A DNA stretch of 64,000 nt from Moniliella sp. 'wahieum' (Eukaryota). Below are positions 1 to 64,000 of the stretch, piece by piece; the stretch's first letter is position 1, and each line of letters begins with the position of its first letter. The translations under genes were made by a program, and so were the position numbers. The notes below the pieces were generated by a model. That model did no database searches and was not told the origin of the DNA. It worked only from the letters and a program-made list of their open reading frames with translations. The stretch is from NCBI GenBank assembly GCA_003971905.1, contig RSEE01000085.1:186001-250000 (forward strand), in the 5' to 3' direction.

Positions 1-526
1 GGGGTCGAGCCAAGGGGAGCTGTGAGGATGGAGGACTTGGCTGTATGCGGGGTGGGGAGCGAAGTAGGGGGATTGCACGATGCCGACAGCGAGGGAGTTC
101 TCGGCGTTGGGATCGAGCAAGGGTTGGGAAGCATGTGCGGCGCCCTGAGCTGAAGGAGCGGCGGCGGCAGCAGCAGCAGCAGCAGCAGTAGCAGCTTTGG
201 CCAGTGTGCGCTCGTCATCGTACCCGGGCAGACGGACAAGGGCAGCAACTGATTCCCATGGGTAAGGCGCCATCCCACGTTGCACCTTGTAAGCAGCAAG
301 GGAAAGACGGAGGGCAAGGATCCGTGCTGCGGCATCTAGCCGCTGGGCGTCGGTGGATGGGCTGGCAGACGCCAAGGACGTCTGCTGAGGCCGATGCGCC
401 GAGGGCGGCGCAGCTGCAGGCGAGGGGGTGGCGGGGCACGGTTGCGGTGCTGGGGCGGTGGCGGGGGCGCTTTCGGGAAGGCGGAGGCGACTGAGGCGGG
501 GCGGGGATGCGCTTGCTGGTCGGCAT
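1..526 (-). CDS. 5' part of an unknown protein running off the window start (Pro/Arg-rich N-terminus, poly-Ala tract)
   Basis: ATG at 526 preceded by a C-rich (ATCCC)n leader on the minus strand. ORF MPTSKRIPAPPQSPPPSRKRPR; after a frameshift it reads YDDERTLAKAATAAAAAAAAAAPSAQ...PYFAPHPAYSQ. No recognisable domain. Confidence 0.4.
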
Positions 527-544
527 GGCGGGTGGGGTGGGGGT

Positions 545-583
545 GGGATGGGATGGGATGGATGGGATGGGATGGGATGGGAT
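545..583. repeat. (GGGAT)n pentanucleotide microsatellite
   Basis: About 7 near-perfect GGGAT/GGATG units read directly. Confidence 0.9.
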
Positions 584-1439
584 GAGATCAAGCAGGATGC
601 AGATGTGCCTGCTGAGGGTGACGTCACCCAGGGCAACGACTTGCCTCTTTCAATTTCAGCCTGTGCGTACACAGCCCCAGTCGAGAGCCACTGGTCACCG
701 TCACTGCTCGCCTGGCCCCCGCGGGGATTGGGTCGCACAGCGCTCATGCATCATGCATCGCCCATCGCACCCAGGCGGGGGAGAGTGTGGGTAAGTGATT
801 TCAGCATTTCATATCCTCCACAGGCCCCGTCTCCGATCGACTATCGCAGCCGAGCGCAGACCCAATCAATCGCAGGATTAACACCTGTATAGGCCACAGC
901 GCCTCGGGCTGACCTCCATATTGTGCACTCCCCAAAGCCAATTTCAGCGCCAGCCCGCCAAGCTTCTTGTGCGTGAGTGCGGGGGTGAAGAGACGCCAGT
1001 GCCCAGCGCCCCGCCACTCCCGCCTGGACGGGCAAAAGGAGGATCGGCAGAGGAAACGCCGAGGACTCCGTGGCCACTTAACGCAACACGCGCTTATGGT
1101 GTGGGTGGCACTGCGACATGTGACGTCAGCCTCATGAGCTCGGGGCGAAGAGCCGCTGGGCGCTGTGTCGCATGGGCCATGGGTGATGCTGGGCATGGGC
1201 TAGGCTGCCAGCTGAGCCTGCTGATGAGACGGCCTGCGCTTGGGCCTGCTTGGGCCTGCTTCCACCTGCGTTGCCCCGAGATGGGGCCCGTCTGGCCCCG
1301 ACTCGCTCCGTGCCACGCTCAGCCTGGCGCAGCCCAGCTGCTCAGCTCTGCCCACGCCATATTCCTACAAATACCAGCCGTCTTGCTTCCCTTGGCCCTG
1401 CTCGCCTGTGCCTCCCCCCCTCTGTCGCAGTAGGCCGCC

Positions 1440-4400
1440 ATGTCCGCTCGCGAGACGCACGCCAGCAAGCTCGACGACCTCCCCACGCGCGCCACTCGGC
1501 CCAGCCCCAACTCGGCCGCCTGCAGCAGCTCGCCGCGCTTCAGCCCGCCAAGCCTGCCGAACGCATCACCTCCTCCTTCAGCGCTGCCGCCAGCCACAGG
1601 CTCGCTGCCCTCCGTCGCCGTCGCAGCCAGTCGCCCGGCAGCTTGTCTGAAGCGGCCCATCGATCCGAAGCTGCCGTCCGCACACGTGCTCAGCGCGCCA
1701 GCTCGGGGGCTTCGGCGCCCCGCGTCGCCGCTACTCTCTACGCTGAGCCTCAGCTCGGCCCCACATCCGATGAGGTGCAAGACACCAAGGAGCTAGCGTG
1801 GTAGATGCGCTAGCGGATGCCACCCTGTCCGCCACCGAGCCCCCCATGTCTTCCGAAAGCCACTCCCAAGGATGCTCAAGACAAGACGGTGGAAGAACTG
1901 CGCATGGGCGAAGAAGCCGCCAAAGAGCGCTACTGGCGTCGTTGGGGGCCCTATACTCCCGAGCGCCAGTGGGCCACGGTGCGCGAGGATTACTCGGAAG
2001 ACGGAAATGCCTGGGCCTACTTCCCACGAACATGCCCGCTCGCGTGCCTACCGCTGGGGAGTGGAGGATGGCTTGGGTGGGCTTTCTGACAACCATGGCG
2101 ACTTGCCATCACCCTCGCACTGTGGAACGGCAAGGACCCGATCCTCAAGGAACGTGCGTTTGGCCTTGCCAATCAAGAGGGCAATCAGGTGAAGATGTCA
2201 AGGAGCTGTATTATTACCTTGACAATGTGCCGAGTCACTCGTACATGAAGTACATGTACAAATACCCGCAGTGCGCGTACCCGTACGACGAGTTGCTCCG
2301 TGAGAATGGCCAGCGCTCGCGCGAGGTACCCGAGTTTGAGATCACCGACACGGACGCGTTTGAGGATAACAAGTACTGGGACATTCTGGTCGAGTATGCC
2401 AAGGATGCCGATGAGGAGAATGCCATCTCAATGCGCATCACCGCCTTCAACCGTGGGCCCGAACCTGCCGACCTGCACTTGGTGCCTCAGGCCACGTTTC
2501 GCAACACGTGGGCCTGGTCGGTCACGAGCCAGAGGACAAGCCCTCGCTCATCCTAGCTGCCGAGGGAGCCGTGCAGCTAGACCACCCCACGTTGGGCCGC
2601 TACTTTTGGTATGCGCACTCGTCCCCGGCCCCGGCGGAACCATGGGACGGCCAGTCCGACCCCAAGCTTGTGTCGGAGGAAGAGGTGAAACCGACATTTT
2701 TGTTTACCGAGAACGACACCAACTATGCCCGTCTGTATCAGGGTGAAAACCCCCACATTTATTCCAAGGACGCCTTTCATGACCACCTCATCCCCTCCCA
2801 CCGTCCCGAAGGCGCAGCACCGGACACGAACTATGTCAATCCCAACCTAACAGGAACAAAAGTGGGTGCTCACTACTTTTTCAAACAAGTGCCCGCTCGA
2901 GGGTTGTGTCGTGATGCGGCTCAAGTTGACCCCGCACACATTGCAACGGACAAGTCAATTGACGATGACGATGCGTTGGATGCGACGATGGATGAGCGCC
3001 GGGCCGAGGCGGACGAATTTTACGACCGTTGTCGGGCAAGCAAGTGACCGGCGACTCGGCCAATGTGCTTCGTCAATTGTTGGCAGGCATGTTGTGGAGC
3101 AAGCAGTTTTACTACTTTGTCCAACGTCCTTGGATTACCGGCGACCCAGGCCAGCCGCCGCCGCCGCCCCATCGGGCCAACAACCGTAATGCGTCCTGGA
3201 CCAACCTGTACATGTACGATGTCATCTCGGTCCCAGACAAGTTTGAGTACCCGTACCCAGCACTGTGGGATTTGGCCTTCCATACCATTCCGCTCGCTTT
3301 GGTCGATCCAGCGTTTGCCAAGTCGCAGCTGGACGTGTATACGCGAGAATGGTACATGAAACCCGATGGGGCTATGCCTGCCTACGAGTGGAACTTTGAC
3401 GATGTCAACCCCCCCGTACACGCTTGGGCCACCTTCCGGTCTATCGTATCGAAGAGAAAATCTATGGCACTCGCGACGTGGACTTTTTAGAACGCGTGTT
3501 CCAAAAGTTGCTCATCAACTTTACGTGGTGGGTGTACGTATCTTTTCCCTCGTTCGTCTTACCAACAAGTTGGTGGGACTCTCTCTTGTCTTGACTCTGA
3601 CATGACCTCTCTTCTCCCAGAAACCGCAAGGACGCTTCAGGCATGAACGTATTTGAAGGTGGCTTCCTTGGTCTGGACAACATTGGACCTTTCAACCGCT
3701 CTGAGCCGTTGCCGGGCGGAGGCACGCTTCGCCAGTCGGACGGGACCGCATGGATGGCGTTTTATGCACTGACGATGCTTACCATTGCATTGGAGTACGT
3801 TGTCCTTTCCCCCCCTTTTTTTCTTTTCCAAGCGAGAAGAAAAGCCTCCTCTACATCATTCTTTCTCTCTTTCTCCTCGCGGCTCACTTCCCCCTAGGCT
3901 GGCTCGCTTCAACCCCAACTACGAGGACATTGCATCCAAGTTCTTTGAGCACTTTATTCTCATTTCCGATGCGCTTACCTACCCGGGCGCCGACAACCAA
4001 GGTCTGACGCTCTGGGACGAAGAGGAAGGCTTTTACTACGATGCCGTTCAACTGGCGCGACGCCCGAGGCTGGATACCGCCGCGTCAATGTCCGTTCTCT
4101 GGTCGGTTTGATCCCCATCTTTTCCGTGTTGACCATCGAACCTTCTGCGCTCGAACGCTTCCCCTCGTTTGCCAAGCGCTTCCAATGGTTTGTCGACAAC
4201 CGTCCTGCGCTCAGCCAGCGCAATATGGCCAACATGCGTGTGTAGGCCAAGGCGACAAGCGGCTGTTGGCGCTCGTGTCGCGCGAGCGGCTGGAGCGCAT
4301 CTTGCGCGCATGCTGGACGAGACCGAGTTCTTGTCGGATCATGGCATTCGGTCCCTGTCCAAGTACCACCTGGACCATCCGTGGCAAGTCTGGATCGATG

Positions 4401-4890
4401 GCCAGTCCTTTGGTGTGCAGTACTGGCCGGCCGACTCGAAATCGGGCATGTTTGGTGGCAACTCGAACTGGCGCGGTCCGATTTGGATTGCGACAACTTT
4501 TTGTTGATCGAGTCGTTATTCAAGTTCCATGCCTACTATGGTTCTTCCTTTACCATTGAGTTTCCCACCGGATCGGGCAAGTACCTTACCCTCGCCGAGG
4601 TAGCGTCCGAGTTGGAGCGCGGCTGATGAGCCTGTTTGCTCCTGACGCCCAGGGCCGACGTCCGCTCAATGGCGGCACGACCTCTTGGACTTTAACCCGT
4701 ACTTTTCCCCCCGTTTCGGTGCCCGAGTACTTTGATGGGGACACGGGCCGCGGTTTGGGCGCGTCCCACCAGACCGGATGGACCGGTTTGGTGGCCTACT
4801 CATCCTCAACCGCGCCCTTGGCTTGCACCTCTCCCTCCCTCCTGAAGGAATGTACCCGAGCAGCGGCCGTACAGCCCTCCCCCCTACTAA
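1440..4890 (+). CDS. Glycoside hydrolase family 63-like (MGH1/YMR196W-type) glycosidase; frameshifted; introns 3534-3620 and 3795-3897
   Basis: Motifs [142 protein letters not shown]. Both GTACGT..YAG introns restore the frame. Start (1440 vs ~1820) and stop are uncertain. Confidence 0.9.
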
Positions 4891-5560
4891 AAGTGCACCC
4901 CGCCCCCCCCTCCGGACCTTGGTTTCCTTTTGTTTCGATCGGCAAAAGGATTGAAGTACTTGGGAGCCGGCCCATCCTTCCTCGTCGTTCTCTCCGCCAC
5001 AACAAACATGACCTTTTGTCTCTGCCACCATGCTGTTCGGGTGGTTCAACTCTCTTGATTCATGCCATCTCCATCTCCTGTTACTCTTGTCGATTCTCTT
5101 TTGTTTTCCTTTGGTTCTCCCCTCACCACTGATTGTGGTATTATAGTCGAAGCAGCAGCCATCTGAATCGGCATAACTACGGCAGAGAGGGTCGCCTAAG
5201 TTCCGTGACTCTTCCCTCTCGGCAGGGCATATGCACATCCATCACTCTGGAAGAGGCAACGACCAAGTCCCTTAGTCGCTTGGATTGAAACCCGCCCTAC
5301 ATCTCTCTCCGTTTGGCGTGTAGGCAGCCCTGTCGAGGTTTCGACCCCTCGCACTGCAACCAACCCCTGTTTGGACCGCTTGTACTTTCGTTATAATATT
5401 CTCGAGCTAATAGAAGGGTATGCAAGTATACAACGAACGAAAGTCTCTCGGGGTGTGCGCCCAGGCGGGGGAAGGGGAGAGGGGAAAGGCAGGGACAGCG
5501 GCCAAGAGGTCCTCTCCGCATGCAGATCAACAGATAAACCGACATACAAACTGACAGACC

Positions 5561-5636
5561 ACAGACCGACAGACCGACAGACCGACAGACCGACAGACCG
5601 ACAGACCGACAGACCGACAGACCGACAGACCGACAG
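5561..5636. repeat. (ACAGACCG)n octamer tandem repeat, about 9.5 copies, between convergent 3' ends
   Basis: Direct reading; degenerate units extend back to about 5530. Confidence 0.95.
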
Positions 5637-5866
5637 GTCGTATACCTCTAAGCCCACTGCAACCCGCCTCCGTCTCGGCAGATAAGAAAAAGGGCAAGAA
5701 AGCAGTCAAGTCCATGCCAAACGAGAGCGGCAAAGCGAAACGGGGTCCGAGCTAAGGCATTCACACAAACAAGGACCCCTAGTCAAGTGAAAAACGAGGT
5801 TGGTTCAAAGGCCACAGCAGCGGGGCTCTCGAGACCTTGGAGGGGCAAGGGGGGGGGGAGGGGGGG

Positions 5867-8568
5867 TTACTGCGCCGCGGCAAACAGCATTGCCTTACCC
5901 CCGCCATGTTCGAGCCAATCGCGCAGATCGTCATCGTCCAACAAGCGCACCATCACCATGCGTCCTGTCGAGTTGGCGTTGTAGGGCACGCCAGCCTCGG
6001 CGGCCGCGATGGCCGCGGCGGCGGTATCGCCCGCCGACCGAGCGACTCGGGGTAACGCAGCACACCAATTTGGCTGCCCAGCCGTTCGCGCGCTTTGGCC
6101 AACAAGTCGGCATAGGTGATGGTAGCCGGATCGACACGCACGGCGACCAACTCGTCGGTGGCCGAATGGAAGATCTTGATCTTGGTCCAGCCCGGTTTGC
6201 GCGACGCGGCCGAGCACGGCGTGGTGGGCGTGGTGGCGGTGGTAGAGTAGTGGAAGCGGCGGTGGTGGGCATCCGTAGCGCCGAAAAGGGCGGCGAACCC
6301 GTATCTAGCGTGGCGAACCCACTGCCCCCACTTTGGGTCCGGTCCCGGTCGGAATGGCTGTTGCCCGAATCGGTGCGGGAGCCCTGGTGGGTGTGCGAGA
6401 GAGGTGGACGTGGTCCAGCTTGCCCGCCAGGTCGGCTGGGTCGGAGAAGCTGACGGAGGTGAGAGCTGGTGTGCCCAGGCCACGGCATGGGTAAGGACGA
6501 AGATTGAGGCGGGGGTGATGTGGTGCGTAGGGCACCACCCGATCGCCAGGGCGGGTCAAAAAATAGCTGCACCACCGACGAGCGGGTGAGATGGGAGGAA
6601 GAGCAACGATGTTGCGCGTATAGTGGTCGAGCGCACTCCGTCGTTGTTCGGCCATTGCATCGCTCATCGTCTCGCCGCTTGACAGCGGACGCGGAAGCGA
6701 AGGAATGATTGCCGGACCCGATCCTGGTGGGCCATGCCCAGCCTCGAGCGGGAAACTGGTCATGAGGGCCACGTGGAAATCGTAAAAGTCATCGTACAGA
6801 CGGTACAGCTCCAGTTCCACGGGGGACTGGCTCAGGTTGTCCGAGGGATCAGAGCGCTGAAGCGGGGGAGGGGAGCGACGTTCTTTTCCCTTGGGCTCGG
6901 GCTGCCAGAGACAACGGACACGGTACCAGTATCGCCTTGCTCTGTGTGCACCGCATCCACCTCGGCCCAGTTGGGAAGACCGGGCGGGAGCGGTTGGCAT
7001 TCATACTCCCCCGCCTCGCCCGTCGTCGGTCCCGTGCTTACCGATTCCGCGTCATCCAAGAGGGGACAAACGCGGTCCCCACCCCACTTCGGGACCAGGG
7101 TAGATCCAGGCCATATCCAGCAGGACCCTGCATTGTTTCCACTGGCTCATCCCCGGGGCTCGTACCGGGAGCAAAGTCTGCAACGCCATAGGACGGGATA
7201 GCCAATGGGGCCGGAACCGGGGCGGGCAACGAAGACCAAGTGGTCAGAGGGCTGAGGCTTCCTTGTGGAGGCGAAGAAGCCACCATGCGGACCGATCCAG
7301 GACCGTCACGAAGAGTGGGGTTGGGACATGGGGAGGAGATGGAGGTAGCTGTGGATCCGTTCCGAGCCGATCCCGGTTTGTGGCGATGACCATAACCGAA
7401 CGAGATGGAGATTGCCTTGGTATGGGAAGGGGTCCCGCCTTATCCACATGCGTTGGGTTGCCTTGGGCTTGCTGGCGGTCCCCATTGAGCCGGAGGGCGG
7501 ACGGGCTTTGGGATCAACCACCGAGGCCGGCCATTGCCAAGGACTGGTTCCAAACGCGGGAGCCGACGCCTTCGCTTGCTCGGGTATTGGTTGTGCCTGG
7601 GCCTTAGCCGGTGGGGCCGAAGGATGATTGGCGGAGGATGTCTGTCGCTTCGCTGCGCCACGTGGCGACAGATGGAATGGCGCCAACGGAAATGAGATCG
7701 GCCGGTTGTGCGGCAACATTCGGCCCGTTCGCAGGTCCATCAGCGCCACAAACGCCATCGGTACCAGCCCCGGACGAGTCTCGGTATAGGTAGCGTCCAA
7801 GCGGGTGGCCACGAGCCACTCGGAATTGGCATAGGCATACACTCGGATCAACACCCCGGATTTCACACTCAACTCGTCCGGCTGCTCCCCAACAAAGTCG
7901 TACAGGGCTATCCCCAAAAACGTATCGGGTACCACTGGCACAGCAGATGTGGATACCGCCGGCGCTGCAGGGACCGAGGACGACAGGGCGGGAGGCGAGG
8001 GGGTAGCCCATGGGTCAATCAATCCATCGGACGCGGCACCCGCTGCGTGGCCCGGCACGAACGGTACCGTCTGGCCGGGCGCAGGGGGAGGGAACTGGGT
8101 GAGCTTGACCGAACCGGTGGGGGCATGAAGCGGGCGCGAGTCGGCAGCGGTGGCGGCGGGGGTAGGGGTAGGAGTAGGGGTAGAGGTGGAGGACGCTACA
8201 CAGCTGCACGAGGAGGCGAGAAGGCAGCACTGCGGGTGAGAATGTCAAAGATGTTGGTGGGAGCTAAGCCTTGGGCGCCGGTGATGGGGTTGGAGACGGT
8301 GTACCAGTCGGGGTGGGGGCGTGAGGACGTGGAAGAAGTCGCCGGCGCGGACGGTCTGCTGCTGCGGAGTGCGGGCGAGGTAGGATGTGTGTGCGCGGAG
8401 GACAAGGAGCGGGGGCTGCTTGGCGGCGAGGGGGGCGGGGGCGGGGATGGGGGTGGGAGCCGAGGCGGGGGCTGGTGCGAGCAGGCTGGGCATGGTGGCA
8501 GAGGAGGACGAGGTGGGGCGGGGGTGCACTGAGCCAAGCAGGCTGCGACGCAGCGGGGTGAAGGGCAT
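5867..8568 (-). CDS. BEM1: Bem1/Scd2-like polarity scaffold (SH3-SH3-CI-PX-PB1), frameshifted
   Basis: SH3a LRAHTSYLART..GDFFHV..DWYTVSNPITGAQGLAP; SH3b IALYDFVGEQPDELSVKSG..SEWLVA..PGLVPMAFV; CI-like AIPSVATWRSEA; PX LYRLYDDFYDFHVALMTSFPLEAG..RRSALDHY; PB1 TKIKIFHSATDELVAVRV..LLDDDDLRDWL. Confidence 0.82.
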
Positions 8569-9172
8569 GAACGGGGGGGAGGGGCTGCGCGATGGCGATG
8601 GCGATGGCGATGGCGATGGCGGAGGGGCTGGAGGGTGGTGGAGATGGGTGATGATCGATGACGGTGGATGATGCCGGTGGAGCGCGTTCTATTTCCCCCT
8701 CGCAACGTCTGATCGCTGATCATCGCTCGTGCACCGTCGTATGGTCTAGCAAGAGCGCACGCACAGTGGGCTGTGCTGCGTGCTATCGGCCATGCAGTCA
8801 GGCGTCGCACACTGGGCGCTTGCGGGCCGTGCGCTGCACCCTGGCGGCGCCACCTGTGCCCTGGTCCGGCGTACGCTCCCCCTCCTGTCTGTCGCAGGCA
8901 CACTGCCCGTGCGCTGGCCTTCCCCGTGCGCCCACGGGCAGCATGGTGCAAGGAGCAGCCCGCGTGGGGCAGCCCCGGGCAGCAGAGCGCAGCACGGGGG
9001 CAGCCCATGTGCTGCCCCTCCGCCGAGCGAGTCCAAGCAGCGTAGGGTCCGATCACACGGCGTAGAGTATATACGGCCCCTGCTTGCTCTTCTTCGGCTG
9101 CATGGCAGGTGGATCTGGTTACGCAACTTGAACTCGCCCCCGTAAGCCAATGTAAGCTGCCACGAACAGCCG

Positions 9173-11075
9173 CTATGAATTTCTTTCCCAGTCGCAGCCG
9201 GCCACATCTACATCCACATCCACATCCACACCCTTCCCACACCCACCCAGCCAATCTCGACAATCGCTAATCGTTCCCTCGTCACGCCCCACTCCAATCC
9301 CTCGGTCCACGCCCTCCAGCCCGGCCACCGCCGCACAGCTTCTCTCGCCCGTCCCCGCTTCCATCCACACCAGTGGGGTCCCACGGCTCCTCCTGCCCGT
9401 CCGTCGTGGCTGGCGCCCAAGGAGCGGGCGCTGGGCAACGGGAGCACACTCGGGCCACAGGACAAAAGTATCTTCGCTGGCCTGGCTAGCCCAGCTGGCC
9501 ATCGACACCCACGTCGGGACAGGAAGGCCGGCGGTGTTGTTGTTGGAGCCGAGCCCCGCCACTTGGTTTTGGTCCCGCGCCAGGTTCCGAACCCACTCGG
9601 TAGGCGTCGGCGCCGGCTCGGGCAAGAGCGGACATAGACGCAGAGTGTACTGCTCTTCCTCGTATTCCATGGCCCAACCACAGGGCGGCATCGTGGCTGT
9701 TGTGGTGACGGTGGCAGTGGCGGTGGCGTTAGCTGAGATAGGAGCTTGTCCGATGCGCAACGTGGGCCCAGACCACGCTTGCACAGGCACTCGGCCCTCC
9801 CACCACCATGGCGGCTGCTCGTCCAGCCCCAGCAGTGGTGCCGTCCCCGCCTTCCTCCACCGTCCCGTCGAGGTCAAGGTCAAGGTCCATAGCCATATCC
9901 ACCTCCATCGGCACCGCTAACCCCATCTCATCTCCATCTCCATATCATAGAGGTCCGTCCCCGTCCCGGTCTCCCTCTGCGTGAGCGCCCGGCGCTGGCC
10001 CTATGCTCCCTGTGCCCATCCGTCTCATGTGCAGGTCGGGCTCGGGCGCGCCAAGCACCAAGGAAGGGTGTGGATGGTGCGGGTGCGGATGGAGGTACGG
10101 GTACGGATGAAGGGAAGTTGATGTGGATGGTAGGCATATGCCAAGCGAGCCGCGAAACGGCATCCATCAAATCGTCCGGGTACTGGGCGCGCAAGATGGG
10201 GGTCATGAGCGACCACTTGGTCGCCCCGCGTCAACGTTGCCGCCAAGTCGGTGGAAGTAGTACCCGGCCCCAAGCCCAGCCCCGCCGCTCCGCGTGCATT
10301 CTGTGCTGCGACTGGGCCGGCGCCCACGCTGCCACCCCCCCTCTCGACGGCTCGCCTTGGCTCCGAATGGCGCGGGGGCACCTCGGCCGCCCACCGGGCA
10401 AACCGGTGCCAGGGAGACGAAGGGGCGAGCCAGCATCTGATTTGCCCGCGGTTGGCTCGTGCGAGTGTCGTCCACCTCGTTCCGCGTGGCAGCGGACACG
10501 GGCTGGGACGAAGAGTGCGGGGGGAGCGTCGGGGTGGGCGTTCGTGTTGAGCTGGGTTTGCTCGAGGCTGCCCGTGTGGGCAGGGACGGGGGCAAGGGCG
10601 GGAATCGGTCTGGGTCCGGGGCGAGGTGGACCCGACAGGCAGGGAGAGAGGACGATGGGCGATCGACTTTGTCCCAGGAGGCGGGAGGCGTGCGGCGGAC
10701 GAAGCGAGGGAAGCGATCGGATACGAGAAGGAGCGGGTCAACCCCAAAGGCGAGTTGGACCCACAGGGAATCGGGCGACCCCTCCCGCTCGTCCGGCTCA
10801 GGCTCCGCTTTGGTCCGATAGCGGAGCCATGAAGTGGCACCCCCATCTGCAGTCCGGCGGCGGCCCATCGAGATGGGATGGCGCCGTTTTCTTGCCTCCG
10901 AGGGGTCCCAGGCCAGAGAGAGGCGGTGCCCCAGGGCACAGGGGTGGCGATTCGGAATAGACCGAGGTGAGAGCGGTGATGACGAGGCCGAGGTACGAGT
11001 GGAAGCGAGGGAGGAAGAGGAGGGGTGGGAGGACACGCGAACGCCCTCCCGTTCCTCTCCCTGCGGGCTCAGCAT
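9173..11075 (-). CDS. Unknown Ser/Pro/Arg-rich protein, frameshifted
   Basis: Chain of overlapping long minus-strand ORFs. Candidate ATG at 11075 (MLSPQGEEREG) lies downstream of a CACTAAC branch point and a CCCCCAG acceptor (~11176). Non-low-complexity blocks ILRAQYPDDLMDAVSRLAWHMPTIHINF and EEQYTLRLCPLL..EWVRNLARD. Confidence 0.5.
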
Positions 11076-14000
11076 CGGGATCCGACTCGCTAGTCTCGCT
11101 TGTCTGTCTCGCTTGCACCCCCACGGGTTGCAGTGGGAGTGATGGACTGGCTCCGGACGGCGCGCCCGAAGAGGCACTGGGGGAGAAGAGCACGTCGTTG
11201 TGGGACGAGATCGGTACAGGGTTGTTAGTGGTTTGTCCAACCACCCGTTCCGGCAAGACGGGGGGGTGACACCAGTGAGGCCCGTGAAGAGGGCAGGGCA
11301 AGAGGAAGTGGGGCCTTGGGCGCGCGGACGGACGGGGTGGCACAGTAGGTCGATGGGACCGTCACGCTCTGTCTCTGTCTCTGTCTCTGTTGCTGGGAGA
11401 GAAACACAGACCAAGACAGAGATCTCGGCCGGGAAGAGGTGAACGGGGGTGTTCCCGTTGGTGCGCAAGAGGCACGGGAGCAGGCTTCCAGCTCTGACAG
11501 CCGAAGGGGCCCGCCTTTAACCAGGTTCTTTGAGCGAAGTCAGATGCATGAAATGGAGCCAAGAATGAGGGGGGAAATGGGGGCAAGGCGAGAGAAATGC
11601 ACAACAAGCAATTGAGATTGAGATTGAGGGCGTCAACAGGTTTGGAACCGAGCCGGATGCAAGCGTTGGGTTGTTTTGAGGAAAAAATCAGGCACAACCA
11701 CAAAAGTGTTGCACAAAGAAACTAACCCAGGGCGTGAGATCAACGGATGACACACACACACGAGGTAGATCCAGACTCGCTGGGACGGGGTGAAAAACAA
11801 GAGAGTAATGTTGGGGATGGGGAAATGCGAGGGTGGCCTAGGATGGTAGGCGCTGTTCACCACAAGGGTAGCGGGGGGTAATGCCGCGAATTGCGAAGAA
11901 GCACGTGGGAGTACGGAGTAGGAGTGTGAGGAGAAAACGACGGTAGACGGAGACGGCCAGCCAGAGCAGAGACGAGAATAGTGCGGTGTGAGGCGCCTGG
12001 GAGCTGAGTGGCGGTAAGAAGAGAAGCTAGACTGTTGCCATGCCCTCTTGTTAGGGATAAAGTAGGAAAAGAACCGCCTGTAGAAGGTGTTGTTGCGGTG
12101 ATGGGCGCAACTGCCGCGCACACAGGTGGTGAGGAAGAGGCTCAGCGGATTAGCGCCACGGCACCCAACAGATGGAGCGGGGGGGAAGAGGCGGAGGTGG
12201 GTGGCAGGGAGCCAGGGGGGATGAAGGGAGGGAGAGAGCAGCTGTTGAGGGAGGGAGGAGAGAAGAAGCTGAGAGAGAGGAGAGGAGGGAGAGGCTGAGG
12301 TGGTGGTGCGGGGCGGGGGAGGCTGGAAGCACCCAGTAGTCGACGGACAACAGGGCAGGGGTTAGGGTAGCAAAGAAAGCGCACAAGCTATCATAGTGTG
12401 TGCAATGCACAACGCATCCATTATCCACCAGACCCGGATGAGGCAATCGGCGGCTGCGACGGAATGGGAATTGGATCGAGGGAGCCGCCGCTGGCGTATT
12501 GGCCTGTGGCACGACGGTGTGTGTGGCTGCTGCGGACTCAATCGGGGCTCTTTGCCTGTGGGAGCACACATGCCTCTGTGCCGGCGAGGGAGGGTCCTAG
12601 AACGCAACTCCTCTACTGTGTGCGGCCTGCGTCCTCCTCCCCAGGGCCTCTTCTGTGAGGCCCTCTGGGGCCCGAAGCCTGAGGCCTGAGGCGTCGCATG
12701 GTCACCAAACGTGTACGGGAGGGTAGGCACGACGATGAGATCGATGGTCCTGGATGGGAACGTTGCCGCTGGTCAGGGCAGCACCAATCGACCAGTCCAT
12801 ATTCCATCTGGACTGGCACCGGCGTATAGGCGGTGGAGCTTTTCGACACACCCCTATAGCGAGGGCAATAATTAATAAGGAGAAGTACGTTTGCAGCAAC
12901 CCTACCCGCAGCCGCTTGTTCACAGCAGCGGGGCAGTCTCCTCCTCTCCCCTCCCCTCCCCGGCCCTCCCCCTTGCTTAGCGTGAGCGTGGTGCCGATCG
13001 GCTGCGATCGATCCGAATCCCTCTTCAGGCGCAGCGCCAGTATCCTGCCCCCGCGACCGCAGCTCCAAGCCCTTAGTGCTGCCTCCATTCGAACCGGCAG
13101 CTGGTGTGATGATATGATGGATGGGACCAGATCATGAGACGTGTGACAGAACGTGATGTGGGCCAGCGGTCGAGCAAGCTGATGGGTGCGTCACCGGTCA
13201 CCGGCCTGAAGAAGATGCTCGTTGTACCACAGCGAATGGAGATACTAGTAGGCAACGAATGCTACCCTATTCCACCCAGTTCAAGTGCCACCAGGCCCCG
13301 GGACGCTAAGCATCGGTCACTGCATTCAGCATTCCGATGCCACCCTACACCACACTCACAGTTGCACCCATTCTTACTGCAATAATGGATTGCGTTTTTT
13401 CTCCAATCTTGAAGCTACAAGGTAAAAATCAGCTGTACTGCCTAATAGTAGGTGTGCATTTCTCCTGTTTTTGTTGCTGGACCCTCCTCTCGCCTATATT
13501 CAGCATGCCGCATACGTTCGAGTGAATTGGGAAGAGCAACTGGAGTAACAAAAGCACAGGCGGGTCGAACAACTGTGATGATGCAATGATGATCGATGAG
13601 CGCAAAAATTGATCGAAGATCCTGTGCAGTACTCCTATCATTTACCGAGCTCTTCAAGGCATCGATGGACAAACAGCTGTGGATGCCATACCAAAACAGA
13701 ACAGAGAGCTGCATGTGATCCATTCCAATATTCATCACGCTCTCTACTACTGTTACTGATGCAGTGATGGTATAAAGCAAACGACGACTCCACTTTAAAA
13801 CAGTTGAGTTTCCTTGAAACTTGGTTACTCTCGGCCCCATTCAAAAGCTGCACCCCCCGCGCGATCGGCGTAGCTGTGCTCGATGTCTTCACAATCGCCT
13901 TCTCCACCTCCGGACAAGAGGACTTCTGGAAAAAAAGCATATCATGCCGTGTGACGGGCACATGAGCGGGAAGGCACCAAACCCGTGAGGGCGAAGAGAG

Positions 14001-15295
14001 AGTTGAACACCGGGTTTACCGATTATACTACCCCCTCCCCTCAAGAGACTGTGGTAGTGGAACAACAATATTGGCTGGGTGCAGACGGCAACAGGAGATC
14101 GGCGGCCTGGGGAGCAAAACACGCAACGCTGGTGACAAGGTGGAGACGCCACACATAATCGGGAGAGAGGAAGAGGGGCAGAGAGAATTGATATGTTTAT
14201 AGAAGACCAGAGAGCCAACAGTTGATGATGTATTGCATTGAACCATGAAGGGAAGTCTAGAGGCTAGAGAATATTCTTGCCCTTGACTCCCAGGAATGAA
14301 TATTGGACAAGGAGAAGGCATTGTCATGATTTCTGCTATCGCACTAGTCAGTGTATATCGAGAGTGCAGAAACAGCAGCCTTGTCAAGAGACCTGTTTTG
14401 TGGCTTTGGTTTCCCGTCGTCGTTTTGGATAGCTTTCCAACACCTGCCCTGGCCATCTTCATTAATAGCTTTTCACATCCACCGCGCCCAAATCATTCCA
14501 TGTTGCGATATGCAGTCCATGGCTGATGGACCCGCAGTTTTACGGAATGTCAACGGTCTATCCATCGGAGACAAAGACGGGCTATACATGATGAGGATAT
14601 TGGCTCTGTGGGGGTAGTGTGGCAATGACCCCCGCGTCTGCTGTCGAAGCCTAGCTTGAAGCAAGTACTACTGCCTGCTCCATCAGGGCTGGCGGAGCCC
14701 CGACTGGGGTGGGCTGGGTAGCGCTGGTCACGTTTGGCCTGCCGTGACGCGTGACGCGCGTGACACGTGAGCGCGTGAGCAGCAAGATGCAGCACAGGGG
14801 CAGCTTGGGCATATGACTGTCCCTATGCGGGCAAGCCGATCTCAGGATGCCAGGCACGGCACTGGCCCCACCCCGCTGCATGCGACTTGTGACATACATG
14901 ACAGCTGGGGTGGGGCTGTTTGTCCCCGCGTCTCCGTCAGGATGCGAGGGACCCAGCACAGCAGCAGTGTGGGCGCGATGGATCGGCTGGTGCCATCGGA
15001 AGGGGGTGGCTAGACTGGCGTGGTGGCTGGGTGCACGCACCAGCAGCGACGGGCGGAGCAGCAGCAGGCCCAGCGCCTGAGATGCTCGCTCCTAGTGACT
15101 GGGCTGAGCGCTGACTGCCGCAACTCAACTGAGTGCATCCTGACTCAGGACAGCGCGAGGCTGAGAGCCACTGAGCTCAGCGAGCACTGCGCCCAACGCC
15201 CGCTTGCATCCTCAACCACCGCCCCGCCCCCTGTGCCTCCGCCTGTCTCGGCGGCATTCGCTTCCAGCTTACCGGCTGCCACCCCCACGCCACCG

Positions 15296-16855
15296 ATGCT
15301 GTCTGCTTCGCCCTTGCTGGCCGTCAGCCTGCTTTCGGCCGCCGCAGCCCGCCGCCACCGCCCACGCCGCCTTTGCCCCGCAGAACACATGGGCAGGCAA
15401 GGCGCCCCGCCCACCGCCAACGCCACCGCAGCCAACCCCGCAGGCCTACCGCCCACCGACGAGCTCCTCCAGACCGCCAATCTCGCCGCCCGTTTCTGGC
15501 GCATTGCCACCACCCGCGATCCGGCCGCCGGCCACCCGCAGTACACCTTTGGCGGCTACGGCAACACCCCGCCCACGCCCACCGCCGCTGTCGGCACCTA
15601 TACCGTCTTTGACCCCACCCAGTGGACCAGCGGCTTCTTTTCCGCGGGGCTCTGGGGCTGTACGACCGCCTGACCAACTGTGCCGCTGCAGGCAATCTGT
15701 CTGGCGCGCCCTCCTTGCCCGACTGGGCCGCGCAAGCCAGCAACTGGACCGCCACCTTGGCTGTCAACAGCGCCACCAACACCCATGACCTCGGCTTCAT
15801 GGCGTATCCATTCCAAGCCCAGGACAGCCTCACCTCCTCCCAACGCTGGAACAGTACGATCAGCAACATGTCCACCACGCTGGGCAACCGCTTTGTTCCA
15901 GCTGCTGGTGTCGTCCGCACCTGGGACAACCCGGGCAGCCACCCGGACTCGGTGCTGGTGATCATTGACTCGGTCATGAACATGCCCCTGCTATTGGAAA
16001 GTGCAGCGAACTACACCCACAACCAGACCCTGAATACGATTGCCCAGTCACATGCTTCCAAGCTCATCCAGCACCATGTTCGTCCGATGGCTCCACCTTC
16101 CACCTATGCGACTACAGTGGCACCACCGGTGAACTGTATCGATGCGGAACAGCCCAAGGCTATGCTGACAACTCGACCTGGTCCCGCGGCCAGGCATGGG
16201 CACTGCATGGGTTCACTCAGCTTTACACCTTGACCGGCAACCAGACGTACCTGACCACCGCCCAGCGTGTGGCCGATTACTGGGTCACGCATTTGCCCTC
16301 CGACGGCCTGCCGTACTGGGACTTTGATGCGCCCCGCAATGCCACCACGCCACGCGATGTGTCAGCAGCGATGGCGGCTGCCTCTGGCCTGGCCACGTTG
16401 GGTACAATTGACAATCGTTCCAACTACACCACTGCAGCTGTGCAACTGCTGCACGCTGCCTACTCGCTGGCCCTAGCGCAACCGATTACCTTTGCTTCTG
16501 CCTCGACCAAAGCAGCTGGGGCCAACTTGACTATCAGTTCTCCTCCAACGCCACCGATTCGACCGGGTTTGAGGCAGCGCTGATGCACAGCACTGTCAAC
16601 AACCGTGGTGGCAACGCCGACACGGGGTTGATCTATGCCGACACGTACTTTATTGAGGCGGGCAACAAACTTCTGCAACAAGGTGTTTGGCCTTGCTCCT
16701 CGTCCCTGGTCACTCCCGCCGCTGCCTCCAGCAGCACAGGAAGCTCCAGCGGCAAAGGCCACAAGGGGGCAGCTGCCACACTTCATCCCGCTGGGGCAAC
16801 AGCCGTCATCCCAGCCTTGCTGCTGGTTGTCACGCTGGTACATCTTTCGTTCTGA
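15296..16855 (+). CDS. Glycoside hydrolase family 88 (unsaturated glucuronyl hydrolase-like), signal peptide and GPI-like C-terminus, frameshifted
   Basis: WTSGFF..LWG, THDLGF, VIIDSVMNMPLL, TWSRGQAWALHGF (shifted frame), LPYWDFDAP..RDVSAAMAAASGL, GLIYADTYFIEA. Hydrophobic N-terminus; Ser/Gly linker followed by hydrophobic tail AVIPALLLVVTLVHLSF. Confidence 0.88.
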
Positions 16856-19800
16856 GATCTGATCCCAACTCGCCCTTCTAGGACGCACGAACAAAATCCA
16901 TCATTTTCTTGCCTCGTTTGCCATCCACCCCTGGCATGCCCTCACTTCCTTCTGGACTGCGCTGCTGCACCACATCGTAGACGGATGCGACGTTCGTGTG
17001 CAGGGCACTGGGGGGGTTAGGGGGGAGACGCGTAGTTCTCCTCGCCAACGTGAGAGTTCGTCGTCTCCCCATACTGGTGCATCTAGTACCCAGGCTTGTA
17101 ATCGCAATCGCCCCAACGGGGGCATCCCTCGTAGTAAGACCTCTGTGTCACTTGCGCTGAGTACCGAGCGGGTATACATCACCGCGACACACTTGGGCTG
17201 GCGAAACGGTGAACTCTCGCACCCGGGCCTGGTGGCTCCAGGAAATGCTGCGTGGGACGTAGATGGGGTACGTGACCAAGGGGCCGAGAGCGGGACGGAC
17301 GCTCGCGCCCGCGTGATGATGGGCTTGTGAACGTTGCGCTGGCACTGGTCGCGGGGGGAGGGGTAGACGTTAGGGAGAGAGATCCAACCACCACTGTACC
17401 ACACGCGCTCTCACTCTGGTCCGGCGCATTCTGCTTGTTGCATCATAGTATGATGCTGGCCCCAGTAGGTGAGACCACAGTGGATGTGCCAACAGGGCGG
17501 GACCGTCTGGCCCCCGCCATTGGCTTCCAAACCGAGTGTACAGCGCGAGTGGATACGGATGAGCGCATGTGCCAAGAGGCGTTGCATATTTTGTGGCCAA
17601 GCCGTTGAGAAGCGCGGTAGTGGGGTTCGTCCGCTGTTTGGCGGATGTAGAGAGGGATGGATTTGTGGACGGCCGCGGCTAATGGCGGCCTGATCTGAGT
17701 CTCAGATGTGAGGGAGCTGAGATCTGAGACGCGGAGAGGCCGCGTCGCTGGGTACGTACTACATGCGGAATACCCACACGCTCATTAATCATTTGCGTTG
17801 TAAGACAGGAGAGGAACCGAAGGATTCAGTTGAACGTCGAGTGGAGAACCTCTGTGGAGATGTATGCAATGGGACAGTGGTGGCGCATGGTGGTTCAACG
17901 TACTGTGTCACGGGCAAAGACGGACTGCTGTTGCTACAGAACCTTTCCCTACGCTTGATCTGTGCTCCTTTGAGAGCCGCGTTCGCCTTTAATCCTTCCT
18001 CTTTCCACGCTGTATGTTACTTCAGTTAAAGCGCCGTGTCTGCATAACCTTTCTTCTCTATGTTCTTCTCCTAGCGGGTCAATTTGTAAAATCATCCCCT
18101 TTTTACAAATCCGTCCTTGAGCCACAACAGACAACACCCGCGTTACTCCCTAATAATATAGCTCACGCACAATCCCACCGACCTGCTTCAATGACCACTT
18201 CTTGGTCTTCCCGAATCCCTCCGCCCAGGCATCCTTTGCCGTCCATCTCCCTCCAGATTGCAGTCTCCTCCGTGTACGGATGCCGCTGCGATCCAACAAG
18301 ACAGTTGTTCTGTGACAGGACCTGTCCGACCCTGATGTCGTTGTCTGCGTCAAACTTCGCGAGGTGGCGCCCCAATGGAGAGCCCTCACCTCGTTCTAGC
18401 TCCGTCTCACCTCGTTTTTAACTCTGTTTGGATTCACCAACAGTGTTCAAGCTCGAGATAAATACCGTGAGCGGGCTCTCCTCCTTCAAGGGAAAGCACC
18501 CCAAAACCTTGGGTTTTGGGCTCCAGTTCTAGGCTGGCCCACATGGCATACTGAGCTTTAAGCTTCGTGCCGCACTTAGAAGAGACTACAAGGGTTGGAA
18601 CAAGGCGGGGCTGCTTAACATTTAGATCTTGGGGAGTAGAGGCAAGGCGTACCGAGGGCAGCACAAAGGGGTCACAAGAGGCGCTGACGCGCTGACATGC
18701 AATAACAGGATTAGTATATCCCCGGAGTGGAGAGAAAAGGTGCGCGTTTGTTGGGGGTCTTTTCCATCTGCGAGAGCTTTTGCGGCTCCGTCTGGGGTGC
18801 TCTTTGTGATGAGGTGGCAGGTTTTGCATGCGTGTGTGGATCGGCCTGCCAAAGAAGAGGGGGCAGTGCAAGAAAGTGCGCCAAACTCGTGGCTGTGCGG
18901 TGCGCGAGCGAAGTAGAAGAGCTGTGGTGCGCGCGTGAGCCACAAGAGCTCGAACAAACAGGCTGTTGGTGTTGTACTAGAAGACTTCGTTGCGGCATAT
19001 CGGCCACACCATCATACAGCGTTTGTTGCTTTTTGTGGAAGGGGGGGCAACAGACGTAGTTGGGGGCTGCCCGCACCACAGTATGATCCCTCTTTTTTCC
19101 CTTCCGCCAAGCCGTGGCGGGTGTGCTACACGCGGAACGCCGGCATCCAGTGTGGCAACCCTCCTAGTAATAGCTCGCACGCACACCGCGCCCTAATAGC
19201 TGTATGCTTCTCGCAGAGGTTGCAGTGCCACGAAAACATACCATCACATTGTTTATCACTCAGTACGACGTCACGTGCGTCAGCGCAGATCGAGCATCGT
19301 CTCTCTCCTGGTGCGTCTTTGGTCCCGATGGGCTCGGGGTACTCCGGGTACTACCAGTACGGTTACCTCTCCGTCGCCAGGTGGAAAATATTGGGGCCGC
19401 GTGACGATCGCAGCGGCTGCCCCACGCAGCCGTAGCCCCAACGATGCACGCAACAACGTGTGGGCAACAGTCAAGCTTCAAGCTTCAAGGGAACGCCTGC
19501 GCAAGCTCCCTGCGCATCGTCACATTGCCACATGGTAAGCTCGGAAAAGACACGACGGGGCGCCTCCCGGCTACATACACTGTTAGTCTAGGGAGCCGGA
19601 CGGGCAGAAGGATGAGGAGAAGGGGATGGATTACTACTAGTAGAGCCACAGTTGGGTCTGGGGGTACAGAGGCATCTATAGGAGGCCGGACTAGGCATAA
19701 ACAGGGGCAGTGAGTCACACAGGAGAGAATGCAGGGCACAGGTCAGTGACACGCTGGGACACCCGCAGCGTGGATGCCGATGGAACCGAGGCGAACCTGG

Positions 19801-20488
19801 TCTACCGACTGGGAGCCGGAGGATCACAGTCAACATACACCGCGTAACGCGCGTAACGCGTAACGCGTAATCAATCAATCAATCGGTGCTGTCTTTTTTT
19901 TTTTTCTTCTTCAGAGAGTTGGTACGGGGCGACAGCTTTCAGTTGCCCGCGGCGATCCCGGAGGACACCTATCCGATCGTGGTCTCCATATGAACCACGA
20001 CACCGCCATGGTCACCGTCAGGGGTTATGTGCGCGTGGCATACGCAAACGGCAGCCTATGACGCACATCGATATCGATAAGGCCGGCAAAAGGAGCTGCT
20101 AACAGTAACTCGTGCCTGCGTCGGTGGATGGCCGATATTCGACGTGGATCGATCGATATCCGACGGCCATGTTCTTGATGCATGATGCATGATGCATGAT
20201 GCATGAGCGATGGCAGTCACCGGTCACCCTGGCGCGCACTGCTCCCACCCGCCATTAAATTAACCAAGCAACCTTAATTCCGTCCGCGCCATCGCTCCGC
20301 ATTTTCCAGGTTGCATTTTTTTTGCCGCTACCCTCGACCCACTTACCTCCACCCCGCCACCACCGCCTCCACCGCCCACCCACCGCCCACCCACCTCCAC
20401 ACCCACAGCACCACCAACTCCCATTATATCCCTTCCCCGTCCCCCTCCTCCTCCCCCTCCTTCTTCCCCTCCCCCTCCTCCCCCTCCT

Positions 20489-22203
20489 ATGGCTGTTGGC
20501 GCCCCCATCCCCTCGGTTCCCCACCCGTGCCATGCCCTCCGCAGCCCAAGCATCCGAGGACGTCCCAACGCCAAACCGCTCCCCAACTACGACGACGACA
20601 CTGCCGCTTTGTGGATGGCCGACGAGCTATGTACCGTGTGTGCTGAGGCCGTCCTCCCCGGAAGCCTCTTCTGCAGCGATCAATGCCGCCTCCGTGACCA
20701 GGAGCACCACCGCTTCCCCTCCCTCCCGCTATCGACCTTCACCAAGCACCCGGGCCTGCCGGGACGGTGCTCGCTGCTCTGGCCCCCCAGTCGTCTTACC
20801 TCACGGTGCTACCTTCAACGCGCTTCCTTCACCCTTTCTTGAGGCAACTGCCCTGCGTCGAGGCCCCTCCACTACGCATGTGTACCCGCGTACACCGCTG
20901 CAACCGCGCCTCCCCGGCCCTGCGAGCATTTTAGTCTAGTGAGCAACAGCCCCAACGTGAGCGAAGGCGAATCGGATCAGCCCCCAACGACGACCTCGCC
21001 ACGGATTTGTGCCTCCCAAGGGCCAGACATGCGCCCGTTGATCAAGTCCCCTGCCATGCGTTTTGTTCGCAAGCCCAACGCGACCACAAATGCCCGCCCC
21101 CGTCTTCTTGGCCAGTCCGGCCTTGGCCCCTTCCACCCGCCGGCCGCGGAGCTCCGTCAGTCCGACTCCTGCTTCTCCCTGGATGGCAATGGAACACCCT
21201 CATCGTCCCCCCTCTCGTCCCCCCTCGCGCACAGTCCCATCACATCACCCGGCCCCATCCTCATGCGATCCTCGAGACGATGTCGACTCGGATGCGCGTC
21301 GTGCATCTCGGGATTTGACCTTGGCCCTGCCGCTCGTGATCATCTCGTTTCTGGTCACACGCAACCCTCTGTTGCGCCGGTCCCTTCCATGGCCACGTCG
21401 GTCGGGATCCCCGTGGTTCATCGACGGCTACCGAGCGATTCTCTTGTCGCACTTCGGAATACGCTGCACATGGCTACGATTGACCCACCTCGTTGCCCCC
21501 CTGCCATGACCGAAGCGGCGGTGCCGGAAGTGGGAAGGGGGAGGACGAGACGGCCGCGTGCGCTCGGCCCACATGCCAGTTCAACTCGATGGGAGGGTGA
21601 GGAAGAGCGTGGCCGTTCTCGGACGACGGATGCGCCAGCCGACCGTGCACCCTTCGCCGCGCGACCTCTTCCAATGATGTGGAGCGTCGTTTGGCCTCGA
21701 GATCGCGCGCCTCTATGACCGGTGAAGATCTGGAGTCACGACGGGGCCGCTCCTCCACACGAGCTCCTCGCTCCATATCTCGCCGTCGCAGTCCTTCCCC
21801 CCCGCGCCGAGGTGATCGACGGCTGGCGTCACGAGTACGTGAACGGTTGCAGCTCGCTCCGGCTGTTGACGTGGGCGCTTCGCCTCCTGCACCCATCTCT
21901 CCCCACTCTCCGTACGGATGTGGATGAAGGGAGGCGTACCGGCGCACTTGCTTTGGGCTTGCGCAGTGCCGAGCCGCCCGATCCAGACCACGTGCTGGCA
22001 TCACCTCTCCTCGTTCGCCTCGCGTGCGAAAACGTAGCCTGGGCCCAGCCAGCTCCCCGCTCACTTCGCGCTCCCATCCGTCGTCGAGCCTATCCCCCTG
22101 CTCCCCTTCGTCTTCGCTTCTCAGTCGTGGACGGGCGCTGACCAAGCATCTGACCATACACGGAAGCCGTATGCCAGTCAGCGTCCAACCTCGTGGCCTC
22201 TAA
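20489..22203 (+). CDS. Ecl1-family (life-span regulatory factor) Cys-motif protein with long Ser/Arg/Pro-rich disordered tail, frameshifted
   Basis: ELCTVCAEAVLPGSLFCSDQCRLRD matches the Ecl1 CxxC..L(Y/F)CSxxCRxxD pattern. It is followed by chained + strand ORFs with RGRxR repeats; the stop position is approximate. Confidence 0.7.
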
Positions 22204-25200
22204 CTCTTCCCCCTTTTCATTCGCCAAGCATTCTCCACAAACTGCCCAACGCAATTCTCTCAATGGCCCATGACCCCTCCGTACCTGGATCCACCTTTCT
22301 TCTACCAGCCCTTGTTGGCCCCGTGAAGACTTCTTAAAATTTCTTGTCTGTCTCCCCCTGGCGAGATCCTTGCGTTCGTTCCTTGTCGACGCTTTGCGCT
22401 GCCAGTATGCATACCCATCTTGCTTTGGCCCTACGAATCTTCTTTTACGCATGCCTTACGCTCTTGGTTGCCTTCTTTTGCTTCCGACCACATCCCTTTC
22501 TTCTTTGGCCTTCGTCTGTGCCTTACTACTAGCCTCGGTCTCAGTGGGGCCGAACACTGGCACCCTTTTTCTCTTTCTTTTTCCCCTCCCTGCCCCCCCC
22601 CCACCCCCAAGACAAAAACACCCACACTGGTTCCCCCTTCCTTTCCAATTCTGCTGCATTCACTGCGCATACGGTCCCGCTGGTCGGGCCACTACCACCC
22701 CCAAGCAACTTCGCGCTGTGGCGCGCGTGCGCGTGCATTCCTGATCGACCATCCTCCTTCTTTGATCCATTCTCCCGTCGGTCCCCAACGCCCTGCTCAT
22801 CTTCTTCGTCTCCTACCCTCTTTTCCCCTTATTCACATCACAGCTTCACCGCTTCCTCCCCCCATCGTTCGTCCCACCCACAAGCATTCAAACATAAAAG
22901 TATTCCCTCCATCCATTAATTCCCTTCTACAGTCCCCCTATACATAACCGGAGACCGTACCGTTTTTCTTCTTCCCCTCGTTACCCGCTTCTTGGCCCGT
23001 CCCCACTCGCCCGAAGGTGGGGTTGAGCAAAGGGCGGTTATCGCTTGCCTAGCTGTCATACACGGCCTGACACAGGGCATAATCCGTTGTCATGTCCTTT
23101 TGTATAGTAGGGGGGGAGGGGCACGCCTGTCGATTGAGATGTTGAACAGTCCGCGTATAGCCAGCCTTTCTCAGTGTCCCGGTGGTGTGCTCGGTCCGTT
23201 GTCTGGTACAGAGATGTACATTGAGACTCTTCTGAAAAAGTTGGCTTGTTCTCTGATTGTATAGTAGAGAGACACGACAAGGCAGAGGCGCCAGTAAATG
23301 GGTTTTTTGCAGTCCTTTCCATTCCCACCATCGCTGTACACCGCAGGGAATCTTGCCAAGGTACACGGGATCGGGATGGAGGAGAAGGTGGGCAGAAGGA
23401 CGAGAAACTTCTCCGAAAGCTGAGGACAGTTTTCGGTCATCTGCGCGGTAATCGCCGTGTATACCTCTCTCCCACCACGATCAAAGATTATTTTTGACAC
23501 CCTACTACAGCGGATGCTGGCCCGTGCCCACCGTCGCCAATGTTTTGTCCGGTACCTTCTGGTAACATGTGTTCCCTAGAATCATCATGATGTGCATCAT
23601 GCTGGTAGTGTAAATTAAACGAAGGAAAGAGAAACAAACGGGGTGTGTATACATCAGTGACGTCAGCGCCTGAGCGCTCAGGCTCAGCGCTCAGGCTGAG
23701 TCGTGCTGAGTGTGCTGAGTAGTACTCCCACAGTTCGCCACGGACCAACAGGGGGCATTCGCCGCGTTACACACACTCCTTCCTCACCAATCTCACTCTC
23801 ACGCCCGCCATCGGTCTCGGACAACAGAGCCTCGGGCCTTTTGGCCGGCCTCAGGCTTCACCGCCTCACCGGCTCACCACGGTCTCCCCTCCCATGTCAG
23901 CCATGTCAACGTTCTCAACGTTCAACGAACATTCAAATAACCAATCCCGCCCAGCCACCTAGTCACCTACTCACTAGTCCCCCCATTTGTTGTTCAAAAT
24001 GACATCATGACAGGAGCGGGGGCTTGAGATGTGAGAACTGTATAATGTCTGACTTGCTCAACTTCCTCAGATAGAAAACGTCTCCCCTGCGTCGAGACGA
24101 GTAACGAGTATATTCCTGCGAACTCTTCCACAGGGGGAGAGTATCGGAAGTGACTAGTGATGCAAGGAGAAAGGACCCTGTTTTTGGGCTAGCGGTGCCA
24201 CTGTTATCCTCCCGTCGCATCTCAATCAACAATACGCTTAATTGAGCTTTGCGAGCCGTCGCCTGCCGTCGTTCACACGAATATAGCAGAGAAAACCAAA
24301 TCAGGGATTGCGCGATTACGCGATTACGTGCACCTCGGCCTGAGGCCTGACTCACAGGCGCTCAGGGTTAGACGTTAAACGTGTTAAACGTTAGGTTAAT
24401 GCATAATGCGAAATGACGTGGTGCATATGGGCTTGGGACCTGTCGACGGAAAACCGCCAACTAGAGTTGTGGATTCAATTCCAAACGTTCAATAGCAGTA
24501 GCGATGGATGTGTCACGGCCCTCTTAGCTAATCAGGCACACTGTCCTTCGCCGATCCTGTTCTCCTTCCCTCTACCAGTGCATCTTTTGCTTCCCTTGGT
24601 ACTTGGTCTCAAATCTCACTCCATCGCCCGAACCTTGCAGGACATGCAGGATGGGCCAACACAGTACCCAAACAGCCAAACACGCCTCAACGAGTCACTC
24701 AGTCCCCGGGAAGTTACCCAATTGCGTGTGGGACGCAGCCTCCCCGAGGGCCGCACTGAGTTCACCCACTCAGATCTCAGACTGAGTAGGGTATACGAAA
24801 TATACTCAACTGAGTATGTTGGGTGGCCCCGGAGACCGGAGACCGGTGACCGGTAAGGTTAGCGGTTAGTGGGTTAGCGCTATGCTTAGCCTAAGCGGTT
24901 AGCATTCCCTCGCTTTCACGGCACGTCAGGTGCGCGTGATTAGTGGGGACATGGGAGACGGAAACGCTCCAGTCGACATACACCTTCAAGAGCTTCAAGC
25001 TTCAAACTTTGCCTTCTCTGCAGTGGCAAACGAGTGTCGATCATCAGTATCTAGTTGACTACTGAAAAGCGCTAGCGGGCTGCTTCGCCAGCGGGGCCGA
25101 CATATGCCGCCACGTGGCGGGGAGTGTTGCTGTGCTGGAGTTGATCGACTCGCACTCGCCCTGTTGTACTAGAGACCGTGCTGGTGGTGGAGGACGAATG

Positions 25201-26692
25201 AGGCCGGGGGTGAGACTCCATACATGTCGATCCTTTGCCACGGCAACACTGGCTCTGTGCTGAAATCATTCATCCTGGCGTGCCCACCCTGGCCACCCAG
25301 GCCCGACGCCACTGTAGGTTGCCCCGAAGCGTGGTGTGTGATGATCGATGATCGCCCGATGCAGACGGCCGAAGCTGGAGCTCGGGGTGCTACAGACGCC
25401 TGGCAGCAGGAGGCGGCGGTGCCCGATGATCGACGACTACTAGCTGGCCACGGGACAGTTCTGCGAAAGAACGTCACATGTCCCAACTGATGCTCCGGTG
25501 GATGGTGGCCACCGTTCCATTTGAAATTGAGCATGGAGGACTTGAAGCTTGAAGCTTGAAGCTTGAAGCTTGAGTTTGACGCCCTGAGCCTCAGGCTGAC
25601 CTGGCTCGACGCACCGCCTAAGACGGCAGCAGGGACGGGTGGGACAGCGAGGGTTGGTGGCGGGGTCTTTCGATCCGCCCAAGTGCCTCCCAGTCATCGA
25701 CTGTATGTGATGCTGATGCACGATGGATGTCGATGATGCAGCGGCAGCATCCAACCATTGTTCTGCGCAGGATTGCGCAGGGGTGTGGGATAGCAGCAGA
25801 GCGACAGGAGGCCCCAGCTCAGCGTGAGCGCTGTGGCTGAGCGCTGATGCTGCGGCCCTGCGATTTGGGCTGGGAGATCTGAGACAAGGTACGCCCAGGG
25901 GACCTTGCCAGATCCAACCGCGCGCGGGCCCGCCGATGTGCGCCGAAACTGGCCAGGCTCGCTGGCTGCTCCCGCGCGGCGTGGGGGGGATGGTTCGGAG
26001 TGGGCTGGCCTGGGCTGGCCACTGGGAAGCATATGTGCGTCAGAGAGGTACGCAGCCGTCCCCTCTTGGCTCGTGGGCGCGTCAGCTGCTGTTGCATAAT
26101 CGCATAATCGGACTTGGGTGGTGGGAGCGTGGGACCTGGCCTCAGACCAGGGCCTCAGCCACAGCGCACGCACCGGCAGGGCCGGCACAGGCCAGCCCAG
26201 GACCGGCCCAGTTGGGCGTTTAGCGCTCCGGCTTAGCGCGTCGTAGGCCAGCGGCGGACCTGCCTGCGCCCGGCTGCGCAGATGTGTGCCCCGCCCAGCG
26301 CTCAGCCGGAGCACACTGCGGGCCTGGGCACACTGCTCGCCTGCCGCCCCCCATGCCGAGGGCGCGGCAGGGGCAAGACGACGCAGGCGCTAGGCACCCG
26401 ATGCCTGAGGCCGGGCGCCTGACCGGTGACCGCGTGGTGGCTGAGCCGAGGTAGACTGGTATGCACGACACCGGCGCCGTGCCTGCGTGTCTGAGCCGCT
26501 GCATCGGGGCAACAGCGTCTGCGTCTGGGGCAGCTGCCCCCAGCACGCCCCAGCGCCCAGAAGCGCAGCCCAGGTGCTCAGCCTGCTCCCCCCAGTCCTG
26601 CGAACCAACGCTTGGCCCACACGCGGCGCCTTATAACCCGCCCTCCCTCTGCCCCGCTCGCCTGCAGCCCATCCACCCCCCCCACCCCCGCC

Positions 26693-27687
26693 ATGCAGCT
26701 GCGCGCGCTTCTCTCTACCCTCCGCTGCACCGCCGCTGCCGTCCCCGCGTTGGCCCAGGACAGTACAACGGCCGGTACCAGGACCCCGGCAGCCTCCCTG
26801 CCAAGGTCGACTCCTCGGGCGGCCAGTTTGGCTGGAACGACTGCACCCAGCGCTACGGTGCCTCCACCCCTAACGGCCACGCCAGAACGCATACATCAAC
26901 AGTGCGTCCTCTTCTCTCACCAGCACCCTCCGCATCTCGCTAACCCCCCTTTCCTTTCCCCAGTGTCCTTGACTTCTGCATCTGGGCCCCGCACAAGGCC
27001 TTCGACGGCGAGAAGGGCACGATTGGTAGCCAAGAGGCAGCCTCATCAGCTACTGCACCAAGGTTCGTACCTGCTCACCCTCTCTCCCCATGCTTCCAAG
27101 CCACCACGGTGCAAGGGGTGTCCGTACTGACTTGCTTTCCTTACTTTTCCCCAGTCGGGCTACGGTACGCGTCTCATCCCTGACGGTACCATCCACGGCG
27201 CCCACTTCCTCCAGACGCCCGACTTTGTCCAGGTGACCGGCCACGGTGACTTCACCAAGGTCAACCTTCAACGTGGTGACGAGGGTGGTGAGCTCGACCC
27301 TCACGGCGCCACTGGTTCGGGCAACCCCGTTGGTGGCCTGGTCTTTAGCCGCACCCGCACGGGCAACTGGGAGCGTCTTCCCGAGTGGCAGTCCTTCATC
27401 TCGGACACCGAGTATGCTTCCGCGCCTGCTTTGGCGAGTCGGGCAATGCGCGTCGCTGGTGCCCGCACATTTACGACGAGATGGGATGCTACTGGAACGA
27501 GCCCGCCGCGTACGGCAACTACTTTGAACAATGCGACGGTGAGTCGGGCCACCCGCCTGGCGTGTACGGCGGCAGCACCTGGTACCAGGGTGTCAACCCC
27601 ACCCCGTCTGCCCAGCCCGCCGGCTCGAGCTCCAACTGCCGGGCCCATGCGTCGGTCACCAACGGCCCGGCTATCAAGACGCCCTAA
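26693..27687 (+). CDS. Secreted MP88-like (macrophage-activating glycoprotein family) Cys-rich protein; introns ~26902-26963 and 27063-27154
   Basis: Signal peptide; GQFGWNDC, (C)QNAYINSVLDFCIWAP, YCTKSGYGTRLIPDGTIHGAHFLQTPDFVQVTG.GDFTKVN...GGELDPHGA.G.GNPVGGLVFS, CPHIYDEMGCYWNEP; TATAA at ~26632. Confidence 0.82.
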
Positions 27688-28449
27688 ACGGTTGACCTGA
27701 GGATAGGACCATTGCACACTCTTGAATGGACCATTCTATTCTACATTTCCCTCTTTCCCCCTTTTCCCCCTCGTTGGTAGAGTGGTTTCGCCCTCTTCCG
27801 CCCACTTTTTTGCTTTCACTTGTCATGCTGCACCTAGTTCGTTGGTCTTTGGAAATCTTGATTCATCCTCCCACCCGTGACCTTCTTACCGTCTGATAAA
27901 AATTTACCTCCCCTCCCCCTCCCCCTCCATTATCTACTGCTTTATTGGTGATGAAAACGTGTGTGGAGCCGATGGGCTCTGAGTGAAGCGAACTGTGCGG
28001 AGGCACCCCCTTCGCAACTGAAAATGCTTGCAATTTTGTCGCCGACAGACCCCACAATGTACGTTGACCACGTTGACTGTGCTCTTATTAAATGAAGATG
28101 CTGCCTTATTCCATTCTTCTACTTCTGTCTGTTGTGTTCGCAGAAGCTCAGCTGCCATTACAGTAGTACTACAGGGAGGGGAAAGGAATTTCAGGGAACA
28201 AACAGGTGTAGTTCTCAGGCGGGCCCACATCTCGGTCCTTTGAGGTCGCGACGAAATAAGCAACCCTGGAAAAACCCTAGCACGCCCCACCTCTTTTCTT
28301 GCACGGGGTGACAGGGCGTGACATGTGACACATTCGGATGCATGTGATGTGCATGTTGCAACGTCGAAAAACGATAACCAGCTGCCTCGTCCTCATCACA
28401 CGACATCCTCCACTCCACCACCCTTCTGGCCCCGATCCCCGTCCCCGCC

Positions 28450-29069
28450 ATGCTGACCGGCACCGATGTGATCAAGACGCCTCCTACTGCCACACCCAGC
28501 GCGGCGGATGTGGCTGGGCTGAAGCATGCGATCCAAGCTGCTGCCACTGGCTTTGCCCAGGGCGGGGTACCGATTGGCGCTGCGCTGGTCGCTCAGGACG
28601 GCAGCGTGATTGGCGTGGGATGCAACCAACGCGTGCAAAAGGGCAGCGCCATCTTGCATGGCGAAACCGATTGTCTCGAAAACATTGGCGTACGTCTCTT
28701 TTGTGCTCACTTTGCCCCTCTTTGGGTCTATCGGCTACCCCTGTTGCTTGCTAGTGCTAGTGATCCTGACTCGCCCCGGGACGCCCTTTTGGGGTACATG
28801 TGAAGCGCAAACCGGCTAGCGTTTATAAGAACGCCACCATGTACACTACCCTCTCCCCTTGCTCCATGTGTACGGGGGCAATGCTGCTGTATGGGATCAA
28901 GCGGGTCGTGGTAGGGGAGAACGATACGTTTCTCGGCGCCGAGGGTACTCTTGTTCGTCACGGGGTCGAGGTGGTTAACCTCAACAACGAGCAGTGCAAG
29001 GACCTGATGAAAAAGTTCATCCAAGCTCACCCAGATATTTGGAATGAGGACATTGGAGAGGAGGAGTAA
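28450..29069 (+). CDS. FCY1: Cytosine deaminase, 167 aa; intron 28690-28805
   Basis: GGVPIGAAL, GCNQRVQKGSAILHGETDCLENIG, YTTLSPCSMCTGA (HxE and PCxxC zinc motifs), WNEDIG; splicing gives an intact frame. Confidence 0.95.
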
Positions 29070-29468
29070 GTGTAACATGGGGCCCTCCATCGGATTACAT
29101 GGTGCCTGTTCCTTGCCTCGTTGCCTCGTTGTCTTTTTGCCTCTTTGCCTCATTGCCTCTTTGCGTCTTGATAAGGGTGGCGCTGGAGAGACCTATCCTT
29201 CTGCCAAGCAGATGTCCAATTGAGACTGCTGTGAGCTTGCAGTGCGTTGCTGGCATCCTTTCTGGGTTAGCATATTGTTACCTGAAATGCCCAACTTGGG
29301 ATCGAGTTAGGAGAGCGCCTGCCGATCGGCTAGGCAGTCCCTCTAGATAGGGAAAGGAGACTGAAGATAATGGAGCAAGTCACACCGATCGCAAGGTGGA
29401 TGTCCATATCAGATGGCAGGCTCATCCAGTTAAAAGCGAAGTAAAAAAGAAGGACGCCCATGTCGGGT

Positions 29469-29549
29469 CGAACGACGCAGGGGTCGAACCTGCAACCTCC
29501 TGATTACAACCAGTCGTAGTCAGACGCGCTACCATTGCGCCAGCCGTCC
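29469..29549 (-). tRNA. tRNA-Arg(ACG) with a 9-nt intron
   Basis: Reverse complement GGACGGC-TGGCGCAATGGTAGCGCG-TCTGA CT ACG A [CTGGTTGTA] A TCAGG-AGGTT-GCAGG TTCGACC CCTGC-GTCGTTC G; all stems pair; T6 Pol III terminator at 29443-29448. Confidence 0.93.
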
Positions 29550-29826
29550 TTGTGCTTCAGAATTCCTTGTGCAATAACACAAAATTCCGCCAGGCTCCAA
29601 TTCCAACTTAGGGGTGCATCCACTCCAAGTGGGCTCAGACTGAGCAACTGAGCGAGCACTCTGTTGAGCGCGCTCAGGCTGAGCCCCGCTCGGCTATACT
29701 TAGCTCCTGACAGACCGGACGCTTTCAACACGAAAACGCTAACACCGAAATGTAAATGTGGGCGCCGCCCATGCTCAGGCCTCATGCTGAAAACCCCACC
29801 TCCACACCACCAACCAATCAGGCACT

Positions 29827-30333
29827 ATGCTCGAGCCGCAGACCAAGCCCACGCAGTAAGCTGCGATGCCTCCTCGATTCATCCTTGGCTTGCTCATCCT
29901 GCTCTCACTGACGTGCTCACCTCTGTGTCCCCAGCCCGCCGAAGGACGATCCCATCTCAGTCGCTGAGTTGGCCAAGTACAATGGTGCCGACCCCAACTT
30001 GCCAGTGTATGTGGCAATCAAGGGGCTGGTCTTTGATGTGTCACCGCGCCGGGAGATGTACGCGGCAGGCAAAGGGTACAGTGTGTTTGCAGGCAAGGAC
30101 GCCAGTGCTGCACTCGGCAAGTCGTCGCTCAACCCTGATGACGCCATTGCGGACTATTCGGCCCTTACAGAAAAGGAGATGAAGGTCCTGAACGACTGGC
30201 TGGCCTACTACACCAAGGTATGTATCTGTTCTTTAATTGGACTCAACCTTCTTGGACGACGGAGACTGACGATGGAACGCCATGCCATGGTGTCCGATAG
30301 CGGTACAACATTGTCGGCAAGGTGGTCGCATGA
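29827..30333 (+). CDS. Cytochrome b5-like haem/steroid-binding (MAPR/Dap1-like) protein, 114 aa, no transmembrane anchor; introns 29856-29934 and 30218-30300
   Basis: PPKDDPISVAELAKYNGAD..VYVAIKGLVFDVS...YSVFAGKDASAALGKSSL..LNDW..YYTKRYNIVGKV; splicing is in frame. Confidence 0.92.
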
Positions 30334-30813
30334 TCAACTGGACTCCTCGTTATGCATCAACTGGGTCTCTCGCCCGAACAAAGTCTTGTCGCGTTGGGAC
30401 ATAAGCTCTCTACATGTCAGATCCTCCTTCCACCTTCTAGCGACTGCAATGTAGATTTTCTTTTTGCGTTATCCAAATCACATCCATCCTGCTCACAACG
30501 TTGCAGGTTCAGTGGATATTACCCACTGTATATAGTCCTGCAAGAACGATACGCTTGCATGGGGAAAGGGAGGGAGACAAAAAATGAAGAGGGAAAACGG
30601 TCCACCCGAACGTGAGAGACATGAGAAGCTAGCCCTTAGCTATCCAAAATCCAGCCAGGAAGCCCCCCTCCGAAAGAGTTGAAGCGTTGTATACAATTCC
30701 AGCATAGAAGAGTGGGTGGGTTATCTTAAGAGTGTGTAATACCTCGCATCGACATTGCAAGCCCTTTCACAGCCAATGTAGCCAAAAAAAGAAATCCAGA
30801 CTAAGGGGCAAAA

Positions 30814-30920
30814 TTTCCCCGCCGAGGCTCGAACTCGGAACCGTGAAGTACACCGCCTATCCAGCTTTTGAATACAGCATGATATAAGCATCAAACTCTA
30901 ACCAATTGAGCTACGGGGAA
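30814..30920 (-). tRNA. tRNA-Ile(TAT) with a ~33-nt intron, atypical
   Basis: Acceptor TTCCCCG/CGGGGAA; D-arm GCTC AATTGGTTA GAGT; anticodon arm TGATG CT TAT A..A CTTCA (one T:T mismatch); T-arm CCGAG TTCGAGC CTCGG; downstream T-runs. Confidence 0.75.
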
Positions 30921-32101
30921 GTTTCGTAATCAACGACCATTCCAAAATTGATATAGTGCAACCAATTTAAATGCCGCATTATAATTTTCACGCTACACCT
31001 GCCGCTGACACTAGTGCACTATAGCCTATGCCCTACCGAGCACTGGAAAAAGAGCATCATGCGGGAGTGAATACAAACGAAATGCGAGAGAGCGAACGCT
31101 CTTTTTCCTGGATTGATCCCGGCATTTGGCAAAACAACCGAATGCTGCTTCGCTCATCTCCTCTACTTAGCCGAAGAGAGCAAATCGCTTGTGACTGAGA
31201 TGTCTCTTTGGGGGCAAGACATGGTGGAGCCCCGGACGGAATGGTTCTCCACAGTGGTGGCTTTCAACTACGTCTCTATCTGCGCTCCTTTCAGTGGCTT
31301 TCCTTTTTCCCCACGTACTACCAGTGTTCTTTTCCAAAAAAACATACGCAGTTGCGACTCATATATCAAGTGTGGGTCAGCGGGTCAAGAGTTTGGGCTA
31401 CTGAAACTGTCCTTCCTCTGTCCCTCTGCAGTCGATTCGGGTCAACATATCCAATATCAAAAGGGCGGATACAACCGCTTCTTCACACATTCTTTCGAGG
31501 CTCCGGAGACAATCAAAAAAGGGGAGGATGGACGAACAACGCTTCTGCGCGGGTAAGACGAAACCCCCAAATACGAAAACGAAACTAGTGGTTCCAAAAG
31601 TGCAATGACAAAAGCGCAAGAACATGAAGGAAAAGCAACCGCCAGCAGTAGCAGCAGAGGCAAACTGAGTGGCAAGTGGATAAAAGAAACCAATGAAAAG
31701 CACAAAACGTAGAAACGCCATAAGCTCTGTACCGCCAACCAGAACGGGAGTAGCGTAGTGGGGCAGGGTACGGGACAAAGCAAAGAGAGAGACGAAAAAA
31801 ATCCAACAATATACTAGGTCGAACAGTAGACCAAGCACCAAGTGTCTGTGGCCAACTCATTTGCCCCCCAGCAAGGGCCAGCAAAGGTATGGGGGGAGCA
31901 TCGTCTTCACGTCGGTATGTTGGCAAGGCAAAGGAGAACGAAAGCGAACATGGCAAGCATAGCGCGGGTGATGTGGATGTGGGGTTCGGGGCATAGAACT
32001 TCATGGTAGGCTGTGTGTGTTTGAGGGGGGAGGGGCAGTGCGCCAGGAGAGCGCAAAGGTCTTCCCTCCTTGCCAAAGGAGAAAAAGGAGGGGGGTGGAG
32101 A

Positions 32102-35100
32102 TTATGCGGCCGCCGGCTCCAACGTCCACTGTTGTCGAAGAGAGAGATGGAGGGATTTGAGCGTTGCATGCGATCCACGCTCATGCTGGAGGCGGATGCA
32201 GACCAACGCGCCCGATGGACCTGCCTCACTCCCAGCTCCCTCGTCTAGAGGCGACCCATTGGCACTCCCACTTAGCGGCACCAGTTCGGCGCGGAATCGG
32301 ACGGCCTTGCGAGCACGGGATACCGTCCCCTTGAGCACAACCGATCCAGGACGGGGCGCACCCGCACTCGCCTCTGTGACCGAGCACATTTGGGATAGGT
32401 GCGCCATCAAGGTTTGCTTGGTTTGCAAAAGGGGCGCCGAGGAGTAGAGTGTGTAAGCCGAGGGTTTCCAGTTAAAGATGCTGCCGAACCAGGAAGCCTG
32501 GCGGGGGCTCTGTATGCTCTTGCTGTCCGTCCCTGGTGTGTGGGGCACAGCCGAAGAAGGGGGCAGAATCGTCCTTGTCCTTGTAGCCAGGAATGCGAAG
32601 GGCCAAGCCAGGGTTGCGTTGTTGCAACCGGGTCAGGCTTGGCTTCTTCTTTGGCTTGGACAGCGGCACCGTCGGCCCTGCTTTGACACTGGGTGGTCGA
32701 CTAGCCGAGAGCGCAACAGGCGGAGGGAGAGCGCTGGCAGCCGAGGGGGGGCGAGACTGCATCCGTGAGCCGGGGCGGCTGGCCGGCGGCGCAGGCTGAG
32801 GGTCGAGGCCCAGAACGTTCGTGGGCGTGTCCTTACCGGTAGTCCGGCCAAGGGAACCACCCATGCCAATGCTGGTAGGACCCGCCGCATTCGAACCCAT
32901 GCTGGTCATCAAAGCATTCGCATTCGGAGTGGTGGCCATCTCGAGTGCAGGACTGGCTAACGCAGGACTGGCCACGGTGGGGCTGCCTACAAAGTTGGCA
33001 CTTGAACGACCCATCACGCTGCGCGACGACATGCGTGTCGGACCGACTGAGGTGTTGGTTAAGACCTGCGATCCTAAAGTGGGGCTCTGGCTCGTACGAG
33101 ACGACAGGGACAGCTCGGGTGCAGAAACCTTGTGCATCGGGGCAGGGATGCGGCGCATGTGCGACTCGGTCAATGCCTTCGGGTCTCTGCCCAGTCCATT
33201 CGACTTGAACCCCATTTCAGGGTTGGGGGTGAGGCCAAGCGGAGAGATGGGTGTGAGACCAGGGGTGATGGGGCTGTAGGGACTGTTGGTAGCACTGCGG
33301 ATGCTCAGGGCAGAAGGGGCGATGGAAGACGGGGCGTTGGGCAGATAGCTCGGTTCCAAGGCGCCCAGCGCACTTGCCCTGCCCTCGACCAGGGCCGTTA
33401 CAGTTTCGCTTGGTCGACGCAAGGCGGGGGAATGAGCAGGCCGAACTGAAGCCCGGGCACCAAAGGGGAAGGAGCCTGTATTCGTCGACTCATCCATATG
33501 CTCTTGCTCCAATTCGTCCTCATCCGCATCTTGGAAGCGATCGCTTCGCGGTGTGAAACCACCCGAACGACCATGACTGGTAGCGTTACTCAACGACGCC
33601 CGCCGGCTCGAACTAGGTGGATTCACCCCATAGTATGCGACATTGGAGGAGATCGGCAAGTTCCCAGTAATCGGAGAAGAGACAGTTGATGGCTTAGTCT
33701 TTGGGCTGGGCGGGCTGTCGTAGACGGGTGAAGCCACTTGTTGAGGCGGGGCAGCTCTGGGGGCCAACGGTGCACCGCTGTGCAAGCCACTACTGCTTAG
33801 TCCCGAGGCTGAGTGCCAACCCTGGTTTTTTGCCGTCTCGACCCTGGTTTGAAGCCGATTCGTCCGCTCGGAATCGCCCCCCTCTGCACGGATCAGAGCC
33901 AGCTCTGCGGCCACTTCTTGGAAGAAGCGTTGCACCGCTGCATGGTCCCCCACGTCGGGGACCGAAGGCGCGGGGTTAGGGGCATGCGGTACCGCCGGGC
34001 GTAGGAATGAGGGGGGTGGCTTGGGCGGTCTTCTCTTGCATCAAGGTGGAAGGGATAGGCGCACGGCTAGCCAAGGGACGGGTAATAGGCGTGTCAAGGG
34101 ACGAACGATGAACCGAAAGAGGGCGGTCCATCATGGAACCTGGACCAGCACTGGAGAAGTTGGATCGGTACGTGGCTGAGGGGAGAGAGCGGTGCGGTGC
34201 GGTAATGGGTGTACTTCGTTGAGGGTCGAGGTATGCTGCTGACGAAGGTGCAGCGGGTGGGGATGCGGCGACCGAAGAGGCCGTCCGTGGATTTGACGGG
34301 TGTAGGCTTGCAGCGATGCTAATGCGTCCGCAGCCACATCGGCCCCTTGAGGAGTCATACCATAGGTAAGCGGGGCCACCATACCACTAGGAGTTGCACC
34401 GGCCGCCGCCTTGTTCGTGGAATCGGGCGGTGGGGGGGCGAGAGGGCTTGTGTCTGGCAAGGAGACAGTCGTGTCAAAAGTCGATGCGGTAGGTGCCTTG
34501 GAATTGTAGGTCCAGTCCCGGATGATGACAGATCGGGTGCCGGGGCGCCAGCTGAGCCATTGGATGAAGCGCTAACAAGGTCTTCGCCATCATCATCGTC
34601 TTCTCTTCTTCGGCCGCAAGTTGATCCTTGAGCAAAAGACGATAGAAGCGCTTGGGCTGGGTGTCTTCGAGCGAGCATAACTCGGCTTTGAGTTCTCTTT
34701 GCTGTAACCTTGAAAGAGATAAGTGAGGCCACGGAAGATGTCGTCCTCCTCCCAGAGAGGGAGGAAAGTCGATGGGGCCGTGGTCGGCCACCAATTGGTA
34801 CAGGGTTGATGGAAGATAGGCGCCCATAATTGGTAAACCAAGGATGGTGAAAGATCTCCATCATAGTGTACCGCTTGCGCGGGTCGACAACAAGCATACG
34901 ACGAATCAAGTCTTTAGCAGCTTCATCGCGAGGGTGGCGCGGCAATTCGAAATGCCCGTCTTGACCTTTTGCATAAGGGACACTCATACTGGGGTCGTCA
35001 AATGGCAAGCGACCATAGAGAAGGGCGAAGAGAATGATACCGCAGGACCAGATGTCGGTAGCTGTACCCACATACCGCTTGCCGCTGACAATCTCGGGCG

Positions 35101-36257
35101 AGGCATAGTGGGGGCTTCCACAGGACGTTTCCAGCATTCGGCCTGAATGCTGCAGGGCGGCCATGCCAAAGTCGGCGATCTTAACTTGGCGTTTATCCTT
35201 CGACAGGAGCAGGTTCTCAGGCTTGAGGTCCCGATGGCAGATGTTGAAGGAATGGCAATGGTCGACGCCAAACATAATCTGGCGAAAGTAGTCACGAGCG
35301 GTATCGACTTCGAGACGGCCACAGGAGACAAGGTGGTCAAATAGTTCGCCCCCCTCGACGTACTCGATAATCAGGTAAAGCACTTTCTCATTTCGTACAC
35401 GTCAATCAGAGAAAGAAGATGTGCATGATGAGACGCATGACGATGATCTCTCGCTCAATGCCAATTTCCATCTGCTGGAGTCGTTTCTGAACCTCGGGAC
35501 CGGACCCGCTGGCAGCCAGCTTTGAGGCCAACTGATAACGCGGATGATGATCTTCACAGCCGCCTTCGCTCCCGTCTTGACATGGTTGACCAAGCGAACC
35601 CGCCTGGGAAGATGGCAGCAAGGGAGTGTTAGCATACATGCATGCTACTGGAGGGTGGGGCAGGTACAAAAGAGAGCAAGGAACGTACCACTTGCTCCAG
35701 TCCCGATTAACGCGCCAATCTTCCACGGGCCCACAAAGGGGGGGTCGTTGTACTCGCGTTTCTTCTCGCGTTGCAGTCGAGTAGCTGGCTTAGGGCGTTC
35801 GGCTGCAGCAACAGCCTCTGGGGCAGTGCGGGAGGAAGCGGAGGGGGGAGGTTGGACAGCGTGAGCATTGGTAAATGCCGGGGGGGTGCCCATGTCTGGA
35901 GAAGCGGCACCGCCAGTAATGCCAGTTGGGGGTGGTGGCGGGCGGCGACTGGCTTTGACTGTAACTTTGACCCGGGCCTGGGTGGGCAGGGAGGTTGCCG
36001 ATGCGTGGGGCATTTGTACAGGGGTTGATGATAGAGGCGGAGGCGGAGACGGGGAGGAGGTAGGTAGTTGGGGGCGTCTGTGCCTGCGCCGAGACGGGCC
36101 GGGTGGCAGGTGGTGGTGGCTGCTGATTGCGCGTGACGCTCGGGCGACGACCGAGGCTGAGGAGGGAGGGGCGGCGCGTGTGGGAGGTAGTGGTTGAGGA
36201 TGCCGTCTGACCTGGAGTTGGAGCGCGGCGGGCCGGTTGGAATGGGGCAAAAGCCAT
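32102..36257 (-). CDS. Gin4/Hsl1/Cdr2-type CAMKL Ser/Thr kinase with C-terminal KA1-like domain; intron 35604-35688; frameshifted
   Basis: VGPWKIGALIGTGASGRVRL, AAVKII, IEREIIVMRLI, EYVEGGELFDHL, HRDLKPENLLL, KIADFGMAALQ..LETSCGSPHYASPE, DIWSCGIILFALL; C-terminal SWFGSIFNWKP..VRFRAEL..ERGS. Confidence 0.9.
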
Positions 36258-39200
36258 CCCGGATCGGCTGGCAATGAGAAAGGGAATCCAATCTCGGGGT
36301 GGTGGGCTGCTAACTGAAGGGGTCAAGCTTAAGCTCCAGCTTCAAGCGGACAGCGGGGTGGGTACTGGGTGGATCAGGGTCAACGTTCAACTTGAACTCG
36401 ACGTCAGTTGACTGACTGTACGCATGCGCCCACAGTGTCACCCACCGCGGCAGCACTATTGTCCAGCACACGCCGAGTCCGGCGCGGAGCTTGCCCGAGA
36501 GCACAAGGGGTGGCGATGGCAGAACAAAGGGTGAAGGTTGAAGTTCAACGTTCAAGCTTCAAGCTTCAAGCTTCAGTATCAGTCCAAAGCGCGTCAAGTT
36601 CCAGGGGCCAGTGTATAACCATGCAACGCCCCACTCGCGGCCACAGCCCACACCACAAACAAACACACCCTGGCACACACCGATACACAGCGATAGCGTG
36701 CCCTTTCCTGGTGCTTCCTGCCACAGCTGAGCTACTACCGAGATCCTGGCCTGTGCGCCCCGAGAGAAGGAGCACGTACTAGGAGCGCCCACGCCCCCAA
36801 TAATCACAACATCCCTGATCTCAGACCTCAGATCTCAGAGGAGCACAGAGGAATTATGTGTTGCAAGAGCCAACAGAAGCAGTGCACCACAGACGCGATA
36901 CCGTCTCGGGCCTCTCGCCTTCCCACCCGCCCGCCACACTGCAAACATGTAAACACGGGACTAGGTAGACGTGCGAATAAACGCCGAACGTTTGGCGTTA
37001 ATCGATAATCGATAAACACTGCTGTGGTGTAGACATCCAGACCACCCACTTCCAATCTCAATCTCAACTCTCAGGGCCTCAGGCTTCAGGAGGTCTCCCC
37101 GTCGATCACCGGCTCGCCCAAGCACTCACTCTCTTCAAGCCCATTCAGTATTCGATGGTCCCTTGCCATCCACCCTGCTCAGAACGAGCCAAAGTAAAAA
37201 CATTACCCCTGGAACGCCACGACACTGTGCTGGTGCTAGTGTCAATCGTGTTGATTGTGCTGTGCACGCCGCGCGTTGAGCGCAGGAGCTGAGCGCTGCG
37301 CCACTCATGCGTTGAATACTCGGTTACTGAGTACTGATGCATGATGTTCATGATGACTGATGCAACTGATGCACGGATACCGAGTAACTAGTAACTAGTA
37401 ACTAGTAACTAGAGTGTCACCGAATGACTAAGCTCGCTCCAATTTCCAATTCCGCATCCTGTGTCTCTCGCTCTTCCCTTCCCTTTTGCTTCTGTTCTCT
37501 GCCTGATGCCTTCTGTTTCCTCCCACGAACGATCTTGCCTTTCCCCCCGCCTCTGACAGGACCTTGGTCTCCCTCGTTTAGCCCCGACTGTTACAGTAAC
37601 TAGAGTAACTGAGTAACTGAGTACTGAGTACGAGTACTGACCGTACTGACCGGTGAGCGGGAGGACCGGGGACCAACAATGGAGAGACTGTCGAAGATCG
37701 ATCACCTCGATCACCGACCGTCTTCTCTATAGTGATTCATAACTTGCACGCGACGCCGCGGTCTGTCTTTTGTGCGAAACCAGTTCTCACAGAGATCTCT
37801 CGCACCGTCTCTCCGCACTGTCCACACATCCATACTCTATGTGACTTCTCTGACGCTTCGCTTCAAGCTTCACCGATGACAAGCATGGCACCCTACTACA
37901 ACACCGCGTGTGATACAATCCGTAACATTTTGGCACGTTAGGGAGCAAGTCGAGCCCACAGGACACTCAGACTAAGAGTATCAGGCCGGAGCCTTAGACC
38001 CGAACGCCCGAGCTGGTCTCAGGCCTCAGAACCTCAGGAAGGGGCGTATCATTGTTTTCACTTTTCCCTCCATTATTGTGAGAGTTGTTTTTGTGTAATG
38101 CGCGCATCAGCGGGCATATCAACATGCATCCTTTCTCTGTGCGCCGTGCGCATATTACGTGTGCTCTGACGGCAGCTGTGACATGTGAGGGCCAACAAAA
38201 AGAGGGATTAAATCACTTAAAACGTTGGCATCATAAGTTTTCTCATCCTCTGTTACTGTAACGGGCCACTCGGCAGGCTGGCTCGCCTAAACAAACCACT
38301 TAAGAAAGGAGAACTATTCTTTACTTTATGAGTTTTTCGCGTTGACTGTTCCTGTTCCCACAACTGAGAGTGTGAGCTCCTGTTCATATATTGCCTTTTG
38401 CTAGTTCTAAAGTCTTCGTCCCCCTAGCGGTGGGTCATTCTGGAACAAAACACCCTTTGCAAATCCACCCTTGAGACCCACCACCTGGCAACTCCCGCGT
38501 TTTGCTGATACAAGCTTACCAGCAGTCCCTCCGACCTACTTCCAGCGACCACCTCTTGGTCTTTCGGTATCCTTTCGAAACGGCATCCATTACCGTTGAT
38601 CTTCAGCTTCCAGTCCCCATTCTACAAGAGTTGAGTTGTTCGGTCAGAGTGGACATCTCTGTCCTAACTTGTCTTTGCCTGTGTCAACCTTGGGGCCACA
38701 ACCTTTCAGGCTCCGAGCATACAGGCATGCTATAGCCTTGCTCGTCCCAGTGCATACGCAACCTTGTCACGCGAGCCGACGACCACCCCCAGTTGAGAGG
38801 CCTCGGCTTCACCGACCTCACCTCGTCTCCAGCTCCGTTCGGATCCGTCAGTAGCGTTCCAGCTCGACAAAGCACCGTGAGCGCGTGAGCAGACTCTCCT
38901 CTCCAATGGAAAGCACCCCTAAACTGTGGGTCGGGTTGAAGTTTAGGCCTTAGGCCCCGCCCATGACATCCTCTCACAGAGTTGTCGGTATGATGTACAT
39001 ATGGTAATAGAAGATCATATGGGACACAGGAATCACTTTGCAGCCATGACATCCCCGACGCCATAATAATACACCACCTCCATAGGAATGTCCCAAGTAT
39101 AAAATGCGCAAGGAAACAACAGCGACCACACGGAGGTTATTTCCGATGAGCGTTGTTGAGCAACCGCAGGTGGCTCGCGTCTTTTGGTCGACGTCCCTTC

Positions 39201-39809
39201 AGTCCCTGCTCAGGCTTAGGAGTTCCGTTGTTGTCTCTCGCTTCTCTGTTTTCCTTGTCCCGCACCCTAGCCCCTGGTGGCGACTGGCGGCGTGATGTTC
39301 CTATATGTAAGCGTTGTCGGCTGGCTTTAGGACCACCACCACCACCACTACTTGCGATTGCATCACCCTCCAGGAGTATCCGGACTCCAGGTCTCATTGG
39401 GCGCGGTTGAAATATAGGTTGCTCTCTGCCCAGCTGTGGACGCTGTTCCGAATGGACATCATGATGTTTTCCCTTCTTTAGCGTGGGATGGGGGTGTTAT
39501 TGCCTCCGTTGCCTTCACACATATGAGATGAATGGTTAGTGATCCGTACATCGAGAGCTATTAGTGGTTCCAGATGCAGAGGCCGATGATCGATGATCGA
39601 TGAGGTGGAGTAGGTGGAGCAGGGCGGCGCAGATAACCAGTGGGGTCACGCGGAGCATTAGGGTTAGCCCTCAGTTGTTGTTCCGCCTGCTGGCGGAATG
39701 TGAATCTGCAGTTTCGGCTGCGGAGGATCGGGGCTGCGTTGGCTATTTACGCCAGACGGCGCTCGGTCCACCCGCTTTCCCACCCCACCACCAGCCTCTT
39801 CCCGCCGCC

Positions 39810-40479
39810 ATGGTTAAACTTACCACTGCTGACAACGAGACCTACGACGTAGCCCGCGATGTGGCCGAGCGTTCGGGGCTCATTAAGCAGATGCTTGAGG
39901 GTACGTACGCGCACCGCCTGTTCGAGTCCTGGCTTTGCCACCCTCATTCCCTTGTATCCCTTCCACCCTGACTTCCCGTTGATGATGTTCGTTGCTGATC
40001 TCTCTCTTTTTCTGTGGCGCCCAGACCTTGGCGAGACGGACAACCCTATTCCGCTCCCCAATGTAACCGCTCCTGTGCTCAAGAAGGTATGTGGCCTTGG
40101 CTCCCCTCGACTGCCGCTGCATCTGTTGTTGCTGACGCTCTGAATTTGATGCATAGGTGCTGGAGTACTGCGAGCACCACCGCAAGGATCCGCTCCCCAC
40201 GTCGGACGAGACGGACGAGGCACGGAAGGCGGCGCCCGAGGTTAACGAATGGGACAAGAAGTTCCTCAACGTGGACCAGGAAATGCTGTGTGGATCATCA
40301 TGGCCGCCAATTACCTCGACATTCGTGCTCTTCTCGATGCTGGATGCATCACCGTTGCTCTCATGATAAAGGGAAAGAGCGTGGAAGAGATCCGGAAGGT
40401 GTTCAACATCCAGAATGACTTTACCCCGGAAGAGGAGGCCCAAGTGCGCAAGGAGAACGAGTGGGCCGAGGATCGCTAG
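39810..40479 (+). CDS. SKP1: SCF ubiquitin ligase subunit Skp1; introns 39901-40024 and 40087-40156
   Basis: [113 protein letters not shown]. Confidence 0.97.
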
Positions 40480-43307
40480 ATGGAGGAGCCGGGAGGCTAA
40501 CCCGGCCTTCCCCCGCGTTACCATACTCCAAATTATGTTTGAAGCCATCCCCCACTCCCTTTTCCTCGCTATGAAAGAGGTCTTTCCGTTGTAGGTGGTT
40601 TACCTACCTTCGCCCCCATCCCTTGTGTTTTTTTGTTTCCGCCCTGCGCCCTCGTGGAGGGCGATTGTATCGATGACTCCTTCTCCCACACTGCGGATCT
40701 GGATAGGTAGTTGGACAGGGGGATGGGACTGGGCGGACTAAACAGGTGTCCGTTCCGCTCTATCCAAGCCTTGATAGTGTCACGCGAGTAGCTGAGCTGG
40801 GCCGTACGAGGGTGTGGCTGGGCCGAGGCCAAGGACGATGCCAAAGGCGCCATGATGAAGTGGGCACAGTCTTTGTAGGCCAATGTTAAAAGGTCGCCAT
40901 CTGCTCGGTGGTAGCCTTGATGGTAAGAGTTTCAAAAGAGGTGTCTATCAGTTGACTGATACGGACTTGCCGACCAAACTTGATTGTCACACCTTCCGCG
41001 GCCGGACTTGCATCGCCCCCACCACCTTCCAATCCAGAGGGCGGCCAGAGAATGTTCAGAGCTCAAATTAGAGAAGTGCTAATTTACTCTTTGACCCGTG
41101 TATAGGGAAAAGTCGGTCGGGAGCACTGGTACCCTTTTACCCTCCGTTGCCCGTCCAGAGTACCTATATACTGGCTACCTCGTCATGGGTAGAGACGCGA
41201 GCAGGTTGTCACACAGTTCATATATAGTTGTGCGCTTGCAGGTTCGTTAGGATTTTGAGTGGACGACCCCAACCTAACTTCTTCAATGGCATAGGGACTC
41301 CGGTGATTTAGTTCTGGGGTCACCTCTCCTTCTCTCCTCCATGGCTGCCGTTTTCTATTGTCCTGATGAAAGGATATGTTAAGCTAGCACAGCTTCCATA
41401 CGCGAGGTGTAGAAGAAAGGGAAATACCCGGTTTGCAAGTGTTGTAAGCTTTGGGACATTCAAAAAAGTACCACAAGCGCATCCAACCCGACGGTGTGGC
41501 CGTCGCTTGCCAGCATTCCAGCCGGCGTGAAAGGTGCCCCCAGTTGGGGGATGTGGCTCATGGCGAACGTGGGGTGTTTGAAGTGAAGCGAGGCACAGCC
41601 GATTTCACACACAAAAACGACGGTTAATACTGCTAACCGTGAGTGCGCCCTGTTCCACATTGCGGCACCGAAACCTGTTGGGGCCTTTGCCTTTCAAAGG
41701 GTCTTGACGGGTGTGAACCCACGGTACCAGAAATGGTGGGACCGGTGGTATGGTATACTCTATGAAGCCAAGTCGGTGCAGGATAATGGGAGCGCTCAAT
41801 GAACAAATCGGTCAAGAGTGTGGGTGTCCCGTACCGAGAAGTTTTTTCTCAAGTAATTTGGGATTCCTTGCTGCACCTCCGCCAAGGTACCAACACGAGG
41901 GGGGTGAGTATCATGCTGTATCATCTCTTCTGTTGGTGAGTTCGTCCTCGTTCAACGTTCACCGCCCGGCTGATGCATCTTTTGACCGAGAGAGAGCTGT
42001 GGTGAAGCTGTTTGGCGCGGGTATAGGTGTGATACCCGTCTCGACTCCTTCTGAGTGAGTTACATATTGGGCGGACAGAGCCAGCTACACCTAGTTTGTT
42101 ATCTCTTCTAGGGCAGCCTATCTCATGCGGGTGTTGTTGTGATGCTTCGAAGAAAAAACCTGTCCTTATGGATGTAGAGGGCCGTGTCCATCAGGGCAAA
42201 GATGTGCATATGCAGGCAGACGGTGGATGACCCTGACTGATTAGGACTAGATACACGAGGAGCACGCAGATGGGCAAAGGATCGGGTGGCAGGAGGAGAG
42301 GCCATGGAGACTTGGAAGGCTGGAGGGAAGCGAACACCGGAACAGCCAGGTAGCTGTTGCTCAGTATCAGGAAGACGCCAGTGCGGGAGAGGCATCTAGA
42401 TTGTGACGCGTGACGCGTGACGTGTGAGGTCGCATGCCACATGCCATGCGTGCCACACAGCGGAAAGGCCAGGCGCCAAAGGGTTCGGTACAACGGCTGG
42501 GGGTCCTCGATGGCGTGACCGCCATCACAAGCAGCACAGCGCCTGTGTGGTTTTCGCCGTGCCTGCGAAGGCGTTTTGATCGCTTTTGTTATCCCCTGGC
42601 CACCCCGTCGGGTTATAACCGGTAACCTCAGAGGGGCCATATCCAGGCGCATCTTCGCCGTGCTTGGTCGATGGCAGTGGCCAACCTGACCTGGCGATGC
42701 TGGAGCTGGGTGGACGCAATGGGTGGGATGGGCATGATAGAGAGATTGCGCGGGCTTCATGCGCAGACCGCTTGTGGATTGTCGATTGGGTTGGATTCGG
42801 GTGAGGCAGTGGACATGTGCACGCTGCTAAAATGTAAAGAGCAGTTCGTCAGTCTGGCGTAGCTAGTCACGAAGCCACTAGCCACTAGTCACTAGCCACT
42901 AGTCACGCCGTGTTCAAGCCCTCGCAGGCGCCAGGCCCCAGGACCTTCGCAGGCTTTCGCAGCATCGTTGAACCCGAGCAGGGCTTGTCTTTTCTCCGCG
43001 GCGCTAGTCCATTCATCTTTAGTCCGGGTGGCGGAATAATGGCATTACCAATAGTAAGACACGAAATTGTGTGCTTGGCTCTGCCACAGCGCCTTCTTCT
43101 TGTATCCTGTTTTTCGCCTCCCCACCACCACCTGCTCTTCTTTCCCAGCCCTCCCGTCTCGCCCCACAGCAGACCCCCTCAAGCCTCAGCTTCACTCTGT
43201 TGCTGGAGCAACTGCGCCCACTACCTTCTCCTTCCTCCCCAGCGCCGCTCATCTCGGTCGCCCGTGCCCCAGAACCAACGTGCCTTTGGCCCCGTCTCCG
43301 CACTTTG

Positions 43308-43378
43308 GTTAGTCTTCTGCCAGCAGCTGCCCCCAGGAACACGCTTGTGCTGACCATCTACTCCACTGATGAAACAGA
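43308..43378 (+). other. Probable 5'-UTR intron of the sulfite reductase gene
   Basis: GTTAGT donor, GCTGAC branch point and CAG acceptor 4 nt before the ATG at 43383. Confidence 0.55.
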
Positions 43379-43382
43379 TATC

Positions 43383-46300
43383 ATGTCGTCTCCCATTGCT
43401 CAGTTGGCCAGCGTGCTTTCTTCGGCCGTTGTCGTCGCTGGAACCGGCGTGGATGCCTCCCAATTCACCCACGTCCTTTTCGAGCATCTGCCTTTGCATG
43501 CCGAGATTGGTGCAGCTGCCCTGGCTGCCACCAAGTCCAACCCGCCTGGATCGAACCAGGTTGTTTCTGTTTTTGCGTCCGCGGACCGTGTTGCTCTGAT
43601 TCGCCTTGTCCCCTACCTCACCCAGCTCGCGTCTGTGCCCGTCGTCTTTCACATTGGCCTTCCCGCCGGTGCTGGGCACGCCGATGTGCTGGCGCTCCGT
43701 TCATCCGGTCTTGGACTCATCTACTCTTCCACATCACAGCAAGCATATGACCACACCCTTGTTGCTTCGGTTGCCGCTGCCGCCTCCCAGACCTCTGTCA
43801 TCCACTTCTACGAGACGACGGCACCCGAAACCCAGCTGGAAAAGGTGACTGATCATGACCTGCCCTCCCTTTTCACTGCTCCCGCTTCCTTGACTCGGGC
43901 CAATGGAACTTCCAACGGAAACGCGAATGGAAACGCGAATGGAAACGCGAACGGAAACGCGAATGGAAACGCGAATGGAAACGGTGCAGCTGCCATCTCT
44001 GCTCCCACAAAGGCCGCTGATATTGCCTCAGCCTTTCATTTTGCCTTTGCTCATGTTTCCGACCTGGTGGGTCACTCGGTCGAGCCATACACTTACAAGC
44101 CTGGCAACGAGCGCTTGGTAGTTTCCCTTGGTCCCAGCGTCGCTTCCTTTGCTGGAGACGCCAGCATCCTTGAGCTTCATCTCGTCCGCCCCAACCTTCT
44201 TGTGACGGAAGTGGAGGAAGCCCTGCAAAAGGCAAAATTGGTTGCCGTATTGGAGAAAACGGCGGGTCGGACCACTCGCGTCGGTCCTGTCTTTACTGAT
44301 GTTGTTACCGCCCTGCATAATGTACACGGAACCAAAGCCAAGCTTCCCCCTGTGCTAGCTGGCACAGTAGGCGAACTGGATGGCTCGTCCGCTGCCGACC
44401 TAGCTTCAGCTCTGGATAAGCAGCCCAAAACGTTCTCCCTTGGCGCCCAGACTAAGGACATCAAAACCGTTGCTCCTTCCGTCGTGCCTGCGCCCACCAA
44501 ACATGAGCAGGCATATCAGCTCATTCTGGAGCAGATTTTTGGCCCGCGCCTCAGCGTTATCAACTCGCCGTCCAACGAGAGTGACCCGCACCCTTCTGCT
44601 CGGTCGCCCGAGTACGCCTTTGGTCAAGTCCTGGCCCAGCTTGAGAAGCGCGATGCCGCCATTACTGCTGCCCAAGCGGCGCTTCGTTCTCAACCCCTTC
44701 CCAGCAATGTCCAAGAGCTGGCGACTAAGTTGGTGCAGGGCGATGCCGCTGTAGCAGCGGCAGCCGCCCTGGAACTGGCCTCCTCTTTGGGCCAAGAGTC
44801 TGCCCTGTCTCCTGAGCTCAACGCTCTGCTGGCCACGCTGCCCAATGTGGACGACAAGTCGCGCTGGATTGTAGGGAGCGATGCGTGGGCATACGATGCT
44901 GGCATGGGTGGCGTGCACAACGTCATCGCGTCCGGTAAGAAGGTCAACATGCTCATCTTTGACACACTTCCGTACACTGAGCGTGATGCTGTCGTGCCGG
45001 AGAAGCGGAAAAAGGACATTGGTCTTTACGCTATGAACTACGGCGGTGTGTATGTGGCTTCAACAGCGGTCTACTCGGACTATACTCAAGTTCTTCACGC
45101 CATCCGCGAAGCGGACGCCTTCGATGGCCCCTCTATCGTCTTGGCCTACGTTCCCTTCCGCACACAGGAAGCGGCCGCCCTAGAGGTGCTCAAGGAGACC
45201 AAGCTTGCCGTCGACAGCGGCTACTGGCCCCTCTTCCGTTGGGACCCTAGCGCTGAGGCCCAAAGCCGGGAGGTATTTCACCTAGACAGTGCTCGGCTGC
45301 GCGAGCAGCTCAAGCAGTTCCTCGACCGTACCAACCAGCTGTCTTACCTCGCCAACGCACAGCCGGCGCTCGCCTACGATTTGGTTGCCTCCCAAGGCGC
45401 CGGACTGCGTGCCGCCCAAAAGCGCAAGGCCAAACAGGCCTATGATGACCTGCTTTCGTCCCTCGATGGACCTCCCCTCCTCATTCTCTTTGCCTCGGAT
45501 TCTGGCACGGCCGAGAAAGTGGCTAAGAAACTGGGCCAGCGCGCCCAGGCTCGAGGGGTGGCGACACGTGTGCTGGCAATGGACGACTTCCCTACCTCGG
45601 ATGAGCTGGCCCAAGAGGAGAATGTTTCTTTGTCACCTCCACCGCTGGACAAGGCGAGTTCCCCCAGAACGGGCGAGACACATGGAAGACACTTGCCAAG
45701 CTTACTCCCGGGTCCCTGAGTACGGTCAAGGCGGGCGTGTTTGGGTTGGGTGACAGTCATTACTGGCCTCGCCCAGAGGATGCAGGGTACTACAACAAGC
45801 CTTCCAAGGATTTGGCTGCCCGTCTGGCCTCTCTGGGTGCCGAGCCTTTGGTTGAGTTGGGATTGGGTGACGACCAAGACGCAGATGGATGGCAGACGGG
45901 CTACAAGGCATGGGAACCACTCGTATGGAAGGCTCTGGGCGTGGACCACATCCAGGTAACGGAGCCAGAACCTGAACCAATTACCAACGAGAACATCAAG
46001 ATTGCCTCCAACTACCTCCGTGGTACGATTGTCGAGGGTCTAGCGGACAAATCGACGGGCGCGATTGCCGAGAGCGACACACAACTGACCAAGTTCCACG
46101 GAACCTATATGCAGTACGACCGGGACACGGTCGAGGAGCGCAAGGCTGCTGGGCTTGAGCCTGCGTACAGCTTCATGATCCGGTGCCGCATCCCGGGTGG
46201 AGTTGCCACACCCGCTCAATGGCTCGCTTTGGACCAGATTGCCGATGACTACGGTAACCGTACTCTAAAGATCACAACGCGGCAGACGATCCAGTATCAC

Positions 46301-47741
46301 TATGTAGTCAAGAGCAACCTCAAGAGCGCCATGCAGGCCATCAACAAGACTTTGCTCGACACAATTGCCGCATGTGGTGATGTGAACCGCAACGTTATGG
46401 CGTCGCCCCTGCCTCAGCTTTCCGAGCTGCACGAGGACGTGTTTGACTTCAGTAAACGTCTGTCTGACCATCTCTTGCCCCGGCTGAACGCCTACCACGA
46501 GATTTGGCTTGACCAGGGTACCGACAGCAAGAACCAGCTTTTGGTCGGTGGGGCGTTGCAGGACTACGAACCTCTCTACGGGCCCTACTATTTGCCGCGC
46601 AAGTTCAAGATTGCGATCGCGGTGCCGCCACGGAATGATGTTGACTGTTTTGCCCACGACGTGGGGCTCATCGCGATTGCCGACCCGGCGACAAAGCGTC
46701 TGCTTGGCTTTAACCTCTCTGTTGGAGGGGATGGGGGTAACTCACTCGATGAAGATCACCTATCCCCGGACTGGGACGGTTATTGGCTTTGTTACACCCG
46801 AGCAGACCCTGGATGCGGTTCGCACGGTGATGCTCACCAGCGGGACACCGGCGACCGTGCGAATCGCAAGCAAGCGCGGCTCAAGTACACCATTGACAAG
46901 CACTTTGGTGGAGCGGACAAGTTCCGGGACGAGATTGAGAAGCGGTTGGGTGGAAGCTGGCGCCTGCGCGCCCGTACAAGTTTGAGTGCAACACGGACCA
47001 GTACGGATGGATCAAGGACCATCGGGGCCAATGGCACTGTGGTCTGTGGCTCGAGAATGGGCGGGTCAAGGATACACCCGAGTCCCCCTTCCGCACAGGG
47101 CTGCGCGAGCTGGCCAAGTGGCACAAGGGTACGTTCCGCATGACCCCAACCAGCACATCATTGTCTCGGACGTGGCTGAGGAGGATAAGCCCAAGGTGGA
47201 GGAACACCTGCGCAAGTACAAGATGGACAATTGGAACTTGTCGGGCATCCAGCGCAGTGCCTCCGCTTGCGTTGCTTTCCCTACTTGCGGCCTGGCTATG
47301 GCCGAGTCGGAGCGGGTACCTCCCCATCCTCGTCGAGAAGGTCGAGCAGCTGTTTGTTGCTGCTGGGTTGAGGGACGACGAGGTGGTGATGCGGATGAGC
47401 GGGTGTGCCAACGGGTGCTCCCGTCCCTGGTTGGCCGAGATTGGGTTTGTGGGGAAGGCACCTGGATCGTACCTGATGCTTCTGGGGGGTGGGCATGCAG
47501 GCCAACGTCTGTCCAAGATTTTCCGCGATGGCGTGGGCGAGGAGCAGATCCTCAAGGAGCTTGAGCCGCTGGTCAAGCGCTATGCTGCTGAGCGTCTCGA
47601 GGGGGAGCCTTTGGAGATTGGGTCATCCGCTCTGGTGTCATTGCACCCACCACGTCGGGCGCCGAATTCTACGACAACGTCAACACAGAAGGCTACTCCC
47701 CTGTGCCCCCGCCCAAGGTCATTCCTGGCACATTTGCTTAA
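43383..47741 (+). CDS. MET5: Sulfite reductase (NADPH) beta/haemoprotein subunit (PFOR-like, flavodoxin and siroheme domains), frameshifted in the 3' half
   Basis: WIVGSDAWAYD, RKKDIGLYAMNYG, KETKLAVDSGYWPL, flavodoxin ILFASDSGTAEKVAKKL and FGLGDSHYWPR, QLTKFHGTYMQ, TIAACGDVNRNV, YLPRKFKIAIAVPP, ACVAFPTCGLAMAESER, RMSGCANGCSRPW. Confidence 0.95.
43902..43985 (+). repeat. Coding 12-bp tandem repeat (AAYGGAAACGCG)n encoding (NGNA)n
   Basis: Direct reading: NGTSNGNANGNANGNANGNANGNANGNG. Confidence 0.95.
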
Positions 47742-48225
47742 CCTGTTGCCCTCGGTCTTGCTTGTCTCCCTCGCGTTTCTTTTTGTGACTTCCTGTGATT
47801 CGAAAGATATGTTAAGTTCGTTTTGCCCTGCCAATACTCTAGGGAGTTCGTCTGATTCAGTCGTCAAGGGGGTATATAATGAGAAGAAGAGCATTCAGAA
47901 CATGTATACTACAGCAGGCAATGGGAGCCAACGGTAGTTCAGCGTCGCGATGGCAGCCCAGAATAAAAATGGACAACTAAAAGGTGGCCCAATGGTAGAG
48001 GTCAAGTAATAGAAGACCAACAACAATCGAAAGTAACGCGAGAATGTCTTGTGAGTGGGGCTCTCCTATGTGGCAGGCCCAACACTTGTATAATGGGCAA
48101 CAATAAGTAGAGCAGTGGCGTCGATGGCGGGGGGCGGAAATGTCGTGATCACGACATTTCCGCCCACCCCACCATAAAGCGCTTGCATATCCGGCTGCTG
48201 CGCAACACTCTACGCTTTCATCGAC

Positions 48226-50058
48226 ATGGCTGGGAGCGCGTTGGTGGCAAGGCTGTCCCAAGCGCTGGCGCTGCTCCAGAGCAGCCCTCCCCTCCGCATC
48301 CCCATACCACGTCCACGTCCTCCCACCCTGACCGCATCCCATTCACCTTTACCATCGTCCGCGCCGCCTCCGCCAGCTGTGCGCCGGGCGTCCGTTGCCA
48401 TATTGTTGCGTGTGCGCCCCACCTCGGATGACGTGCAGTGGCTGTCTGAACAGTACGATGTTGATGGCCAGCCTCTTCATGGAACCGATGCGGAGGCTAT
48501 GGAGCAGCTTCTGCACCAGCCTCCGACCACATCGTACCTGTCGCCCAAGGCTGCGCATACCCGCGGTGCAATCGCCCAGGCTAAAGACTCTGTTCCGGAT
48601 ACTCCAAGCGGGGCTCCTACATCACATATTCTCCGCACTTTCTTTACTTTCCCTTGGGTACGCCGTGGTACAGCCGAAATTTTTTATCAAGCGGGCCACA
48701 CGCCCAGGCGACAATTGGTCAGCCCAAGTGGCTTTCCCGGGAGGACGGAGAGAAGACGGCGATGAGAATGGGCTCTACACTGCGTTACGAGAGACGTGGG
48801 AGGAGACCGGAATTGATCTGGCTGAGGAAGGAATTTGTTTGTTTGGGTCAATTGGACGATCGAGAGATTACGTCGAATCTGGGGCAGAAACTGCTGATGG
48901 TTTTGAGCCCTTATGTCTTTCTCCAAATCAGTCCTTTCAGCCCACACCCCAGTTTGGCCGCAAGTGAAGTGGCCTCGGCACATTGGATCCCTCTCACTCT
49001 TTTGGACGAGCCTACTCCTGGAACGTGGAGTACCACCACGGTCGATGTCGCTCATCGCTTAGCGCCCAATTCGCCGATCGTCCGATCGTCGCTCCGTGCC
49101 TTGGTGGGTGACATGGACTATCGATCCCTTCTGCTGCCTAACCAGCCGGTCGCTGAAGCTATCGAATCAGATGCAGAAGGGGGAAGCGTGACCCCACAAT
49201 CTTCCCACCCCTCGGATGGAGACGATGCGGTCCATTCCAGGGATACATCCGCGTCCAATTTGGATGATTCTCCTGACTATCCTGTTTCTGCTCTCGACCA
49301 TCCTCACTTCCACCGCCGGGGGGCCCTATCTCCTGCACCCTCTGAACAACAGCTCAAAGAGGAACGCCCACCTCTTCAATTATGGGGGTTGACTTTGGGA
49401 ATGTCCTTGTGCGTAGCATCACTCTGTACCTTTGCTCCGACTACCAATTCTGACTAGCAGTATGTTCAGGGACCTTCTCTCTCGCATGCCTTTACCCCCT
49501 CTTCATCAGGAGTGCCGCCATCACCACACCTTCAGCCCATGTCGATTTGGTTGACCGCCCCCGCACCTGGATTACGGACGTAATCCGCATCCACCACCCC
49601 TGGGCCTCCTGGCGGCATGCACCGATCTTTGCTGCTGCCTTTCCCCGTTTCAGTTATCCCGATGTGAACCTATGGATTTGGATCTTTGGCTGGCGCTATC
49701 GGCGTCTCGTTTCCGCCTGGTCCGATCAGATCACGGCATCGAGCGTAGCAGCCCCACATGCCTGGGACCTTCTCTCCACATCATCTTCCGTGGGACCAGC
49801 GCCCTCGTTGCGTCCCCTCCCGGGAGGCCAACCTCGTCGCACCTCTAATCGCTTGGGCCCAGCTGAACTTGCACTGGGGCCTACTATTCCGCTGTGCGTC
49901 GCGCCTTAGTTGTCACGGTCGTCCTGCGTGGGCTCGGTGCGCTCATCCTGTCATCCGTGGGCGTCGGACTGCTGCTCCAGCGCTGGCGCCGATACCGCCA
50001 AGTCTCCCAGGTTGGGGGATCGATCAATGGCTCTCTTGAGGGCCTGACTTTTAAGTAA
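48226..50058 (+). CDS. Nudix hydrolase (CoA-pyrophosphatase-like) with C-terminal hydrophobic helix; intron 49409-49469; frameshifted
   Basis: RRASVAILLR, FIKRATRPGDNWSAQVAFPGGRREDGDENGLYTALRETWEETGIDL (Nudix box), LGQLDDREITS, EVASAHWIPL, LWGLTLGMSLDLL. Confidence 0.88.
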
Positions 50059-51342
50059 TGACTGACCCGTGACTTGGTTGTGGGTGCCATCATATCCTTC
50101 CCTGCTATAGCATTCTCGTCTCATACCAAAAAATTCATCCTGACATCAATACTGTGGCATCCCTGAGGCCTGATGCCTCATGTTGCCCTGTAACCTCTTG
50201 TTAAATTGATCCTTGTCATTCACTGGCAGCTGCTGCGACCACATAAGATGAATGTGATTAGGATGAAGAAGGATCGGCAAAGTGTTAACCGTTTGTTGAG
50301 AATCAGCAGTCTTCATCGATTTCGTTCATGTTGTAAACACGCGTGAGCGTGCAACATGTGAACGTTAATCAGAATCGTGTCGATGATCATCTGGTCGGTC
50401 ATGATGACCACTGGTTGGTCAACTTGACCACCCTCCCTAGTTTCACTTCCACACGGTGTTGGTTCTGTGGTGGCGATGATAAATGATCAACTTCAATGAT
50501 TAATCGATCACCTCGATTATCGAGCGATTAATCAATTACCTTGATTATCGAGATATCAACGGTTACTGACATGGACAGAGCACAAGCAGCCCATCGTCTC
50601 CGATTGCGGTGCGTCGGGAGCGTCAAGTTCCTCATTGGCAAGAAGGAAGAACTATCAAGGCATATATATGCAGGGGGGGAGAAGAAAAAACAGAAGCCCA
50701 TTCGAAGTGCTGGAGCGCGACAGGGGTACACCTTGGACGCATCCCCATTCGTTTTTCTCGTCAACGCGTCTATGTGGATTATCAACACATTCGGGGCCCA
50801 AAGATGCTTATAACGTTTATGTAGGGCACCGACGCCCCCATGTGCTGGCCATCACTTGTCATCCACGGCCCTCAGGTGAACATACTGAACCGCATTGATT
50901 AATGATTATTCCATCATCTCCATCATCCACATGCCTGCTGCTTGTTTGTGCCGGCTTGCTTTCGTTACCAGAGTATGTTGCATCAAGGTGAATGCAGTAC
51001 TTGGCTTCAATCGCTGGCGAGACCCCGGGCCAGGGGGGATGGGCAGTAGGAATTATGAACTGCTCCAATGCCAGACCCGCACAAGGGCAGTGTGGGAGTT
51101 CTAGGGTTAGCATCGGTGCTCAGCTGTGCTGCGGGTCAGACCGGGGAGGGGCATTTTGTAAGCAAGGCAGTTGCACGACGGCTGGCGCCGTGCCGGGTGG
51201 AGTGGTTGGACCCCCGGGGCGGCAGCAAGGCAGGGGGGCAGCTGCCGGGCCCAGGGCTGGCTTCTCAGGCCCAGCAATCTCGCTGTCACAGCCGGAGCAG
51301 CAGCTAGGGCCCGCCGGCGTCCCACCACCATCCCTGCTTGCC

Positions 51343-51894
51343 ATGCTCTCTGCACTCCGCCAGGTTGCCCGCCGCGTCCCGGTCGAGGCGCGCGCCTTCC
51401 ACTCCTCGCCCGCGCCCCACAACACGCCAGCCTACATCGCCAAGGCCAAGGCTGCCGGTCTCAGTGTGGTGGCCAAGACAGAGGGTGCGTGTGGTCTTGT
51501 CTTCTGGCGGTTCCTGCCCGCTTACTAACATGTATGATCGTCCAGCTGTTGCTCAGCCAGCATGGTACTACGCCAAGGTGGCTGGTGAGGTGGCCAAGCA
51601 GGTGTACCAAGGCCAGGCTCTGGCGCCCCCAACCAATCTTGCTCAGATCAAGGCGGCGTACCAGACCTTCTACGCCAACGCTTCCAACATTGGCTGGTGG
51701 AACTCGATTGCCGCCAATGGCCAGTGGAAGACGGTGGCACTGTATGGTCTTGAGGCCTACGGATTCTTCAAAGTGGGCGAGATTGTAAGTTGCCGCATCC
51801 TCTTCCTTTTGCTCTGAGAGAAACTGACATTGGGTTTCTTGTTCAGATTGGCCGGAGGAACCTGGTTGGCTACAAGGTCGACAAGCACCACTAA
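51343..51894 (+). CDS. ATP20: Mitochondrial ATP synthase subunit g, 142 aa; introns 51485-51545 and 51785-51846
   Basis: Presequence MLSALRQVARR; YYAKVAGEVAKQVY..LAPP; EAYGFFKVGEIIGRRNLVGY (GxxxG); splicing is in frame. Confidence 0.93.
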
Positions 51895-52430
51895 ACTGCG
51901 GGTCCATCGGCCCTCCTCTAGGTGGACAAGGTGAGGGATGTAACAAAACCGGTTAATGTGACTCACCCACCTATTCGGACGACATCGATACGCCTGAGCC
52001 TGTCATTCTTCTGCGACTGGACTCCCTGGGATGCTCATCCCCATCCCCTGTCTAGCCCTTCTACCACGCCCCCGCCCCAAAAGGATGCTCCCGGCGGAAT
52101 ACATATGAAGACAACGCAGTCCTTTGAGCCGTCTCTGCCCTACTCTATGAATATGTCTATAGTGGTGGCCCACGTAGCATGGAACAGGGTAGATATGTAC
52201 ATGGTATGCATAAAACGTGAGATCGGAGAGGTGTGAAGAACAGAGACATAAAGGGAAGCGTCCGCGATGGCTATCTGTTGGTCCCAGGCTGGGAAAGTGT
52301 TTGCAGAGAACAGATGACTTGACAGAAAGACAGGAGGGCGCCGCTGGCGAAACCAGGCGAAGAAACAAGTGCAGGTGCAGAGAACCACGCCATCGGTGTT
52401 CCCCGACTCTGTCGCCAAGTAAGGCAAGCA

Positions 52431-55425
52431 TTAGAAAAAGGACCACTTGGACTTGGGTTGCGGTCGCAACGGAGCCGTCTTGCCCTGATAAAGCTTCAAG
52501 AGCGTGTCGAGTTTGGTCTGAACCAGCTCCAGCTTCTCTTGCGTCCTTGCAGATCCAGGTGGTCTCGCACTACTGGGTTCTCCCGTGCAAACGCCTCCAC
52601 TTCCCCACGGTTCAACTCTTGGACCAGGCGCGTGTCCAACTCGCGCGGGAACTGGTAGAAAAACTCCGCGAGCAGTTCGATGTTGATAAACATGACCGAT
52701 GTGTACGTCAGCTTGTCCGCTACTACGTTGAGGAACGTCTCGGGGCAGTATGCATCACTCTGTACTCCGGGTCCAGCCTTGCATCGCTTGGAGCCCAACG
52801 CCTTCAACCTCCTCTTCAAGATGTCGGCCCGGGCATCGAGGAAAATGGCCTCGCGGGCCTTACCGCAAGGCGGCATTGTAGTCGGGACGAAGAGGGTCAT
52901 TGGCTTCCAAGTCCTCTTCCACCGTGGGGGGAGCATCCGGGTGGGCCGAGCGTTCTTTGATAGCCCTCCAGCGAGCGGCGGCACGCTGCCGCTGCCGCTC
53001 ATCCAGATCCTTCACATGGCTCACCGCCGCATTCAAACGGGACTTTCCGATGGTGGAGCGGAGTTGCTTGGCTGCTTCCGTGCACATGTCCAGTTCCCGC
53101 TGCAGTAGTGTCGTCGCATCATTGCGCCCCGTGCTCCAGTCCCGCTCTTCAATCTCCACCTCGTACTTGAGCGGCTTGATCGCATTCTCCACCTGGTCCG
53201 CCGTTAGGGTAAAACGCTCACGCAGAATGCCTGCCGCCAATGCCTCAACCCGCTCGGAAGTGGATTTGTGGTGCGCAAACGGTTCCGAAGCGAGCAGACG
53301 CTCCAGCTCCGTGCGGATCGCATTGACAACAATCTGTGTGCTGAGCCGGCCAATGCCTGCCTTGGTCAGGGCCGAGGTGGATGCGTCAAGCTTGTACTTC
53401 CAGTACCGATCCAGTGCTGCGTCTATCTTCTCCATGTCTTCAGCTGTTTTGGGTGCAGGGAGCATTTTGGCCTCCCCCGCAGCGCAAAGCTCGGCGGTGC
53501 GGGCGTCAGACCAGTACATCTGAGCCAAAATGTCCAGCACCTTTTCGTCCAAGGCGTGCTTCAGCAGTGCCCGAGCTTGGGGCTTGCCCAATTGATCGGC
53601 AAGCAGTTGAAGACGGTGCTTGAGCGCATCAATCGTCTCTGCTGCATACGCCTCGGCGGAGATGGAGCGATCATTGTACTGCACCTTAAACGCGTATGCC
53701 GCCTCCTCCAGTTCCATCTGCACCGCCGTCGACACATCTTGCAAACTCGAACCCATGCTCTCCTCGAGCACAGTCATCAACCTCCGCCGAAGGGCATCCG
53801 TACCCAGCAAAGGTTCTACCCCAGCGTGGCGACCCTTGAGCGGGGGCTCGAACGCCACTGCGTTCTGGGCGAAGTAGTCATCCTCCTGTTTCTCAACCGA
53901 GTCAGTTAAGGACGACAAACCCGACCGCCTATGGCTCCGGCCCAGTCGACTCTTGATCAGGGACACCGGATTCTTGGCGACCACGCCCACATACCCCAAA
54001 GCGAGAGGGTAGCGGTTTCCATATAGGATCGAGGCTCCCACTTCGGGTGGGACAAGGTCCATCTTGGTGATCACACCAATTGTGCGGAGGCCTAGCGGGT
54101 CGACCTTGCGGCTGGCTCGCAGGGCAGGAGAGTTGGCCAAGTCCACATCCGCCGCACAAACAGCGAGGATCACATTATTGGTTGAGGGAGCAATGTACTG
54201 CTCACACAGCTTCTCGATCTTCTCCCGTAACTCATCAGGCTGGTCCATCCCAGCCACCTGGACGTAGCCTGGCAGATCAATCATGCTCAGATCGGGCACA
54301 TGGGGCGAGTGAATGTGAAGTTCGATGGGCACGTCGGATACAGCTTGTTCCTTGGGTACAGCCAAATTCATATCCCGTAGCGTCTCTTGGATCTGGCGGA
54401 AATCGCGGATCGGACCTAGGCCCGTGCCAGGGAACTCGCCATACTCCACCACGTCCCCCTTCTTCCCAGTTGCCTTCGTGTGAATCAGGGTCAATTCGAT
54501 GGGCCGGCGGGTAACCATGTTAGAGCCCTTGGGCAAAAACTCATGACCAACAATCGCCTCCAGTACCGAACTCTTTCCGCTGCTCTGGGAGCCAATTACA
54601 ACGATCGAGGGAAGTGCGATCTCCTCGCCAGTATGATCAATGGTCTTGAGAATATTGCGCACCTCAATTAGCTGGCGAGTGAGGTGCATCAAACTGGCCG
54701 CGCTGTCTTGCGAGTCATACGCTTCCTCCTCCTCATCGGCTGCCTGCTCGTCCGAGCCAGACTTGGCAAAGAGGGAGGCAGGCAGCCGCGGGACCCTTAC
54801 CCCCGGGCCCTGAGGACGAAGTAGAAGAACCAGAAGAAGACGCATCCGATCCAGGTTCATCTCCGCTCCCCAGGCCAGCAAAAAAGTCGCGAGCTCGCTC
54901 ACGCATCGAGGTGGCACGATCAATCCACTCGTCGCGTTTCTCCTGGGCCGCGGTAAAGTCGAGACTGTTGACCCAAGTGTCAAATTGAGCGTGAGCCTCT
55001 GAGGTCCATGCACCAGCTGTTCCAATTGCCTCAACGGCCAGGCCCTCGGCCATGAGATAGTACTCATTCAGCCTGGCACGCGCATCGTCGAGCTTACCAC
55101 TGGCATAGGTCAAAATGCCGGCCCCTGTAATGCCGAGCGCAGCTGGAAGGCGGATGAGGCGAAATGCGATACGTGGCACAAATCGGAAGCTGATCGCACG
55201 CACGCTCATGTACCGTAAGGCGGGGGAAGTCGGGGGGAAAGGGGTACCCAAGGCGCGTGGGCGTACGGACAGGAGCGGCGCACGAGTCGGCTGCCCCAAG
55301 AGAGCCGCAGAGGTGAGCGATGAGGTGGGAGGTGAGCGCAAGGCACCCAGGCCGACGCGAGCACCATTGCGAGCAGCGGGATGGAGGCCCACGCGGGCCG
55401 CCAAACGCATTCCCTCAGCACGCAT
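52431..55425 (-). CDS. MGM1: Mitochondrial dynamin-like GTPase Mgm1/Msp1, frameshifted
   Basis: Presequence then hydrophobic segment; [109 protein letters not shown]. Confidence 0.96.
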
Positions 55426-56717
55426 AGGGGCGGGAGGTGGCGATGGTGGCGATGGTGGCGATGAAGGTAGGCAGGGCCAGAGGTGGCAAACACATAGCCG
55501 GCAAGACTGAATACTGACATGCTGACAGCTGAAGCTGACGGGCAGCGCCAGAATGAAATGTCAAAGAAAGACACAGCCCCCGTGCAGAGCAGCCCTCAGC
55601 CCCCCAGGGCTGGTCGGGGGCGGAGGGTAGGAGAAGCAAAAGGAGGCAGCTGGCAAACCGCATTTTATGGGCAGGCACCGAAAGGACCTATATACGAAGC
55701 GCTTGTGTGAGGTTCCATCGCCTGTTTCATCTGCATCTGATAGTCTGTACACCATGAGTACTCACTTGTCCCCACTCTCGTATGCATCACAGCTTCATCC
55801 GTATACTTATCGCAGCGTGCTGGAATTTCATAGGAGCACACCATACACTTTCAAAACTGCCCGTGTGCGAATATCTCGTCCACACGTTCAATCTACAAAC
55901 ACCTTTACCGATGTGGGCAGGGAAACGTTGAGTATGAACACGCATCAAGCAACAGGGTGATCAACGAAGATTAGCATAAGCCCACGGGTACGAGATTGAG
56001 GCCTTCATCTTGATATTGAAGGTGGGAAAGAGACAGCCTCTCATTGGTGCTTGCGCCGTAGTAGACGGCCTCAGCAGCATGACATAGTTTGGCTCTCGGA
56101 CTGCCTCGTAGAACACCCTGAACGTGCCTGAACGTGCCTGAACGACTTGAACTCTCTTTGGATAGGACGCGGTGGGCAGACCAGGACAGGATGTAATGTA
56201 CCGATGACATTGTCCACACCGACACTCACTGGTACTCAGGTGCGGCGAGAACGTTCATATATCATGTCGCCCTTCACGCGGACAACTCCTTCAATGATCT
56301 TCTGCAGTTGTAGTAGAGCCCCTCCCTCCCCTCCTTGCATTGTGCAGCAACGGTGGCTATGCAGGATGAGCAGCGACTATGTACTAGTACTATCAAGAGA
56401 AGATTTTGGGAACAAAATGATCTTGAAGGCCTGACGCATCTACCCAACAAAACGAGCCTCGGAGACGTCGGCGGGAGATGTAGATAGAAACGTAGACAAG
56501 TTATAGACTGCTACAGCCCAGAAGACCCCATCGCCCTGTTGATGTACTTGGCGCCAAGTTGGCCGTGTTGGTTTATGCGATGCTGGAATCATGGCGCTAT
56601 CATGACCAATAGATGATTGATGATTCATCCGATGATGCAAATGGTCTCCAACCCCAAACTAGGCCAACACTTGACTGTAGATTCGGAACCTTTGCCATTG
56701 GATTGGTGCGCGTACAC

Positions 56718-57678
56718 TTAGTCCTTCTTGAGTTCCCTACGAATTACCAGCGTCGCACCGGGAAGCTGTTCATCCTCGCCCCCCTGCGCTTCAACCGCAT
56801 TGAACGGAGCCGCGAGGAGGTTGAGCGCATTTGCAGTGGCGGCACCGACACCGAAGCATCCTCGGCTGTCATCGGTGCATCCTCATCCTTCGTCTCTGCC
56901 GTGGTCTCCGCCTTGGGGTTGCGCACCACAAAGATCTCCAGGCCATCACCAACTTCAATGTGTCGCTCGGTAGCCGAGGTGAAGGAGTCGGTGGCGATGC
57001 TGATCGCATGTTGGAGAGAAATGTGACCTGGGATGGGCAACAGCCGTCCTGGGGTGGCAGTTTGGTTCTTGTACATTACCTGCGAGTCGAGGAACGGTTG
57101 AGTAGACTTTGAGCCGCGCCTGCCGCTCGGCACACTTCCCGTTCGTACGAGCCGACGGGTCAAAGGAATAGACCGCCCCCTTCCCCTCCTCATCCAGGCC
57201 ACCCAGTACATTCCATACATAGTAAGGGAAGAAGCGCTTTCCATATAGGATTGTGCACAGCATCCGTGCAATGCCCGCCAAGGGCATCGATGTGCCATGC
57301 GCATAGCGGTACAGTTCCAAGCGAGCCCGGACCAGTTGCACCAGCGCCTCAGCGTCGGCGGCAAACCCGTTCGTCGCCAACGTCGCACGGTCGTTTCTGG
57401 TGGTGCGGTCGTATGAGTATGACATGTGACAAGACAGAAGCACAGAATATTCATAGAGGGGAGGGAGATACGTACAGACGAAAGACGCGAGGCTTGTAGC
57501 GGGTTTGGATGTTGTAGCCTTCAGACTGACGAGTGTCGCCGGCCAAGACACAAAAGTCTTGTCCTGCCACAGCGAGGATGGAGCCGCCGTTGGAGGTGTA
57601 GGGGTTGAAGCCACGCTGGTTGGGTCCAGCCGCAGTCAAGCCGCCTGGGGCCGAGGCAGGAGCAAGCACAGTTTGCAT
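56718..57678 (-). CDS. PRE7: 20S proteasome beta-6 subunit; intron 57397-57475
   Basis: FNPYTSNGGSILAVAGQDFCVLAGDTRQSEGYNIQTRY, ILYGKRFFPYYV, GKGAVYSFDP, DSFTSATERHIEVGDGLEIF, C-terminal ELKKD. Confidence 0.96.
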
Positions 57679-58045
57679 GGGTTGCGGTTACGAGGTGGCG
57701 ATAGAGATGCAGATGGGGTGATGGGGGCGGGCGAGGGTTGGTCGTGAGCTGGCGTGTGCACCGCCGGGGCCCAGCCAGTGGAACGCGTATGCTCAGGCGG
57801 GCGGAATTTGGGGAGGAGGGGGATCGATGATCGGCAATCGGTGATCAATATTCATTTGAGGATGGATGAAATTGCATCTGCGCAACCACCACCTCCGCCT
57901 TGAATTTGGTGTTTGAAGCACCAAAGGGCTACGAGAAGACGACAACGGCAACCGCGACGCTCGTTCAGCTGCCGCAGCCGATCCACTACCCCCTTTTCGC
58001 ACCTGGCCTCCCTGCTCTGCGCGCAGTTCGAGCGGTGACTGTACC

Positions 58046-58589
58046 ATGCCCTCCATTCGCACCAGCCGGACCAAGGCTCCCCAGAGGGGTTTGAGGAGAT
58101 TGCCGACATTCTGGACGAGTACGAGCGCAAGATGCGAGAGGCGGAGGCCGCGTCGCATGAAGGCAAGCGCCGTACCGAGTCGGTCTGGCCCATTCTGCAG
58201 CTGGCGCACATGCGCACCCGCTATCATTTACGACCTCTACTACAAGCGCGAAGCGATTTCGCGAGAGCTGTACGACTGGCTGATCAAGGAGCGCTATGCG
58301 GATGCCAAGTACGTATTGAGTATTGACTTGAGGCTGGCTGCGCAGGGGGGAAGTACATACTGACCAGAGGTTGCTTGCTGCACTGTTCGATGGCTGCTCT
58401 TCCAGTCTGATGGCCAAGTGGAAGCGGCAAGGATACGAAAAGTTGTGCTGTGTGCGGTGCATTCAGGCGCGCGACAACAACTACGACGGCGCTACGTGCA
58501 TCTGCCGTGTGCCAAAGGCGGTGCTGCGGCCAGGGACGGTGGTGGAATGCCAAAACTGTGGGTGCCGGGGCTGTGCGTCGCAAGACTGA
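58046..58589 (+). CDS. BUD31: Splicing factor Bud31/G10/Cwf14; intron 58309-58405
   Basis: [77 protein letters not shown]. Confidence 0.96.
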
Positions 58590-59451
58590 GTTGAGGAATA
58601 CGATGGATGGATGGCCGATGGTGGTGGGCATGAGGTTCAAGCTAGCTGGCTGAGCTGAAGGGGAACGTGCATGAAGAGGAAACAGGAAGTGCAAAAGGTA
58701 GCACAAAAGGCTGAGCCGGGGGCAGCACGATGGCCAATGGCCGGACGCCAGGCACTACGCCGTGTATAGAAGGGGGTGGCGGGCGTGAGTGCTGAAGGAG
58801 GAGCTCGACGTGGTTCGGAGGCGAGCGCTGAAAAGGGGAGGCTCAGAGACTGACAGTCGATGAAAAGCGCCCCGGGTGAATAGCAACAGGGAGGAATGCA
58901 TAATGCTAGTTGGCAGTGGCGATGGTGAGCGCCGTGTGCACGCCTGAGGGCCGAGGGGTCTGCTGTGGGTGCGGCTGTGACATGTGGCGGTGGCTGGGGG
59001 TGAGCGCTGGCGCGCTGAACGCGGCCGCGCCCCGACAAAATCACATGGCAATCCCATCCCATCCACCGCAGCCGCGGCGTGCAAGCGCTGGGCGTGCAGT
59101 TCCCTCGAACGCTGACGCGCTCAGGCCAGGGCGGCGCGAGCGCACTGAGGGCTGAGCTGAGCTGAGCTGAGGCCACGCGCGGCGTGCTGGAAAATATTTC
59201 CGCCGTCGGCGCTTGCGTTTGCTCCGCCCGTCGACCCATCCGGCATCCCGACCCTGACTGGGCGCTGGCCAGCCAGGCCCGTGGCTGGCCACGCGGCCGC
59301 TGCGGCTGCGGGCACCGCATCCAACGCACGCGCACGCGCAAGCGCTCCCCGCCGCCCCGCTCCCGTGCCACCGCTCCCGTGCCCCCGCTCCCGTGCCCCC
59401 GCCGCCACCGCCACCGCCACCCCGCCACCACCTCCAGCCACCATCCCCACC

Positions 59452-61225
59452 ATGCCCGCCTTTGCGTCCGACTCGGAGCGCACCGAGTCTCCGGCTGCCT
59501 CGCCCGAGCCTGATCCCCATGGCACCCGCACCCGCACCCGCACCGCCAGCCGTACTCGCAGTCGCAGCCGCAGCCACAGTCGCACTCCCAGCCGCAGCCG
59601 CAGCCGCAGTGCCAGCGCCAGCGCCAGCGCCAGTCTTGCCGATACCCCCGCTGCCTCCCCCTCGGCCGCCAGCAAACCCGCCCCGGCCCCCGTACCCCGG
59701 CGGAAGCTCAAGTCGGCAGCGGAAAAGTCGATGGAGATCAACGATCGCGACATCCGTACCCTCTTGCGCGGCGTGCACAAGTGGGGCGACCCAGCGTACC
59801 GCTATGACCAGCTGGTCGAAGAGGCGCGTCTGCAAGGCAAGAATAAGGCCGTCGTCATGCGTACACACGGCCGATCTTCTTGCCATCTGCACTGCCGCTG
59901 TCCAAGCCCACGACCGCCAGCTTCGTGCCATGCTGGCACGCGGTGAGGATGTGTCGAAAGTGCGCCAGAAGGCGGTGCTGGTCAAGTTTCACGGGGTCGA
60001 CAAGATCAATGCGGAAACAACGGTCATTCGGCACAACGATCTCGTCTGTTGGGCGAGACGTTGGATCGACTGAGCGAATCAGGCCAGAATGCGTGGCGCG
60101 TGCCGGCCAAGTCGCCAAGACAACCATGAACTGGTCCGTTCCCTGGACCGCCGAAGATGACGCCCACCTGCTTGTTGGGTGTTACCGCTACGGCCTAGGT
60201 TCGTGGGAGCAAGTCGAAGCTGATCCAGGCCTCAAGCTGGCGGGCAAATTCTTCCTATTGGAAGAGAAGGAAAAAAACAAGAAGGTCGAAGAGGCCAAGA
60301 AAGGAAAGCACAAGCCCAAGGCCAGCCCAACCCCAGCGGCTGTGACCGCCGATGACGGTAGCAAAATCAAGCCCATCCCCAGCTCGGTCCACCTTGTACG
60401 GAGGGCAGATTATTTGCTGAAGGTTCTGCGGGAACACGACGATCATCTCAAGGCCATGGTTGCTGATCCGGTGGATCTTTCGATGGGCGAAGGCTTCCCC
60501 GCTCGTGCCTCCGTCGGGCCGGGGGGCGTGTCGCTTGATTACTCTGATTCAGAGGAGGAAGAGGAGACGATGACGATGATATGGACGAGCCCAGTGCAAG
60601 GAACTACTGCGTCCGTGTCGCAAGCACCTCAAACGTCTGCGAACCGGTCTGGATCCCATGGATCGTGAGCAGACAGTACCTATCCTCAAACTCGCCCTCG
60701 CTGCAATTGGACAACAGATCGAGCGATCGGTCAATGCTCAAGGCCAGAATCAGTCGCGCGCTCAACGCCAGAAGCTCGACCGTCATCTCTGGACGTTTGC
60801 ATCCTACTTTTGGCCTTCGGAGGTACGTCTTCTATCCCTATTCCGTTCATTTTGGATTCACGCTGACATTATCCCAGGTCCAGCCCAGCAAGTTGCGCGA
60901 CCTTTTCAACAAGCTTGTCCAAAACGATTCGCCTGTCCTGGAGGAGAGCGTGTCCGATACTCCTTCCCGCTGGAAAGAAGAGCGTCCGGCCAAGCGCAAG
61001 CACAGCTCCCTGGGTCCTGATTTGGCCAAGAAGCGACGGACAAACGATATGCTGTCACCCCCTCGGCGTATGACTATGACCGTCTTCCCAAGGCTCGGGT
61101 TACCGCTCCGAGTCCAGAGGGCACGACGCGCTCTCGCCGCGACTCGAAGCGAGACAGCCGCGGCGCGATCATCGGGATTACGGGGACCATCGTTCGCGCT
61201 CCCCACGCCTGGTTGGGGCTCCTAG
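59452..61225 (+). CDS. Chd1-like protein comprising only SANT-SLIDE DNA-binding and CHCT/DUF4208 domains plus an RS-rich N-terminus; intron 60823-60877; frameshifted
   Basis: DRDIRTLLRGVHKWGD; NWSVPWTAEDDAHLLVGCYRYGLGSWEQVEADPGLKLAGKFFL; IPSSVHLVRRADYLL; RPCRKHLKRL..LAAIGQQIE..LWTFASYFWP. ATG in CACCATG context; stop is approximate. Confidence 0.85.
59521..59635 (+). repeat. Compound coding hexamer repeats (CGCACC/CGCAGC/GCCAGC) encoding TR, RS and SA dipeptide runs
   Basis: GTRTRTRTASRTRSRSRSHSRTPSRSRSRSASASASAS read directly. Confidence 0.9.
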
Positions 61226-61397
61226 TTCTATATATCCTTGTCTTTGGCGAGATACCTACCACCTGTACCAGTTCGGAATCCTTCGTTACATCTCACTCGC
61301 GTTTGCACTCGGAGCTCTAGTGCCCCCAGCAACCCGAATTGTTTAGCCAAAGACAATATTGCCATAGTTTCGTCCGCTCGTCTTGCCTACAAGCGGG

Positions 61398-63800
61398 TTA
61401 CAGTTCCTCATCTTCATCAACAGCGACAGGTGCCTCGGCTTGCTTTCCTCCTCCTCCTCATCCTCATCGCTGCCCCCCTCGACGTTCAAGAGAGCAAACG
61501 CGTTCTTCGGCTGGGCCGAGGAGCAGCGACCTCCTCATCGTCCGTATCAATGGCCTCAGGCGAGGTAGGTTTGGGCCCAGCGCCCGGGGCAAAACTTGGA
61601 TTGTCCTGAGCCTGCGGCGTACCTCGGGGTCCTCCTCCTCGGCAAGGCCCATACCCATCTCGATCAATTCGCCCAGACCATCCGCGTTAGCCCGACGTTC
61701 ACGGCGAGCGAGTTTGCGGGCCTTTTTGCGCCTTGCCCTTGGACTGCAACTGGATCCCCTCGAGTTCTTGCTCGGAAAAGATGGTAGCCAATTGAGAGCG
61801 CTTGCCGAGGTCGGTATGCTTGCGCTCTTGCGCTGCCTTGCGTTGCTTCTCCAACCAGGAGGGAGGTTCTGCGTCGCCTCCACAGGTTCTTCAGATCCTC
61901 CGCCGCGGGGACGGGGACCATCACATCATCTTCCTCCGGCGGGGGCGGGGGTCGGAGACGACGTGGCACCAAATCCTCATCATCTGAGTCCGTGTCGAAA
62001 CCAGTGGGTTGAAGGTATGAAGGAACCATCTCTTCCTCCTCATCGGAATCGTCTAGGTCCCTCCGCCTTTTCCCAAGCGAAGTGTGGCGGGTTCGGAAAC
62101 CAGAGCAGGGGCCGGGACGGGGGGCAGAGGACAATAGCTTCGTCTTCGTCATTCCTCGATCGTCTCAACTACGGCGGCACGATCCAATCCTGTTGGGTAG
62201 CAAAACCTGCGTTCGCGGGCTTGGAGCGCTGCGCCGCCTTGGGCTACACTTCCCGGCCCGTGTTGCCCTCGTCGGCGGCTTGAGCACCTTGCAGCGCCTC
62301 GTCCGGATTGTCCAGCCCGGCAAAGAGCGCATCTAGATCAAACTCCTTATCCAATGTGGTCTTGATTTCGCTTGTGGCGTTAATTGCAGCCCGAGCGGCT
62401 TCAGCGTCGGTCTGCTGCGAAACCGAAGACGTAGGTGCCTTGGTGGTCGCATTGGGGTCAACGAGGGCGGGAACGATGAACGAGCGGAGGTGCAGTGCAG
62501 TACTTGATTTTGCCCACATTCCAATCATGCAGAACCGAGCGGGCTGAACCCTCGAGATCCGGTGCGCCGGTAGCAGATTGTAGCCGTCCTCGGCGCAGGG
62601 CGAGGCGGAGGAGGAAGCGTTGTGCCATAAGTAGGGTAGGGGAGGGAATCGGTTGTGTCACATCCACTTCGTCTCCTTCTTGACCAAGGGAAGAGGAAGG
62701 CGGGAGGTCGTACACTTCTTCCAATTGGGAAATGGGGACACGGGAAAGGATGGCTCGGACGGGAGTGATAGGGTCTTCCAGTAATTCGACCTTAACCACG
62801 TTTCGGAGGGCAGCAGCCATCGTGTCAAACTCAGTCATCCCCTTCCCGGCCGAGGGAGGCTCATGAAATGACACGCCGGGGCAATCGATCAGCCGGATCT
62901 TTTTGTCGAGCGCGACAGATTGGAGCACCTTGGTGTGACCCGGGGTAGAGGCCACACCACATACCCGGGCCCGCTTGAGCGAATTGATCAGGGAAGACTT
63001 GCCCACATTGGGCGCTCCAAAGATCCCGACCGTCAAGGATGTCTTGACTGAAAAGTTACGCGAATAGTTCTTCATTAGCTGCAACAGCGCGGTGGCTCCC
63101 AAAGCCTCGTTGCCTGTGTGCAATGCGCCGGCCCCCGCGGAGGGCACCTTCCCAGCCCCCTGGGCTAGATGAGAGCGCTGCTGCTGCGTCGAGGCCTTGA
63201 ATGCCAAGGTGGTAAAGTCATGGCGTAAAAATTTGAGCCACCGCTCCACGTTTTCTCGCGGCACCAAATCAACCTTGTTGAGAATGAGAATCACCCTTTT
63301 TCCCTGTCCCAAGGCCAGGGTCTCGGTGGTCAAGGACCTACAGGCCATCGGGTCCCGCGCATCCAACACCTCCAATAACACATCCGAAGATGCAATCAGT
63401 TCCTTCAACTGACCCGAGTAGGCACGCAGAGAACTGTCCTTGCCCCCCGTCAATGCTCGGTCCGCCGAAAGGGAGGCATACGTCTCCCCCTCTGCGTCGG
63501 GGCGGAGGGTAAATTGAAAGTCGGATTGGGGCACTTGGGCAACAGTAGCCGTTTCCGACGCAAGGGACCCACCTTCACCAGCTTCGTCCATCTCTACCTC
63601 GCCTCCCCGGACCTCGTCCCGCTCTCGTGCGGCGGCGGCGGCGGCAGCGTACTTGCGATGCTTAAAAAGGCAGGCAGGCCTTCCTTTCCTCCACCGCCAT
63701 TGGGGCCGGAAGTAGGAAGCGCGCCTTTCCTTTGGGCACCGTTGCGCTTGTCCTGTCTCCCTTGCTGCTTGCGGCGGCTGGCAGCGGTACGTTGCCCCAT
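61398..63800 (-). CDS. NUG1: Circularly permuted nucleolar GTPase, Nug1/GNL3/Grn1 family, frameshifted
   Basis: SDVLLEVLDARDP, G4 LNKVDLVP, WLKFLRHDFTTLAFKAS, G1 GAPNVGKSSLINSL, G2 TPGHT, G3 DCPG, DWNVGKIKYCTAPP. Confidence 0.88.
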
Positions 63801-64000
63801 GGTTGCGGTCGTCGACGATGGAGGCGCTTGAGTTGATGGGGCGTAGAACCCAGAAAAATTTTGGTGGCGCCGCAATGGAGGAATTGCATATCAAAAAGAA
63901 ATAAAAAATTAAATCACTGGCAGGTTGCACCGACGTCATCAATCAACCAAGTCACCTCGATAATTGCCCAGGGCCATTGTGGCCATTGTGCGTAGTCGGT

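What the first reader, a model, noticed from the sequence alone, without database searches (positions are those of the whole stretch)
744..59170. Window-wide non-coding 'TNA + palindromic spacer' arrays with a shared grammar but variable sequence
Seen: non-coding DNA repeatedly shows T-N-A (mostly TGA/TCA, also TAA/TTA) alternating with a self-complementary spacer, giving 7-bp periodic, doubly symmetric arrays. Thirteen different palindromic tetramers are used: AGCT (19471, 25543, 36552), TGCA (744, 20176), CGCG (14745, 19854, 42404), CTAG (37385), CCGG (13191, 24847), TCGA (39587), ACGT (36545), GGCC (12680, 24341), GCGC (23671), GATC (24770), GTAC (37328), CATG (28319) and TTAA (17782, 50896). 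A 2-nt GC spacer occurs at 59153. Symmetry is conserved while sequence is not, which fits neither an ordinary microsatellite nor one transcription-factor site. Inference: a fold-back or template-switch process nucleated at TNA triloops, footprints of elements with a TNA target duplication, or structural (hairpin/cruciform) promoter marks. A 7-bp period also places TGA/TAA stops in all three frames, which could explain why they avoid CDS.
Basis: partly seen in the sequence, partly recalled or inferred. Interest (0 to 1): 0.8.

Follow-up and report, generated by a model that had tools for sequence, protein, structure and literature searches.

The report
Seven-base palindromic insertion scars at TNA
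The non-coding DNA of this smut-related fungus is peppered with 7-base insertions, each a 5-base direct copy ending in T-N-A plus a 2-base inverted copy, which look like scars left again and again by a cut-and-paste transposon or a similar DNA-breaking enzyme.

Summary
The 10-mer TNA-palindromic tetramer-TNA with the same N occurs 68 times in 51 loci, against about 2 expected. ANT, GNC and CNG flanks are not enriched, and neither is the perfect palindrome TNA..TN'A. The minimal unit is a 12-mer, Z'-TNA-Z-Z'-TNA: a 5-nt direct repeat plus a 2-nt filler that is always the reverse complement of the first two bases. There are 44 such loci against fewer than 1 expected, and 42 of 44 lie outside predicted coding sequence. 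Single odd palindromes outside the arrays sit at expectation, so the event creates the palindrome. TNA-type arrays are the least stable hairpin formers, and 715 kb of control metagenome DNA shows no such bias, so this is a lineage-specific process in a member of the Ustilaginomycotina. My best reading (about 0.45) is excision scars of a transposon that duplicates about 7 bp centred on T-S-A and leaves hairpin-capped flanks. Those scars recreate a symmetric target, so arrays grow. No transposon lies in the window and no whole genome, strain data or read cover was available. Seven array-directed literature searches of nine found no description.

The parts
744..755 (.). core locus, unit TCATGCA (run 744-759)
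8650..8661 (.). 12-mer core, unit TGATCGA
12678..12691 (.). core locus, unit TGAGGCC (run 12677-12692)
12867..12878 (.). 12-mer core, unit TAATTAA
13191..13202 (.). core locus, unit TCACCGG (run 13190-13204)
13588..13599 (.). 12-mer core, unit TGATCGA
14743..14756 (.). core locus, unit TGACGCG (run 14743-14758), followed by degenerate copies
15103..15114 (.). 12-mer core, unit TGAGCGC (one of 3 runs inside predicted coding)
16851..16862 (.). 12-mer core, unit TGAGATC
17718..17729 (.). 12-mer core, unit TGAGATC
17782..17793 (.). 12-mer core, unit TCATTAA
19471..19489 (.). array (TCAAGCT)2.7
19852..19870 (.). array (TAACGCG), run 19850-19870, 3.0 copies; 9-bp form at 19841-19860
20176..20206 (.). 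array (TGATGCA)4.4
20217..20228 (.). 12-mer core, unit TCACCGG
23682..23693 (.). 12-mer core, unit TCAGCGC, inside a compound TNA-rich stretch 23660-23720
23915..23926 (.). 12-mer core, unit TCAACGT, next to a 9-bp form 23906-23923
24149..24160 (.). 12-mer core, unit TGACTAG
24339..24350 (.). core locus, unit TGAGGCC (run 24337-24350)
24397..24408 (.). 12-mer core, unit TAATGCA
24770..24781 (.). 12-mer core, unit TCAGATC
24993..25004 (.). core locus, unit TCAAGCT (run 24991-25005)
25340..25353 (.). core locus, unit TGATCGA (run 25340-25354)
25541..25573 (.). array (TGAAGCT)4.7, the longest
25836..25847 (.). 12-mer core, unit TGAGCGC
26420..26431 (.). 12-mer core, unit TGACCGG
28319..28330 (.). 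12-mer core, unit TGACATG
36380..36391 (.). 12-mer core, unit TCAACGT
36543..36575 (.). compound array: one TCAACGT event, then (TCAAGCT)3.6, sharing a TCA
36828..36839 (.). 12-mer core, unit TCAGATC
36999..37015 (.). array (TAATCGA)2.4
37326..37346 (.). compound: a TGAGTAC event and a mirror-image TGATGCA event sharing one TGA
37383..37410 (.). array (TAACTAG), run 37383-37412, 4.3 copies
37616..37629 (.). core locus, unit TGAGTAC (run 37616-37631)
37861..37872 (.). 12-mer core, unit TCAAGCT
38177..38188 (.). 12-mer core, unit TGACATG
38943..38954 (.). core locus, unit TTAGGCC (run 38943-38956); apparently absent from the paralogous segment at 18.5 kb
39585..39603 (.). array (TGATCGA), run 39584-39603, 2.9 copies
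41950..41961 (.). 12-mer core, unit TCAACGT
42404..42422 (.). array (TGACGCG), run 42403-42422, 2.9 copies
42616..42627 (.). 12-mer core, unit TAACCGG
50162..50173 (.). 12-mer core, unit TGAGGCC
50896..50907 (.). 12-mer core, unit TGATTAA
57420..57431 (.). 12-mer core, unit TGACATG (inside predicted coding by the rough map)
38876..38889 (.). minor form: 6-nt copy (Z'TNA+1) + 2-nt filler + 6-nt copy (period 8). It is an 8-nt insertion relative to the paralogous segment at 18466
14766..14779 (.). minor form, period 8 (6+2+6). Others start at 13578, 18683, 23865, 24315 and 55514
37636..37651 (.). minor form, period 9 (7-nt copy Z'TNA+2, 2-nt filler, 7-nt copy). Others start at 19843, 24374, 24984, 37356, 37595 and 37700
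56117..56144 (.). minor form, period 10, (CCTGAACGTG)2.8
59151..59171 (.).

Best explanation
The arrays are scars of repeated insertion and excision of a cut-and-paste DNA element, or of an enzyme with the same chemistry.

Shown: each primary event adds 7 bp at a T-N-A (N mostly G or C). A 5-nt stretch Z'TNA is repeated directly. Between the two copies sit exactly 2 nt that are the reverse complement of Z'. This creates a 4-bp palindrome of arbitrary sequence.

Inferred mechanism: the element duplicates about 7 bp centred on TNA (nnTNAnn) when it inserts. When it leaves, both flanks are sealed as hairpins. Host enzymes open each hairpin 2 nt off the tip, which gives two 4-nt self-complementary overhangs. 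At a first, asymmetric site one overhang is removed back to the duplex and the other is copied. The result is Z'TNA-Z-Z'TNA or its mirror image TNAZ-Z'-TNAZ, a net gain of 7 bp. The scar now contains a perfectly symmetric 7-mer, Z'TNAZ. If that site is hit again, the two overhangs are identical palindromes that can anneal, and each cycle adds exactly one more unit. Slippage may add or remove further units.

The scars are confined to non-coding DNA because a 7-bp insertion carrying stop triplets destroys a reading frame.
For: (1) In 12-mers of the form W5-f2-W5, enrichment appears only when W ends in TNA and f is the reverse complement of the first two bases of W. Counts are TGA 36 (0.2 expected), TCA 27 (0.07), TAA 8 (0.03) and TTA 7 (0.0). 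Fillers matching at neither base are at chance, 1-2 vs 1.2-1.4.

(2) There are 44 distinct loci, against 0.06-0.56 under Markov orders 1-5.

(3) Run lengths peak at 12-13 nt rather than 14. Of 18 runs of exactly 12 nt, 14 are in the two predicted phases and 1 is in the symmetric phase.

(4) Only a 2-nt filler and a 4-nt palindromic spacer are strongly enriched (68 vs 1.6). Spacers of 0, 2, 6 and 8 are near background.

(5) Minor products are those expected from partial trimming of a 7-bp duplication: 6+2+6 (7 loci), 7+2+7 (7 loci) and one period-10 array.

(6) Single 7-mers Z'TNAZ outside the arrays number 160 vs 158 expected, so the palindrome is made by the event and is not a pre-existing target.

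(7) Compound arrays at 36543-36575 and 37326-37346 read as successive events of opposite handedness sharing one TNA.

(8) One of two paralogous non-coding segments carries an 8-nt insertion of the minor form that the other lacks.

(9) In 715 kb of unrelated metagenome DNA, TNA+pal4 makes up 46 of 1954 period-7 runs (2.4%), against 51 of 171 in the window.

(10) From papers: hAT, Transib and MULE transposases and RAG leave hairpins on flanking DNA that host enzymes open, and end joining leaves footprints (PMC5499845, passages). Ac/Ds footprints are palindromic copies of flanking DNA (PMC4561436, background passage). hAT7 and Kyakuja families with 7-bp duplications exist in Basidiomycota (PMC12730594, passages).
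Against: The window holds no transposon, no dispersed repeat and no transposase domain. This rests, and on Pfam scans of 126 ORFs of at least 150 aa. No whole genome was held, so the element itself is unseen.

The density, about 1 locus per kb of non-coding DNA, is very high for excision scars.

One product dominates, although end joining of hairpin ends usually gives a spread. The product that keeps both overhangs (+11) was found 0 times.

No base preference beyond T-S-A marks a 7-bp target (28 simple loci).

Two points are recalled and not tested here. Canonical hAT nicks one base into the flank, which predicts odd rather than even palindromes. Canonical hAT also prefers nTnnnnAn 8-bp targets.

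The target sequences of hAT7 and Kyakuja could not be read, because Figure 1 of PMC12730594 is an image and its supplement holds none for them.

The paralogue indel has Z' = CG, which is its own reverse complement, so it cannot distinguish an inverted filler from a direct 8-bp duplication.
Confidence: 0.45

Rival explanations
1. A transposon-independent, endogenous break-and-repair or replication error specific to this lineage. A nuclease or stalled polymerase acts at T-S-A, and repair re-copies 5-8 nt after a 2-nt turn-around on the opposite strand, adding 7 bp. The new symmetric site is hit again.
For: No element is seen in 64 kb. Density is very high and fairly even, about 1 per kb of non-coding DNA. 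The outcome is a single, very stereotyped product. The signature is lineage-specific.
Against: I know of no enzyme that makes both a 5-8-nt direct duplication and an exact 2-nt inverted copy without an inserted DNA (inference). A lone hairpin-forming nuclease cutting both strands 7 nt apart would delete the 7 bp rather than duplicate them (inference). Pairing-based template switching predicts a dependence on the last copied base, which the 6-, 7- and 8-nt forms do not show.
Confidence: 0.25
2. Footprints of a PIF/Harbinger-type element with a 3-bp TNA duplication, the palindromic tetramer being two bases left from each inverted terminal repeat.
For: TNA is the classical PIF/Harbinger target duplication. 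The middle base of mPing's duplication is free, and TCA and TGA were used in assays (PMC4561436, passages).
Against: The 44 core loci use 13 different tetramers, which would need 13 or more different element termini. The two bases before the first TNA always match the tetramer's second half, giving a 12-mer rather than a 10-mer core, which this model does not predict. N is G/C in 25 of 28 simple loci. mPing excision is mostly precise (PMC4561436, abstract and passages).
Confidence: 0.08
3. Ordinary heptanucleotide microsatellites whose self-complementary units form hairpins that favour replication slippage and expansion.
For: Nineteen loci have two or more perfect head-to-tail copies, up to 4.7. 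The long arrays fold as hairpins; for example the 20176 array has an MFE of -9.2 kcal/mol. Slippage probably contributes to copy-number change.
Against: The GNC and CNG classes fold better (-6.2 and -5.5 vs -3.1 kcal/mol) yet are not enriched. Most loci have fewer than 2 copies, in a fixed phase. TGA-containing heptamer arrays in 123 metagenome loci almost never have palindromic tetramers, and TNA+pal4 is 2.4% of period-7 runs there.
Confidence: 0.07
4. Selected cis-elements, such as protein-binding sites, cruciform promoter marks or three-frame stop cassettes.
For: The arrays lie in non-coding DNA and often close to ORF ends. A TGA every 7 bp puts stops in all frames on one strand (direct from the sequence).
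Against: The tetramer varies freely, and only T-S-A is fixed. Most loci have fewer than 2 units and cannot block three frames. One paralogous segment has them and the other does not.
Confidence: 0.05
5. Assembly or base-calling artefact.
For: No independent reads covered the arrays.
Against: The loci sit in unique flanks, use many different sequences and obey a precise rule on both strands. None of this resembles a known sequencing error mode (inference).
Confidence: 0.03

Closest known systems
Excision footprints of transposons that leave hairpins on the flanks (hAT such as Ac/Ds, Transib, MULE) and the P nucleotides of V(D)J coding joints
   Same: The target duplication is kept and short palindromic additions are copied from the flank itself. 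The palindrome therefore has no fixed sequence, and host enzymes open the hairpin (PMC5499845 and PMC4561436, passages).
   Different: Here one product dominates: exactly 2 nt, net +7. The site is T-S-A. The scars are iterated into arrays and occur about once per kb of non-coding DNA. No element has been seen. The even palindrome does not fit the one-base offset of hAT cleavage (recalled).
hAT7 (Pucciniales) and Kyakuja (Agaricomycotina) transposons, which make 7-bp target duplications in Basidiomycota (PMC12730594, passages read)
   Same: They are basidiomycete elements with 7-bp duplications. hAT7 groups with Ac/Tam3-type hATs, whose excision goes through flank hairpins.
   Different: Neither is reported from Ustilaginomycotina in the passages read. 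No footprints are described, and Kyakuja's chemistry is unknown.
PIF/Harbinger (Tourist MITEs, mPing)
   Same: It targets T-N-A, with the duplication centred on N.
   Different: It duplicates only 3 bp and excises precisely (PMC4561436). Its usual middle base is A/T (recalled), whereas here it is G/C in 69 of 83 runs.
Heptanucleotide microsatellites
   Same: They are tandem 7-bp units with variable copy number.
   Different: Unit choice here obeys a symmetry rule, TNA + palindromic tetramer, which is absent from 715 kb of control DNA. Most loci have 1.7 copies in a fixed phase.
Quasi-palindrome correction and fold-back (snap-back) templated insertions
   Same: A short inverted copy of neighbouring bases is written next to its template.
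   Different: Only 2 nt are inverted and the rest is a direct copy. Perfect palindromes through N are not enriched (2 vs 2.1).

Membership tests
Flank-hairpin transposon excision footprint (hAT / Transib / MULE type) | Direct duplication of the target retained on both sides of the junction | tested here: met
   A 5-nt direct repeat Z'TNA occurs in 44 loci. Forms with 6-8 nt occur in 15 loci.
Flank-hairpin transposon excision footprint (hAT / Transib / MULE type) | Palindromic added bases that are the inverted copy of the adjoining flank, with any sequence | tested here: met
   The filler must equal the reverse complement of the first 2 nt; non-matching fillers are at chance. Thirteen tetramers are used in core loci. 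The palindrome does not pre-exist.
Flank-hairpin transposon excision footprint (hAT / Transib / MULE type) | An element with termini and a DDE transposase present in the genome, its copies flanked by the same kind of duplication | not testable with these tools
   No genome was held. Within the window none was found.
Flank-hairpin transposon excision footprint (hAT / Transib / MULE type) | Empty, filled and scar alleles at the same site in relatives | tested here: inconclusive
   The only comparison is one pair of paralogous segments, where the scar is present in one and absent in the other. No strain data exist.
Canonical hAT | 8-bp duplication with nTnnnnAn preference (recalled) | tested here: not met
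   The period is 7 and T and A are two bases apart. No T/A preference appears at other positions.
PIF/Harbinger | 3-bp TNA duplication only, with precise excision | tested here: not met
   The duplicated stretch is 5 nt or more. TNATNA is only weakly enriched, 47 vs 30.
Slippage-driven microsatellite | Unit sequence not bound by a symmetry rule; growth from two or more copies | tested here: not met
   51 of 171 period-7 runs obey the rule, against 46 of 1954 in control DNA. The modal length is 1.7 copies.
Hairpin or cruciform structural repeat | Enrichment follows stem stability | tested here: not met
   The TNA class is the least stable of the four symmetric classes, yet it is the only one enriched.

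The most novel reading that the evidence does not exclude
A lineage-specific, self-reinforcing insertion process that writes 7 bp (5 direct + 2 inverted) at any T-S-A. Each event creates a symmetric site that invites the next. The process has marked non-coding DNA about once per kb and generates almost all of the genome's excess 7-bp repeats. It would be driven either by an undescribed transposon family with a TNA-centred 7-bp target or by a host nuclease and repair pathway with no known counterpart.
Probability: 0.35. Interest if true: 0.75.

Novelty: new variant of a known kind. Interest (0 to 1): 0.62.

Why it matters
If these are scars, this small fungal genome keeps a dense and readable record of thousands of break-and-repair events that share one precise rule. 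That record would show how hairpin-capped ends are opened and joined in a basidiomycete. It would also show how a mobile element can create its own preferred targets and seed microsatellites, and how much of intergenic sequence turnover one enzyme can cause.

If no element exists, the rule defines a new mutational signature whose enzyme could be sought.

In either case the 12-mer rule is a simple genome-wide marker for finding related lineages and for dating the activity.

Tried and rejected
Whole genome: none is held, so there are no genome-wide counts and no search for the element.

Sequencing runs: only two runs held a small share of 19-28 kb. When laid on 19000-38900 they covered only about 26.3-29.8 kb and about 35.0-35.4 kb, with spliced RNA-like contigs, and no array. 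No RNA holder was listed. These runs therefore give no evidence on expression, polymorphism or read support.

L061, L087 and L091 looked promising but turned out to be other heptamer repeats. The scan serves only as a control.

Transposon searches in the window:
- 5-10-bp duplications with 11 of 12 inverted termini gave only GC-rich chance pairs and array-to-array pairs (one search had timed out).
- 7-bp nnTNAnn pairs with at least 8 of 10 inverted termini gave 1 hit against 0.7 expected, and that hit lay between two arrays.
- Self-BLAST gave only the arrays and one 49-nt pair.

Extended target motif: none was found.

Models rejected:
- A 5-bp duplication (Transib-like) plus a 2-nt filler fits the main product but not the 6-, 7- and 8-nt copies.
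- A 3-bp duplication with any hairpin opening cannot give the flanking Z' (worked by hand).
- Copying of a displaced flap predicts a base dependence that is not seen.
- hAT with 8 bp and a one-base offset predicts odd palindromes (recalled chemistry).

Earlier notes of this scan: nothing was recorded for this genome or protein. The 'heptamer palindromic' hits are bacterial cassettes and a viral word, unrelated to this finding.

Protein atlas search for taxonomy: uninformative.

Literature: nine searches were run. Seven asked about repeats or footprints like these arrays; two searches asked about transposons with 7-bp target duplications. None found a paper describing TNA + palindromic-tetramer heptamer arrays. 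Replitrons (10.1101/2022.12.15.520654, passages) were checked and are unrelated. The library lacks most subscription journals, so the phenomenon may be in print elsewhere.

Full report
WHAT THE WINDOW IS. The 64 kb are nuclear DNA of a fungus, 58% G+C. They carry a MET5-type sulfite reductase (43.0-47.9 kb), a dynamin-like MGM1 (52.5-55.1 kb), a protein kinase, a proteasome subunit, ATP synthase subunit g and other eukaryotic genes. MGM1 is 62-64% identical to the best named relatives, all of them Ustilaginomycotina (Moesziomyces, Pseudozyma, Testicularia, Ustilago, Sporisorium). Relatives at about 58-61% include Tilletia, Violaceomyces, Ceraceosorus and Malassezia. Two unnamed proteins are 90% identical. 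The organism is therefore a member of the Ustilaginomycotina without a close named genome in that list. No whole genome is held. The window holds no dispersed repeats or transposon-like structures.

- Of 29 perfect period-7 runs of at least 14 bp, 19 have a unit that can be written TNA + 4-bp palindrome. The other three symmetric classes (ANT, GNC, CNG + palindrome) have none.
TNA-pal4-TNA with the same N occurs 68 times in 51 loci, against 2.0 +/- 1.6 in 100 dinucleotide-preserving shuffles. ANT gives 2 vs 2.1, GNC 2 vs 7.6 and CNG 4 vs 7.1.
- A tetranucleotide-matched null (order-3 Markov) expects 1.5, and an order-5 null expects 3.7.
- Period 7 shows 171 runs of at least 12 bp against 54 expected, while periods 8, 10 and 11 sit at about 1.7x. 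The excess is the TNA+pal4 class alone: 51 runs against 0.8 expected, with all other classes about 2.3x like the background.
- N is G or C in 69 of 83 runs and in 25 of 28 simple loci.
- By a rough codon-usage map, 49 of 52 runs lie outside predicted coding sequence.

THE RULE BEHIND THE PATTERN. Three results sharpen the description.

First, the perfect 10-bp palindrome TNA-pal4-TN'A is not enriched (2 vs 2.1). The units are therefore direct copies, not inverted ones.

Second, run lengths peak at 12-13 nt, not 14 (18 and 15 runs, against 3 of exactly 14). The 12-nt runs are not in random phase. Eleven read Z'-TNA-Z-Z'-TNA in the TGA orientation, three are the mirror image, one is the symmetric phase and three are other phases.

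Third, I tested all 12-mers of the form W5-f2-W5 on both strands.
- With f equal to the reverse complement of the first two bases of W, and W ending in TNA, the counts are TGA 36 (0.2 expected), TCA 27 (0.07), TAA 8 and TTA 7.
- With a filler matching at neither base, the counts are 1-2 against 1.2-1.4.
- Other triplets show only the general fourfold background.
- Merged, this makes 44 distinct loci, against 0.06-0.56 under Markov orders 1-5.

Only a 2-nt filler works. TNA-spacer-TNA with a palindromic spacer gives 68 vs 1.6 for 4 nt, 9 vs 5.5 for 2 nt, 2 vs 0.6 for 6 nt and 0 vs 0.2 for 8 nt.

Rarer relatives keep the same 2-nt inverted filler and the same left boundary, 2 nt before TNA, but copy 6, 7 or 8 nt instead of 5. 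There are seven, seven and one such loci, giving periods 8, 9 and 10, with essentially none expected.

Beyond T-S-A no flanking base is preferred.

THE PALINDROME IS MADE, NOT FOUND. Single 7-mers Z'TNAZ outside the period-7 runs number 160, against 158 +/- 13 expected. The same holds for 5-mers and 9-mers and for the other three centre types. If a separate process made them, singles would be in excess. Neither is seen. The event therefore starts from an ordinary Z'TNA and writes Z de novo.

A small piece of direct evidence supports this. Two paralogous non-coding segments (about 18400-18553 and 38812-38973) are about 80% identical. They differ by an 8-nt insertion in the second copy at exactly one of the period-8 loci (38876). 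The TTAGGCC pair at 38943 also appears to be extra there, although MAFFT and a local aligner place that gap differently. Because Z' at 38876 is CG, which is its own reverse complement, that indel shows an insertion but cannot show the inversion.

WHAT IT IS NOT.
- It is not a general property of 7-bp repeats. Among the first two matches printed per locus, only two loci (L044, L087) had the same palindromic tetramer in three or more of the four spacers. In the 715,081 bases fetched, TNA+pal4 makes up 46 of 1954 period-7 runs of at least 12 bp (2.4%), against 51 of 171 (30%) in the window.
- It is not driven by hairpin stability. With DNA parameters, three-and-a-half-unit arrays of the TNA class have a mean MFE of -3.1 kcal/mol. 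ANT gives -3.4, CNG -5.5 and GNC -6.2. The least stable class is the only one enriched.
- It is not a protein-binding site, because the tetramer is free.
- Fold-back copying around a TNA loop is excluded by the constant N.

MECHANISM. A sequence-blind palindrome has to come from base pairing or from copying the opposite strand. The textbook source is a covalently closed hairpin at a DNA end that is opened off-centre (P nucleotides). Transposases of the hAT, Transib and MULE superfamilies, and RAG, leave such hairpins on the flanking DNA. Host enzymes open them, and end joining leaves footprints (PMC5499845, passages). Ac/Ds footprints are palindromic copies of the flank (PMC4561436, background passage). 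A direct duplication next to the junction is what a target-site duplication looks like after the element has left.

The following scheme fits all the forms found.
1. The element duplicates 7 bp, nnTNAnn, centred on N. This keeps the two-fold symmetry expected of a transposase dimer.
2. After excision both flanks are hairpins. Opening 2 nt from the tip gives 4-nt self-complementary overhangs, r1r2r2'r1' on one side and xyy'x' on the other.
3. These overhangs cannot pair with each other. One is removed back to the duplex, which loses r1r2, and the other is used as template, which gains xy. The result is y'x'TNA-xy-y'x'TNA r1r2, a net +7, or the mirror image.
4. Removing only 3, 2 or 1 nt gives the period-8, period-9 and period-10 forms.
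5. The scar contains a perfectly symmetric 7-mer. If that site is used again, both overhangs are the same palindrome, they anneal, and exactly one unit is added.

This explains arrays of up to 4.7 units in perfect register. It also explains the compound arrays in which events of opposite handedness share a TNA (36543-36575 and 37326-37346). Slippage may add to copy-number change.

The anatomy of the product and its statistics are shown. The hairpin, the 7-bp duplication and the re-targeting are inferred.

WEAK POINTS.
- No element is in the window and none could be sought elsewhere.
- One locus per kb of non-coding DNA is a great deal for excision scars.
- One product dominates, and the +11 product that keeps both overhangs was not found (0).
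- No base preference marks positions +/-2 and +/-3.
- As I recall it, hAT nicks one base into the flank, which predicts odd palindromes, and it prefers nTnnnnAn. Canonical hAT is therefore not a match.
- Basidiomycota do have hAT7 and Kyakuja families with 7-bp duplications (PMC12730594, passages). Their target sequences are shown only in a figure and are not in the supplement text.
- PIF/Harbinger shares the TNA target but duplicates only 3 bp and excises precisely (PMC4561436, abstract and passages).
- A transposon-independent break-and-repair process cannot be excluded, and it is my second choice.

NOVELTY. Palindromic excision footprints and P nucleotides are known. A genome in which one stereotyped +7 scar at T-S-A accounts for the whole excess of 7-bp repeats, and is iterated into microsatellite-like arrays, was not described in any paper found by nine full-text searches. 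Seven of those searches asked about repeats or footprints like these arrays; two searches asked about transposons with 7-bp target duplications. The library lacks most subscription journals. I rate the finding a new variant of a known kind. There is a fair chance (about 0.35) that the agent is an undescribed element family or a host process with no known counterpart.

VERDICT. The best explanation has a confidence of 0.45. Interest is 0.62.

Noticed in passing
window 18244-18553 and 38654-38973: Two paralogous, apparently non-coding segments 20 kb apart, about 80% identical over the best 160-170 nt. Overlapping ORFs show no protein similarity. The second copy carries one or two of the TNA-type insertions. 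The origin of the segment (regulatory block, old element fragment) is unknown.
   Followed up: partly
window 16800-27100 and 35400-43300: Long stretches with almost no codon-usage-supported coding sequence (rough map). This is unusual for the gene-dense genomes I recall in this subphylum. The arrays concentrate here, with 10 in 24-28 kb and 14 in 36-40 kb.
   Followed up: partly
window 5553-5636: A clean octamer array (GACAGACC)10.6, unrelated to the TNA rule.
   Followed up: no
window 43917-43983: A 12-nt tandem repeat (GGAAACGCGAAT)5.6 inside the long sulfite-reductase ORF. Its period is a multiple of 3, so it would read as a 4-residue repeat.
   Followed up: no
window 29469-29549 (-): A tRNA-Val (anticodon TAC), the only Rfam or ARAGORN hit in the window.
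   Followed up: yes
window 27061-27152: A 92-nt GT..AG intron joined in contigs of two coded runs. The gene around 26.7-28 kb is the only part of 19-38.9 kb with appreciable cover in those runs.
   Followed up: no
window 50382-50552: 20-nt and 28-nt tandem repeats built from TNA words and palindromic tetramers (TTAA, TCGA). They look like old, degenerate compound arrays of the same process.
   Followed up: no
L087:1-363 (metagenome contig): A 363-nt contig made almost wholly of different heptamer repeats, including (CTCAGGC)4. It is a different, unexplained heptamer-rich sequence.
   Followed up: no

What the first reader, a model, noticed from the sequence alone, without database searches (positions are those of the whole stretch)
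59452..61225. Stand-alone Chd1 DNA-binding plus CHCT gene with no chromodomains or Snf2 ATPase
Seen: SANT-like, SLIDE and CHCT-like motifs in Chd1 order. Only ~860 bp of promoter-like DNA separates the BUD31 stop from a CACCATG start, and I see no ATPase motifs there. Established: Chd1 remodelers are chromo-chromo-ATPase-DBD-CHCT in one polypeptide. Inference: a truncated paralogue acting as a decoy or competitor for linker DNA, an independent chromatin adaptor, or one half of a split Chd1.
Basis: partly seen in the sequence, partly recalled or inferred. Interest (0 to 1): 0.78.

Follow-up and report, generated by a model that had tools for sequence, protein, structure and literature searches.

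The report
CHD1 tail end in error-ridden assembly
The stretch really encodes only the DNA-binding and C-terminal domains of the chromatin remodeler CHD1, but it lies in a draft fungal assembly full of one-base errors and its homology stops inside a simple repeat, so a true stand-alone gene is not shown.

Summary
The domains are real. Window 59,692-60,940 (+) encodes a CHD1 DNA-binding domain (HL1-SANT, then SLIDE/HTH) and a CHCT domain, in CHD1 order. It is collinear with residues 905-1304 of the nearest full-length fungal CHD1. No chromodomain or Snf2 ATPase is detectable anywhere in the 64 kb.

It is not an intact gene as deposited. From the ATG at 59,452 the frame changes at least five times, apart from one 55-nt intron. 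The first stop comes after 164 codons.

These breaks look like sequencing errors, not decay. MGM1, BUD31 and a proteasome subunit carry the same kind of break. No piece has an in-frame stop, and 25 of 26 invariant CHD1 columns are kept.

The fragment has diverged from other Ustilaginomycotina about as much as MGM1 has (ratios 0.87 and 0.88). That suits an orthologue's tail, not an old paralogue. All close relatives found are full-length CHD1.

CHD1 homology ends inside about 0.5 kb of tandem simple repeats. No genome, reads or close relatives' DNA were available.

Odds: assembly misjoin about 40%, young non-functional truncation about 25%, functional stand-alone about 22%, split gene about 8%. 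Interest is low to moderate.

The parts
58046..58589 (+). BUD31 gene, the upstream neighbour. It has one intron and two one-base frame breaks, at about 58,078 and about 58,222.
   Evidence: Pfam BUD31 PF01125, E=7.6e-10, in ORF 57,917-58,360. The frame breaks were read from the three-frame translations. The expected BUD31 residues are recalled from the family, not taken from a tool alignment.
58590..59451 (.). 863-bp spacer with no CHD1 similarity. Its 3' part (59,151-59,457) is tandem simple repeats: GCTGA x4, a 14-mer x3.4, CCGCCA x6 and CCACCATCC x2.2. The last of these holds the ATG.
   Evidence: Tandem Repeats Finder and the repeat finder. No Pfam family in the ORFs here. No CHD1 hit by tblastn. 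The junction DNA is not repeated elsewhere in the window.
59452..59691 (+). Putative N-terminal 80 codons, rich in Ser, Arg, Thr and Ala and of low complexity. Hexamer repeats at 59,522-59,633 vary mostly at third codon positions of frame 1. The 3' part may correspond to the non-conserved CHD1 linker before the DBD. The conserved KAEEEERQRAV helix of full-length CHD1 is missing.
   Evidence: Translation. Tandem repeats. Weak collinear low-complexity matches to Malassezia-like CHD1 linkers, E=0.001 in a search space of 17 sequences. The remark on codon positions is my reading of the sequence.
59692..60114 (+). First half of the CHD1 DNA-binding domain (helical linker 1 and the SANT-like part). 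It is read in frames 1, 2, 1, with breaks at about 59,865 and about 60,045.
   Evidence: tblastn and alignment to P0001 residues 905-1043 and P0002 1160-1270. Pfam Cdh1_DBD_1 is only E=0.075 on the first piece. The short pieces are not significant against the PDB.
60117..60440 (+). SLIDE/HTH part of the DBD (frame 3), entered through a break at about 60,113.
   Evidence: Pfam PF23588, E=3.2e-21. PDB 2xb0_X and 3ted_A, E=3.2e-17.
60441..60585 (+). Short acidic linker (DYSDSEEEEE / DDDDDMDE) with two breaks, at about 60,565 and about 60,590. It is about 40 residues shorter than in relatives.
   Evidence: Three-frame view and alignment.
60586..60940 (+). CHCT domain (CHD1-like_C), interrupted by a 55-nt GT..AG intron at 60,823-60,877 that moves frame 1 to frame 2.
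   Evidence: Pfam PF13907, E=1.3e-18. PDB 5o9g_W residues 1377-1448, E=9.4e-9. Alignment. Intron borders read.
60941..61346 (+). Non-conserved basic tail. There is a probable break in a C5 run at about 61,058 and perhaps another at about 61,165. The stop is at 61,225, 61,320 or 61,346 depending on frame.
   Evidence: Three-frame view. Only weak low-complexity matches to the tails of relatives.
61400..63810 (-). Convergent downstream neighbour, a circularly permuted MMR_HSR1-type GTPase. Its N-terminal 494-codon ORF is intact. Its acidic C-terminal extension (61,400-62,470) changes frame at least five times.
   Evidence: Pfam MMR_HSR1, E=2.7e-16. The frame changes were read by eye, without a homologue to support them.

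Best explanation
The stretch is the 3' third of this lineage's ordinary CHD1 gene. It covers a linker, the SANT-SLIDE DNA-binding domain, the CHCT domain and a basic tail. The organism is a deep-branching Ustilaginomycotina-like fungus.

The frame breaks are one-base consensus errors of a draft assembly, not mutations.

The missing chromodomains and Snf2 motor are most likely an artefact. The join between the BUD31 flank and the CHD1 linker lies in about 0.5 kb of tandem simple repeats, in the most error-dense block measured in the window. In the organism the module would then sit at the end of a full-length remodeler and work as in Chd1. The SANT-SLIDE domain binds linker DNA and directs sliding. 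CHCT binds the N-terminus of Rtf1 and double-stranded DNA, which places the enzyme on transcribed genes.

Shown: domain identity, collinearity, indel-only damage, orthologue-grade conservation, and a breakpoint in simple repeats.

Inferred: that the breakpoint is an assembly misjoin and not a real rearrangement.
For: 1. Domain identity and order are as given in the observation check.

2. The damage is indel-only.
- None of the six reading pieces has an in-frame stop.
- Homology runs straight through every break.
- Most of the breaks I placed look like a base missing from a short C or G run (my reading).

3. Other genes are damaged in the same way.
- MGM1 changes frame 3 times in 3.0 kb against relatives that are 88-91% identical.
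- A Flavodoxin_1 domain of sulfite reductase is split over two overlapping ORFs.
- BUD31 and a proteasome beta subunit have 2 breaks each (by reading).

4. Break density is uneven.
- It is about 3.5-4 per kb of coding sequence between 57.1 and 62.5 kb.
- It is about 0.5 per kb in MGM1, sulfite reductase and the GTPase N-terminal ORF.
- The dense block is roughly centred on the junction.

5. There is no extra divergence.
- Over 327 conserved columns the window's identities to Sporisorium, Malassezia yamatoensis and Rhodotorula are 50, 42 and 41%. Tilletiaria's identities to the same three are 57, 50 and 46%, a mean ratio of 0.87.
- For MGM1 the figures are 63, 59, 57 against 75, 66, 63, a mean ratio of 0.88.
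- The window keeps 25 of 26 invariant columns, the 26th being a gap or X at a break, and 78 of 98 columns conserved at 80% or more.

6. All close relatives are full-length. 18 of the 19 hits are 1316-1848 aa with chromodomain and Snf2 families.

7. The ATG lies in a tandem repeat, and a non-triplet 14-mer repeat lies just upstream. An in-frame ATG in this GC-rich open frame is expected by chance. That last point is my estimate, not a computation.
Against: - No read, genome or synteny evidence for a misjoin could be obtained.
- The junction DNA is not repeated elsewhere in the window. Half a kilobase of simple repeat is short for a long-read misassembly.
- If the assembly comes from long reads, as the error type suggests, its large-scale structure would usually be right.
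- The break leaves the whole DBD-CHCT module intact behind a plausible start codon in frame. That fits a selected stand-alone product better than a random join.
- The window's end branch is 1.5 times that of its sister P0001 (0.49 against 0.33).
- It keeps 75-79% of the conserved columns, against 84-92% for non-redundant full-length relatives. This could reflect mildly relaxed constraint. Mistranslated residues beside the breaks and this lineage's generally long branch may also account for it.
Confidence: 0.4

Rival explanations
1. Real but young truncation without function. A strain- or species-level deletion, rearrangement or partial duplication left the 3' third of CHD1 behind BUD31. It is a loss-of-function allele or a fresh relic. 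Its good conservation only reflects the parent gene's history.
For: - The locus reads as a contiguous sequence with no N.
- The breakpoint lies in tandem simple repeats, which are prone to recombination.
- There is no counterpart architecture in relatives.
- The end branch is somewhat longer than that of the sister.
- CHD1 is dispensable in budding and fission yeast. This is recalled, not checked here.
Against: - There are no in-frame stops, and 25 of 26 invariant columns are kept. Any decay must therefore be very recent.
- The frame breaks cannot be counted as mutations, because essential neighbours carry them too.
- Nothing shows the locus is unexpressed.
Confidence: 0.25
2. Real, functional stand-alone DBD-CHCT protein. 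It would be translated from the ATG at 59,452. It would bind linker DNA through SANT-SLIDE and Rtf1/Paf1C through CHCT without moving nucleosomes. It would compete with, or stand in for, a full-length Chd1.
For: - The module is complete and begins just before the DBD, after a disordered linker.
- It is in frame with the first ATG of the open frame.
- Conserved residues are kept.
- The hexamer repeat at 59,522-59,633 varies mostly at synonymous positions of frame 1 (my reading).
- A laboratory fragment with the same content, yeast Chd1(863-1468), binds Rtf1 in two-hybrid tests. CHCT alone suffices, and it binds dsDNA and nucleosomes in vitro (passages of PMC12390759).
Against: - No such architecture turned up among named Ustilaginomycotina.
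- The database proteins of 300-800 aa that hold a DBD and CHCT (17 of 22 scanned) cannot be told apart from cut gene calls. One of them, P0068, starts with the end of Helicase_C.
- The two Logan relatives with 90% identical MGM1 gave no counterpart.
- The ORF is broken as deposited.
- There is no expression evidence.
- The ATG context is part of a repeat.
Confidence: 0.22
3. Split CHD1. The chromodomain-ATPase half is encoded elsewhere, and the two halves work together in trans.
For: Constraint on the DBD-CHCT half looks as strong as in full-length orthologues. That is expected if it still serves the remodeler.
Against: - No split form was seen among the 19 relatives.
- No partner can be sought without the genome.
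- I know of no natural split Chd1. This is from recall; I made no literature search on this point.
Confidence: 0.08

Closest known systems
Full-length fungal CHD1/Hrp3 remodelers of Ustilaginomycotina. Examples are the Tilletiaria anomala protein K437DRAFT_274892 (P0002, 1758 aa) and the unnamed Logan protein P0001 (1316 aa).
   Same: The window is collinear with their last roughly 400-450 residues: linker, HL1-SANT, SLIDE/HTH, acidic linker and CHCT. Identity over 327 conserved columns is 55-60%. It is sister to P0001 in the tree with 100/99 support.
   Different: Residues 1 to about 900 (N-terminal motif, double chromodomain, Snf2 ATPase, the KAEEEERQRAV helix) have no counterpart anywhere in the window. 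The SLIDE-CHCT linker is about 40 residues shorter.
Saccharomyces cerevisiae Chd1: DBD crystal structures 2xb0 and 3ted, and full-length chains such as 5o9g.
   Same: By sequence, the SLIDE part matches 2xb0_X residues 163-261 (E=3.2e-17). The CHCT part matches 5o9g_W residues 1377-1448 (E=9.4e-9).
   Different: Only sequence was compared; no fold was predicted here. The first DBD pieces are too short, because of the frame breaks, to match significantly on their own.
The laboratory fragment yeast Chd1(863-1468), that is DBD plus disordered region plus CHCT, used in Rtf1 interaction tests (PMC12390759; abstract and passages read).
   Same: It has the same domain content as the window's reading frame. 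This shows what such a product could bind: Rtf1 residues 1-30 through CHCT, and DNA.
   Different: It is an engineered construct, not a natural gene. Nothing shows that the window's version is made in the cell.

Membership tests
CHD1 subfamily remodeler (full enzyme) | Tandem chromodomains N-terminal to the motor | tested here: not met
   There is no Chromo family in 228 of the 235 ORFs of 110 aa or more. tblastn found no match to residues 1-900 of CHD1 proteins. This holds for the window only; the genome was not available.
CHD1 subfamily remodeler (full enzyme) | Snf2-type ATPase (SNF2_N and Helicase_C) | tested here: not met
   Same searches. Nothing was found in the 863-bp spacer or elsewhere in the 64 kb.
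CHD1 subfamily remodeler (full enzyme) | SANT-SLIDE DNA-binding domain after the motor | tested here: met
   PF23588, E=3.2e-21. 2xb0_X, E=3.2e-17. The window is collinear with the DBD of P0001 and P0002, including the HL1-SANT part.
CHD1 subfamily remodeler (full enzyme) | C-terminal CHCT domain (PF13907) | tested here: met
   PF13907, E=1.3e-18. 5o9g_W residues 1377-1448, E=9.4e-9.
   There are at least 5 frame changes besides the intron, and a stop after 164 codons in the ATG frame. The changes are probably sequencing errors, so the real state is open.
   No RNA or DNA run was listed.
   None was found (metagenome scans). Short DBD-CHCT proteins in the databases look like cut gene calls. 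The nearest relatives, with 90% identical MGM1, are known only from short Logan contigs.
Decaying pseudogene | In-frame stops, loss of invariant residues and faster divergence than functional genes | tested here: not met
   There are no in-frame stops in the six pieces. 25 of 26 invariant columns are kept. The divergence ratio is 0.87 against 0.88 for MGM1. The only hint is an end branch of 0.49 against 0.33 for the sister.

The most novel reading that the evidence does not exclude
A deep-branching smut-like yeast lineage naturally makes a motor-less Chd1 derivative, either as a free SANT-SLIDE plus CHCT protein or as the DNA-binding half of a split Chd1. This protein would occupy linker DNA and the Rtf1/Paf1C docking site without ATP-driven sliding. 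It would be a natural counterpart of the Chd1(863-1468) laboratory fragment.
Probability: 0.27. Interest if true: 0.6.

Novelty: new member of a known kind. Interest (0 to 1): 0.27.

Why it matters
If the truncation is real and expressed, it would be a natural experiment. It would separate Chd1's targeting functions (linker-DNA sensing and Rtf1 docking) from its motor. That bears on how remodelers are recruited to transcribed genes.

As things stand, the main value is a caution. In an assembly with one-base indels every few hundred bases to two kilobases, an odd domain architecture that begins in a simple repeat should not be read as biology until reads or PCR confirm the join.

Tried and rejected
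1. Whole genome: none is held for this window. The search for a full-length CHD1 or an ATPase-only half could not be run.

2. Sequencing runs: none was listed for 57,900-62,500 and no RNA holder was listed. No reads could therefore be laid on the junction.

3. Metagenome contigs: scans with the SLIDE piece and with MGM1, which was meant to fetch synteny from close relatives, both found no relative.

4. Protein search for fragments of 143-457 aa holding the conserved DBD start: nothing.

5. Earlier findings of this scan, by genome, by sequence and by relatives: nothing.

6. Lead that the ORF keeps the CHD1 N-terminal tip, that is an in-frame internal deletion at the native locus.
- Low-complexity BLAST suggested a PDxxGxR likeness to the conserved DPDLYGLRRSGRA motif.
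- A profile built from 13 homologues, run over all 1,720 six-frame ORFs of 20 aa or more, did not list the ORF among its 15 best hits. The best score anywhere was 3.4 bits.
- The lead was rejected.

7. GC3 periodicity as a frame tracker gave too weak a signal to count frame breaks.

8. Junction DNA as a dispersed repeat: only three hits of 45 nt or less elsewhere in the window. There are no tRNA genes in 55-64 kb.

9. The PDB search with the two 57-aa pieces of the first DBD half was not significant. 4b4c_A, the human CHD1 DBD, scored E=0.24, and the other hits were unrelated.

10. The tail after 60,940 gave only low-complexity matches, so the stop could not be fixed.

11. The representative search with the CHCT piece gave 69 hits, with best identity 48%. 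Many are short proteins, and Pfam on 22 of them could not separate true stand-alone genes from cut calls.
Full report
WHAT THE WINDOW IS

The window is GC-rich fungal DNA: 58% G+C and no N. A 735-codon ORF at 52,863-55,067 (-) is the dynamin-like GTPase MGM1. Its best matches are two unnamed Logan proteins at 90% identity. All named relatives, a broad set of Ustilaginomycotina, lie at about 64% or below. The organism therefore belongs to a deep or fast-evolving smut-like lineage with no annotated close relative. No whole genome is held for the window.

THE OBSERVATION

Pfam scans of the reading pieces gave three results.
- HTH_CHD1_Hrp3 (PF23588, E=3.2e-21) in 60,108-60,665.
- CHD1-like_C, the CHCT domain (PF13907, E=1.3e-18), in 60,580-61,017.
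- Only sub-threshold matches to Cdh1_DBD_1 and SANT_HL1 (E about 0.08) in 59,452-59,943.

The word-indexed protein search with the SLIDE piece (327-2000 aa) returned 19 proteins.
- 18 are CHD1 proteins of 1316-1848 aa with chromodomain, SNF2 and helicase families.
- The other, P0014 (523 aa), lies on a 2,096-nt contig.

tblastn of five of these proteins against the window matched only 59,635-61,066. There was one further weak hit of the low-complexity tail of P0002 at 51,371-51,520 (E=0.009). A permissive rerun at E<=10 with word size 2 gave nothing for the chromodomain or ATPase parts beyond short chance-level matches. Pfam on 228 of the 235 stop-to-stop ORFs of 110 aa or more found no Chromo, SNF2_N or Helicase_C. 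The 7 ORFs left out were CHD1-region frames; 5 of them were already covered.

THE GENE IS NOT INTACT AS DEPOSITED

Alignment to P0001 and P0002 shows that homology continues straight through a series of frame changes.
- Frame 1 runs to about 59,865.
- Frame 2 runs to about 60,045.
- Frame 1 runs to about 60,113.
- Frame 3 runs to about 60,565.
- Frame 2 runs to about 60,590.
- Frame 1 runs to 60,822.
- A 55-nt GT..AG intron lies at 60,823-60,877.
- Frame 2 follows.
- A probable change lies in a C5 run at about 61,058, and perhaps one more at about 61,165.

From the ATG at 59,452 the frame stops at 59,944-59,946. The tail itself is not conserved.

ARE THE BREAKS MUTATIONS OR ERRORS?

Four lines point to errors.
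- The six pieces contain no in-frame stop.
- Joined with X at the breaks, they give a single collinear BLASTP alignment to residues 905-1304 of P0001. They keep 25 of 26 columns invariant among 18 homologues, the 26th being a gap or X at a break.
- Most of the breaks I placed look like one base missing from a short C or G run (my reading).
- Other genes are hit in the same way.

The other damaged genes are these.
- MGM1, against relatives 88-91% identical, changes frame three times in 3.0 kb with no gap in homology.
- A Flavodoxin_1 domain of sulfite reductase is split between overlapping ORFs 43,023-45,716 and 45,605-47,140.
- BUD31 has two breaks. A proteasome beta subunit has two within 57,080-57,170. 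For these two genes I read the frames by eye and recalled the family consensus.

Decay of a pseudogene would bring substitutions and stops along with indels. Indel-only damage shared with essential genes is what a poorly polished assembly gives.

Break density is uneven.
- Between about 57.1 and 62.5 kb it is about 3.5-4 per kb of coding sequence. The counts are proteasome 2, BUD31 2, CHD1-like 5-7, and the GTPase C-terminal extension at least 5 by eye.
- In MGM1, sulfite reductase and the intact 494-codon GTPase ORF it is about 0.5 per kb.
- The 898-codon ORF at 43,023-45,716 has none.
- The dense block is roughly centred on the CHD1 junction. I did not measure the first 32 kb.

WHERE THE HOMOLOGY ENDS

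Clear CHD1 similarity starts at about 59,692 (PRRKLKSAAEKSMEINDRDIRTLLRG, which matches P0001 residue 905 onward). Upstream, 59,151-59,633 is almost wholly tandem simple sequence.
- It holds GCTGA x4, a 14-mer x3.4 and CCGCCA x6.
- CCACCATCC x2.2 contains the ATG.
- Hexamers at 59,522-59,633 read SRSRS/SASAS in frame 1.

A 14-nt period does not suit coding sequence. The hexamers vary mainly at third positions of frame 1 (my reading). Coding therefore probably begins between about 59,400 and 59,520.

The SASAS stretch is weakly collinear with the linker of Malassezia-like CHD1 (E=0.001 in a tiny search space). The conserved KAEEEERQRAV helix that precedes that linker in all full-length relatives is absent.

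I tested one further idea, that the first 25 codons keep the CHD1 N-terminal motif. That would mean an internal deletion at the native locus. A profile of 13 homologues run over 1,720 six-frame ORFs did not pick the region, so I dropped the idea.

The junction DNA is not repeated elsewhere in the window. There is no tRNA gene nearby.

IS IT A DIVERGENT PARALOGUE?

Identities over 327 conserved columns are as follows.

| CHD1 C-terminal region | Sporisorium | Malassezia yamatoensis | Rhodotorula |
|---|---|---|---|
| Window | 50 | 42 | 41 |
| Tilletiaria | 57 | 50 | 46 |

The window is 55% identical to Tilletiaria itself. The mean ratio, window over Tilletiaria, is 0.87.

For MGM1 of the same species, over 593 columns:

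| MGM1 | Sporisorium | Malassezia yamatoensis | Rhodotorula |
|---|---|---|---|
| Window | 63 | 59 | 57 |
| Tilletiaria | 75 | 66 | 63 |

The mean ratio is 0.88.

The fragment has diverged as much as expected from the lineage's general divergence. In a maximum-likelihood tree it is sister to P0001 (support 100/99), and the pair groups with Tilletiaria. Its end branch is 0.49 against 0.33 for P0001. It keeps 75-79% of conserved columns, against 84-92% for non-redundant full-length relatives. Mistranslated residues beside the breaks could account for part of this mild excess.

This picture suits the tail of the lineage's own CHD1, a still-constrained half, or a very recent copy. It does not suit an old, fast-evolving paralogue or an old pseudogene.

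DO STAND-ALONE FORMS EXIST ELSEWHERE?

- The representative search with the CHCT piece gave 69 hits (best identity 48%), many of them short.
- Of 22 that I scanned, 21 carry CHCT and 17 also carry DBD families without a motor.
- These come from ORF-type calls on short contigs. One begins with the last residues of Helicase_C. They cannot count as stand-alone genes.
- No protein of 143-457 aa matched the conserved DBD start.
- Two metagenome scans found nothing.
- No sequencing run was listed.

MECHANISM

Passages of PMC12390759 state four things.
- Yeast Chd1(863-1468), which is the DBD, a disordered region and CHCT, interacts with Rtf1.
- CHCT (residues 1353-1468) is sufficient and binds Rtf1 residues 1-30 directly.
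- Isolated human CHCT binds dsDNA and nucleosomes in vitro.
- Loss of the contact shifts Chd1 toward the 5' ends of genes.

In a full-length enzyme, the module in this window would sense linker DNA and dock the remodeler on the elongation complex. Made alone, it would occupy those sites without remodeling.

WEIGHING THE EXPLANATIONS

For an artefact:
- The assembly is demonstrably inaccurate.
- The junction lies in simple repeats, inside the most error-dense block measured.
- Conservation is orthologue-grade.
- Every close relative is full-length.

For a real truncation:
- The sequence is contiguous.
- The repeat is short for a long-read misjoin.
- The break spares the whole module behind an in-frame first ATG.

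My odds are these.
- Assembly misjoin or collapse: 0.40.
- Young non-functional truncation: 0.25.
- Functional stand-alone protein: 0.22.
- Split gene: 0.08.
- Something else: the remainder.

Read mapping, a whole-assembly tblastn with the motor half, or one PCR across 58,500-59,800 would settle it.

VERDICT

The interpretation cannot be decided here. By my best reading this is an ordinary CHD1 tail from a poorly sampled lineage, seen through a poor assembly. Interest is low to moderate, and would rise to about 0.6 if the join is confirmed.

Noticed in passing
window 52,434-55,425 (-): MGM1, a mitochondrial dynamin-like GTPase, changes frame three times (at about 54,785-54,860, about 52,865 and about 52,540) with homology running straight through. 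The comparison is with two unnamed relatives 88-91% identical. This is direct evidence that the assembly carries one-base indel errors.
   Followed up: yes
window 43,023-47,934 (+): A sulfite reductase-like gene (POR_N, Flavodoxin_1, NIR_SIR_ferr, NIR_SIR) is spread over three overlapping ORFs. The Flavodoxin_1 domain is split at about 45,605-45,716 between two frames.
   Followed up: partly
window 56,750-57,690 (-): A proteasome beta subunit has an intron and, by my reading, two frame breaks within about 80 nt (YSFDP / VGSYEREVCRAAGAAQSLL / QPFLDSQV, at about 57,080-57,170).
   Followed up: partly
window 61,400-63,810 (-): A circularly permuted MMR_HSR1 GTPase has an N-terminal 494-codon ORF that is intact. 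Its acidic C-terminal extension (61,400-62,470) switches frame at least five times. The change in error density falls inside one gene, which argues for sequence quality, not biology, as the cause.
   Followed up: partly
window 1-26,600: Only 2 of the 117 ORFs of 110 aa or more in the first 26.6 kb match any Pfam family at E<=1e-4: PX at 6,308-7,000 and SH3 at 7,309-8,244, both on the minus strand. The longest ORF is 437 codons. Either genes there are badly fragmented by indels and introns, or the region is rich in lineage-specific or disordered proteins.
   Followed up: no
window 59,355-59,402: A 14-nt tandem repeat (CCCCGCTCCCGTGC, 3.4 copies, 94% matches) lies just upstream of the putative start codon, followed by CCGCCA x6. 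This is an unusually repeat-rich promoter or 5' region.
   Followed up: partly
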